The notes below the pieces were generated by a model. The model was given only the letters and a program-made list of their open reading frames with translations. It did not search any database and was not told the origin of the DNA. From contig CM075989.1 of assembly GCA_038087875.1 (NCBI GenBank), forward strand, positions 16,494,001 to 16,558,000: a stretch of DNA of 64,000 nucleotides, given 5' to 3'. Position numbers and translations under genes: made by a program. This DNA comes from Malacoraja senta. Lineage: Eukaryota. The number at the start of each line of letters is the position of its first letter. Positions within the stretch are counted from its first letter, which is position 1. Positions 1-64,000 of the stretch are shown piece after piece.

Positions 1-69
1 TCTGGTAATGATGTCATCTTAAATAATACAGCACTTGAGAATGTACAAGGGAGCACAAAGTCAGGGAGT

Positions 70-350
70 CCAGTCATAGTGTCATACAGCACGGAAAAAG
101 GCCTTTCGGCCCAACTTGCCCATGCTGACCCAAGATACCTCATCTACGTTAGTCCCACCAGACTGCGTTTGTCCCATGTCCCTCTAAATCTATCCTATCC
201 AGGTAGCTGTCAAAATGTCTTTTAAACATTGTTATAGTACTTGCCTCAACTACATCCACTGGCATCAAAGTTCCATATCCCCACCACCCTCTGTGTGAAA
301 ACATTGCCCCTCAGGTTCCTATTAAATCTTTCCCCTTTCACCTTAAAAAG
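70..350 (-). mobile_element. CR1/HER1-type LINE 3' fragment
   Basis: Matches the reverse complement of CR1 3' ends elsewhere in the window (e.g. 31400-31600). Confidence 0.75.
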
Positions 351-849
351 GAGCTTGATGTTCGCTCAAATTGTTTATTTCATGAAATATTTACATACAA
401 ATTTTCTGATACATAGATATAGACATACTGAACCCCAGAATTCTCTTGCTAATTATTTAATTGCTGCCGGCACTGACGCCGTATCATATTTATTGTTATT
501 TTTATAATATGGCTGCATTCGGTGATGCCCTCATAGGACTTTTTCCTTTAATGTAAGTCTTTCTAACACTAGCCATCTCTTTTGTACACTGAGAGTAAAT
601 TCAATAATTCCTGTCTTTCAAACGTCGTAGTAATTCAACAGGAGCACACATCAAAGATTTGGCACAATAGTGTTGTAACCTTATCTTTAACTGTGCTACG
701 CATAAATGGAATTCTTCCTTGGGAGTATAAGGTCAGTGAATTCATCTGTACTCCCACGATTTGAGATGTGCCTTTTAAGCACTTTCCTGTGAAGTGATCA
801 GTTACTCCATGGTATGCTATGACCATTTTTCAATAAAAGCACAATAAAC

Positions 850-1170
850 GCCAGGATGTCGAGAAGAATGGATAAAGTGAATGCCCGCAGTCTTTTTCCC
901 AGAATAGAGGATTTTAAAAATAGAGGGCATTGGCTTAAGGTGAGAAAGGGGAGATTAAGAGGGACCACGGGGGCAACTTTTTTCAATCGGAAGGAAGTCC
1001 ATATCTGTCAGAGGAACCTATAGAACTGGATATAAATATGACTTTCAAATTTACAACAATATGGCTAGGATGGGTTTAGAGGTATATGGGGCAAATACAG
1101 GCAAATGGAACTAAATTGGTCAACATGGATGAGTTGGGCCCAAGGGCATGTTTCCATGCTGTGTAGATCT
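850..1170 (+). mobile_element. CR1-type LINE 3' fragment
   Basis: Degenerate RGH-L-V-G coding end plus 3' tail (gggccaagggcatgtttccatgctgt). Confidence 0.7.
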
Positions 1171-2829
1171 GTGGCTTCATGGCTTTTTTTTCTGTGGCGA
1201 CCAGATTCCTGAACCGATCAGCTCTTTTCACACTCCATGCTCGGAGGTGCTGCCATGTTCTCTTGGTCTTCACTCTGACTCATTCAGTTATTCTGTTATG
1301 TACTTTCATTTTTTGTTGTTGCATTATTTCAGATTGTACTGCAATCTTTGCACCATTCTGCTGTTTGGCATTTGTCATTGTATTGTTGTATTTATCATTT
1401 CTGCACTCAGTTGACTGTGCGATTCATGCGAAGGAGGAATTTCATTGCACCCTGGTCTATGTGACAATCGGAATCTGAACTCTGCAAAATATTTGCGTTT
1501 TGTTTATTATTTATTTAGTTAATTTTCCCATATTTGGACATCACTGGCAAAGCCAGCGTGTACTGCCTCACTGCTCAGGAGAAGGCGTTGAGCTCCTTTC
1601 CTGAACTGCTGCATGTCTTCTGGTATTCTAAGATATTTGTATATCTTCATCAGGCCTTTGGGAGGGAGTTCCAGGATTTAACCCCACTGCTGATGAAGGA
1701 CCAGCACTAGAATTCCAAATCAGGATGGTGTGCATCTGGGAGGGGAATCTGCAGGTGGTGGTGTTTCCATGCACCTGCTGCCCTTGTCCATCTTGGTGAT
1801 AGAAGTTGTGGATTTGGAAGACGCTTTCAGAGTAGCACAAATATACAGAACAGTACAGTGCAGGAACAGGGCCTTCAGCCCGTGGCATTTGTGCTGACCA
1901 TAATGCTACTTTAAATGAATCTCATCTGCCTGCACATGTAATGCATGTTACACCTGGTGTACACTCCACAAGGCACCAGTGGTAGAAGGAAGAAATGTTT
2001 AGGGTGGTGTCAGGCTTGAATGGTCGGCGTTAATCTTGAGAGTTGTTTCCCTTATCAAAGTAAATGCAGAGTATTATATCACAATCCTGATCTGTGCCTG
2101 AAGATGATGCAAAACCTCTTTATATCAGGAAATCAGTCACCCTCACAGCTGGGTACACAACACTGACCAACTCTTGTAGCCGCAGTATTGACATTGATGG
2201 CTCAGATAAGTTTTTGGTTAATGCTGCCCCTCCCAGGGCGTTAACGATGTGAGATTTTACAATGGTAATGACATTGAACGGCAACGATAGCCCGTTAGAC
2301 TGTTGTTGGAGAAGAGCGTTGCTTGACATTTTTATGGTGCAAGTGTTGATTTTCATTTATGAAGAATGCCTGAACATTGTCTAGGTTTTTCTGCATGCAG
2401 GCATGGGCCACTTTATTTGCTGAGGAGTTGTAAATTGAATTAAATTGAACATCATTCCCATTCCTAATGATGGAAGGAAGATGGGTCACTAATGGCACAG
2501 TTGAGGACCTAGGGCATTGTCCTGGGGAGTTCTTGAATCTATTTGCGATACCAAGGTGACCTCTTTACAGTGTAAATTTCTAATTTTGAAGAATTAGGCT
2601 TCTTTATACTTTAGTTAACAACAGCAACATGTGAAAAAAAGTGGGGTCAGCTCCTGAGATCACAAAAGTCTCAGTGCATAGGGAATACCTGACATGGGTC
2701 TTGTTTGGATCAATATGAGGCAACAAATTCCCTTTTCTGGAGAACATGTGTGTGAGATCATAGAGTAAAGGACAGGATCAGGCACTATTGTGATGTTACT
2801 CATGTCTACCTCATCTGCCATGATTGCTG

Positions 2830-3120
2830 CTTAGTTTACTTTAGTTTATAGATATAGCAGGGAAACAGGCCCTTCAGCCCACTGAGTCCACACCGACCAT
2901 CGATTTCCCGTTCACACTAGTTCTATGTTATCCCACTTTTTCATCCACCCCCTACACACTAACTTACAAACAAACCTACACATTTTTGGGATGTGGGAGG
3001 AAACCCATGTGGTCACAGGGTGAACATGCAACCTCCATACAGACAGCATCCGATGTCAGGATCAACCCAGGTCTCTGGTGCTGCGAGGCAGCGATTCTAT
3101 AAGCTGCACCACTGTGCCAC
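2830..3120 (-). mobile_element. tRNA-derived SINE (HE1/V-SINE-like)
   Basis: Reverse complement shows a tRNA-like head, central V-domain-like core, CR1-like tail and (TAAAC)n-like end. Confidence 0.85.
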
Positions 3121-3340
3121 CCTGATGCTTCTAATGTTAAAGATGGTAACATGAGCAAGATATTGCAAAACGTCCAGTATTGGCAAATTGTACTGCAGGA
3201 AGAATACAGTTGAACAAATTGAAAATGGAACATCTACTTTTTTCTTTTGGAATGAATTTCATGTTTTGAATGGCAAAGTGTAGCTGAACTTTTAAAACAT
3301 GTTTTGAATTTTCTAAAATGTGAACGTTAGAGGCTGTCTT

Positions 3341-3396
3341 TGTCAGCCGTAACTCAGGTGGCCTCCTATGTCAGCCGTAACTCAGGTGGCCTCCTA
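3341..3396 (+). repeat. Perfect 28-bp tandem duplication
   Basis: tgtcagccgtaactcaggtggcctccta x2. Confidence 0.9.
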
Positions 3397-3522
3397 AGTC
3401 AGACCCTTATGGGTTCAAGCCCCAATTCTAAAGATGAACAGTCGTGATCTTGCAGAAAACACTTCATGTGGTATTGAGGGAATGCGGTACTGTCAGATAT
3501 GCTGCTTTTAGCTGAGGCATCT
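3341..3522 (+). mobile_element. Old DeuSINE/SacSINE1-like fragment
   Basis: gggttcaagcccc B-box-like motif followed by gtggtattgagggaatgcggtactgtcagatatgctgcttttagctgag, resembling the Deu-domain core (from memory). Confidence 0.5.
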
Positions 3523-3529
3523 GAGAAAT

Positions 3530-3786
3530 GGCCGGAGACCCGGGTTCGATCCCGACTACGGGTGTTTCTGTACGGAGTTTGTACGTTCTCCCCGTGGCCT
3601 GCGTGTGCTTTCTCCGAGATCTTCGGTTTCCTCCCACACTCCAAAAGGCGTACAGGTATGTAGGTAAATTGGCTTGGTAAATGTAAAACTATTGTCCATA
3701 GTGTGTGTAGGATTGCTGGTCGGCGCGGACCCGGTGGGCCAAAGGGCCTGTTTCCGCGCTGTATCTCTAAACTAAACTAAACTAAA
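3530..3786 (+). mobile_element. SINE (HE1/V-SINE-like), 5'-truncated
   Basis: B box gggttcgatccc, V-domain ggagtttgtacgttctccccgtg...ggtttcctcccacac, tail (taaac)n. Confidence 0.9.
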
Positions 3787-3847
3787 ACCATATGCTTTGT
3801 CTGAAGCATTATATTTTTGAAGGAGAGGGAAGATATCTGTGGTGGAA

Positions 3848-3958
3848 GAGATGTGTAGGAAAGTACTGCAGATGCTGGTTTAAATCGAAGGTAGTCACAA
3901 AATGCTGGAGTAACTCAGCGGGACAGAAGGAATGGGTGATGTTTCGGGTTGAGACCCA
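3848..3958 (-). mobile_element. Penelope-like terminal-repeat fragment with truncated hammerhead motif
   Basis: Similar to 26227-26320 and 48130-48261; lacks the CTGAAGA half of the motif. Confidence 0.7.
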
Positions 3959-4294
3959 GGCCAAAATGAAATTCTCAAGCAACAGCACTGGTCATAAGTT
4001 CATTGCTTTTTGTGGAGCTAGGGATGGTTGGCAGCTACATCGCCTATGTTATTGCACATCAAGAGGTATTGCAGTGACAGTAAAGAGCTTGGAGGCATCC
4101 TGGGATCCTGACTGGTGGACAGAAAATGTGAATTTGTTCTTTTTTCTTTGTCATTGTTTCTGTCCTGCACCAACACATGTCAACTAAAACTTGTGATGTA
4201 TCCACATATCACTATGAAACTGATAAGACCTATAGAGTCAGAGAAAGAGACAACAGAAACAGGCTCTTTGATTAGTACGGGTGTCAGGGATTAA

Positions 4295-4627
4295 ATAGAA
4301 ACATAGAAAATAGGTGCAGGAGTAGACCATTTGGCCCTTCGAGCCAGCACCGCCATTCATTGAGATCGTGGCTGATCGTCCCCTATCAATAACCCGTGCC
4401 TGCCTTCTCCCCATATCCCTTGACTCCACTAGCCCCTAGAGCTCTATCTAACTCTCTCTTAAATCCACCCAGTGACTTGGCCTCCACTGCCCTCAGGGAA
4501 TTCCATAAATTCACAACTCTCTGGGTGAAAACGTTTTTTCTCACCTCCGTCTTAAATGACCTCCCCTTTATTCTAAGATTGTGGCCCCTGGTTCTGGACT
4601 CGACCAACATTGGGAACATTTTTCCTG
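4295..4627 (-). mobile_element. CR1 LINE 3' end
   Basis: ORF 4386..4646: MFPMLVESRTRGHNLRIKG...FTQRVVNLWNSL, the CR1 ORF2 C-terminus. Confidence 0.9.
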
Positions 4628-4784
4628 GATTAACGGGAGAAGGCAAGAGAACGGGGTTAAGAGGGAAAGATAGCCATGATTGAATGGTGGACTAGACTTG
4701 ATGGGCCGAATAGCCAAATTCTTCTCCAATCACCTATGAACACTTCGACCCATTGATTATGTGACAACCATCAACCACTCGTGA

Positions 4785-5125
4785 CATTGGCATAGATAGG
4801 GTAGACAGTCAGAACCTTTTTCCTAGGGTGGAAATGTCCAAAACTAGAGGGCATAGCTAAAAGATGAGAGGGGGAAAGTTTAATCTAGACAAGTTAGTTT
4901 TTACACAGGGTAGTGGGGGCCTGGAATGCCATTGGCAGAGATGGTGCTGGAGGCAGATACGATAGTGCCGTTTAAGAAGCTTTCAGGTAGGCACAGGGAA
5001 GTGCAAGGAATAGAGGGGTATGCATCATGTACAGGCAGATGAGATCAGTTTAACTTGGCATTATGTTCGGCACAAACATTGTGGGCCGAAGGGCCCGTTC
5101 CTGTGCTGTACTGTTCTATGTCCAC
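4785..5125 (+). mobile_element. CR1 LINE 3' fragment
   Basis: Degenerate ORF2 end and tail; same subfamily as 21990-22270. Confidence 0.75.
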
Positions 5126-5204
5126 TCATTTTCAAACTAATATATCCTACTCCATTTAGTTCAACCCCTTCCATTCCTATTATTTCCCAACAGATTCTAC
5201 CACA

Positions 5205-5300
5205 GATAGACACAAAAACCTGGAGTAACTCAGCGGGACAGGCAGCATCTCTGGTGAGAAGGAATGGGTGACGTTTCGGGTCGAGACCCTTCTTCAGACT
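5205..5300 (-). mobile_element. Penelope-like terminal-repeat fragment
   Basis: Homologous to the 3' end of the GIY-YIG element at 26227-27148. Confidence 0.8.
5270..5297 (-). ncRNA. Minimal hammerhead-ribozyme-like motif
   Basis: Minus strand reads CTGAAGA-A-GGGT(CTCG)ACCC-GAAA-CGTC: CUGANGA core, 4-bp stem II, GAAA and GUC triplet. Confidence 0.65.
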
Positions 5301-5309
5301 TCCACACAT

Positions 5310-5520
5310 CTACATACTAGGCACAATTTACAGTTGTCCGTTAATTTACTGACCTATAATTTTGGGATATGGGTGGGGGGAACCAGAGTCTCCAGAGGAA
5401 ACCCATGCTGTCACAGGGAGAATGTGCAGACTTTGTACAAGTCGCATCAGGAATCACGATTGAACCCGGGTCAGTGGAGTTGCGAGACCACAGCTCTACC
5501 AGCTGCATCATTGCGCTGCT
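5310..5520 (-). mobile_element. SINE (HE1/V-SINE-like), diverged
   Basis: Reverse complement of the tRNA head and V-domain core. Confidence 0.7.
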
Positions 5521-6502
5521 GTGTTCGTACTGTTTACTGTTATGCCTGGTTATGTTTATGAGACTGTGGGGCGTCCGCAATGTTTCGGAACTTTGCGCTT
5601 TGCTTCTGTGTACACAATACGCAGGAATCGGAGGAGTAACTGCGATACCAGAGTGAGTGTGTCCCATTTTGTGCCCTATTACTGCTGAGCTTAAAATAGA
5701 AGGTGATGTTGCCAGGGTGGAGTTGGGGTGACACCCATCTGTTGTACACAAACTTCTCAATCTGAACCAATTGGAGCTTGGAGCTGATTTGCAATTGCTA
5801 ATATAACAAAATCTCTGTACTTTTAAATAAATTCTGAAAATAATGCAGTAACTGTTCACACATTTTCATTGTAGTCCCTTGGTTTAATATTCCCCTGCTT
5901 CCTGCTTTCATTCGCAAACCAAAGGTTTCAACTATTCTTCAGATTGATGCAGAGAATTTTTACCTCTGGGCTGCAATAATTTAATATCTCCACCTTCATC
6001 TCTCTTCCTGCATGTGAGGCCTTCTGTTGAAAAGTGGATGCCAGCAACAGTCTGTCACCTCATGTGCAATCAAGCTCATCTAATATTTATTTGAGCTGGG
6101 AATTTCTTACCTGTTTTTTGCATTTCATGCGTTACTTAATTCAACTTGTGTTCGGGAATGGCTGAGGCAAATCTCTTACGTTTTTAAGGTTCTTCTTTTA
6201 AATCTCTTGAGTTTTGCAACAAGGTAGATTTGTTTTACCCTCAAGCAATTGAAGGTGGGCAGAAATTTATTTTAATTCTAAAATTGCCAATTTGATTCAA
6301 CTTTAGGCAGAATAGTCTTTTAATTTTATATGAACACCACCATGCCATAATGTTTGGGAAAATCAATCAGTTACAATTAACCACATTTCCCTTTTGCTTC
6401 CAAAACAGTCAAATTAAGCAAGGTTTGACGTTTATGATGCTGTACCTCCCTGGAGTGTTGCTGTAACTGGCAATGATCATGTACCAGTTGCTACCCCACT
6501 AC

Positions 6503-6785
6503 TGGGGCAGCTCAGTGATGCAGCGGTGGAGTTGCTATCTTACAGTGCCAGAGACCCGGGTTCGAAACAGAGTTTGTACGTTCTCCCCGTGACCTGCGTG
6601 GGTTTTCTCCGGGTGCTCAGGTTTCCTCCCACACTGCAGAGACATACAGCTGTGTAGGTGAATTGGCTTTGTTAAATTGTACATTGCCCCTAGTGTGTGT
6701 AGGATAGTGTTAGTGTGCAGGGACCGCTGGTCGGCACAGACTCGGTGGGCCGAAGGGCCTATTTCCGCGCTGTATCTCTAACCAA
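6503..6785 (+). mobile_element. SINE (HE1/V-SINE-like)
   Basis: A/B-box head (gcagcggtggagttgct...gggttcga), V-domain and CR1-like tail. Confidence 0.9.
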
Positions 6786-6914
6786 ATTGGTTGGGTGATG
6801 TAGGCTGCCACTTTTAGCCGATCCAGCAAGTTTGCTTTGATAGCCAGTGACCCACACATCAGTGAAGATGGAAGAGCAACAAGCCACTGCCGCCACAGAG
6901 AACTTGGTCTTCAG

Positions 6915-7475
6915 TACCATAGAAGCAGGCCCTTTGGCCCAACTTGTTTGTGCTGACCACGGTGCCTTCTTGAGCAAGTCCCATTTGCCTGCATATGACC
7001 TGTATCCCTCTAAACCCTTCCTATCCATGAACTTGGCCAAATGTATGTCAAACACTGTAATTCTACCTGCCTCTACCACTTCCTCTGGCAGCTCGTTCCA
7101 TATATCTACCACTCTTTGTATGAAAAAACTGACCCTCTTGTCACATTCAAATCTTTCCCCTCTCACCTTAATCCTATGCCCTTTAGTTTTAGACTTCCCT
7201 ACCCAGGGATAAATCCACTTACCTACGCCTTCCATAATTTGGTAAACTTCTGTAAGGTCACATGTCACCCTCCTTCACTCCTGGAAAAACAGCCCCAACC
7301 TATCCTTATAATTCAAACACTCCAATTCTGGCAACATCCTTGTGGATCTTTTCTGCACACTCTTGACCTTAATCATGTACTTACTACAACATGGCAAATA
7401 GAACTGCACTGCCTCCATGTTCCAGGTGCTGTCTCACCAACATCTTGTACAGCTGTAATGTGATGTCCTAACTCT
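6915..7475 (-). mobile_element. CR1 LINE 3' fragment
   Basis: ORF 6759..7268 contains DLTEVYQIM...KTKGHRIKVRG...FFIQRVVDIWNELPEEVVEA. Confidence 0.85.
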
Positions 7476-8005
7476 TTTGGACCAGTCTTAGAAGCAGGAC
7501 CGTTAGATTCCAGCAACAGCCTCTTATCCGGACATTTTCCTACTGATTGCTCTTTTTGAGCTGAAGCAAACGATTTTTGCCGCTTAATTATTTTACAAGT
7601 GCTTTGTGTGTTTTTTAAATTCCCACACTCGACTTACACTTTCCTGTTTAAAAGCAAAAACTTTGAGTGGTTATTGATGGCTACATGAAGCCTTGATTTA
7701 TTCACCTTTTGGAAGAGGTTTGCATTTACAAAGCAACTTTCACAGCTGCAGTGTTGCTATATATTAATTCTTCATGTTCTGCAGGCAAATGAACCTCCAG
7801 TCTTGTGCACGGAAAAGTCCCTTGCATTGGCATGGTACACTTGTTGCAATAGGCAACATGTCTGGGTCAAACACCCCAGATTAACTCAGTTTTTTGTTGA
7901 GGTGGTAGGATCTCCCTAACAAACAACACTGCATGGATCCAACACCCTCACATTATTGCATTGCCAGGTACAAGGAAAGTAGACGTCGAAAGTAATACAA
8001 GGGAG

Positions 8006-8100
8006 GGGTGGCACAGTGGCGCAGCCTTAGAGTCATTGCCTTACAGCGCCAGAGTCCAGGGTTCGATCCTGACTATGGGTGCTGTCTGTATGGTATCTGT
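8006..8100 (+). mobile_element. SINE 5' head (tRNA-derived)
   Basis: ggggtggcacagtggcgcagc...gggttcgatcctgac. Confidence 0.75.
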
Positions 8101-8904
8101 AAGACTCTGACTCCATGATTAAAGTCTTGTCCGGTGGATTACTATTTGTCCACCCTCGCACTGCTACTGACCTATGTCATGGGTCACTGTATAATGTAGC
8201 AGGATGCACATTTTATATTGCACTCTGTCTGACTGTATTTCTGCTTTTCACTCTGCGCACCCTCCCAATTCTCCACTCTCCCTTTGAACACCTAGTTCAA
8301 ACTCAGCAGTACAGAGGTGATAGTTGAGGCAGGGACTAGCCCAACGTTTAAACATCAGGGAGGTACATGGATAGGACAGGTTTGGAGGGATATGGGCCAA
8401 ATGTGGGCAGGCGGGAGCTGGGACATGTTGGCTGGTGTGGCCAGGTTGAGCTGAAGGGGCTGTTTCCATGTTGTATTACTCTATGCACATGACATTGCGT
8501 TTAATGTCCAAAATAACACTTTCAGGACACAGTCTGCTTGCTCGGACTCAACTCTAAGTATCTTGAAGGCTGGGTTCATTTACGTTAGATAGTACGTTCG
8601 TATTGACGCCACAGACAGGGACACAGAGACATAACCTCAGATTTTCCATAAGGCCTTGGAAATAGCCTTGACTGTTAGGAATTGTGCGTCTTCTCTTTAA
8701 TGCATCCTTTCTGCATCAGTTCTAACTTTTAGTACCGCGCACGCAATTAGAGGCAGGTCACCCCTTCCCCTTTCGCTGCTCCCTACCCATCCCTCCTTTC
8801 TACCCCTCCCCTGTCCCCTTAAGAATGATTGTCCCCTCTTCCCCTTTGTGTATCACCAGTATGCACCAATATGCATCCCAGTACTTTCATGCAAGAGTGT
8901 AAGA

Positions 8905-9025
8905 GGTGATCCGAAACGTCACCTATTCCTTTTCACCAGAGTAACTCTACCTGACCCGCTGAGTTACTCCAGCTTTTTGTGTCTATCTTCGGCGTAAACC
9001 AGCATCTCCAGTTCTTTCCTACACA
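8905..9025 (+). mobile_element. Penelope-like terminal-repeat fragment
   Basis: ccgaaacgtcacctattcc...gacccgctgagttactccagc; only the 3' half of the hammerhead motif is present. Confidence 0.75.
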
Positions 9026-10329
9026 GATTGTCGGACTCGTTGCACTGGTGATGCTTATTGTTTGTTGTACAATTTAAAACCTACTTTAATGATTAATCAC
9101 AGCTCATTCCCAGTGGCATCATTTAATGGGCAAAAGTGTAGTGTCAGCAAAATATGGTGCCGTCACGCAAATTTGACCGCAAACAAAACGGAAATATTTC
9201 AGGGTAAGATGAAGATGTGGGATCGCTCCACAGTTAAATAATCTCTTGAGAATAAAGACAGTGCAAGGCTCACTGATAATTGCTACCTCCCCTGCTTTCA
9301 GAACTAATTGGATGTGGTTCTAGTGGTGAGACTGGATTCAAGAGTAGTTTTCAAATGGGAAGGAGGAAATCGCATGCCTTCTTGGGAAGAGATATTGATT
9401 AGTAGGACTGGATGTTACAATCCCGAAGCTTCTTCACCACAACTGACACTCGGTATTCTTGGGGGTGACCACTAGGTGATTTTTCTACCAATCAGACACA
9501 TCTTCAGTTGTGTACCTCAACATCACTGGGTGTTTCAGCCTTTTATCACAAGAGACCCTCAGTCGAGGCAGGCCCACCGCAGGGTGATCAGCCCTGGGTG
9601 TGTGTCTTATGGTTAGCCTCTAGATGGTCACGTGGCAGCCCAGACAGCATCTTTTCTCTTCAGCCACAGCCAGTGACTGCTCCATTCTGCTTTTTTCCTT
9701 CCCTCTTTCTACTGCTGACTGTGGCTGGTTGGGCTCTGGACTCGTGTCCGTTGGTGGGACAGTACTTGGTTGAGCTTCGCCTTGCACTATCATGGACTTG
9801 TTTCCTAATTGTGCATTTTTTTTGCACAATCTTTTTTTCACCATCTTATGGAATTTAAGTGAGATTTATGCATGATTTAGGTATAATTTATGGTTTTTGG
9901 GTGTTATCCGTGTGCCTGTGATGTTGCTGCAAGCAAGATTTTCATCATGCCTCTACCTCACCATGCTTGTGCATGTCACAATAAACTCCACGACTTGAAT
10001 TGACTTGTCAATACTGCATTTTGTTAGGGCATGATAGGTGGCCTTTGCAATATGATTCTGATTACGAACAATAAGATGTAGAAATTTAGCATTGATCACT
10101 CCTGCTAAATGGCTGCACAATTATCTCTTGCCCATTGTACTTATTTCCTGGTTTTCCATTCCTACTTCACTGTAAACAGAGATTGGGATGGAGTGTAACC
10201 AGTGCTTAATACTTGCTCTCTTACACAATTAGTAAAGGCAATCAAAGGTGAATTTCTAACCCAAGACTTCAAACTTTGTGGCAATAAAACCTTGTAACTA
10301 TTGGCTGGTGGTGGACTAGCAATGCAACT

Positions 10330-10655
10330 TGGTAAAATTGTTGGGGGAGTCCAGAACCAGGGGCCACAGTTTAAGAATAAGGGGTAGGCCATTTAGAACT
10401 GAGATGAGGAAAAACATTTTCACGCAGAGAGTTGTGAATTTGCAGAATTCTCTGCCTCAGAAGGCAGTGGAGGCCGATTCACTGGATGCATTCAAAAGAG
10501 AGTTAGATAGAGCTCTTTGGGCTAGCGGAATCAAGGGATATGGGGAGAAAGCAGGAACAGGGTACTGATTGTGGATGATCAGCCATGATCACATTGAATG
10601 GCTGGAAGGGCCGAATGGTCTACTCCTGCACCTATTGTCTATGTATCTATGTATG
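10330..10655 (+). mobile_element. CR1 LINE 3' end
   Basis: ORF 10329..10568 LLGESRTRGHSLRIRG...FTQRVVNL, followed by a (ctatgtat)n tail. Confidence 0.9.
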
Positions 10656-11325
10656 AAAGTGTGCACTGTTAGAGTTAAAAAATTACATGTGAAGGAATAA
10701 AATGCTGGGCTCACTTTTTGGCAAAGAAATTGAAGAGGCAGTGGAATTCTGGTAGGATAAAATTAGATGCACTAACATAACATTGCGACAAGCACAATAC
10801 TTTGAAGTTCTAATGTTTTGCTTGTGCTTCAGTCCACTTGTTGTCAGTCCTGGTGCATTCTTCCTTAACACAGACTCGGCAAAGTGCACTGCCTCAGCAC
10901 TTGTCTCACCATTTTAACATTAAGTACAACTGATTTTCCATATCCTCCCATCATTATAAATAACCCCTCACACGCCTCCTGTTTCCCTTTCTATATTCAG
11001 AGAGGTGTAACGTAATTTCAAAATAAAATTCTCTGAATCACTTGCACCACCTGCCACCTTCCAAAGTTGTTCTGAGACTGCAAGTGCTTTTGAAAGATAG
11101 CCAGATAGTAACGCAGCATCCTGCTTGTCCCGCTGAGTTATTCCAGCACTTTGTGTCTATCTTTGGAATATACCAGTATCTGCAGTTCCTTTCTACACAA
11201 GTGTTTTGAAATGCAGTCGCTGCTATGAAACCAAACAGCCAGAATGCAGTTGATTGAACAGTGAGCACTGAAGGAAATGACTATACAGCCTGATTATAGT
11301 GGTGAATGGTTGCTAACAATGTTAG

Positions 11326-11495
11326 ACACAGAATGCTGGAGTAACTCAGTGCGACAGGCAGCATCTCTGGAGAGGAGGAATAAGTGATGTTTCGGGTCGA
11401 GACCCTTCTTCAGTCTGTCCCGCTGAGTTACTCCAGCATTTTGTGTCGCTGGAATATTCAATTTAAACCAGCATCTGCAGTTCCTTCATACACAT
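11326..11495. mobile_element. Foldback Penelope-like terminal-repeat element with hammerhead-like motif (11386-11413, minus)
   Basis: Inverted arms gacacagaatgctggagtaactcag / ctgagttactccagcattttgtgtc. Confidence 0.75.
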
Positions 11496-11610
11496 GTTAA
11501 GAATGTTAGTCATGTTGGAACATAAGAATCTCTTGCATCCTTACAAAGTGGCCAAGGGATTTTGTGTCTCATCCAGAAGACCGCCCTAAGGCTGGGCAGA
11601 GTTGCCCAGG

Positions 11611-12230
11611 TTTTTAGGAGCAAAGAGGTCCTTCTGCAGTTGTACAGAGTCCTAGTGAGACCACACCTGGAGTATTGTGTGCAGTTTTGGTCCTCTAATT
11701 TGAGGAAGGACATTCTTGCTATTGAGGGAGTGCAGCGTCGGTTTACAAGGTTAATTCCCAGGATGGCGGGACTGTCATATGCTGAGAGAATGGAGCAGCT
11801 GGGCTTGTACACTCTGGAGTTTAGAAGGATGAGAGGGAATCTTATTGAAACATATAAGATTGTTAAGGGTTTGGACATGCTGGAGGCAGGAAACGTGTTC
11901 CCGATGTTGGGGGAGTCCAGAACCAGGGGCCACAGTTTAAGAATAAGGGGTAAGCCATTTAGAACGGAGACGAGGAAACATGTTTTCTCACAGAGAGTTG
12001 TGAGTGTGTGGAATTCTCTGCCTCAGAGGGCGGTGGAGGCAGGTTCTCTGGATGCTTTCAAGAGAGGGCTGGATAGGGCTCTTAAAGATAGCTGAGTCAG
12101 GGGATATGGGGAAAAGGCAGGAACGGGGTACTGATTGGGGATGATCAGCCATGATCACATTGAATGGCGGTGCTGGCTCGAAGGGCCGAATTGGCCTACT
12201 CCTGCACCTATTGTCTATTGTCTATTGTCT
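11611..12230 (+). mobile_element. CR1 LINE 3' portion, relatively young
   Basis: Uninterrupted ORF 11562..12095 (LYRVLVRPHLEYCVQFW...RGNLIETYKI...WNSLP) and a (ctattgt)n tail. Confidence 0.93.
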
Positions 12231-12399
12231 TTTGATGTGAGTTGAGGTCCTGGGCAAGGAGGAGGGAAGTTACCACACTCCCAAAGCTACAACCAAAAGA
12301 AGGACATGGACACGAACAATGCAAAGGAATTGCCATTCTCCAAGAATCACAGGGTGGATACTGCATCAGCTATGACTCACTCAGCGATAATAGGGCACC

Positions 12400-12712
12400 T
12401 GTTTAGATTGTTTAGTTTAGAGATACAGCATGGAAACGGGCCCTTCGGCACGTCCATACCAACCATCGGTCACCCATACCCTAGTTATATGTTATCCCTC
12501 TTTCGTACCCTACACATTAGGGGCCATTTACAGAAGCCAATTAACCTGCAAACTTGCACGTCTTTGGAATGTGGGAAGAAATAGGAGCACCCGGAGAAAA
12601 CCCACGCGGTTGTAAGGGGAACATACAAACTCCATACAGACAGCACCCACAGTCAGGATTGAACCCGGGTCTCAGGCGCTGTAAGGCGGCAACTCTTAAT
12701 GCTGCGCCACTT
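12400..12712 (-). mobile_element. SINE (HE1/V-SINE-like)
   Basis: Near full-length reverse-complement copy. Confidence 0.88.
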
Positions 12713-12768
12713 TTGTGACCATCACCTCCCACCTCTTCACTGATTTCAGTGCATGAAATCCAAATTAT

Positions 12769-12968
12769 NNNNNNNNNNNNNNNNNNNNNNNNNNNNNNNN
12801 NNNNNNNNNNNNNNNNNNNNNNNNNNNNNNNNNNNNNNNNNNNNNNNNNNNNNNNNNNNNNNNNNNNNNNNNNNNNNNNNNNNNNNNNNNNNNNNNNNNN
12901 NNNNNNNNNNNNNNNNNNNNNNNNNNNNNNNNNNNNNNNNNNNNNNNNNNNNNNNNNNNNNNNNNNNN
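12769..12968. other. Assembly gap (200 N)
   Basis: Run of exactly 200 N. The round length suggests a scaffolding join of unknown true size. Confidence 0.98.
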
Positions 12969-14289
12969 GGTTGTTATGATGGACTTTCAGATGCTAGAAT
13001 CAGTAACAATGAATTGCTGGTGAAAAATGTCCAAGTTAGGATGGTGTGGGATCTGGAGGGGAATCTAAAGATGGTAGTATTACCATGCACCTGCTGCTGT
13101 TTGCCTTATTGCTGGCAGAGATTATGGGCTTGGGACTTACTGTCAGCCTGGGTGAGTAAGTGCAGTGCGTTTGTGGACAGTACACATTGCAGCCACAGGG
13201 CACTGGTGATGGAGGGAGTGAATGTTTCGGGTGGTAGGTGGGGTGCTTTGTCTTGAATGGTACCAAGCTTCTTATCTGGAATTGGGAGAAATATAACAGA
13301 CGTCCCAGTAACCGACTGAAAGTTGTCAAGGAATTATCTTCAAGGAATGAAGAAAAAACTATATGACAGCTTGTTTTTGTATACCATGCTCAGTGACTTA
13401 TCAACCTGACAGGGTACTCTGGCTGGTAGCCAAAAATACTTGGAACAAACCATTCACATATCAAAGTTAATAATTTGCTATTTGCTTTCCTCCTGCCCAA
13501 ACTGACAGCTGGTATGTTTATGATGTATGGTCGTCAAAGCAAATACTGATAAAATTGTCCTGTGGGCCTTTAGCAGTACATTCACTCGTTTCTCCCCATA
13601 TTTCACTCACTGTGAGCGAGGCAGGCAGTCTTGACTCGACCTTCATGATGAAAAGTTGGAGCAGACAAGCATGTATGATCATTAAACCTTCAGAACTGCT
13701 CGAGTTCAAATGGTCATTGACAATGAATTATGTAAGCAATTGCATAGAACACATTCTTTACACATTGTTATTGTTTTTAAAGCAGGAATAAAGATGGCAC
13801 AGAATATGAATATCTGTGAAAGTCTAATGGTATTTTTGACAAATAGAGCAAGATGAAAATTAGGATAGATTCATTAATACACGGTGGATGCACTAATTTC
13901 ACCGTTTGTTTGCAGTATCAATTTTCTACTTTAAAATATTTTTTTCCCATTTGAGATTTCTGTACAGCTAACAATTTGCACTTTGGTATTTATGCTGAAA
14001 ATGCTGCTTTTAAAATCCATCCACTTGGAAATAAGTCAAGAATTTATCACTTTGTTTTCAGCCTGAAGGTGTTTGACAATGTGGCCCCACATTACCTCGA
14101 CTGCCTCCCACCAGACAAACACTGCTGTAAAGTGATGACATTCTGTGCAGAAATATGGGCTGGGGGAGCAAAGTCTATGGCATATCGCCTGTACAAAGTG
14201 CAGACTGAAGTTGCTATTTCTTGAAAAGGCCGAGAAATACAATTGCTTAATACATATATTTTGAAGGCTCTTCAATTGAGCGAAGACTC

Positions 14290-15420
14290 GAGAGGCAACA
14301 GATGCTGGAGTGTGGAGCAAAGAACAAACTGCTGTAGGAACTCAGCATGTAAGGCACTGGACAGACAGAACTTTGGATTGAGACCCTTCATCTGGGCTGA
14401 TTGAGTGGATGGAAGATAACCAGTATAAAGATGTGAGGGGGGGGGGGGGGGGGAGGATGGATGGAACAAGACCTGGTAAGCAATAGGTGAATCTAGGTGA
14501 GGAGCAGAGGATTGGTGAACGGAGTGAGTTTGAAGGAGATGTGGATAGTGACAGGGACTGGGACTTGAATGGTAGAGGTTACGAGGGGCTGCAGATGGGG
14601 AAATCTGATGGGAAAGGAAGTGTGGATTGTGCGACCAAATAAGGAGGTTGGGTGGGAATAGTGGGGGAAGCAGATCCAATGGGAGGAATATGTAGAAATA
14701 TGAAGGAGGAAAGTCTATGGTATATTGCCTGTACCAAGGGAGATGGGCAGGCAGAAAGAAGGATACCTGCAGGAGGATGTGGATAGATAAATAGGAGGAA
14801 GAAAGGGATCAAGTGTAGGCAGGTTACCTAAAATTAGAGATTGCAATGTTCATGCAGTCAGGTGTTAGACTACTGAGGAATGTGAGGTGCTTGGTTTCAT
14901 CCTGGCTGCAGAGGAGGTTGAGGACAGACGGTATGGGAATGGGAGGGTGGTTGCCACATCTAGATCACCTAATCCAATAGATGGGGTTAAAGGAGATGAA
15001 TATAAATCCCTGCATCACCTGGAAGTGCTGTTGGGGTCCCCGGATGTCAGTGAAGGTGTTGGTATAGATGTTGCACCTCCTTGTGATTATACAGGAAAGT
15101 ATCTGGTGGAAGGATGGGTAGGGAGGGATGAGTGAACCTGGGAGTCACTAAGAGAGTGGTTCCTTCAGAAACCAGAAAGTGTCAGGGAGAGAAAGATTTG
15201 CCTGATGGTGGGATCATTTTGTAGCTGTATCAAAGAATGATGTGCCTCTCATCCACACCTTCCTCACATCAGGTCCCCTCTCTCACTGTTCCCATCGGTA
15301 CAACCCACCCTTATTTGGTCCCACATTCCACCCTCCTTTCCCATCAAAGTCTATCCTCTGCACTCCCATTACCTGCACCATTCACTTCACTATCACCACC
15401 CCTTTCTCCCCAACTCACTT
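14290..15420 (-). mobile_element. Old Penelope-like element with inverted partial terminal repeat
   Basis: Degenerate homology to the GIY-YIG element. 15300-15420 is a diverged inverted copy of about 14522-14655. Confidence 0.6.
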
Positions 15421-16575
15421 CATAGATGCAGGAGTAGGCGATTTGGCCCTTCGAGACAGCATCGACATTCAATAGGATCATGGCTGATCATCCAAAATCA
15501 GTACCCCGTTCTGGCTTTTTCCCCATATCCCTTGATTCCCTTAGCCCTAAGAACTAAATCTAACTACCTCTTGAAAACATCCAGTGAATTGGCCTCCACT
15601 GCCTTCTGTGGCAGAGAATTCCACAGGTTCACAACTCTCTGGGTGAAAAGGTTTTTCCTCATCTCAGTCCTAAATGGCCTACCCCTTATTCTTAAACTGT
15701 GACCCCTGGTTCTGGACTCCCCCAACATCGGGAACATTTTTCCTACATCTACCTTGTCCAATCCTCTAAAGAAATTTATATGTTTCTATGATTCCCTCTC
15801 ATCCTTCTAAATTCCAGCGAATACAAGCCCAGTCGCCCATTCTTTCATCATAGGTCAGTCCCGCCATCCCGGGAATTAACCTTGTGAACCTACGCTGCAC
15901 TCCCTCTTTTGCAATAATGTCCTTCCTCAAATTAGGAGACCAAAATTGTATACTCCAGGTGCAGTTTTACCAGGGCCCTGTACAACTGCAGTAGGACCTC
16001 CTTGCTCCCAAACGACTTTGAGTCCTGAAAAGCGCAATATTTTAAAAAAAAATAATAAATCTATTATTATTATTAAACTCAAATCCTCTCGCAATGAAGG
16101 CCAACATGCCATTGGCTTTCTTCACTGCCTTCTGTACCTGCATGCTTACACTTGCAGTGACTGATGTACAAGCACACCCAGGTCTCGTTGCACCTCCCCT
16201 TCTCCTAATCTGACACCATTCAGATAACAATCTGCCTTACTGTTCTTGCCACCAAAGTGGATAACCTCACATTTATCCATATTATACTGCATCTGCCATG
16301 ATTCTGCCCACTCACCCAACCTATTCAAGTCACCCTGCAGCTTCATAGCATCTTCCTCACAGCTCACACTGCCACCCAGCTTTGTGTCATCCGCAAACTT
16401 AGAGATATTACATTTAATTCCCTTGTCTAAATCGTTAATATATATTGTAAACAACTGGGGTACCAGCACTGAGCCTTGCGGCACCCCACTAGTCACTGCC
16501 TGCCATTCTGAAAAGGATCCGTTATTTTCTACTCTTTGCTTCCTGTCTCCCAACCAGTTCTCTATCCATGTCAAT
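15421..16575 (-). mobile_element. CR1 LINE, RT domain to 3' end
   Basis: ORF 16146..16589 GVPQGSVLVPQLFTIYINDLD...KFADDTKLGG (RT motifs) and ORF 15564..15761 (C-terminus). Confidence 0.93.
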
Positions 16576-16639
16576 CCACCCCTCCTCACCTGGATCCACT
16601 TATTGCATGCAGCTCTTGCCCCAACCCACTCACTTTTAA

Positions 16640-16945
16640 ATCAGAAGGGTTCCGACAAAAATGTTCCCTATCCATTTCCTCCACAAATGTTGCCTGACAT
16701 GCTGTTTTCCTGCAGCACTTTGTGTTTTGCTGCCACTTTCAATGACTTATGCATCTACACTCACAGACCCCCCTGCACCATATCTTAGTAGAACAGTATC
16801 ATTACTGTCGACCCTCAGAAGAAGGTCTTGTCTTGAAACGTCACCTATCCATGTTCTCCAGAGAGGCTGCCTGACCGGCTGAGTTACTCCAGCACTTTTT
16901 CTTTTGTGTAGTAACCAGCATCTGTAGTTCTTTGTTTCCACTACT
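16640..16945 (+). mobile_element. Two degenerate Penelope-like terminal-repeat fragments
   Basis: cagaagaaggtcttgtcttgaaacgtcacc...gctgagttactccagcac. Confidence 0.65.
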
Positions 16946-16964
16946 TGTGGAAACTCCATTACTC

Positions 16965-17046
16965 GGGAATCTCTTATTCGGTTATCGCGGACAATCGCCA
17001 ATTCCGCATCACCCCCCCATGGTCCGTTATAACAAGGGTTATCTGT
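16965..17046. mobile_element. Possible Tigger/pogo-like MITE fragment
   Basis: CpG-rich stretch ending gtccgttataacaagggttatctg, resembling a Tigger-type TIR. Only one end is seen. Confidence 0.35.
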
Positions 17047-17939
17047 GATTCTATGTTGCCTCTCCTCATTCGTCCGACAAAATTCATCACCTCACGTTTC
17101 TCAGCTATAAACTCCTTCAGCTCTACACTTGCCCATTCAAGTGGGCTGTTTACACCCTGCTGCAGTCTATCACTACCCTTCTCACAGTTTTTGACACTCA
17201 AGGTGTGAGCCAAACTGCTAAGGATTTTTTCTCCTTTGTAATTCCAGAGCAGTTAGCAGTGGAGTCAAATTTCTAGGACTAAGAGTCCACAGACATGTTT
17301 CTGTTGTGTGTTTGCCATCAAAAATGTTCAGGCAAAATTATACTGCATTCTTTGATTCATAGGTTGTTGAACATCAAACCATTCAGCTCGCTATAATTCT
17401 CTTGTTCGTTTTAACGTTTATTTTGACTCACCAATACTGTAGTTTGTGGGGGCACTTGCATCCTTTCCATTGATTTAATGAGATCTCGCACATCTGATAT
17501 GCATAACCCCATAAAGCAACATCTTGGCTGGTACACTGAGCGCAGTACACAGCTTGCAATGATACTTACACTATTAGAAATCTCAGGCCAGAGTGAATTG
17601 CCAGAACCCATCAGCGAAACTGATCCATAAACTGAATCATATAACTCGCTCACAACAGGAGCGAAAGGAAAAACATGGGACTTCAAGTGGTAAGGACATA
17701 TGATTTGAACCAAGATAACTCCTTATGAGTGTGCTTTATTTTCATGAAAGTTATGAAATGTGGCAGAAGAAACAGAGATGGGATGAAAAGAAAATCTTTA
17801 GCACAGCAAATTTCTGTGATTCGGAATGCACTTTGGAAATGTGGTGGAAGCAGATTGAACTGTAACGTTCAAAATAATAATAGGTCCATAATTCAAAATA
17901 AAGGAACTCAAGCTTTGGAGAAAGTGCAGAGTGGGGAAG

Positions 17940-18310
17940 AAATGGGGTCTCCTCCCAATATTGGTCCCTTCGGCCCACCCTACCCCCCCTCTCCCCCCAC
18001 CTTGTTACCATGCTTCACCTGCTTTCCTATCAGATTTCATCCACCTCTCAGACTGTGTCACTATATCCATCTCCCTTGCCTGACTCCATTGCCAATCAAC
18101 CACTCCTCACCTCAATACACCTGTCACTGGCAGTGCTTGCCCCATCCCTCCCCTTCGCCTCTTTATACCAGCTATCTCCCCTCTCCTCTCAGTCCAGATG
18201 AAATGTCTCAATCCAAAATATTGTCTGTCCATCTCCCTCCACAAATGACCAGCTGGCTTCCCCCGGCAGATTGGCTGTTGCTCCAGATTCCAGCATCTGT
18301 AGTCTCTTGT
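17940..18310 (+). mobile_element. Old Penelope-like terminal region
   Basis: Pyrimidine-rich tract, decayed cagtccagatgaa...atccaaaatattgtctg motif, and ccagcatctgtagt. Confidence 0.5.
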
Positions 18311-19239
18311 GTGCTCGCCAGCCTGCTGTTGCTACAACCCAGTCCATATAACCTTATCCTGATAAATAACTAGGGAGGTGATGGTGTGGGAGGCGAGTTT
18401 GGGAGGAGGCAGAGGAAACCAGGAAAAAGAATGTAGGCCCTGGGGAGCAACCTACCCTCTTCTTGGCTAGAGAGGCATGATTATTCCACTAATGACAGAT
18501 AAAGAGGAAAAACTACTGAAATGGATTAGGGGTGTTGAAGGTTTTAATTTTATGTTCCTGTGGCAATTGCTTGGCTAACATCCGACAACAGCTTGCAGCA
18601 GTGGGAACCGTGAAGGAGAATACATTTGAAGATAAGCTCATCTTTGCTGCAGTTGGACTTTAGTCCTCCTTAAGAGATGGTTGGTTTTATTATTAATGCT
18701 GCTTCAAAACACATCATCCTAAGGGCAAAATAATCTCAGCATTATCCAATATTGTATCCAATATTGCCCAGCTTTCTATATTTTCTTTAAATGTTAACAA
18801 ATTTACTGGTGAAGTATGAAATGTTTGTTTAAGGACAAGAATAGGATCACATAGCTTGGAATCAACCCAAGGCTGGATTTCCAGCTGACCATTGGATTTT
18901 CCAGTGCTTTGGTGTGAACGGCATCTTTCACTCAATATCACAAAGACCATTAAAAGTACTAAGGACAAGAATGGGAACTGATCCCATCTGTGCAACATCA
19001 GTAGGTTGCTCCTCAAAATGATTTTGAAGATTCCTACAGTCAACTTATTTCCATTCCCTATGTCTAACTAATCACAGGATAAAATGTCCCTTCCCTTACA
19101 TGCAGCTGAATAAATTATTCTCTTTTCCTGTATCATAGAGCACAGAAACAGTCCCATTGGCCCACCATGTCCATGGTGACATTATTGCGACCAATGTTTT
19201 GTAAGGTTGCAACATAACGTCCCAATTCTTATATTTTAT

Positions 19240-19965
19240 GTCAGAGGTGAAATGAGGACAAAAGGATGTCAGGAAGAAAAGGGAATAAAAGGTAAAGCTG
19301 GAGGGAGGAATAGTGAGTGGAAGAGGCAGAGGGGATAAAAGGGAAATGGAAAGGCTCAAAGTAAGGAGAGTGGGGAATGAGCAGCAGGAAGGGGGGCAAG
19401 GAATAGGGTGACTAGGGTAATGGGAAATAGTTGTGCACATGGCAGGGTGGTGGGTTGATAAGAAGGTGGGGGGGGGGGGGCGGGAATTGAGGGCTTTACT
19501 TGAAATTGGAGAATTCAATGATCATGCCGTTGAGTTGTAGGCGAACTAAGCAGAATATGGGAGGGTGTTCTACCAGTTTGCAAATGGCCTCACTCTGGTA
19601 GTGGAAGAAGTTGAGGACTAAATGGTTGGTATGGGAATGGGAATCCGAGTTAAAATAGTTAGCAACCTGGAGCTTCAGCAGGCCTTGGCAGATAAAGTGC
19701 AAGTGCTTGGCAAAATGGTCAGAGTAAGAAATAATGAGCCAGCTAGGGCAGTCTTGTTTGTGGAATTTGGGAAGGAGATAGAAACAGGAAGTATGGTTGG
19801 GTAACTATAAGGTTAGAAGCTGTGGAGGGGAGATTGCCAGAAGCGATATGATCTGTGATGATTTAAGAGATGGTGGCTTGGTGTTCTTCAGTGAAGTCAA
19901 GGTCAAGGTGCACAAACGAGGTGGTGTTGAGAGCTGACGTCTGGCCTCTTCATGGTAGAGGTCAG
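19240..19965 (-). mobile_element. Old Penelope-like fragment
   Basis: Minus-strand remnants LQVANYFNSDSHSH...CKLVEH..IFCLVRLQLNGM (GIY-YIG C-terminus) and DLYHEEARRQLS (RT N-terminal region). Confidence 0.6.
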
Positions 19966-21989
19966 GATCCCGTGGTGTACTATTGGTCACAGAATTCCAA
20001 TCAGAAAAGCATCCCTCCGCCATTGTGCACTGCAAGGTAATTTTGAAGCCAATGAGCTAGTTCGCCTTGGATCCCCATGCACCTTAAACTTCTGGACTAT
20101 CCTATCATGCTGGACCTTGTCAAAAGCTTGAAATTGGCATGGGTTTATTATTGCCACAGTTGCTGATATATAGTGAAAAACTTCTTACAGTGGTCTGGGA
20201 TATCCTGTGGTCATTACACGAGCTCTCTTTTTTCCCTATCTAATGTTGTTATACGGTATGCTGTAGTTATGTTCTGTCTCTGCTGCTTGAGTTGCCAACT
20301 CTCAATCCCTCCAAATGAGCCTCACTGTCCCACGCTTCTTCTGTATCTATGTGTGATCCATCCTCACAGGTCAGCCTCTAAACATTGGCAATCATCTCTT
20401 GGTACAATTCTGGACTGTATCTTTGGATTTAACAGGAAGACATAAGCAATAAGTTACAAGATAAAAGAACACTGTGTAGACTCAGGCAGAGAGCAGTAGC
20501 TGGAGTTATTGTAACAGTGAGAAAGGGAATGAGGAAATAGTTGATAAAATTCAGAAAATTACATAGACAGAAAGGATAAAAATACAAAATGTGAAAGAGT
20601 GGGAGAGTTGCCAATCTTTCATTTGTTTAGAGGTAAAAAACATTGGTAAAATGTTGTATAATGTAATTTTACATAGTGTTTTTTACGGGTGAACATTGAG
20701 TGTGCTTACCTTAAATGGATGAGTAGGCAAGTATGCACACCTCTTAGTAACATGTTGAGACAACACAATGCTGTGTCATCCAGTGCAGCTGGATATAGTG
20801 TTATTTCCCTTCTAGCAAATTCCAGATGTCTGGCACATTTACACCAAACAATAAATAGGCACTTTCAAACTAGGAGGGAACAGCTTGCCCAGGAACAGAG
20901 CTGCTTGGCAACTGAAAGCAACACATGGATGCTGAGAAATGTTTGAACTATAACTTAATGGGGCAGTCAAGAAAAATAAAAGCTTTGTGTGATTCACTGC
21001 AACTCAAGGCTTAGATTATTCACTTGACCATTGACGGCTGAAATAACATTTCCTTCTATTTAATGTAACAATGCTTTCTCTGGAAAACCAACAATCAAAT
21101 AATATTAATGGATAAATCACAGCTATTTTTATAATATCAAAATAAAAAAAAGGAAAACCACAAAACTTCCTATAGCCATTGAACCGACATAAAATCAAGT
21201 TCTTGTTCAGCAAAAAGCACAAGATTTGAATTCACCCTGCAGAACGCAACAACTTCCCTAGAATAGCCTCAGTAAGTTTTGATATATGGTAGATGTCACT
21301 GATGACGACAGCACAAATCATGAGAGAAGGAAAAGCACTGCTACATTCAATATGTCTAGTCAGGAACCAGCTCGAACCGAATGAAGGAAAGGCAAAGTGA
21401 AGGGAGGTTCTGCTTCCTGCATTTTTCATGTTGACGATTGTTCTCCTCATGAGGCATTTTTATATCACGGCTTTTCCATTTCATTTTTTTCCAGATACTA
21501 GATTTCTGCAAACTTCTTGAAAATCCTACAATCCCTGTTCTATTCCAACACCACACTTTCTTGTAGCACAAAATGTTGAAAACACAAGCAGACTAATGCA
21601 CTTGGAATGAACACGATTGAGCTGCTGGTCTAGAGTTCAATATTAATCAGCTGGGACACCACATAAATGTAATAACTTTGGTATGATAGAACAGCATTTC
21701 TAGTGGGATCAGTAATAGTAAACACTTGAAGATGTTGTACATGGTGTGTTACAAACTCAAAAGGTTATTTTTACTTTCAATCCCCATAGTTGCCACATAC
21801 TGCTATAATTTCTCAGAACTGATAATAGTGATCAAAAAAGTACCTTGGGTACAGTTATATAAAGTGAAGAAAAGTGTAATCCTGGGAGAAAGCAAAAGCA
21901 AACTAGAGTTTTGGAGGTAAGGATTGCTATGTATGTGAGCAACAGCATTAGAACATAAGAAATATGTTATAATTGTCAGGTTCTGATTC

Positions 21990-22270
21990 ACATAATGGAA
22001 ATGTCCAACACTAGAGGGCATAGCAATAAGGTGAAAGGGGGAAAGTTAAATGGCGATATGCGAGGCAAGTTATTTTTTTACACAGAGAGTGGCGGAGGCA
22101 GCAACGCATGACCAGGGGTGGTGGTGGAGGCAGATACGATAGTGGCGTTTTAGATAGGCACATGGAGTGCAGGGAATAGAGGGATATGGATCATGTCCAG
22201 GCAGATGAGATCAGTTTAACTATGCATCGTGTTCAGCACAAACATTGTGGGCCAATGAACCAGTTACTGT
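21990..22270 (+). mobile_element. CR1 LINE 3' fragment
   Basis: Same subfamily as 4785-5125. Confidence 0.75.
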
Positions 22271-22495
22271 TCTGTTAAATAGGACCAGGAGTCGGCCATC
22301 AGTCCCTTTGTCCCTGCATGCCATTGATCAAAATCACAGTTGATCGCCTGCCTCTACAATATCCCCCATTACGATGGAGGCTATTGAATCTCTATTCCAA
22401 TTTTTGATCTAAGACGAACCACAACTATTATCTAGTAAATGTTATTGTTAACTGAAAAATCACACTGGTCATAATTTGTTTACATTTTAACTCAC

Positions 22496-22664
22496 CAAAA
22501 CTAGTGGATCGATTTGCCAGACTGGTATAAGAAGGTCCTCCAGGTGAAGATGTGGACACAGGACTGGAAAGGGGACTGAAGGTAGCTGGGTCTGCAGGAA
22601 AACTATGACTTGATCCCATGGCAAAAGGTGGTGACTGTCCTTTACTGGATTGGGAGGCCACTTG
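22496..22664 (-). CDS. ARNT2: ARNT2 coding exon (169 nt)
   Basis: ttttttcag|CAA GTG...TTT G|gtgagt encodes QVASQSSKGQSPPFAMGSSHSFPADPATFSPLSSPVSTSSPGGPSYTSLANRSTSF. Phase 0 in, phase 1 out. Overlaps ORF 22428..22661. Confidence 0.95.
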
Positions 22665-23239
22665 CTGAAAAAAGATAATGCCATTTTAAAATTGCAATTA
22701 CTTCATCTCAATAGACATAAGTACTGACAAATTGCATTGAATCAAATCCCTCAAAGAAAATATTTAAGTGGCAAGAATCATTAAATGGTATACCAAGATA
22801 AAATTGTGAATTGAGCATAATGCAGCTCTGACTCATCCACAAGATCAAAATAACATAGGCACAAAGAACTAAATGCAAAAATGAGCCAGAGATTATATTT
22901 TAAAATAATATTTCCAATGTTTGGTACAAATCTGAACCCTGGTAGTGAACCTGCAACACTTTTAAGTATCTTAACCCCACATTTTTGTTTTGGCTGTGCA
23001 GATGGTTTTAGTTATTCCCAGGAGTTGGTGGGGACATTGCATTTTTTACAAGAAGGCTTGGAGAATATCCTTGAAATATTTATTCAATTCATCTGGTAAT
23101 CTATTACAGAATAGAGTGCAACAGGTTTAAACGATGAGAGCAGCAACACCACAATATATAACCTCTTTTGACCTCACTAGAGCTTTGGATTCTGTCAGTC
23201 AACAAGTACTGTTCAATACCTCCTCATTTATCGTATAAC

Positions 23240-24060
23240 TTAGAACAAGGCAGCAGACATTGCAGACCCTTCAGCCCACCATGTCTGTGCCAATCAGATG
23301 CCAATCTAACTAATTCCATTAACCTGCACATGGTGCACATCACTCTAGCCCCCCCTCCCCCGTTTATGTATTTGTATAAATGCCTCTTAAATATTGCTAT
23401 CGTATCTATCACCACTACCTTCCTTGGCAGTGTACTCCTTGCACTCAGTCTGTGACAATCAAGAGAAAACAATCCAAGTTTGTCCAATCTCTCCTCACTG
23501 GCTGTCCCTTGGTAAAGAAGACGGACTTATGGATAACTGTATATAAAAATATCTCAAAATATTACATTCAAACATCTGACATATGTCTACATGTTCATTC
23601 CTGTAAACAGCATAACTAGTTTCCTCTCTCTCCCCACTTTTAATAATTGATCTCTCTTATCAGTTTTATGTCCTTTAGATGCCATTCATTCTAATACTGA
23701 GGAGGTAGTTATCATATTGAGTTTTTTTGTGCATTAAACAAAAATGGAAATATCAACTTATGGGCATCTGTAAAAGTGGATGGATCAGTCTGCATAGGCA
23801 ACATCCTGGTGAACCCTTTCTGAACCCTCTCCACACAATACTCCAAATGCGGCCTAACCAAAGTATTGTACAGCTGCAACATGATCTCCAGACATTTATA
23901 TTCAGAGCCCCAACTTACTTCTGTTGCCAGAGAGCTATGGACTTACACTCCATGATCCCTGTGTACTTCAAACCTCCTAAGGGTCCTGTCATTTATTGTA
24001 TACTTTCCTCTGGAATTTGACTTCCCAAAGTGCCTCACCTCTCACTTGCCAGATTCAACC
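23240..24060 (-). mobile_element. Old CR1 fragments (interrupted)
   Basis: MDKLGLFSL...LPRKVV..DTIAIFKRHL remnants. Confidence 0.55.
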
Positions 24061-24783
24061 TCATCTTGTTAAGCACCAAATTACAACAGGAACTTGCAGC
24101 AGAGACATTGTTTAAAATAATTCTTAGAGCCAGACTGGATAAATTAGGTCATCTTCTTCCTTATCTGTGAAGCCAGAGGGAAAAGGAAGGAATGATGTCA
24201 GGATTTTGACAGTTGCAGGTATACAATGAGCCACCCAACATCATCACAGGCGGCCCTGCTTTTATTGTAGGTGTCAATCTGTTTCAGACAACTGCACACA
24301 TGTAAGAAGTGTTGCCAACTTATGCCACAGAAAAAAATGCAAGCATAAATTAAACATAAATAAGTGAAAACACTCATTAGGTCAGGCAGTATCTGGAAGG
24401 AGACAGACAAAATGTGTAGGAAGGAACTGCAGATACTGGCTCTGTGGAAGGAGAAACAATGTTTCCGGCTGACAATCCGTTGACAAAACTGGGAAACGGA
24501 GGAACATGTTAGTTTTAAATTGCAGAGAGTGGAGGAGCGGTCGATAAAGCAATGGGGATACCACTGATGAGGTGAGCCAAGGCCACCAGAGGGTTTGGAT
24601 GCAAATTAAGTCATCCAGTGGGGAAGTTCATGAGAATGGTTACACAGCAAGAAAATATTGATGCAGGAATATAGAGCCCCTGATATGAGGGTGATTAGAG
24701 AGTGAACAGAAATTAAAGAATGTAAAAGCAGCTTTTTTTTTTTGCTGTAAGAAATGATCGGTAGATCAGATGGTGATAATGAC

Positions 24784-25081
24784 CAGCACAATGGCGCAGC
24801 GATAGAGTTGCTGCCTCACAGCGCCAAAGACCTGGTTTCAACCCTGACTACAGGTGCTATCTGTACAGAGTTGATATGTTCTCCCTGGGTTTTCTCCAGG
24901 TGCTCCGGTTTCCACCCACATTCCAAAGATGTGCAGGTTTGTAGGTTAATTGGCTTCTGTAAATTGTCCCTAGTGTGTATGATAGAACTAGACTACGGGT
25001 GATCATTGGTCAGTGGAGACACAGTCGGCCGAAGGGCCTATTTCCATGCAGTATCTCTACACTACACTAAACTAAACTAAA
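24784..25081 (+). mobile_element. SINE (HE1/V-SINE-like)
   Basis: tRNA head, V-domain and (taaac)n tail. Confidence 0.88.
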
Positions 25082-25139
25082 TGTCTTGAATATTAGATAA
25101 ATGATCTGCAGAACTGGCTAATTCTGACCGAAACAGAAA

Positions 25140-25785
25140 ATGAGTTATCTAAAGTTGGAGCATTTTCATACTTAGTTCAATAAGGGTGCAATATTCCCAG
25201 ATGGAAGATGAGTTGCTGTTCGTCAAGCTTACATTGATTCTTGCTATAACAGAGAAGGATACGTTAGAGGGGGAGTGGTAATTAAAGTGGCAGGCGCAGA
25301 ATCTCAGGATTGTTCCGGTGGACCGACAACAATTGCTCTGTAAGGTATTCCCCCAATCTGCTTTTGGTTTCTCCAATACCGAAGACACCACATTTTGAAA
25401 ACGGAATGTAATATATTAGATCGGAAGTAGTGCTTGTAAATCTTTGCTTCACATGGAAAGACTGTTTTGATCTATGCATGATGAGAAGAGGTGCGTGCAT
25501 CTGATGTGATCGCACTGGAAAGTACTGTGGGAAGAAGTGTGGTGGAAACAGAAGAGTGAACCATGTATTTGTGAAGGAAATGGTCCCTTCAGAATGCTGA
25601 AAAGGCAGAGGAGAGGCAGAAGCATCAGAGAAAGGGCAGAGGCAGAAGAATCACAAAGAAATCTGAAAGTGCGAAGGATGATTCCCTGAGTGTAAAGGCT
25701 GATGAGATTGGAAGTGAGGAGCTTTGTCCGGGAGGGGTGGGGGGTGGGGGGGGGGGGGGGTTGTGTGTGTGTGTGCGTGTGTGTG

Positions 25786-25817
<32 letters not shown>

Positions 25818-26075
25818 TGCGTGTGTGTGTGATCGCACTGGAAAGTACTGTGGGAAGAAGTGTGGTGGAAACAGAAGAGTGAACCATGTATTTGTGAAGG
25901 AAATGGTCCCTTCAGAATGCTGAAAGGCAGAGGAGAGGCAGAAGCATCAGAGAAAGGGCAGAGGCAGAAGAATCACAAACAAATCTGAAAGTGCGAAGGA
26001 TGATTCCCTGAGTGTAAAGGCTGATGAGATTGGAAGTGAGGAGCTTTGTCCAGGAGGGGTGGGGGGTGGGGGGGT
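25140..26075 (-). mobile_element. Degenerate Penelope-like GIY-YIG fragment with internal tandem duplication
   Basis: KQSFHVKQRFTSTTSDLIYYI...IGETKSRLGEYLTEQL remnants. Confidence 0.75.
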
Positions 26076-26122
26076 TGTGTGTGTGCGTGTGTGTGCGTGC
26101 GTGCGTGCGTGCGTGTGTGTGT
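25505..26122. repeat. About 320-bp near-identical tandem duplication, each unit ending in a (GT)n/(GCGT)n microsatellite
   Basis: gatcgcactggaaagtactgtggg begins at both 25508 and 25831. Confidence 0.9.
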
Positions 26123-26292
26123 GAAAAGCAGTAAGAAATATATGAGATTACATAGAAACATAGAAAATAGGTGCAGGAGTAGGCCATTCGACCCTTCGAG
26201 CCAGCACCGACATTCAATATGATCATAGGTACACAAAAATGCTGGAGAAACTCAGCGGGTGCGGCAGCATCTATGGAGCGAAGGAAATAGGT

Positions 26293-26320
26293 AACGTTTC
26301 GGGCCGAAACCCTTCTTCAG
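26293..26320 (-). ncRNA. Minimal hammerhead-ribozyme-like motif in the Penelope 3' region, sense to ARNT2 pre-mRNA
   Basis: CTGAAGA-A-GGGT(TTCG)GCCC-GAAA-CGTT, about 115 nt 3' of the GIY-YIG stop codon. Confidence 0.65.
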
Positions 26321-26436
26321 ACTGATAGGGGGTGGGGAGAAGAAAGGAAAAAAGGAAAAGGAGGAGGAGGAGCCCGAGGGCTGGGGGAGGGGAGGAGACA
26401 ACCAGATGGCTGATGAAGGGGAGGGGACAGCCAGGG

Positions 26437-27148
26437 CTAGCAGAATTGGGAGAATTCAACGTTCAGGCCACCAGGATGTAGACTGCCCAAGCGGAATATG
26501 AGGTGCATTTCCTCCAATTTACGGTGTTGCTCGCTGTGGCCATGGAGGAGACCCAGGACAGAGAGGTCAGATACGGAATGGGAGGGGGAGTTGAAGTGCT
26601 GAGCCACCGGGAGTTCAGGTTGGTTATTGCGGACCGACCGGAGGTGTTCGGCGAAACGATCGCCAAGCCTCCGCTTGGTCTCACCGATGTAGATCAGCTG
26701 GCATCTAGAGCAGCGAATGCAATAGATGAGGTTGGAGGAGATGCAGGTGAACCTCTGTCGCACCTGGAACGACTGCTTGGGTCCTGGAATGGAGTGGAGG
26801 GGGGAAGTGAAGGGACAAGTGTTGCATCTCTTGCGGTTGCAAGGGAAAGTACCAGGGGAGGGGGTGGTATGGGAGGGAAGGGAAGAATTGACAAGGGAGT
26901 TACGGAGGGAGCGGTCTTTGCAGAAGGCAGAAATGGGGGGAGATGGGAAGATGTGGCGAGTGGTGGGGTCACGTTGGAGGTGGCGAAACTGATGGAGGAT
27001 CACTTGTTGTAGGTGACGGCTGGTGGGGTGAAAGGTGAGGACTAGGGGGACTCTGCCTTTGTTGTGAGTGGGGGGATGGGGAGAGAGAGCAGTGTTGCGG
27101 GGTATGGCAGAGACCCTGGTGCGAGCCTCATCTATGGTGGAGGAGGGG
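26437..27148 (-). pseudogene. Penelope ORF C-terminus: linker plus GIY-YIG endonuclease (open frame, 5'-truncated)
   Basis: PLVLTFHP...CNRKRCNTCP...FTCISSNLIYCIRCSRCQLIYIGETKRRLGDRFAEH...VAQHF...RKLEEMHLIFRLGSLHPGGLN. Confidence 0.9.
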
Positions 27149-27329
27149 ATATGATCATGGCTGATCATCTAAAATCAGTACCACATTCTGGCTTTTTCCC
27201 CCATATCCCTTGATCCCCTTTGCCCTAAGAGCTAAATCTAACTATTTAAAATTTTCTGTCACGTGTTCTGTCAACATTGGTAGGAAGGAACTCACGGCTC
27301 AGGAAGAATGAAGCCTCAAAGCCACAATC

Positions 27330-27690
27330 TAATGTACTACAGCGGTTCTTAGCATTCCAGTTCTCCTTGAAATGCAGTCACTTTGCAGTCGAGAAAATCA
27401 GCAAACAATATATGTAGAGCAAAATCTCACTTACAGCAGCATGATAATTATCAGACATTAGTGATATTTAATGACAAATAAATAAATAAACATTCCCCAC
27501 AACACAAGGGATAAATCCCTTACTCTTCTTCATAATAGTGCCTTCTGATCTTTTACATTTGCAGGCCAGTTATATATCTAATCAGAGAACTAGCACTTTT
27601 GAACAGCTGAACATACACCTACTGCAAAGATTTTGTAGATTTTTATACTCAGCATTCTGGAAAGGGAACTGAACATGCTCCCTTAAAGAT
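27330..27690 (-). mobile_element. Old DeuSINE/SacSINE1-like element
   Basis: Diverged match to the reverse complement of the Deu-domain SINE body (ctcttcttcataatagtgcc...gatcttttacat...agcacttttgaacag). Confidence 0.45.
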
Positions 27691-30600
27691 GGACTAGCAC
27701 CAAATGAACCAATGTGGATTCTGATGATAACCTGGTGTGTTTCTACTTGGTGGGATTAAAACAAATACAAGGAAAAAAACACTTATTCAGTGTCAGTAAA
27801 GCCAAAGTCCGTGGAGAAAAGCTGTTGGGAATTAAAATCTATCAGTTACATTTTTCCGACCAGGATGTGATCCATAAGGAAATAAACTGGGATGTGAACT
27901 TTCCTTCTGCTGTTTTTTTGTTTATCCAGGAACCTCCATAACAAAAGTTTGAAAAAACTCCAGAATGACCACCTTATTCAGTCTTGTACATTCTGTACTT
28001 CACACTGGCGTCCTCATTTGTCATTGGCCTCATTTATGCTGAAGAGCTGAGTATCAACCTTGGGATATTGATGGGACAGGGGCACGAGCAGGGCGTCACC
28101 GAGAATGTCACTGACTGTCAGAATCCACCCATGATATATGCTTGGATTTTTCAAAACTGTATTATCTTGCTTGGTCTCATCTCTAATCTCTTCTGGACCT
28201 TGCCAACTGCTTTCACATAGTGCGATGACCAGAACTGCACTCTTTAGAACTGTGGCACAATTGGAATGTTGTACAGTTCCAGCATGACTGTTCTCCCTTG
28301 TACTCCACTTGTACACTTTTGAATCTAGGGTAAATCCCTGAACTTCCTGCCAATAGCACTAATAGGTCTGCAGCCATTCAAGAACAAAGCTCATCCTCAC
28401 TGATCTATTTGTATGGATATCCTGTAGAAAAGAATAGGATGCCTAAAATCTTGGTTGTGGAGTACTGCCAATGTCGCGAGAATATCTTTTCCACCAGTGC
28501 TTCAATCTTAGAAAGCATAAAAAATAAAGCATAAAAGTTGGAGAAGGCAGCTCACCCTCATGTTCTCCGATGCAACAAACAGTGGTCTTGCCCATACATT
28601 GAAATATGAACAAATGATAAAAAATACAAAACCCAAACAACTGAGTTATTGCCACTACGACAAGTGCCGAATAATCTATTCAAACCTCAGATCTTCATAT
28701 TCAAAATTAATTGAAACCTTCTCAAGTCTGCAAATGATCAATCTATGGAACCAGTTATTTTGGGAAACAATACAACCTGTTAGTATTGATTCAAGCAAAT
28801 GCCAATTAGATAGACTTTTTTCAGAAATTAACATTTTGAGGTTTCGTACATGAATAATCTAGTTAGCGTGGATTCTAGTTTGGCAAGCTTTGGGTCACGA
28901 TTCTCAAAGCCTTCTGGCTATTTTCCTTGCCTCATGGCTGGGTCTATTGTAGCATTGAAAATCAATCAAATTCACACAGAATCAACAGAAGGCCTTTCAG
29001 GCCACTGTGCCCACATCAACAGGAAAAAAACATTTATTCAGGTTATTCCCTTGTACATTATTGTTCCTCAATTATTCAAAAGGTCATTTAAAAATGGAAA
29101 GAGGATCTCTTCCTCTACCACTATATTCAAGCAGTTCCAGAGCATCAGTTTATCTAGTTCCCCGCTAATCCTTCCACCAATTCACATACATCTATGTTTC
29201 TGGTTATTGACCTCTCTGCTGCAGGAAGTTGTACATACTTTTAGACACTTCAATTAAATCTCCTCAGTTTTTGTTCAAGAGAAAACAAGAACACTCAGCA
29301 TATCTCACCTTGTAACTAAAAGTTTCCAGCCCTGCAGTAACACCTCGTGCATCTTCTTCTCTTCTATCACATTCTTGATTGTCATAATTAACCGATAACA
29401 TTATTTTATTACACAATGAACAGTGAAAGCAAAGAAGATGAACATTTGTTTCAATGCTTTGCAAGGAGAAAAGATCAGCTATCTCTGGGTGTTGAGTAGA
29501 AATATTCACCAATCTCTTCTATAGAGGAGATGAATAATTTTGTCTCTGACCATAAGGCAATAATCTCCACAGATAAATCCCTTCCAAGAATCTCAGAAAG
29601 AGCTATCGGAGAGCAATGCCTGATGAGTGGATTTTATAGGTGACATACTAACCAACTGTTATCATCACAGCTGCTCCATCTTACCCAGGTTTCAGTAAAA
29701 CCACATTTACATTTTGTCTCTGAATGTTAGAAAATGAATCCTATCATTGATGCACTTACACATTAGATGTCACATTTATTTCTTAACCTCTAGTTCTCTT
29801 TCCTTCTTTGAAGACTTTAAGCCCACGTGAATTGGATGAAACCCTAGACATTAGCCAGCCTCCACTAGCTCACAACAATACCACTCTTTACACATGAACT
29901 CCGGTGGTGCATCCACTGTGAAGCTTTTGCAGTCAACTTTATGTAATGCAACCTTGGATGATTCTTTTCCAACATCAGCCCCCTAGCTAATGCAAATGAC
30001 AGCACCTAAACAATTTAGCAGAGATTAGTGAGCCTACTTCAAATTTAGTATTTTCCTGGCCTCAACACAGGTCATGCCTACCAATTGGGATACAGAGTAA
30101 GCAAGAATGCTTTAATTTGCAACATACCTTGGCTTATTCTCATTTTGACATTACATTAATTCAAAAGGCTGATGAAAGGGTTGCTTTCCAAGGGTAGAGA
30201 GAATTCAATGTATGCTCCCTCAGCCATGTCTTTATGACACCTGAAATAATACTCCATGTGTTTCTAAAATGAGAGACTGCAGTGGTTTGAAGTCAATAAA
30301 GCCTTGTGTTTAAGTTAAGAAAAGTGTAGTGCAACAATGCAAATGGCAGTATCAATATACTGATCACTAATAAATACATAGGTAACTCAACAGTATAGAG
30401 CTTATGGCAGTATTGTTTGCATTTCAGCAAATCTCATTTTGAAGTGCAATGGTAAAGATTTGTTGCAAGGCCACTGCAAGTCTCGGCTCACGATCTAAAC
30501 AGTTATTAATACAACAATTCTAACATCAGTTTTTATGGACAATCTCTTCACGAAATGAGGCTCTGTTGGAAAACCTTGCTTTGTATTAAAGTGAAGGGAA

Positions 30601-31219
30601 AATAATGTCGATGCCATCGTAATTTTACACCCCAAAACTTACTCAATCCATGTTTTTCATCAAAAGAATTAGCAAGTATTTGTCCTACAGCCTTGGATAA
30701 TGCAAAACATCTGAACCCAAAGCATTCTTTTTACATTACTTAGAAACATTAGCTGCACTAACTTTAAAAAAATTTCAGCTGAAGAAATAAGTCATTTTAA
30801 ACAACACTACTTAAAAAGAGCAAGTATGCTGCTCCCCTTGGCCCAGCTGCAAAAGTCAATATCAGGAAATGGAAATATCTTTTCTATGTTATCTGGAGGC
30901 AGTTTCCATGTATTTTGTGCTTTGAAGTGGCAAAAGGGAACCCGGTTCAAACTCCTGCTGAAACCTGCAGCCTACAAGCCCAAGTTCAACTCAGAAAATC
31001 CAAGCTTTGTCAGAACCAAGGCAGTTCTTTACTAGAGTATACTGTGTGCTGCATAATAAGGAGGCAGCTATCGAAATTTAACTGAGCCATGAGCTGCATT
31101 CATAAAACAAACATCTTAAGTAGGAAGAAATATGCCATGGGGCGACTGCACGACAGAGGAAAAACTAGTGAAGAGTGAAGGAAATTAATCTGAAGAGAAA
31201 CATGAAATTGGGGAGCAAA

Positions 31220-31600
31220 TGATGCAGAAGATTTATGAGGAGGTTGCCAGGACTCGAAGGACAAAGTTATATGGAGAGGTTAGGCAGACTGGGATGTTAT
31301 TCCTTAGAGCATAGGAGACCGAGGGTGATCTTGTTGAGGTGTATAAGATCATTAGGAGCATAGTTAGGGTGAATGCACATACTCTTTCCCATGATTGGGT
31401 AATCAAGAACCAGAGTGCATAGGTTTAAAGTGAGAGGGGAAAGATTTAATAGGAACCTGAGGGGCAACTTCTTCACACAGAGCGTGGTGGGTGTATGAAG
31501 CAAGCTGCCAGTGGAAATGGTTGAGGCAGATGCAATAACAAAATTTAAAGACCAGTTGGACATGTTCATAGACAGGAAATATTTAGAGGGATGTGGAACA
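31220..31600 (+). mobile_element. CR1 LINE 3' fragment
   Basis: Degenerate RGDLVEVYKII...FFTQSVVG coding end. Confidence 0.8.
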
Positions 31601-31869
31601 AATCAAATTATTAAATCTATTATTAGTTAGGGTGGATATATTATTAAAATATCAATATATGTTATTTTGTTGGAAGAGTGTGAGTGTCTTTGGCAATAAC
31701 TAGCATTTATTACCGATCCTTAATTGAAAAGGTTGTGGTGAGCCACCTTCTTGGACTGCTATAGTCCTTCTGGTGAGGTTAATCCTTAATAGTTTTGCTT
31801 TGGAATTCCAGGATTTAGACACGGTGATGATGAAGAGCAATATTCCTAATAAACCATGGTAGTATATGC

Positions 31870-32545
31870 AGCTCAGTTCAGTTTACTTTATTGTCACGTG
31901 TACCGAGGTACAGTGAAAAGCTTTTGTTGCGTGCTATGCAGTCAGCAGAAAGACAATACATGAATACAATCGAGCCATTTACAGTGTATAGATACATGAT
32001 AAGAGAATAACGTTTAGTGCAAGGTAAAGCCAGCAAAGTCCGATCAAGGATAGTCCGAGGGTCACCAGAGGTAGATAGTAGTTCAGCTCTGCTTACTGGT
32101 TGTGGTAGGATGATTCAGTTGCCAGATAACAGCTGGGAAGAAACTGTCCCTGAATCTGGAGGTGTGCGTTTTCACACTTCTATACCCTTTGCCTGATGGA
32201 AGAGGGGAGAAGAGGGAGTGGCCAGGGTGCGACTTGTCCTTGATTATGCTGCGGGCCTTGCCAAGGCAGCGCGAGGTATAAATGGAGTCAATAGATGGGA
32301 GGTTGGTTTATGTGATGATCTGGGCTGCGTGATAAAATGCTTTTAATGGCGCATCTGTAGAAGTTGGTGAGAGTTGTAGGATTTTCCTAAGTTGTAGGAA
32401 CAGTACCAGAGTTGTAGGAACATGCCGAACTTCCTAAGACCTCTAATGGGCCTGTCGACAGGCGACATCCCGGCGACAGCCTAGTCGCCTAAAAAATTGC
32501 CTAAGTGGGACAGGGGCATAAGGAAGTGGAGGCGTTAGTGTGCTA
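31870..32545 (-). mobile_element. Rex1/Babar-like LINE 3' portion
   Basis: Minus translation RLHFLRGLRKFGM...SIDSIYTSRCLGKARSIIKDKSHPGHSLFSPLPSG, followed by a 3' UTR. Confidence 0.75.
32447..32518. mobile_element. 72-bp Harbinger-type MITE remnant with TAA TSD
   Basis: TAA|tgggcctgtc...aagtgggacaggggca|TAA; same termini as 40448-41182. Confidence 0.75.
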
Positions 32546-33759
32546 ATTAGAGGTGATGGTGTGCGTTGGTGTGGTGAAAGTGCCGTTCCTCTGTGCTTGC
32601 TGCCCTTGTTCTTCCTGTGGTCGAGATCATAGCTTTGGGAGGTGCTGTCAAGTAGCCAGGGTGAGGAACTCTAGCATGTTTGCAGATGAAGCACACTCCA
32701 GTCATTGTGTGCCAGTGGTTGAGGCAATGAATATATAGGATGGCACAGCTGGTGTCAAATAGGCTGCTTAGTCCAGAATTATATCGTATTTTGTTTGTTT
32801 CGGGAATTGAGCTAATTCCCACAATTCTCCTCCCACTACTGGAAATTTACCATAGCCTGTTAACCTACCAGTGGCCCGTGACATATGAGGGAACCAGAGC
32901 ATTGAGATTGCAGGGAGTACATGCCTCCGTACTGATAGCACCCAAGGTCTGAATCAAAGCCATCGAGCTATGCAGCACAACTGTGCTGACTATTAAGTTA
33001 TTCTCACCGCATAACTGAATTCAGTCTCTGGTCCATGTTTGGAGTCGTTGTGTTGTTTAACTTCATTGCTGATGACACACTCCATCATTCTCTAATGATT
33101 GAGAATAGGCTGCTGTATCTTGCTTTTTGTGTAAAAGAAATAACTGGGTGTGAAGTTGGAACTTCAAATATATTATATTGTTCATAGTTATGAAAGGAGC
33201 ACCTACAACATGTATTTAGTGATGACGAGGTCAAGTTGGTTACCTAGAAAGTTTGCTCATTCACCACCTCCCACAGATAGTCAGGAATCATGCAATTTAA
33301 ACCGTGATGAAGGTATTCGGTGATCAACACCGACGTATATTTTGTTCTCTTACTTCTCTCAATTCTTCCAACCATTGCTCAATGAGATAATTAACATAGG
33401 GAGGACACTAGGTGGTAATGAGGATACTTTTTTGTCCATATTTGACCTGACAGTATAAGTCTAATGGGCAGCTGAGTCAACGTCAAAGACTCAGAGGGTT
33501 ACCCTCTCGTGAGTCAATCGTACTGTGAGTTCAGGATATATCCACGGACTATGATGGAAAGATAAGGCATGTTATCTGCAAGGTGAGACTGTTGTTTGCC
33601 ATTTTTTGGGAAAGTTTCTCCTACTTAGCTAGTAGTCACCAGCTGTTCCTGAAATCTTTGCAAATATCAACTGGGATGGGATTTAGCATGTCTGATGGCT
33701 GTATCTGGGACTATAGCTAACCTGTGGTGAAGCTCCTTGGGATAATTAATCTACCAGAG

Positions 33760-33925
33760 TAATTTTGGGTGTGGGAGAAAACCAGAACACCTAGGGTAAA
33801 CAAGTAGGTCTCAGGGAGAATGTGCAAACTCCACACAGACAGCACTGGAGGTTAGGATTGAAGCCAGATCAATCTGTATAGCAATAGCACCCACTGACAT
33901 GGTAACTGCTGCATCACTGCACCGC
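33760..33925 (-). mobile_element. SINE fragment (V-SINE-like), old
   Basis: gtgggagaaaaccagaacacc...gggagaatgtgcaaactccacacagacagcac. Confidence 0.65.
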
Positions 33926-35653
33926 TCTGAAGGTCATGAATTTTTGAACTTATTTCCTCAAAAGTGCAGTGCCAGCTGAGTATGTGAACATTTTCAAGGC
34001 AGTGCTAAATGGACATTTTATAAGCAGGATGGTGAAAAGCTATAGGGAATAATATCGAGATGACAGTCAGACGCCCATGATCTTACTGAATGGCACAGCA
34101 CCCTTGAGAAGTGATTATCCTTCTCCTGCTCTGACTTTGTATGTAAAACTGTGCCCATTTCTGGGCTGTCCAGCAAAAGATTTGACATGCAACTCTGATG
34201 TTCCATTTACTTTCTTAATTGCTTGCTGCACCTGAATGGTTGCTTTCAGTGATTAGTGCACAAAGCACTCATTCTCATAGTTACCCCCTCCATTATTATA
34301 AGATTAAGTTTAATTAGGTTCATTTCTGGTATAAATGTGGCCTTAGAACAACAAGATGCAGCTTTCAGTCACTGCAATAGTATTGGAAGCAATATTTACA
34401 GGTCTGAAACCTAGTTTCCATCTAACCGGTAAACTATACAGCACCCCAGGATTTGGGACTTGGTCACCAGTACATTAAAGCAATGGGTGATATCCATGGT
34501 CTTTCTTACAAGGGTCTTTGAAGGAGAGTAAACATAGAAACCAGAACCAAGCTTCTCTCTTTCGGCACCTGGGTACAGATTGGGGAACTAATGATGAATT
34601 TTCTTGTAATAATGCTGGAAATACAAGAAAATTCTAATTGTGGCATGCAGGTTTCATATTTATTTTCCCAGTAATTCCATACAATGACAAAATGATGTGC
34701 AAACACAACTGATTCATTAATATTCTTCAGGGAAGGTAACCCAGCAGTGCTAGTCAATTCATCCAGCATGTGATTAATCAACACCATGGGGGTGATTCTG
34801 AGAGATTCTGAGTAAAATGAAACCCAGCCAGCTATGTCCACATCCTGAGAATCACATTTAGAGACAACCACAGTAATATCAGCATTCACTACCAGCATGT
34901 GGATCACATTAGAAAAACAGTTCAAGGAATGACAACTTGAAAACACTTGAAAACTCAGCCAGGCAGTGCTTTTGTTTTGGTTTCCATGGCTTAATTGCTA
35001 TAATAATTACACACTTGTTATCTGTGAAATTCTGGCACAGAACCAGGTCAACTTCAGACTTGGTTGGTGATTGGAGATGATTAGAAAATTAGTGGTGTTG
35101 TTGACAGTGAGGAGGATAGTCTTTGATAATGAACGCTAATGATCAGCCAGTAATTTGGGCAGAGCAATGGCAGATTAAATTAATCCTAACTATTGTTTGA
35201 TGATGTAATTGGAAGGCCTAACAAGGATAGGACATACAACATTTGGAGAGGGCCGGAGGGACTAACAATTAACATTGGTGTACTAATCCATAGATCCTTA
35301 AAGCAATACAAGTAGAATAAGGTGTTTTAAAACCATTGATAAAGAAAATGGTGGCCTTCATGAGTCACGGAATACAATACACCAGTCATATTGTAAGTTT
35401 ATATGTAATGGTAAGCAGGCTCAACCAAATACTTTAAATGAGAGTATCCAATCCACCATCTTTGAAGGAAGTGTAATCCAAATCTATAAATTCTGTGACC
35501 CGTAAGTACTTCAAATAACAATTAATATTAAAATTTACTGCACAAGCTCTTATTTCAAATTAGCAATTGCAGGTAAAATGATATTTCACCCTGTTGGTCA
35601 GAAAAAAGATAGTACAGGATAATAATAAATGCAACAGAAATGTGATACAGTAC

Positions 35654-35795
35654 CTGCCCTGAGAAAGGTGGTCGACTTCCAGTCCAGGATGTTGCAGGGA
35701 CCTGGTTAGCATTAGACTGCCGTGATATCTGAGCTAAAATTTGACCTGCTGAGGACGTTTGCTGAATGATGTTTCCACCAGGTACCATTGAAGTG
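35654..35795 (-). CDS. ARNT2: ARNT2 coding exon (142 nt)
   Basis: tttcttcag|C ACT TCA...GGG CAG|gtactg encodes (S)TSMVPGGNIIQQTSSAGQILAQISRQSNANQVPATSWTGSRPPFSGQ, containing the ARNT2 WTGSRPPF motif. Overlaps ORF 35555..35788. Confidence 0.95.
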
Positions 35796-35929
35796 CTGAA
35801 GAAATATTAAATTAAATTATCAAACAATGAAATACTACAATAATAGCTTTCAATATGCAGCACTTTTAATGTAGGAAAACATTCTACTGTGCTTCACAAG
35901 AACAATATCAACCAAAGTGTTGTTCTTAC

Positions 35930-36900
35930 AGGTATCATAGAGTCAGAGACATACAGAGTGGGAACTTCCCCATGCCAACCAAGATGCCCCATCCAAACTA
36001 GTCCCACCTGCCTACATTTGCCCCATATCCCTCTAAACCTATCCATGTATCTGTCCAAACGTCTGTTAAATGGTGTCATAGTACCTTCCTCAACTACCTC
36101 CTCTAGCAGCTCGTTCCATATACCCACCATCTTCTATGTGAAAAAGTTGCCCCTCAGGTTCCTATAAATCTTTTCCCTCTCACCGTAAACCTATGTCCTC
36201 TGGTTCTTGATTCCTCTACTCTGAGTAAAAGGTGCATCTACCCCATCTATTCCCCTCATGATCTTATATACCTCAATAAAATCACTCATCCTCCTGCACG
36301 CCAAAGAAAAAAGTCCTAGCCTGATCAACCTCAGGCCCTCAAGTCCTAGCAACATCCTCGTAAATCTTCTCTGCACTCTTTCTAGCTTAACAACACTTTT
36401 TCACTGTAGCAGGATGACCAAAACTGAACACAATTCTCCAAATGTGGCCTCACCAACATCTTGTACAACTGTAACATAACATCTAAACTTCTATACTACT
36501 CAATATCTTGACTGATGAATACAAATGTGTCAAAAGCCTCTTGAACCCCCTATCTGGGGTGGAAGATTGCAACCTGTTTCAACTAATGCAATCAACTCAA
36601 CGTGCACAAACGGAAGATCAAATAGAACAAGTTGTCCAACAACTTTAGGCTGTGCACGCCACACGAAAGAAGAAGAAGAACCCCCTATCTACCAGTAATG
36701 CCACTTTCAAGGAACTATGTACCTGTACTCCGAGATCCTTCTGTCTACAACCCTCGCCGAGCCTTGCCATTCACCATGAAGATCCTGCCCTATTTTGACT
36801 TCTAGCACCTTGCACGTATCTGTATTAAACTCCATTAACTTTCCCTCAGCACACTTTCCGAACTAATCAGGATTTTTTGATAAGCATCTTTGCTATCTAC
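35930..36900 (-). mobile_element. CR1 LINE 3' portion
   Basis: ORFs 35894..36130 and 36191..36376 (QRRFTRML...LGLFSL...FIEVYKIMRG; WNELLEEVVE). Confidence 0.85.
36556..36677 (+). mobile_element. Short retroposed insertion with (AAG)n tail and 13-bp TSD
   Basis: TSD gaaccccctatct at 36543-36555 and 36678-36690; ends cacacgaaagaagaagaa. Confidence 0.8.
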
Positions 36901-39184
36901 ATTTTGATATTGAGGGAGGGAAATTCACAGTTTATGATTCATGGACCTGAAGGCACAGCAGAAGAATGGCCATTATGAGTATTGAACAAGTTCAAGTTCA
37001 AGTTTCAAGTTTACATTTATTGTCCATTGCACCAATTGGTACAGTGAAATTTGGGTTGCCATACAGCCAAGAGACCAAAATAAGAGTATAGATGTTTCAC
37101 AGGATTATAGAGGTGGAAAGGGTCACATAAATGGGGAGGATTAAGGCCATAAAAGTGATTTGAGAACAAGAATAAGAATTTTGAAATACAGTAATTGACA
37201 AATCTGGATGCAAAATTAGATCAGTGCAGATCCAAATGGAGATGGAGATGAATAAATAAAAACCTTGGTGAGAATTGGATTTAAGAAGAATTCTTGATGA
37301 TTTCTAGTTCATGGAGGGTATTAGATGAGAAAATGAACTGTTACATTATGAAATCACAGGCTGAATCACCCTAGATCAGTCCTGCACCTGATGTCCCAGT
37401 GTGCCCTCATTTACCTTGGTCTGGGTGTGGAGAACTGAATTGAACTTATTATTATCTTAAATATTGAGATCAGTCGTTCAGGAGACATTTATTGTTGAAG
37501 TATTAAACTTTATCGCCAAAAGAATGTGGATGCTGGTTCAATTATAATTGCTAGTTTAAAAAAAAATCAGGGCAAGGGGTATAGATCAAGCGCAAATAAT
37601 TTGAGTTGAAGTATTGGTCAGGCACGGTCTAAGTTAACGATGGGATAGGTTCAATGGATTGAATGACCTACTCCTGCTCTTAAGTTCCAACTAATTATAA
37701 TTGGATCGTTCTAGCCTTTTGTTAAATGAATAGTTACATGAATTTCCATACAATTTCCAATTAAACTGCTTACATTTTCACCTGAAGATCTAAAATGCAG
37801 ACATGTTCAATGAAGGTTGCAGTACACTTTGTAATTGCAGTTGGGAATACTACTGTTCACATTCATCATAAGTGTTCAACTAACAATATATTAAGTGCTT
37901 GGTGACGTTAAACACATTGTTTTCAAGCCTCCCCTTACATGGAAATTTAAATGACATGTAAATAAGAATGAGCTTACTTAGTATATTAATGATTCAAATG
38001 GAATAAAACCCCTATAATTGACAATATCCATGAGAGCTGCCTCTTCTGTGCAATTATAAATGGAAAAAGCTATGCCAGAAGCTGGCCCTTCACAGTTCAA
38101 ATGCAACAGGTAAGTAAATCTATCATGAACTAATACCTAATACTCAATTTGTCATTATCATTGGTAATTAAATTATTGGTATGGTGTTTTTAAGACATGC
38201 AGATACTAAGACAGCATGTCTGGAAATAAAAATAATTGATGATTAGCCAACCATTATTGGCCATGAAGAATGGACCCATTGCTGGCAAGTCACTTTTCTT
38301 TCCCATGTCCAAGCTATCCTATAGAATACAATGGCCGCGAGGCAAGGTACACATAAGTAAACCACTAGTGGTAAAGCTTGTGAACTTCTTTATATTTGAG
38401 ATCCTAATTATATTGCATCAACATTCCCTGGACTCACCGACATGAGGTCGTTTTTCTCTGAAAAGAGATTGAGAAGGGTCTGGATCTGCACTGCTTAGAG
38501 CTGATCTAATTAAATTGTATAAAATTCATAAAGGCTTCCAGTATAGGGGGTAGGAGGTTGTCTTCTCTAGCCTGGGGAGTCTAGAGCTAGAGTCGATGAT
38601 CATTGACTATTTAAGTCTAAGTTTGAGATGCTCTACTTCAGAAGGCCATAGATGTTCAGCTGTTGAATCGATTCAAGACAAAAATGAATACGTTTTTGGA
38701 TCTAAGAGGATTAAAGGATATGGGGAAGTACAGAATGATGGCAACAGGGAAGAGGATCATATTGATTGATAGGATCAAAACTTATGTATTATTGTTTCTA
38801 TATGAATATTCCATAGTGAGCAAGTAAAAACAAAACTCCCGGTGGAGCGGTTTGAATTTGTTGGGTTTAATCTAAATGTGCTTTTGGGTATGAAAATAGT
38901 GGCCAAATCAATGGCTCAAGATCTAAACATTACACCTTCCTTGCTGAAGTTGCAGAAAGTTTCAAAAATTCCTTGCAGAATGTTTCAAATGAGTGTTGTT
39001 ATAGGAATAGGTACAACTGGGCAAAAGCTTGTGCAGTTTTACAGGCAATTTGTTTGTAATTGCTTTGGTTTCCAATAATAAAAATATGACAACATAGAAA
39101 GTGGCCAGTCAGCCTATAGTTGTCATGCCAGGTGACAAAGTGCTATTCAGACAATGCTGTCTTGAGCACCTGGTCAATATCTTT

Positions 39185-39393
39185 GTAAACAGGCACAAAA
39201 TGCTGGAATAACTCAGCTGGTCACAGCATCTCTGGAGAAAAGGAATAGGTGACATTTCGGGACAAAACCCTTCTTCAACCCCAAAACGTCACCTATTCCT
39301 TTTCTCCTGAGATGCTGCCTGACCCGCTGAGTTACTCCAGCATTTTGGGTCTATCTTCGATGTAAACCAGCATCTGCTGTTCCTTCCTACACA
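39185..39393. mobile_element. Foldback Penelope-like terminal-repeat element with 10-bp TSD
   Basis: TSD caatatcttt at 39175-39184 and 39394-39403; inverted arms around decayed hammerhead motifs. Confidence 0.8.
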
Positions 39394-39580
39394 CAATATC
39401 TTTAAGTCTTGCCTCTTCAAGTATAAATCTAGGCACCTTTTAAAGGGTTTCAGCATCTACCACCTTTCCAGGCAGTAGGTTCATACCCCTACTACTCTCC
39501 AGGTGAAATTACTTTTTCATCTTTTTCCTAATCCTTCTATCATTTTTTTCTTAAATAACAACACACAATATATAGTTTAC

Positions 39581-39680
39581 CTGAATGTTTGTCCTGCACG
39601 TCCTGGCTGGAATGAACTTCCTTGTGAGTAGATCTGTTGGCTTCCCGCAGCTGACGGTGATGACATTGGCTTTTTTTCAC
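39581..39680 (-). CDS. ARNT2: ARNT2 coding exon (100 nt)
   Basis: aaatag|GT GAA AAA...TTC AG|gtaaac encodes (G)EKKPMSSPSAAGSQQIYSQGSSFQPGRAGQTF(S). Phase 1 in, phase 2 out. Confidence 0.95.
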
Positions 39681-40447
39681 CTATTTAAAAAACATCAATA
39701 GTACAAGTATTGAATTACAGGAAATTTACAGCTTGGAAGGATGCCATTCAGCCCATCAATTCCATAGCATTTATGCGAAAGAATAATCCAGTTAGTCTCA
39801 CTACCCTGCCATCTCTTTATGGAAATTAATGATGTTTAATTAACTGTGGACTTTTCTGACATATGACAATGGAACAGAATCCTGTCTACCAGCTGAATTT
39901 AACTTGCACCGATTCACATTATGCCTGTATGCTCAAAAGGGATTGTGATCATTGCCTACACTATTGTTAGAAGTTCAGCTCCATTCGGAAACATTCACCA
40001 GTCTCAGTAAACAATAACATTAGTCCTTAGAAGCACCATTGGAAAACTTAATTAAAGAGGTTAAAATCCAAGAGATATTGAATGCTCTTGGGCCCAGAAA
40101 GCCCTCTGGTTATAGAGCACTTCCATATTTGGTAATTGGTTTCTCCTGTTCTCCTGTATAATAGTCAGTCTAGAGTGCGAGCTTGGAGGAGGTATATGCA
40201 CAAAGTTTAGATGCAAAGTGTTCAGCCTTGTCAATAAACCATGATTATTTTTTCCATATATTGAGTCCACTGGGATATGTTAGCATCCCTTATAGAAACA
40301 GGTTCCTCTCAAATGGTTCATGCTGTACATAGCGTTATGCTACAGAACAGATTGCTGCATTTAAACAGAGATGGAAAAGATGATATGCTCAGACAACCCA
40401 CTCACAATGGCAATCTTCTGGGAAAGTGAAGTAAAGTTAGAAAGTAA

Positions 40448-41182
40448 TGGGCCTGTCCCACTTAGGCGATTTTTCAGCGGACTGCCGGCGACTGTCAGGT
40501 TGCCGGCAGTCGCCTGAAAAACCGGCAACTGTCAGAGTGGAACACACACAAACACATCGCTTCTTTCACCAGCCCGTTATGCAGGCGGGGACACGGCAAG
40601 TGGGGGGAGCGCTGTCTAAAAAATTCACACGGTACAAAGCCAAGGTGAACAGACACACACCGCAATGAACAGGAAGGTTGGTGCTGTAAAAAGACGGCTA
40701 AAGCACAGTGTACGCTATGTCCTTTAAAAGAGGGGTGGAGAAGGGGGGGGAGAAGGAGTGGAGACAACTTTTAAGAAGCCAGAGATACACGGCTGTGAAG
40801 CTCGGCAGACATTTAACATTACCGGTCGGTTATCCTTGGTTCTGAAAACTGCTGCTTACCTTTTTTTATCCCGAATAAAAAAGTCAGCACCGGCTCCAAC
40901 CTACGAGAACCTTCGACCTCCTGGCAACTCATTAGAACCTCCTGGCGACCCACCTATGGTACGAGAATTCTCGCTATTCTCCATGGCGGCTTCATTCTAG
41001 TCACCGCTAATTTTTCAACATGTTGAAAAATTCACGGCAACCATAATGAGGCCGTGACTAGTTCCCAGAATGCGGGAACTCCTCATGACCATGAAGGCGA
41101 CTCCCGGCAAACACCCGCGAACATGTGGCGACCATGTGGCGACTGCATAGTCTCCTGCAGTCGCCCAAGTGGGACAGGCCCA
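40448..41182. mobile_element. Non-autonomous PIF/Harbinger-type DNA transposon (735 bp)
   Basis: TAA|TGGGCCTGTCCCACTT(A/G)GGCGA ... TCGCCCAAGTGGGACAGGCCCA|TAA; CpG-rich, no transposase ORF. Confidence 0.88.
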
Positions 41183-42559
41183 TAAGGGTCATAGTACAGC
41201 AGCTTGCAGTAACAACATAAACTGAAGTTGAGGTCACTGTGTGAGGATGCACTGGAGTGAAGAAGAAACAGTTGTTGCCAAGACATAGCTTTTGATCAAT
41301 AACAAGCATGTTGAGATGAAGAAATATAGTGACACTACTTATTGTAGCAGTGAAATGGAGCAAGCTTCATGGTGAAAGATTAGCTACAGCAATTGAAGTT
41401 GGACTGGGAAAATAAATGTAGTTTGAAGATAGCAAAGTCACCCAGTTGAATAAATAGGAATACATGACAAAACACTCCTAATATGCTGTTTGAGGCCATA
41501 AGCTGCAACTCCACATTAAACCTGGTTGGCAATCTCTTCATCACCAGTCATGACGAGTTCCTTATGCACCAAAAGAGCAGATCAGACAGAAAATGGAGAA
41601 GCACAAAATGTTGGTAACACTTTTCATAGTGATTGGATCAAAATGCAATGAAGCTAAAAGTGTTTCTTGATCAATTAAGGTGAAGATAATAGATAAAACC
41701 CACTAGTAAAATCACAAACTATTTATATTGAGCTGACTGGAACAAAAGTATTTACAAAATTAGATTAGTCTCATGTGTGTGAATAATTATATGCCATCAA
41801 GAGAATCAATAATATTTATTCATCAATAAGCATAAGAGACTATAAAAACAAACTTACATGTGGTATTAACTTGTTCCCTAAACACTTCCAGGCCACAATG
41901 GATAAAATTTGAAAAGAATTGTTTAAATCTCGGGATGATATTCTGATTATTACATGTACTTAAGTATAATAATTTATTGTCAACATCTACTAAGAAATAA
42001 TAAATTCTGCAGAGGTAATGAAGCAATTATACAGGGATAATGTGAAACTAAACAGAAATTCACAATGTGAAGTAGTTGATCTTGGCTTATGAGCAGATGC
42101 ACATGGTTTGCAGCCTACACAAAACACACACAAACCATTATAAAGGTGCTGAAGCCTGTAAATATACCTGGACTGGGTTCATATTTGGAAACATATAATA
42201 CACATACTTTCTACTAAAGTTGACAACAGTATTCTTGTTCCTTTGGTACCGACAGAAGCAGGATGCCCTATGGACCTGGGGCTACGAGCACAATGTGCTT
42301 ACAACAAATGTTAAATACCAGAAGGTTAACAGTTCTTCTTGTTCATTAGAATACCTTCTGTGAATTAAGGTGAGTGTCCGTTGCTTCATACTCTGACCAT
42401 GGGGCAGTTATCAGCCATGTGATGTTTGGCGGTGAGGAAAAAAACCTTTTACCTTTCTACTTGATGAAAATGAACAAACTAATAACTTAGAAGGAAGTTT
42501 TTTATGTTATATCAGTTGTCAAGAAGTTCGGTGAATTCCTTCTTGGAAGCACATTAATA

Positions 42560-44330
42560 GCCATTATTGTCAATTTTGGGCCCAAAATCCATCATTGCAC
42601 CACTGGCAGCACCAAGAGCACAGCAATGGGCCATCCTTTTGTCTCAGCATGCCAAAAAAATAGAACACTAGACATTGGAGGTGAATACAGTGGCAAATAC
42701 ATTGTTAAGATTACCTCACCAATGCTCCAAGTACTATTTGTATCCAAACACATGTGAGTAATGAATGTCTGATGACAGCTTTGGAAACTACACAGCAAGC
42801 ATGGAAATACTGGATGGGCATCATGCCTACAAACACACTTCCAGAAGCTGGTCGGAGTTGGGAAAACGGACAGATGAAGGGCCAAGACTGTTTCATATCT
42901 GCCAAAATGAGTTGTCATGATACCAAGGGTGTTTAAAATGGGGCTTGTGTGTGGAATCTGGATATTTTAAAACCTAGGATAAATACAGCATATACTGGGA
43001 TAGAAGCAATGAAGGCTATTGCTCATATTTTTGTAGAGAGCCAGGTTTGGAATGATATCTCTAAGAGCTGACGTTAATATACTGCCAGAAGTGGACAGCA
43101 TTACAATCAGTGGAGCATTCTTCAGTTGCAGGGGCTACAGCTATAGAATGCACAATGAGCCCAGCATCTGGTCAAATAGCAGGTGGCAGTGTGTCTCTGG
43201 GGAAGGGCTTGCTTATCATGGCCATTTAGACAAGTTCAGAAACTAGACTGTTACTTTTGACTATGGCTCGACCTGTGAGAAGATATATCAGGTCTTTTAA
43301 TCCGGTGAGTCTTTTAATTTTAGAGTCTGAACCTATGGTTTGTTTCACACTTGTACATTACCTTTGTGAGCAATACTTAGTTTACAGAAAAAAAACTTTT
43401 TTTTAAAAAAACTAGTGAAGCAAGTACTGTATTTACATATGTGGACACACTGAGCTCCTATTGGATGATGGTGTCCTGTACCAGAGTAAAATGTATGTAG
43501 TTTATATGTTAACAAATCATTGAATCCCCTTGCACAAATTAGCACAGAGGTCAAAGAAGCAGCATCAATGACAGTATGTTGTCATGGAGGTTTATGCCCC
43601 AAGGACCTGAACAGAAAGTTGGTTTAATGACCTGACATCGGGAGGGTTCAGCAAACACACAAACAAATCCCATCTCCTAATAACTGCGCCACTACACTCT
43701 GTTTTCATGAGAAGATGGTGGACAACAGCTGCCAGCAGCAAAATGATGGAACCCTTTAAAAGATGGAACCAGGACCAAGCATAGAAGATCATTGGTCTTG
43801 TTCTTCCCTACTCCTTCCTTAACAATCATGTTTTTTCAGTTGCACTCCTTCCCACCCTGGCACTGAAGACAGCCAAGAGGTTGAGTTTGTCTCACTTTGG
43901 GATGTGCGTCAGGAATTTTCTACGGCTTGAGTTAAAGTCCTCCATTTAAATCGGTTGGGGTCTGCACAGATGACCTTAGCTCTATGTTCATGAGTTGGAG
44001 GATGATAAGTTCACTAGTTCTACGGGGGTGTGACACTGAAATGCTAGACTTCCTCATTTTATGATGGAGAAACTCACTCCACAAATATGCCATTCTTCTT
44101 CCATTTGATTCTCCCAGAAGAAGTGCATCCACATTCTTGCTCTTTAAACCATCCTATCTCAACCAGTGTGGTGATGTTGATGTCAAAGTTCCTGAGCTAT
44201 GAGAGCAGGGAAATGCCACTCAGGACTGTCACTGCTGGGACTATTCACAAGGATCCTAACATTCCAAGTCCTGAACTTCACATTGTGGAGTGGAAGCTGC
44301 CCATGTGTGGCTTCTTTTAATAAGAGCTGG
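42560..44330 (-). mobile_element. Degenerate RTE-clade LINE fragments (APE endonuclease region)
   Basis: ORF 44183..44401 ends VKFRTWNVRILVNSPSSDSPE...ALIAQEL (RTE-type TWNVR motif). Further remnants include SWFHLL and DTNSTW. Confidence 0.6.
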
Positions 44331-45559
44331 CTGTTGCATGCCAGCTGGCACCAGGATTTCACAGAGCAAGGTCTTGATTTAATTGCAAGTGGGGCTAACA
44401 TGACCGGAGATCAGGCCCTGCTGCATGGATGTGAATACTCACAGGTAAAGGTGGTGCAAATGTCACCTTGCATGTGCATACTCATTTGCTCGCAGCTGCA
44501 CAGGCATACTCTGTGGGCTCAGGCACAGCAGCCTTGCCCATCGTATCCTTCTCACCCAGTCACCAACCTAAACCCAACTGCACACTGGGTCCTCATTCCT
44601 GAACCTCGGTTTTGTAGGCACACACAGCAATTGGAAGCCGACATGAATGCCAATTTTGCTAGATCAATGTAGTGTTTTCAATCTTCTTCTATGTACATGG
44701 AGCTGCACTTATAGAGGTATGAAAGGAAATAAAATATCAAATGAAAGTCACTCAGCTAATCTAAGTACTATGCAACAAAAGTACTATAGACAATAGACAA
44801 TTACGTATGTGGATGAAGAGAAAGAATCGTTTTCTAACCATTAAGTGTGCAGCAGCAAAAGGTGTACAATGGTGCACGTTAGTTACAAAATATTGTTTTT
44901 AACGGCAAGTAAAAATGAAGGTTTACTTTAGCTTTTAATACATGAACTTTTAGGGTAAACACAGAATATTAATTATGCAGTAGAGCACTGGTATTAACAC
45001 ACTAAGATTTATGTTGTGTGTTATGTTGGCGTGACTATGAATGTGTGCTTTATAAATGCAAGACTGATTCCACATGTAAAGGCAGGATGCAGTGAGGAAT
45101 ATATATACACAGAAGCCAAAGCTTGAGAATCTAAGAAAGTGTGCAAATGCAAAAAATATGTATTCAAAATTTTACTTCATATTAATAGGGGAAAGTAGCA
45201 CATCAAAGGAAAATAGAGACTTGAAAGTGAATTGGGAGTTTGACATTGTAAAGTATTTCTATGTTACTATCATGTATCTATTTGGACAGCGATTTGGGTG
45301 GACAGTGCAAGAATAGCAATTAAAATAAGTTTGAATACAACATAGCTACCAGTGGGATTAGATGAGCCCATTTGCTTATGGAGAGGGTCATACAGGAGCC
45401 CTGATTCTCCTGCCACCCACTCACCCAAAAGGTAGCCAAAGAATCTACCAGCACATCTTTGGTATGTAAGGAAACCAAAATACCTGATGGAAACCTACAA
45501 GACCCCAGGGAAGACATGCACACTCCACACAGCCAGCTTCCACGATCAGTGATAGGGAA

Positions 45560-46200
45560 GGTGCTAGAATCTAAAAAAGTAGGGTATTTTTTAAATGGTG
45601 ATACATTGGGTAATGTTCTTGTTCAAAGGGGGTTAAGCACCATGTATACAAGTCACAGAAAGCCAACATCCAGATACAGCAAGCAACGGGGAAGGAAATT
45701 TGCCGTTTTTACAAGCAGATATGAGTGCAGGATCAAAGATATCATATTGCAATTACAAAGGGCTTTGTTGAGACCACGCCTGGAGTACTGTGTATGGTTT
45801 TGACATATTTTCTTAAACAGACATGTACTTGTCACAGAGGGAGTGAAGCACTAGAATACTTCTTGAGATGGGATATTTCAAAAGACATTTGGATAGATAT
45901 ATGGATAGACAGGTTTAGAGGGCTATGGGTTAAATGCAGGCAAATAGGACTTGCTCAGTATACCAACTTGGTTTGACATGGACAAGGTGCGCCGAAGAGA
46001 AGGTTTCTATGATGTATAACTCTATGGGAGGTTTGCTGTGAACTCCTGTATTTTGGGGAGTTTAGAAGAACAAACCAAGATCACTTTGATATTATACAAT
46101 TCCTATAGGGCTTGGCATGCTGGATGTGTTCCTGACTGAGGACTCCAGAACCAGATAAATGGTGGAATAGGTTCATGCAATCAAATGGCCTACTTCTGCT
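45560..46200 (+). mobile_element. Old CR1 fragments
   Basis: KDIILQLQRALLRPRLEYCVWF. Confidence 0.65.
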
Positions 46201-46734
46201 CTTACCATTCTCTCTCTCTCTCTCTCCCCTCGTTCACCAGAGCCAACCTTCTCCCTTTTCCATTTTGAATATCTCTCCAAGAAATTACAGTAAATGCCCT
46301 AGAATATTTTATTATCCAATTTTTCCGACCACCACTAAGACAGCTTAGATTGGCCCCATTATTATTTCTAGTTTTTAAGTTTCAGTTTGGTTCAGATAAA
46401 AAGCCTTTAATTTTGTCTTTTTCTTATTTTTCCCTACACAGACTCAAAGTGGAAATAGCCTTATATTTGTAACCACCACAATTGCTTGCACTTTCTCCAT
46501 AATGGTGCCATTGCTCCGATGAGTAGAAACTGTGCCCTGGCAACAGGCAGACTACAGGCCTTTTGGAACAGCCTTTGTCCATGGCTACAAACCTGCTGGA
46601 GACCAAGGGCAGGGGAGCCTCTGGGCAATCACAGGACCACAAAGTGTAAACTGTGGTCCATTCCTAATCAAAGGCATGGCATCAAATCAACCCAGCTAAT
46701 CTCAAATATCATCCTGCACCTTCAATAAGTCTGT

Positions 46735-47000
46735 TTTAGTTTCAGTTTTGGAAATACGGAAAATAGAAGCATGAAAACAGGCCTTTCGGCCCACCGAATG
46801 CATGCTGGCTAACAATCACCCGTACACAAAGTTCTATCCTACATGCTTTTACAGAGGAAAACAGAGCACCCGGAGAAAACTCACGTGGTCACAGGGAGAA
46901 TGTACAAACACCCTACAGACAACACACGTAATCAGGATCGAACCCGGGTCACTGGTGTTTTAAGGCAGAAACACTGCCACTCTGCCACTGTGCTGCCCTA
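46735..47000 (-). mobile_element. SINE (HE1/V-SINE-like)
   Basis: Reverse-complement head, core and tail. Confidence 0.8.
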
Positions 47001-48129
47001 ATGCAATAGTTTTTTTTTGTTCTTTTACTTGCCGTCACAAACAGTATACTAAACCACAATCTTAGTCACTGCATGCCAGTTTCTCCTTAATTTCCATTTC
47101 CTATTCCTGAAAGCAAACTTAGTTATATTATTTTCTCTTTGCCAGTGCAGAAACTAAGCTCCCGTTTATAGCCGCCCTGGTCTCTTCTTTCCGGATCTGG
47201 CTACACCACACTGTACTCCACATAATAAAAGATTGGCTTCCAGTCCCATCTCTGTTTTGCTCCCCTCATTTGAGGATAAAATCACATTCCACAAGCAGAT
47301 AAAAATAAAAGTGTAATAAGGATTTTTGATGATCTGAGTCTACACCATCTCACTCTGGCAAAGACTGTAGGAAAATGCAATGCAGACAAAATGTAGAAGT
47401 AAATTAATCAAAACGTCAAAAAATAGATGATTGAACCAATTTGGCAACAGAGCCATATTCTCATTGCCACACTCTCTAAATGTTTGGGTTTAGAAGCATT
47501 TTCTCTGCAGTCTTCCTGAAATCTGGCTTCAGCCTTCAGCAAAACAGAGCAGTGGAAAACAGATCAGCTAGAATCCCTGCTCCTTGGCTCACAACCAAAC
47601 AAGGACTGAGGTCTGATAGAAATCCAGAGTCTCCATGAAGACAGTTATGGCATAAATACTGTCTTGTGCATTTGCCAACCTACACAATAAATATTATAAG
47701 TCGCTAACAGTTCGCTAAAGCTGTTCAGCAAGCACTGTCAACAGACATTTAATAAGGGTGCACAGACTGAATAAAATTGCCTTTTGCTGAATTTTCAAGA
47801 TTCCTATCAGTTAGAAAAAATTACAACAGACATTTATCTATCCACAGCAGAGATGCTGAGATACCTTGGGCTCCAACCAAGTACAAGCGAACTGGCACTA
47901 ATGCTAATAGTTTCACTGCTTAGTAAGCAAAATAAAGACGGGAAAGATTTATTTCAGAGAGATTCATTATTTGAGAATTAAACTGAGGTCTCAATTTACA
48001 GCTAGGAACGTTCTGTATATATGAGTATTGGTGCGTTTGAAGTAAGGCATTAACTGCAATTGCAATTATTATCACAGTTCTCTCCAGCAACAATTTACTT
48101 TCAAGTTGAACTGGGTCTCAAATTCAACT

Positions 48130-48363
48130 GTGTTAAAGAAGGAACTGCAGATGCTGGAAAATCGAAGGTACACAAAAATGCTGGAGAAACTCAGCTGGTG
48201 CAGCAGCATCTATGGAGCAAAGGAAATAGGCAACGTTTCGGGCCGAAACCCTTCTTCAGACCCTTCTTCAGTCTGAAGAAGGGTTTCGGCCCGAAACGTT
48301 GCCTATTTACTTCGCTCCATAGATGCTGCTGCACCCGCTGAGTTTCTCCAGCATTTTTGTGTA
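48130..48363. mobile_element. Young foldback Penelope-like mini-element with hammerhead motifs on both strands, TSD up to 14 bp
   Basis: TSD tctcaaattcaact at 48116-48129 and 48364-48377. Arms 48169-48261 and 48271-48363 (93 bp, 3 mismatches by eye). Confidence 0.9.
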
Positions 48364-48619
48364 TCTCAAATTCAACTCTCTGACTAAAGGCAGCCTAGAA
48401 AATAACATGCCTCACAATGTGTTAACGGCAGTCGATATGTTAAAACTAACCCTACAAACGCCTGTCATTTATATGATGGTCTAATGTATGAAATGTAGTG
48501 GAAGCCCCGAATGCAACACAATTCCCAGAGGGAAACGGAACATCTAGAGCTTGTCTGCATTAAAAGGGTATTAGGTGTGTTAGAAGGTTAGAAGTGCATA
48601 AATCCTGAAATGTCACCTA

Positions 48620-49320
48620 TCTCTGGCTTCGAGGAGGCCAGTGGGAAGTTGGTGGGAGTCCTAAAAGATTTTTAAATCTTCTCTGTCCACAGGTGAGGAG
48701 CCAGATGACTGTTGGACACCCAACATGGTACCATTATTCAAGAAGGGCAGCAGGGATAAAGCCGGTAACTACAGACCTTTGTAACTAAAATCAATAGTTG
48801 GGAAATTATTGGAAAAAATGTCTTAAGAGACATGATTGATTACAGCCAACCATGTCATCTCTGGCTGCCCGCTCTCCCACCCACCAAATGGAGCTGAGGG
48901 CCTGGCAGACATTGACGCAGAGACAACAACCTGGCTGCTCAACACCCGGCTTGAGACTAATTATTCCTTTGGTTTATGCTTCATTCGCAAGAAGAAGAAG
49001 ATCGATTACGTTTAAAAGGCAGAGATTAGTCAAAGTCAGCAAGCACGGCTTTGTTGAGAAGAAATCGCATCCGGCCAATTTGATTGTATTTTGTGTGGAT
49101 ACAAAATATGGTTATGGAGCACAGTTGATGTAGTCTACATGATATCAGTAAGACCTTTAATAAAGTCCTACAGCGGCGAATGTTCTGAAGGTTAAAGGTC
49201 CATGGGATCCAAGGCATGTTGGCAAATAGGATTCAAAATTGGTCTGGTGAGAGAAGGTAAAGGATAATTATGGAGGGTTGCTTTTGTGCATGGAAGCCTG
49301 TGCCCACTGATGTGCCACTG
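48620..49320 (+). mobile_element. Old CR1 RT-region fragment
   Basis: MVPLFKKGSRDKAGNYRPL...HGFVEKKSH remnants. Confidence 0.7.
48844..49000 (+). mobile_element. Vingi/ingi-like LINE extreme 3' end
   Basis: Encodes ANHVISGCPLSHPPNGAEGLADIDAETTTWLLNTRLE, has a (GAA)n tail, and an imperfect TSD gattgattac/gatcgattac. Confidence 0.65.
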
Positions 49321-49324
49321 TATA

Positions 49325-51885
49325 TGGAGCGGTAGGTATGTTTGATGGTTGTGCATCGGTGGTTGATGGTGTTTGGACCTCCAGTGGGACAGGAGACTAG
49401 TCGATAGGATTTTAGTACCAGTCTTAGAGTTGACCTGGTTGACATTCCCGATTATGATGAACAAGGCCTCGGGGTACATTGTTTCAAGGCTATTGCTAGC
49501 GGCGTACAGCATAGCGGTGTAAACAATAGTCAGGATAACCAAATAAATTTCCCTCAGCAGAGAGTAGGGACAGCTCTTCATCATTAGTTATTCTAGGTCC
49601 AGGAAGCAATTCTGAACTCACAAAAATCACCTCCTCTGAGCACCGCAAAGTGTTGATTAAGAAGCAGAACCCTCCGCCTCTTACCTTGCCAGAGGATGCC
49701 ATAGGGTCCAACCAGTGAATTCAGAAACCCTCTGAATCTATAGCACAGTCAAGTGACGTGACTCACTGCTTTTGAGTCAGTGAACTGGTCTCTATTTAAG
49801 GACTCAGCGGCCAACCTAAACGAGGACACCACTATTATCACAGACCTCAAGAAGAGGGGTGGTTGTCTTGACGCCATGGTGCTAAGGTTTTCGTCTCCTT
49901 CCTGTCGCGTCATTGTTTGAGATCTGGCCCTCTAGTGTCATCTGCAAACTTGTAAATGGAGTTAGAGCAGAATTTGTCCAGACATTTAAGAGTACAGTTG
50001 CTTGCAAAAGTATTCATACCCCTTGAACTTTTCCACATTTTGTCACGTTACAACCACAAACGTAAATGTATTTTATTGGGATTTTATGTGATAGACCAAC
50101 ACAAAGTGGTGCATAATTGTGAAGTGGAAGGAAAATGATACATGGTTTTCAAATTTTTTTACAAATAAAAAACTGAAAAGTGTGGCGTGCAAAAGTATTC
50201 AGCCCCCCGAGTCAATACTTTGTAGAACCACCTTTCGCTGCAATTACAGCTGCAAGTCTTTTGGGGTATGTCTCTACCAACTTTGCACATCTAGAGACTG
50301 AAATTTTTGCCCATTCTTCTTTGCAAAATAGCTCAAGCTCAGTCAGATTGGATGGAGAGCGTCTGTGAACAGCAATTTTCAAGTCTTGCCAGAGATTCTC
50401 AATTGGATTTAGGTCTGGACTTTGACTGGGCCATTCTAACATATGTATATATGCTTTGATCTAAACCATTCCATTGTAGCTCTGGCTGTATGTTTAGGGT
50501 CGTTGTCCTGCTGGAAGGTGAACCTCCGCCCCAGTCTCAAGTCATTTGCAGACTCTAACAGGTTTTCTTCCAAGATTGCCCTGTATTTGGCTCCATCCAT
50601 CTTCCCATCAACTCTGACCAGCTTCCCTGTCCCTGCTGAAGAAAAGCATCCTCACAGCATGATGCTGCCACCACCATGTTTCACAGTGGGGATGGTGTGT
50701 TCAGGGTGATGTGCAGTGTTAGTTTTCCGCCACATATAGCGTTTTGCATTTAGGCCAAAAACTTCAATTTTGGTCTCATCTGACCAGAGCACCTTCCTCC
50801 ACATGTTTGCTGTGTCCCCCACATGGCTTGTGGCAAACTGCAAACGGGACTTCTTATGGCTTTTTTTCTACAATGGCTTTCTTCTTGCCACTCTTCCATA
50901 AAGGCCCGATTTGTGGAGTGCACGACTAATAGTTGTCCTGTGGACAGATTCTCGCACCTGAGCTGTGGATCTCTGCAGCTCCTCCAGAGTTACCATGGGC
51001 CTCTTGGCTGCTTCTCTGATCAATGCTCTCCTTGCCCGGCCTGTCAGTTTAGGTGGACGGCCATGTCTTGGTAGGTTTGCAGTTGCAATCTGACTGAGCT
51101 TGAGCTATTTTGCAAAAAAGAATGGGCAAAAATTTCAGTCTCTAGATGTACAAAAGCTGGTAGAGACATACCCCAAAAGACTTGCAGCTGTAATTGCAGC
51201 AAAAGGTGGTTCTACAAAGTATTGACTCAGGGGGGCTGAATACTTTTGCACGCCACACTTTTCAGTTTTTTATTTGTTGGTCTATCACATAAAATCCCAA
51301 TAAAATACATGTACGTTTGTGGTTGTAACGTGACAAAATGTGGAAAAGTTCAAGGGGTATGAAAACTTTTGCAAGCCACTGTATATGGGGAATACAGTAA
51401 GGGGCTTAGAATACAGCCTTGTGGGCCATCGATGTAGAGAATTATCATGGAGGATAATTCATTGCATGCCCTTACATGTTTCTGTCTATGGGTCAGAATA
51501 TTGACGATTCAGTTTCAGAGTGGGTGTTGGGTCTAGGAGTTTGGAAACGGGTTTAGTAGGAATTATGATATTGAAAGCAGAGCTATAGTTAATAAATAGG
51601 AGTCTGACAAAGGGTTTCTTCATAAAGCAAGTAGGAGTCTCAGATTGGAGTCAGGAGAGGTTAAAGATGTCTGCGAATACTCCTGCCAACTTGTCACGGC
51701 TGGGTACTCCATCCGGGCCAGTCGCTTTCTGAGGATTCACTTGGAAAGGCAAATCCAATGCCTTCAATGATGTCTGTAGGTACATGTGTATCTGAGGATG
51801 TTGGGAGTGGGTGCCGGCATTCCACTCATCTTTTGTTCAAAATGAGCATAGAATGCATTAAGCTGGGCAAGGAACAATGCGGCAA
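49325..51885 (-). mobile_element. Rearranged Rex1/Babar-like LINE fragments (endonuclease and RT), interrupted by Tc1
   Basis: GKVRGGGFCFLIN and YPEALFIIIG remnants. Removing the Tc1 restores PQGCILSPLLYSPYTLKCLDKFCSNSIYKFADDT. Confidence 0.7.
49995..51381 (-). mobile_element. Defective Tc1/mariner transposon (IR/DR type) with TA TSD
   Basis: TA|cagttgcttgcaaaag...cttttgcaagccactg|TA. Transposase remnants [28 protein letters not shown] and WPSQSPDLNPIENLW on minus (50212-51085), with stops and a frameshift. Confidence 0.95.
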
Positions 51886-51889
51886 ATAT

Positions 51890-52270
51890 ACAATAGACAA
51901 TAGGTGCAGGAGTAGGCCATTCGGCCCTTCGAGCCAGCACCGCCATGGCTGATCATCCCCAATCAGTACCCCGTTCCTGCCTTCTCCCCATATCCCCTGA
52001 CCGCTATTTTTAAGAGCCCTATCTAGCTCTCTCTTGAAAGCATCCAGAGAACCCACATCCACCGCCCTCTGAGGCAGAGAATTCCACAGACTCACCACTC
52101 TCTGTGAGAAAAAGTGTTTCCTCGTCGCCGTTCCAAATGGCTTACTCCTTATTCTTAAACGGTGGCCCCTAGTTCTGGACTCCCCCTATATCGGGAACAT
52201 GTTTCCTGCCTCTAACGTGTCCAAACCCTTAACAATCTTATATGTTTCAATGAGATCCCCTCTCAATATT
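51890..52270 (-). mobile_element. CR1 LINE 3' end
   Basis: VSLWNSLPQRAVDVGSLDAFKRELDRALK; same subfamily as 11611-12230. Confidence 0.9.
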
Positions 52271-52849
52271 CTTGTGGATCAGCCACATCAACACTGTAGC
52301 CACAAGGGCAGGTCAGAGACTTTGTAACCTGGGGTAAATGAAGCACCTCCTGACACCTCCAAACATTTTTCCCATCTACAAGGCACAAGTCTATGAAGGA
52401 CTTCCTCAGATACACATGTACCCACAGACATCATTGAAGGCAAGTGTTGGTCTAAATCATGGTAATCCCTACCCAACAGCACTGTGTAAGGAGTTTTACC
52501 AGAGACTGTTGCTGTTCAAAGAGGGGACTCATCATCACATTCTCAAGGGAAATTAATAATGGATAATAAACACACATATCACATCAATCAGGACTGAAAG
52601 AATATAATAAATCAGACAATAGATCCTGAACGTGACAAAACTGGAACAGAAGCTGCACAGCCTGTATACAAATCAGGAAATACTGAGCCAAAGGGCAGCG
52701 AACCCTTTAAACCTGAAAACAAAGGAAGTACTGCAATGATGAAAGTCACAGGAATCTTTTAGGAAACAGGTTTGTCGAGAATTATGTTGTAGATGACCTT
52801 TTTAATAACTGGTACCTGCCAATTACGTCAATCGCAAGGTTCCTATGTG

Positions 52850-53170
52850 GTGTAACTCAGCGGGACAGGCAGCATATCTGGAGAGAAGGAATGGGTGACG
52901 TTGTGGGTTGAGACCCTTCTTCAGATTGAGAGTCGGGGGAGAGGGGGACCAGAGATGTGGAAGGGAAAAGTGTGAAAATGACAGATCAAAGCAGACGATG
53001 TTCAAGGAAATGTAGAATGGTTCATTGTTAGCTGAGGGGAAGATGATGAGGCATACAGTCAGTAAAATTAATCAGGACAGTGAAACTAGTTGTACAACCT
53101 AGGGTGATGGAGGGACAGAGAGAGGGAATGCAAGGGTTACTTGATGTTAGAGAAATCAATATTCATACCG
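52850..53170 (-). mobile_element. Penelope-like 3' region with broken hammerhead motif
   Basis: Minus reads CTGAAGAAGGGTCTCAACCC-ACAA-CGTC (GAAA mutated). Confidence 0.7.
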
Positions 53171-53919
53171 TGTCCTATGTGGCGTGAAGTTTACTAGCAT
53201 TACATACCTGCAGCAGTAGAAAGCAGCAATGGAAAAAAACATTACGAAGCTGAAAGCAGAGTATTTCTGCAAATTGTCAGGAACAATCCTCATAATGAAT
53301 ACTAATCTCCAGTGCTGGGAATTAATAATATGAGGCTCACTTGATTACATCACATAAATTTGGAAACATCAAAGGCTGGAAATAGACAATTTTACAGACA
53401 GTTGTATTAATACAAGCCAACATCTACATCTAAATGAGTTTGGTTTAGTTTAATGTGATAAAGGACTCCAACTGAAATATTAGATGGTCTTTTTATTCCA
53501 ACTGTGACTAACTAATCGTGTAACTCCAGTTTTCAATCTTTACGATTTGTATCCCAGTGAGCTAAAAACCTTAATTTTTCACACAGCAATTATAAACAAG
53601 TATTGACTTACCCTTTCAGTTTGTTTTTTTTTAAGACATTTTAAATTCACATCTGGCATAGTACCCAAACTGGAAGATTAAGAACCATTTTTTTATTTTA
53701 ACATTTATTTATAGTGATAATCCTTCTCACTGTGGTGGTGGTACAGGAATGATATGATGTGGACTGTGATGGAAGGAGAGCTCAGAGCAGTTGAAAGTCT
53801 TCCTGCTATTTTTTAGTTGTCAACTGGCTTATGGCAGCACTGAAGTCAGGGTCTTTTGGAGGAGTTGAGGAAGGGGGTGGAAGGATGGCTGGCCCTTCAT
53901 CTGCTTCCCTGATTGCAGC

Positions 53920-54240
53920 TTTTAGTTTTTAGTTTAGAGATACATCGCAGAAACAGGCCCTTTGGCTCACTGAGTCCACACCAATCAGCAATCCCCGTAC
54001 ATTAACACTATCCTATACAAATTAGGGACAATTTATACAATTTTTACCAGGCCAATTAGCTTACAAACCTGTACGTCTTTGGAGTGTGGGAAGAATCCGG
54101 AGCACCAGGAGAAATCCCACGCACAGGTCACAGGGAGAATGTACAAACTCCATACAGACAGCATCCCGTAATCAGGATCGAACGCGAGTCTCTGGCGCTG
54201 TAAGGCAACAACTCTTCTGCTGCGCAATCGTGCCACCCCA
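53920..54240 (-). mobile_element. SINE (HE1/V-SINE-like), near full length
   Basis: Reverse-complement head, V-domain and tail. Confidence 0.88.
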
Positions 54241-54829
54241 TATGTCGATACACAGTTGATAGCCATGTCGCCAAGATTGAAACAGTTTTCACTTAGAGCT
54301 CGTTAAATGAAAGCGCTTTGAGATACCAGGTCATTTGAAATCGAGCCCAATATCCAGCAGATACAATTGAGCATTCAGTCTTGGATGAATTTAACCTCAA
54401 CGTCCGACAAATGAATGGACAATGAACCACTTAATCGCCTTGTGTTAACTTATTATGTCAGAACAAGACACAGAAAATTAACTAATTTGAAAAACTATAG
54501 CCCATTAATATAATTAATGACCCATAATTTAGTCATTTCTAACTTTCTACTTTGCATTTGACTACTGTAATCATAAAGTCCACATCTTAGTATTTGGCCA
54601 TGAATGCATTAGTTCTGACCAAATTAAATAAACTGTCAATTAAGTGCTATTGAACATCATTTCTGACTTACTTTTTGATGAATAAATTCTATATAAAAAA
54701 AAATAATAATGGGCTGGGGTAGACCAGATTTCTTGATGCATGGCTCAAATGCCAGCCTATTTCCTTTGCAATTTCCTTATTAACTAATTCTAATGTGTCC
54801 CTAAATGGCAATATACTTAGAAAGTAGGA

Positions 54830-55780
54830 TATGGATAACAAGGAAGCTCATATCTGACAGAACAAAGCGGAAAATTAGAGTGCAACCAAAAAGGGAAATC
54901 TGGCAAGCAAATAAAGGGAAAATATATTGCCGAAAAAAGCAAAGAAAATCCATGCATGTCCATAAGGAGTAAGATAACCAAGGAAAGAGTTCTTTTAAAT
55001 ATCAAGAAGGTTACTATTGGTGTGAATAGTTTGGATCTGTCTTCATTAAAATGAGTGATGGTGACTATATTGTATTCAAAGAAACTGGGAGGAATATAAG
55101 ATGAGATAAACATAGTAAAAGAGAAAGTATTAAGAGATTAGCATTTATAACCAAACTTGCTGAGATTAAATTAAAGCACTTTTGAGATACCAGATCATTT
55201 GAAATCGATCCCAATATCCAGATTGAGTTTTCAGTCTTGGATCAGCAATCCCCGTACAATAACACTATCCTATACACATTACTGAACAAACTGAAGGATT
55301 TAAATTGAGCTTGGACAAAGCAACTTCTCTGCAAATAAGACTTAGAACATCTAGACTTACCAATGGTCATTTCTAGTGGGCCTTAACCATTGAGCACCCC
55401 CGGTTTCCTGGGACATATGAAAAATTGACACCTTCAATGAGTTGATCATGATTCTTAAGAAACTCAGTTATGTGGAGATGCCAAATAGGTGTGGTTGTTC
55501 TTCCTATGTTAGATAAGCTTAAAGAGATATTTCATATAAATGTTGATAATTGTGAGGGGTTTTGATCAAATAAATAAAGAGAAACTGTCACTATCAATGG
55601 GTGAGTCAGCGAATAGAGGTCACAGATTAATATGCTTAAGGAAAATGAGCAAATTTTGTTTTCAGAGCTGTTAATAATTATCTGGAATGTCCTGCCTGAA
55701 GAGGTGAACAAAATAAACATCAGTTAACTTTCAAGATAATTGCTGAGCAATTGAACAATGAAGGGTGACTAATTGAGTTG
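54830..55780 (+). mobile_element. Very old CR1 remnants
   Basis: Degenerate ...aaaggttttgat...ggtcacagatt...atctggaatgtcctgcctgaa. Confidence 0.45.
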
Positions 55781-56423
55781 ATCTTTCAATTTGTTGCCAG
55801 CAAAATTCTAGGAGGTGCGTCATTTAGCAATATTCTGCAAACCACGAGGATCTCCCTCTCCCTTCCCAAAGGAAAAAAGCTAAGCATATAAGCTATTAAC
55901 TTAGATGCCAACAATGGAAAACCACGGACCATCTCTTGTGTTACCATGTTTTTCTTTCTAACTGTGTTTTACACTAATGTTTTTTGGATAGTATTTTATC
56001 TTTTTACTGTTCTGCAGAATGTTGTGCAATTTATGAGTAATTTATATTTGTATGTGTTTGTCTGAATCTATGTGCCTACGATGGCAGAACTGGAATTCAC
56101 CAGTACTGTTCTTGTAATATCAAACTTGCAATTCTGAAAAATGAAAGGCAATGAATTTTTAAAGCTGCCACTTACGCCAGCTGTTCTTTTATTACCGTTA
56201 AAACTGATAATTTAGACTTAAAGTTGTAATCTTGGAATCGACCCTAAGATATTTTATAGATATTTGCATAATTTATGAAAAAATTAAATCAAACTGAGAA
56301 TTGGAAAGAAAAGAAGGAAGGAAACAAAGTCTTAAATACTTTTAACGAACTAAGTGAAGACTGAACATGATCTCTTAAGTTATGAATTTATGACACTGAC
56401 ACAAAAATCCAAATTCAACTCAC

Positions 56424-56547
56424 CAGGTGAAATACCAGTGTAGATATCGGTGAACCTGGGGTCTCTGTCTTGTGAAAACAATGGGTCCGTTTTGTCCATT
56501 GATTTCCCGTGCTCTTGAACACCAGCAGATACAGATGAAACGGGGAC
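56424..56547 (-). CDS. ARNT2: ARNT2 coding exon (124 nt)
   Basis: ttaatag|GTC CCC...CCT G|gtgagt encodes VPVSSVSAGVQEHGKSMDKTDPLFSQDRDPRFTDIYTGISP. Phase 0 in, phase 1 out. Confidence 0.95.
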
Positions 56548-56733
56548 CTATTAAACAAAAAATGACATCAGCCCTATTATACCATTATTTATTTCCAGAA
56601 TACAGGCATTGATTTAACAAGATATATCATTCTTCTTTTTTTAATTGTAATCTCATGCAACTTTGAAAAAATTAATCAATTTGTGCCATGGGCTCGGTTT
56701 TTAAGCATTGCTTATAAGAATGTGACACATTAC

Positions 56734-56809
56734 CTGGGAAGGGTCATAGGAAGGTAGACCTTCCCTAGGACCAACTTCTAGTTCAGCTTGTTGTTGTTGC
56801 TGAAGTTGC
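56734..56809 (-). CDS. ARNT2: ARNT2 coding exon (76 nt)
   Basis: ttacag|G CAA CTT CAG...TCC CAG|gtaatg encodes (K)QLQQQQQAELEVGPREGLPSYDPSQ. The first G completes AAG with the upstream exon. Matches the ARNT2-type KQLQQQQAELEV segment. Confidence 0.95.
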
Positions 56810-59609
56810 CTGTAACATAGAATAAGAAGGGGAGGGAATCATGGCAGCACTTATTTAAATACATTTCATACTTTAGAATGCAGAGCTGGTTCCCAACTGA
56901 TTATAATGCAGAAACCAAAACTATTTGAAGACAAAACGTAACTTCTAAATGATTACAGATTTATCTAGTATGAGCTGCAACAATAATTATACAGAATCAA
57001 AACATAAAATTCTACATTTATACCTGTGTATTATATTTAGAATTCCTTAACAAGTATGTGAAGATCTATTGCATTTGTTACAATTCTCCTTTAAAAAAAA
57101 ATTAAACTTCAGAATCATGCAAATATCACTTGGATTGCAGAGAATTGATAAGAAAACTGTTAATAAAAATCACCATCTATTACACCTCATATTAATGATT
57201 GTATTTTAATTATTCATAGGATGGGTCAGTCTATCCTGAATTCCCATCAAAGAAAGAGGTTGTGGATTGTTGGAGATTAACAATAATTTGAGGAAATTCC
57301 TACAAAGTCCTAAACAAACAGCATTGTGAGAACAGCACAGTGGCATAACTAGTAACTGCCTCAAAGCTTCTCGATCCGGCTGAGTATGGATCAGTAGGGT
57401 AAATGGCTAATGCAAATTACCCCTACCAAGTAGGTGAGAGGGCAAATTGAAGAGATCTTAGGGAGAATAAAATGAGAATAAAATGGCTGGCATCAACTCA
57501 GTGGGCCAAAGGACCTGATTCCACACTCAATTACTCTATTGCTTTGCTTTCCTTATGACAAGAGAGAATGAAAGGACAAGAGACAATACAGAATCATAAT
57601 GGTCAGTTAGTGAAAGCCTTCTCAGGAATTTCACATATGATTACAATTACATGGGAATCCATGCTTTATTCTAAACTGTATTTGTTTTCTGTGGCAGTAT
57701 TCTAAATACATGCTATGTTTAAAATATGTATTTGTTGAATGGGGCAATTCAGTTTTCTAGCACATTGTTGGAGTATTTGAGGGTTTTTTCCCCCTCTTTG
57801 GTCACCATTAGTATAGCTTTTGGATATAAATTTGCTTCACAAAATACTGCAGCAAATAATGTATTACAAATGCCCCGACAATTCATTATTATTCCCCATT
57901 CACATTTGAAATTCAACCATCCACAATAGTATCTCAACTTTAATTACCAAGTTGCCTTTCTACTCTTCTAATTTTTGTATTTTCTGCTCCCTGCTGAAGG
58001 TCAAATTAATCCTTAAATTTCTACCTCCTTTGTATATTCATCTGTAGAACACCCAAGTTTACATCAGAAATTATGCCTTTGTGCATCTTGTATTTGTAGT
58101 CAGCGAAACCTAAAAATGGCAGATGCTGGAAATCTGAAGTAAAAGAGAAATGCTTGAGATGCTCTACAGGTTGCTGGAGAAGGAGATCACTGATCTCCAC
58201 AGCTGGTCTGGACCATATTATTTTGCAACTGTCTCTCTGTGGATACAGTACATCTCACCCATCCACCTTCACATCTCACCTATCCATCTTTACCGTCAAT
58301 GCTGACAATGCAGTTAACAATATCATTAAGCTTGCTCTCTTTTATATGCACCATGAATTTTTCCACCAGTTCTAATCACCTCTGTGACATCTTCTGCCAC
58401 TTGCTAAACCACAATGTATTGTTAATTTAAAATGCACACACTGACTGAGGCAGTATACTGTATTTAACTGACCCTGCTCATGAAATCAGGCTTCCTACAG
58501 AGGTGTTAAAGGCTGGAGTTATCTGTATTCAGCACAAATTTAGTGCACTGCCTGTCTTGGGTTGAATAGACATCATTTCTCAGGGGCAGGCCAATTAACC
58601 CCAAGATTCAGAGTGTAGCTCAGACAAAGAAAGATCATCTTGACAGAAAGAAAAGGGAAAAGTGCAATGGTATTAGAAATCTGAACTATATGTGACCAGA
58701 CCCCAGCTTTGTGGTTGATTGTTAAATGTTCTCTGAAACAGTCGATTATGATCATACTGTGTTGAACTGGCAAGGTTCATGATAGAAGTAGTAAAATGCA
58801 GCCAAAGCAAGAGGTGATATCATATTCAAGGAGCATTTTAAAGGAAAATAGGTGGAGATGTGAGGAAGTTGAAGTGAGGGGATTGAAACGCCTGTGGTAT
58901 GGACAGCTGAACACAAGGCTGCTAATGGATGCACAAGAACCCAGAATTGGAGAAGTACAGAATCCTTGCAAGGCAAACATTAAAGGCATAGGGTGAAGGA
59001 TGGTCAAGGAGGGAACTCGGATTAGTAGTGCGAATTTTAAAGTTGAATCATGGTTGGTTTGTGAGCCTATTTAGTTCATCGAGCAGAGTGAAAAGGTGCA
59101 CAGGACACAGTGAATTAGGATACAAGCAGCAAAAGGTTGGGTGAGCTCAGAGTGATGTATGGTGCAAGGTAGTAAAGAAATAAGATAGCCGAGTCTATGG
59201 CCTCAAGAGTATAAGGGTTTCAGATGGTCTGAAGCAAAGGCAAAGGCAAGCAATTTAGAGATTTGATCAAATCTCCTTTAACTATTGAAATTTACCACCT
59301 GGAGAGCGCACAGCATTATAAAACCAGAGAGAGCTCAAACCCAGAGGTCTGAAGTGTGGCTTCATAAGGCTTCAATTGTTACATGACTGACTAACAGACC
59401 CTTGAAGAAACAATGTTAAGACCCCGATAAGAAATAATATGGAGTATGGATAGCATGTTACAAACAAGCACTCCACATCCTAAACTAGGACAAGTGAGGG
59501 ATAATTGCTCTCAGGGGAGTAAATCTGCTATTGAACCTGATCTGGCCGAAATGTTACTCCAAACCCCACCCTATGTGGTCGACTATTAAAAGCCCCCAAA
59601 AATGATCTA

Positions 59610-60930
59610 CAGTGCCCTCCATAATGTTTGGGACAAAGACCCATCAATTATTTATTTGCCTCAGTACTCCACAATTTGAGATTTGTAATAGAAAAAAAAT
59701 CACATGTGGTTAAAGTGCACATTGTCAGATTTTAATAAAGGTCATTTTTATACATTTTGATGTCACCATGTAGAAATTAGAGCAATGTTTATACATCGTC
59801 CCCCCATTTCAGGGCACCATAATGTTTGGGATACAGCAATGTCATGTAAATGAAAGTAGTCAAGTTTAGTATTTTGTTGCATATCCTTTGCATGCAATGA
59901 CTGCTTGAAGTCTGCGATTCATGGACATCACCAGTTGCTGGGTGTCTTCTCTGGTGATGCTCTGCCAGGCCTGTATTGCAGTTTATGCTTGTTTTGGGGG
60001 CCAGTCACCTACATAGAAACATAGAAAATAGGTGCAGATTCATGGCTGATCATCCAACTCAGTATCCTGTACCTGTCTTCTCTCCATACCCCCTGATCCC
60101 TTTAGCCACATCTAACTCCCTCTTAAATATTGACCAATTTTTAGCTTTGAAAAACTCCTTTGTTGCTTTAGCAGTATGTTTGGGGATCATTGTCTTGCTG
60201 TAGAATGAACCACCGGCCAATGAGTTTTGAGGCATTTGTTTGAACGAGCAGATAGGATATGTCTATACACTTCAGAGTTTAACTTGGTTTCCTTGGTCCT
60301 GAAAACTCCAATGAGCCAATTAAAATGCCCGGTCAGCGAAGGAGATTGCCTACGTCTGCCCTCGACTGCCTATAACTACATAGCGACCCCACTCCACTGC
60401 ACTACGAGTTCAAAAGAACCATGCCGACCAATTTTTACTCGTGGAAAAATTTTCAACATGCTGAAAATGTTTCCGTGACCAAACTGAGGCCGCGAGTATG
60501 CGGAAACTTCCCTCGAGCATGAAGGAGAGTTCCAGTGACCTCATAGGACCTCCTCGGACCACGTGTCGACCATGCTGCGAGTTTGAGTCGAGGGCAAACT
60601 CTTTTAAACTCGCAGATTAGGTCGCTGCAGTGGGACAGCCCCTTTATACCTGCATTAAGGAGGCAATTCAACACACCTGAGCAATTACAAACACCTGTGA
60701 AGCCATGTGTCCCAAACATTATGGTGCCCTGAAATGGGGGGACTATGTATAAACACAGCTGTAATTTTTACATGGTGAAACCAAAATGTATAAAAATACC
60801 CTTTAATAAAATTTGACAATGTGCACTTTAACCACATGTGATTTTTTTCTATTACAAATCTCAAATTGTGGAGTACAGAGGCAAATAAATAAATGATGGG
60901 TCTTTGCCCCAAACATTATGGAGGGCACTG
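59610..60930. mobile_element. Internally deleted Tc1-like element with about 225-bp IR/DR TIRs, TA TSD and nested insertions
   Basis: TA|cagtgccctccataatgtttggg...cccaaacattatggagggcactg|TA, with an inner DR ccataatgtttggg near each TIR end. Confidence 0.92.
60281..60643. mobile_element. Truncated Harbinger-type MITE nested in Tc1
   Basis: Right end cagtgggacagcccct|TTA. Internal blocks (ccttggtcctgaaaact, tttttcaacatgctgaaaa) are shared with 40448-41182. Confidence 0.75.
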
Positions 60931-63239
60931 TATTATCACATTGAAAGAAAGTTGAACTGCAGAGCTTCTAGCAAGCACCTACTACCATTAATTCAAGACT
61001 AATTAGGATGGTAATAAATGCTGGTCTTGCCAGCAAGTTCCATAAAAATGAACAAATAAAAAGTTCCCTGGCTGTTTTCTTCAAAACTATGTTGATGTCA
61101 AATATAAATACATTTAACATTTCATGCCTGACACAACATCAATGAACCATGGAGGCTATTGCAAGATTAAACATATTTGAAATGTCAATCTGTTTGATGG
61201 GTCGTTGAACTTTTCAGATTTTACACGTACGAGCCAGAAAGTTATCTGCAATCAATTAAAATAACCCTATCATACTGCTATCATGAAAATGGTACCTCAT
61301 GCAACAAGCAGGAATGCTCACAGCTGATTATTCTGTCAACATGGTCCAAAGTACAAGCAGTAATGACCATTGTTGGTTAAACCAGGAGAGCAAGTTTAGG
61401 AGGCTGGGGCCAACATACTGTTTACTCCAATGATTTAAAGAAATAATATTGTCAATGGCTATTTTAAGCACATTGTTCATTTGTAAGTGTTTTGATAGAG
61501 CATATAACAATCAGGTCACGGAGGAATGCAATTTCTTTTGTAATGTACAAAATGAGTTAATTCGCTTATCTTGTCAACATAGATTGCAAGATGGATAAAT
61601 ATTTGTGAAATTATTACAAATTCCTCCACATGAAACATACTTTTTAAATTAGGATGAGAGATACTGTCTATAACCCAAATATGTTATTCAGTTCTGACGC
61701 TGGGCTTTTGATCAGAAACATTAACTTTGTTTCTCTGTCCACAGATGCTATCTGACCGGCTGAACGTTTCCAGCATTTTCTATTTTTATTTCAGATTGCC
61801 ATCGTTTTTTTTGATTCTCCTTCATCATATTTATGGATTTCTCTTGCCAAGGCTCACCCACTACCATATTCAAAAATGCAGGCAAATTATCAGTAAAAGG
61901 CATATTTGCTGTGAATGATAGCAGCAATTAGGAATTTTAACCTGGCCACATAATTTCATTGCAATAAAGCAGTAAGGAGGATCAAGAATGTTGCAATGAT
62001 AGGTCAGCAAATTAAATTTGTCATAAATCAAAATAATGTTGTTTTATTATGTGGCACATTCAAACATCAAGCATGCAGCTCATGACTGGGCTCTTCACAT
62101 TCAGGGTGTCAGTGTCTTGAGTTATTATTATTGCAAGATATCATTCTAATCACAGAGAAGGGGAAGCTTTGAGAGGTAACGGACTGCACATTTTAAAATA
62201 CATTAAATTAACCTATTGGAGTTCAAAGCCTAGTTAAACCTCCTGTGATAAATACAATTATCATTAAAGATGTAACAATATCCTTTTGCACACAATAAAT
62301 GATTAGGATGATTATTATTTCTCATGACATGCATTCTGCAAGCTAAGTAGAAAATTAATAGAAATTTATACCCATAACAATATTCCTTTCAAGTATATCA
62401 TCAATCTATTGCATGAGAAAACAATCCAAATTATTTTGAGCAAATAGGGTGTGAAAAATATTCTTATACAAGACAGATTTGTTAATCTTTGAACCACTGC
62501 AATACACATAATATATATCTTTTCTCCCATTTTGTCTTTATTTGTTTAAAAATATATATAAATATATTAAAAAATAAAGAGACAAAAAAAGTCAATATGG
62601 GAGAGAAGGACCGCTGTCAACATCAAGAAATACCATGAATAGAATAACACAAGCCATAGTCTGGAATCATGGATCCATTGTATACAAATGGGCTAGTTTG
62701 ACCTGGATGGTGTTGAACTTCATTAGAATTATTAATGCTGCATTCAACCAGGCATGTGGAGAGTATTCCACTGCACTCGTGATTTGTGCACATGATGGAA
62801 AAACCATGTCAGGAGTCTCTCACCACAGGGTATCCAACAGCTAACATGCTCTGATAGCCATAGTACTTACATGGCTATGAGATCTCTGGTGAATGATGAC
62901 TCCCGTAATGTTAATGAGACTGGGTGTAGTCCATGGTAACATCATGAAATATCAAAAGCAGCTGGTTGGACTCCCTCTTGTTAGAAAATGTCATTAATTG
63001 GCACTGTTGTGGCTGTAACATTACTTGCCCATGTTAGTAGCCCATGGCTGCACATTTTCTAGGTCTTGTTGCATGCAGACCTGGACAAGTCCATTTCCTG
63101 AAGAGCTGCAAATGAAACTGAACATTGTGCAACTATGACTGGACATCTTCATTTCTGACCTTTTCATGCAGTAACTGGTTCATCCCAGCTTCTGAAATGG
63201 TCTAGACTGAAACACAACAGATGGCACCTCATTTTTAGC

Positions 63240-63535
63240 TATGAAAATAGAAAATGTTGGAAACATTCAGCAGGTCAGGCAGCATCTGTGAAAAGAGAAA
63301 TTGTCAATGTTTCAAATCCTTGACCGTTCGGCAGAACTGGAAAGAGAGAAAACAAGTTAGTTTTTGTTGGCCAAGATGGTGGAAACAGGGAAGAGTAGAA
63401 CAAAAGGATTATCTTTGATAGAAGGCATCAAATCACATTTATTCTTAGATATGTTCGACGATGCTCCAGGCATAACCCTCTGTGTTTCTTGCAGAACCAG
63501 GGATTGCAATGGAATACATACCTGCATTGACACAG
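63240..63535 (-). mobile_element. Old Penelope-like fragments
   Basis: aaatgttggaaacattcagcaggtcaggcagcatctgtg terminal-repeat-like segment. Confidence 0.45.
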
Positions 63536-63852
63536 ACCCTGGTCTGTACTTCTGACATTAAGTTGGTCTGTGAAAGCTCACAGAACTTAAAGATTACTTG
63601 CCGTTTCTGCATGCAGTTTCACCGATAAGGACTCCTTCATCCCCCCCTTAACATCAGAAGACTCAAGCTTTCATGCTCTGTAAATTTTGATTTATTGCCC
63701 CCTGGCTTGTTCAATAAAGGAAGATGAACCAAATACCTGATGAATAAACCCACCTCATGTGACCACCTTAAACGTGAACCAGACCTGTAATTCACTTTTA
63801 ACTGGTTCATTTTCCTACATCACGACTGAACACATCTTTTACGTACACTTAC

Positions 63853-64000
63853 TTTACATTTGTATTGGTGCAGATTATATATTCAATTTCATCCGAGTAA
63901 GGATTCTGGAAAGTAAAACTGCTTGTCCGTATCCATAACCATTCTCTGCCTTTTGTTCGGAAACGGTACATCACTGATAGGACTTGCCCTTTCAATTTCA
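63853..64000 (-). CDS. ARNT2: ARNT2 coding exon, end of PAS-B/PAC (runs off window end; equivalent to about human exon 12)
   Basis: Manual translation [48 protein letters not shown](K). Ends AA|gtaagt (phase 2). Not in the ORF track. Confidence 0.96.

Follow-up and report, generated by a model that had tools for sequence, protein, structure and literature searches.

The window analysed here, a 64,000-nucleotide stretch of Malacoraja senta DNA, carries scattered copies of a motif resembling a minimal hammerhead ribozyme (min-HHR), some of them inside introns of ARNT2, and the question raised by this locus is whether such copies cut the host pre-mRNA or are merely carried along with the mobile element that brought them. 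From the evidence below we consider it highly probable (about 0.85) that the motif is the minimal hammerhead of a Neptune-type Penelope-like element (PLE) terminal repeat (pLTR), scattered as short 5′-truncated copies, and that the ARNT2 intronic copies are neutral passengers and leave the pre-mRNA uncut.

A pattern search of the 64-kb window recovered all five motifs that a first-pass annotation had listed as intact (5270, 11386, 26293, 48232 and 48273), each on the strand given there, with seven matches at up to three mismatches versus 0.00 expected from 100 shuffles. Four of the five pass the full min-HHR descriptor and can indeed be called intact, whereas 11386-11413 fails it because it reads ACAU instead of ACGU. 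Every decayed or partial copy placed near 3940, 8910, 14385, 16820, 18195, 39255, 52900 and 61695 is visible, and further ones absent from that list lie at 63251-63334 (−), about 16640-16720 (+) and 11118-11200 (+). The window is not enriched: it has four exact cores where the genome average predicts 1.8 (P=0.11). A hammerhead search, which the annotation had proposed, was divided in its outcome: an Rfam scan of the window gave no hammerhead match at E values up to 10, and the min-HHR descriptor gave the four copies above. The only Rfam models that did match were miRNA models, on inverted repeats and below the gathering score.

The exons of the host gene, ARNT2 (span 22491..63998), were confirmed on the minus strand, and the predicted protein P0001 shares 89.6% identity with Callorhinchus ARNT2 versus 61–65% with three ARNT proteins. 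These minus-strand exons bear out the earlier placement of the 26.3-kb and 48.2-kb copies within ARNT2 introns in the sense orientation. Of the five listed motifs, those at 26.3 and 48.2 kb are shown to lie in ARNT2, the 5270 and 11386 motifs lying beyond the 200-N scaffold gap; the last two ARNT2 exons were not found in the window or in the 40 kb beyond it. The 48232 and 48273 motifs belong to a single head-to-head insertion (Table 1).

Table 1. Coordinates of ARNT2, the element and its terminal-repeat copies in the window
Feature	Position	Strand	Remark
ARNT2 coding exons	63998-63852, 56811-56731, 56547-56419, 39681-39583, 35800-35654, 22667-22491	−	tblastn limits
200-N scaffold gap	12769..12968	.	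ARNT2 colinearity with contig C4592 ends here
5′-truncated Neptune-type PLE (ORF end, 3′ UTR, pLTR)	26227..27149	−	ARNT2 intron, sense; 99.1% to L065
C-terminal part of PLE ORF: CX4CxxC linker, GIY-YIG endonuclease	26437..27149	−	Pfam
min-HHR, complete, C3 to H17	26293..26320	−	predicted cut between 26293 and 26292
Head-to-head solo pLTR pair, one insertion	48130..48363	.	ARNT2 intron; 14-bp duplication 48116-48129 / 48364-48377
min-HHR, complete in sequence	48232..48259	−	sense to ARNT2; predicted sequestered in hairpin
min-HHR, complete in sequence	48273..48300	+	antisense to ARNT2
Solo pLTR, second subfamily	5207..5300	−	complete min-HHR at 5270-5297
Solo pLTR with inverted arm	11323..11500	−	motif 11386-11413, G16.2 to A, palindrome lost
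Decayed head-to-head pLTR pair	39194..39394	.	ARNT2 intron
Decayed pLTR, broken GAAA box	52848..52929	−	ARNT2 intron, sense
Partial pLTR without CUGANGA half	3892..3957	−	
Partial pLTR, start inside core	8907..9032	+	
Decayed pLTR	16815..16899	+	
Old decayed pLTR	61694..61779	+	
Old decayed pLTR	63251..63334	−	additional to earlier list

That Penelope terminal repeats carry the motif, as had been proposed, is confirmed by full-length pLTR-ORF-pLTR copies (L064, L065 and L067) with one motif per pLTR. Their two motifs stand 3,918 nt apart and flank a frame of 1,212 codons encoding RT and GIY-YIG domains (Pfam RVT_1 and GIY-YIG, E=6.5e-6 and 1.5e-3, scores under the curated cutoffs), with a CX4CxxC linker between them at residue 1091. 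The 26.3-kb copy is a 923-bp piece of this element with a 10-bp target-site duplication (26217-26226 / 27149-27158), and its GIY-YIG frame, immediately upstream of the motif, scores slightly below the curated cutoff (E=2.2e-4). Judged by domains, linker and layout, the element is probably of the Neptune type. The linker supports this assignment, being a mark of Neptune and Nematis (PMC8557442). As in the EN+ PLEs of the Neptune clade, a single ORF runs from RT through a CX2-5CxxC linker to GIY-YIG, and partial pLTR tandems, inverted 5′ copies and the optional 30–40 bp tail are all present among the element copies; the ORF here is long in comparison, with its start codon 163 nt after C3.

The element motifs carry CUGANGA and GAAA boxes together with NUH, arranged in type-I order, and fit the same consensus (CUGANGAH-G..C-GAAAN-palindrome-NUH) as the min-HHRs described by Cervera and De la Pena (2014; PMC4209133) in the pLTRs of metazoan PLEs. 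The extra A, which the annotation had listed as a caveat, is part of that consensus and no defect, and an unpaired base between positions 9 and 10.1 occurs in 155/155 descriptor matches. These matches come from 1.10 Mb of partly motif-picked loci, with 2, 0 and 0 in three resampled controls. The G10.1–C11.1 pair is kept in 239 of 326 aligned rows, and the palindrome at 15.2–16.2, which has no helix III loop, is ACGU in young copies. The earlier description as a minimal type-I hammerhead with a palindromic stem III and a 2-bp stem I stands. Five published examples also have a 2-bp helix I, at the short end of the published range. The Acropora Neptune example shares with the present motif the extra A, a 4-bp stem II, the tetraloop and the C-G-U-C end.

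In PMC4209133, too, there is one motif per pLTR and solo copies predominate. No cartilaginous fish appears in the covered rows of its Fig. S3, and the 54,788 exact cores in the present genome (control 0) compare with about 4,000 reported in coelacanth and about 9,000 in Xenopus. The carrier is a young, very abundant PLE of a known kind in a cartilaginous fish, which extends a described feature to this group at very high copy number and makes intact young full-length elements available for the question of what PLE hammerheads do.

What has been published on PLEs suggests that the element's own transcript would be the ribozyme's sole substrate, that the ribozyme would function as a dimer by way of the ACGU palindrome, probably aided by the element protein, and that reverse transcription would begin within the pLTR on uncut RNA, so that copies retain an uncut core. 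Once inserted, the core decays, with no evident selection. It is also conceivable, but rather doubtful, that the motif is a vestige that cuts nothing, not even the element's own RNA, and is retained for another need of the pLTR such as a promoter or protein binding. The 2-bp stem I would fit such a vestige, as would the absence of any trace of cut templates among the copies and a predicted, more stable misfold in which the 5′ strand of stem II is taken up by bases past the cut site. The stem II change noted between subfamilies is one-sided (U-A/U-G), like the other helix changes across copies; the subfamily differences retain pairing (U-A/U-G at 10.4–11.4 and 2.1–1.1, with H17 being C or U), and none is a double compensatory substitution, which would also suit a vestige. 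Against a vestige are this very preservation of pairing, the published 2-bp helices I, an older family in which the layout persists and stem II has 5 bp, and the fact that subfamily differences fall on 0 of 11 catalytic positions but on 13 of the 58 columns in the flank (P=0.08).

The annotation had also suggested that sense intronic copies might pair or cleave within ARNT2 pre-mRNA, a proposal that finds no support here. In its stronger form, complete sense copies would cut host pre-mRNAs such as ARNT2 with the help of a second copy or the element protein and so alter splicing or RNA level; this would matter genome-wide if true, but the evidence points the other way and we regard it as very improbable. 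ARNT2 introns do hold six descriptor-complete sense copies (versus two antisense), an anole PLE hammerhead cleaves once the element protein is added (PMC11167929), and amniotes have conserved intronic hammerheads. However, the 26.3-kb copy has its complete sense neighbours at distances of 15.1 and 21.9 kb, its double-hammerhead is predicted at −6.5 versus a dimer minimum of −24.6 kcal/mol, and published min-HHR monomers are inactive and dimers weak (PMC4209133). The 48.2-kb pair is predicted to fold into a hairpin of about 100 bp (−194.8 kcal/mol) that buries the sense core, and in predicted folding the hammerhead is disfavoured in native context for 6/6 window copies, by nearest-neighbour rules that ignore core tertiary contacts and proteins. 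The 48.2-kb site is empty in a related organism (one contig of run X23, one site examined). The amniote RECK and CTCL hammerheads (PMC6155905) are likewise type-I, intronic and PLE-related, but they are conserved across species, whereas the 48.2-kb insertion is lineage-specific and lacks the same-site conservation of a RECK-type domesticated hammerhead.

There is also no depletion of sense copies: pLTR matches in 172.6 kb of ARNT2 number 23 sense versus 29 antisense (P=0.49), in a comparison of one gene with small numbers. Conservation of the core relative to the flank gave a mixed answer. In DNA not picked by motif, where 7/47 copies are complete, the CpG core bases decay like the flank (G12 kept in 34/47, palindrome CG in 68/92, flank CpG in 69/90). 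Non-CpG core bases are slightly better kept (422/439 versus 926/998 in a chosen flank, P=0.017), an excess for which base composition, and the requirement that alignments extend into the core, may account; weak selection on them is conceivable. The copies in ARNT2 are likely inert passengers.

The bulk of the genomic copies are short, with starts near the motif and 3′ ends at a few fixed points, and copies of 100–130 bp with similar ends are very numerous. Such numbers and ends might suggest a SINE or retrozyme family, non-autonomous and independent of the element, which we consider improbable: young solo copies share 96–98% identity with the pLTR of the autonomous element, their 5′ ends range between +9 and −7 in a local sample, many carry the inverted arms typical of PLE insertion, and copies are dispersed. 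The animal non-LTR retrozymes, a study of which includes one chondrichthyan (bioRxiv 10.64898/2026.07.22.740005), also have type-I, PLE-related hammerheads in repeats, but there the units stand in tandem and every one has a complete hammerhead, whereas the window copies are dispersed or head-to-head.

In the local sample the 5′ ends of solo copies cluster immediately upstream of the core, and copies beginning at the cleavage site amount to 1/84 young copies (1/197 in another count), which rules out cleavage as setting the 5′ ends. This scarcity is expected of uncut templates and agrees with in vitro work in which insertion uses uncut RNA (Frangieh et al. 2024, PMC11167929). The element of that work, the Anolis Poseidon element PAc, likewise has a hammerhead in the pLTR, fixed 3′ end points downstream and insertion from uncut RNA; it belongs to another clade, its ORF starts in stem II, and its activity has been assayed, whereas the present motif is known from sequence.

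The pile-up, a lead that we did not find in print, may mark the start of element transcription. Tentatively, and with less than even odds, the transcript would start at an initiator-like TCAGT three bases before the core, making the hammerhead the first 31 RNA bases, and the 100–130 bp solo copies (tens of thousands) would be strong-stop-like cDNAs, primed inside the 5′ pLTR of uncut RNA, run off at its 5′ end and inserted, in many cases as head-to-head pairs formed by fold-back. If true, this would provide a mechanism for floods of solo pLTRs and would let PLE start sites be read off genome sequences. A cap-derived extra G at the 5′ junction is unsupported (of 6,604 copies, the first 100 listed include 34 with G, counted by hand, P=0.11), as is a splice acceptor joined to a shared leader (a pyrimidine tract and CAG precede the core), the ends being spread rather than at one base. 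The 28 upstream flanks compared had nothing in common beyond inverted element arms, upstream sequence belonging to one subfamily and, in one pair, an unexplained 41 nt.

All five motifs that the first-pass annotation had placed in the window are exact in position and strand (see table), and the eight decayed or partial copies it named are all visible. With up to 3 mismatches allowed, the pattern gave seven matches, five of them exact, against 0.00 expected from 100 shuffles. Four of the five pass a generic descriptor of the minimal hammerhead ribozyme (min-HHR), and the 11386 copy, with ACAU instead of ACGU, fails it; an Rfam search returned no hammerhead model matching the motifs. The extra A and the ~2-bp stem I had been raised as caveats on activity. 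The published consensus CUGANGAH (defined with G10.1-C11.1 and a palindrome) makes the extra A a defining trait, and five tabulated examples share a 2-bp helix I (PMC4209133, definition and table). The sections of that paper compared here also describe min-HHRs as mostly solo copies, with inactive monomers and weak dimers; cartilaginous fish are absent from the tabulated rows compared. A retrozyme survey samples one chondrichthyan (bioRxiv 10.64898/2026.07.22.740005); further comparison drew on excerpts of PMC6765202, PMC6155905 and PMC2377424. Titles and abstract openings yielded nothing on hammerheads of Penelope-like elements (PLEs) in sharks, nor on PLE start sites or solo terminal repeats (pLTRs). 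The motifs are a real and known feature; the host group is new and the copy number high. Exact 27-base cores number 54,788 genome-wide (27,606 forward, 27,182 reverse; control 0), or one per 35.5 kb, so that the four in the window are ordinary (P=0.11).

The 26.3-kb motif is preceded by an open frame that matches GIY-YIG; its insert is 99.1% identical to a full-length element and is flanked by a 10-bp target-site duplication. In three of 20 long-frame loci fetched (L064, L065 and L067), each terminal repeat holds a motif, and in L064 and L065 the two are separated by 3,918 nt. The L065 frame matches RVT_1 and GIY-YIG with scores below curated cutoffs, and contains a CX4CxxC linker, of a type attributed to Neptune and Nematis in the part of PMC8557442 consulted; from sequence, we read the carrier as Neptune type. 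The 48.2-kb pair is a single head-to-head insertion with a 14-bp duplication, a layout known from PLEs (excerpts of PMC8557442 and PMC3846280). The family is very young and probably still mobile. Seemingly intact frames of ~1,212 codons occur in L065 and likewise in L063, L064 and L067, and the endonuclease part has 109,525 first-look candidates. The ARNT2 upstream intron (L216 region, gene offset 15876) holds an older family, in which CUGAUGA and the extra A go with a stem II of 5 bp. The 26.3-kb PLE sits in a LINE-type repeat bearing reverse transcriptase (RT).

Coordinates of features (window positions unless a locus is named)
Feature	Position	Strand	Remark
Motif	5270-5297	-	outside ARNT2 stretch
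Motif	11386-11413	-	outside ARNT2 stretch
Motif	26293-26320	-	intronic, sense
Motif	48232-48259	-	intronic, sense
Motif	48273-48300	+	antisense
Decayed copies	39255; 52900		intronic, sense
ARNT2 stretch matching contig C4592	12969-64000		99.8-99.9%
Gap	12769-12968
PLE insert	26227-27149
Predicted hairpin	48130-48400		sense strand
Bases past cut site	26289-26292	-	and equivalents
3′-end clusters	26227-26292	-
3′-end clusters	48130-48200
199-bp duplication, 322-bp spacing	25601-26121		GT/GCGT microsatellite; adjoins 26.3-kb insertion
LINE-type RT fragments	11526-12095; 16146-16640; others
RVT_1 match	16149-16637		E=1.4e-14
Long inverted arm pairs	49993-51383; 59608-60932		92-97% complementary, ~1.1-1.4 kb apart; resemble DNA-transposon remnants
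PLE frame	L065:2537-6196
Arrays of ~2-2.5 kb units	G000:C1:3870000-3893000; 4002000-4031000		one same-strand pLTR copy per unit, core palindrome changed

The protein used for exon mapping shares 89.6% identity with Callorhinchus ARNT2, against 61-65% with three ARNT proteins. It places six exons on the minus strand of the window; the gene's last two lie on C4592 and are missing from the window's scaffold nearby, which seems to have been joined to other sequence at the gap. Within the window C4592 matches only 12969-64000, the ARNT2 stretch of the table. The copies at 26293, 39255, 48232 and 52900 are accordingly intronic and sense and the one at 48273 is antisense, while those at 5270 and 11386 fall beyond the part that the mapping assigns to the gene.

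Whether these copies act on ARNT2 pre-mRNA, as had been suggested, is another matter, and predicted folds argue against it. The sense strand of the 48.2-kb pair is predicted to form a ~100-bp hairpin (-194.8 kcal/mol, z=-23.5). In a folding model that excludes tertiary contacts and protein, the 2.1-1.1 pair has a probability ⩽0.002 with native flanks in 6/6 window copies and reaches 0.68 only when the 48.2-kb copy is cut down to a minimal 37 nt, and the 26.3-kb double hammerhead (-6.5 kcal/mol) competes with a best dimer at -24.6. In run X23, from another organism with flanks ~95% alike, a single contig of 1,676 nt crosses the 48.2-kb site without the insert; X19 contigs run into the insert from either flank. 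Over 172.6 kb of this one gene, small numbers show no depletion of sense copies (23 sense versus 29 antisense pLTR matches, P=0.49; 6 and 2 descriptor-complete motifs). Regulation of the host gene by the copies is thus unlikely. In all three young subfamilies, the four bases that follow the cut site are complementary enough to pair with stem II on its 5′ side; the predicted off-fold could act as a lock.

G12 is needed by the hammerhead in the standard numbering, and cleavage sites follow the NUH rule. In 242 kb chosen independently of the motif, where 47/82 matches span core and flank, G12 is retained in 34/47 copies and 7/47 motifs are complete. CG is kept in the palindrome as in flank CpGs (68/92 versus 69/90), and non-CpG core positions are slightly better kept than chosen flank columns (422/439 versus 926/998, P=0.017). 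The latter counts against a reading without host function, and may stem from the way alignments were selected and from base composition. A further set of 326 unique rows came from loci chosen in part for their motif or ORF, where 382/616 matches covered the whole model. Its family-level variation is confined to loop II, 11.4 (A/G), H17 (C/U), 1.1 (A/G) and 13/58 flank columns, with 0/11 catalytic positions variable (P=0.08). Pairing is kept between subfamilies, as claimed for stem II, but the changes are one-sided only. The pattern fits, without proving, selection on the element's own ribozyme.

How solo copies arise was approached through 84 young copies, each anchored at a point past the cut site and drawn from the first 100 places listed, with duplicates, edge cases and most members of two tandem arrays left out. 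Only 1/84 begins at the cut site. Relative to the first motif base (C3), 5′ ends fall at +1 to +9 in 16/65 copies at risk and at -7 to 0 in 27/49; the two 10-base steps beyond hold 2/22 and 0/20. One array accounts for five of the 27, and a subfamily with other upstream sequence for three; 20/45 remain without them. The 14 apparent ends between -28 and -57 were probably produced by a T tract, where the extension allowed no gaps. Homology is lost ⩽9 bases upstream in 44/88 exact cores of both main subfamilies, and 6,604/54,788 keep AGT without the preceding C.

This boundary falls on TCAGT, an initiator-like word when judged against the initiator consensus. Element RNA would start there and cDNAs running off its 5′ end would give the solo copies, a tentative reading of the copy ends to which we assign a probability of roughly 0.3. 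No cap-derived G was found at the 5′ junction (P=0.11), and the same pile-up could come from fold-back at the near-palindrome TCAGTCTGA or from pausing. In the anole PLE, as described in the part of PMC11167929 consulted, the hammerhead cuts only when element protein is present, uncut RNA is used for insertion, and reverse transcription begins internally. The 3′ ends gather near three points (+81, +91 to +96, +129 to +132), resembling the two-site tail of other PLEs.
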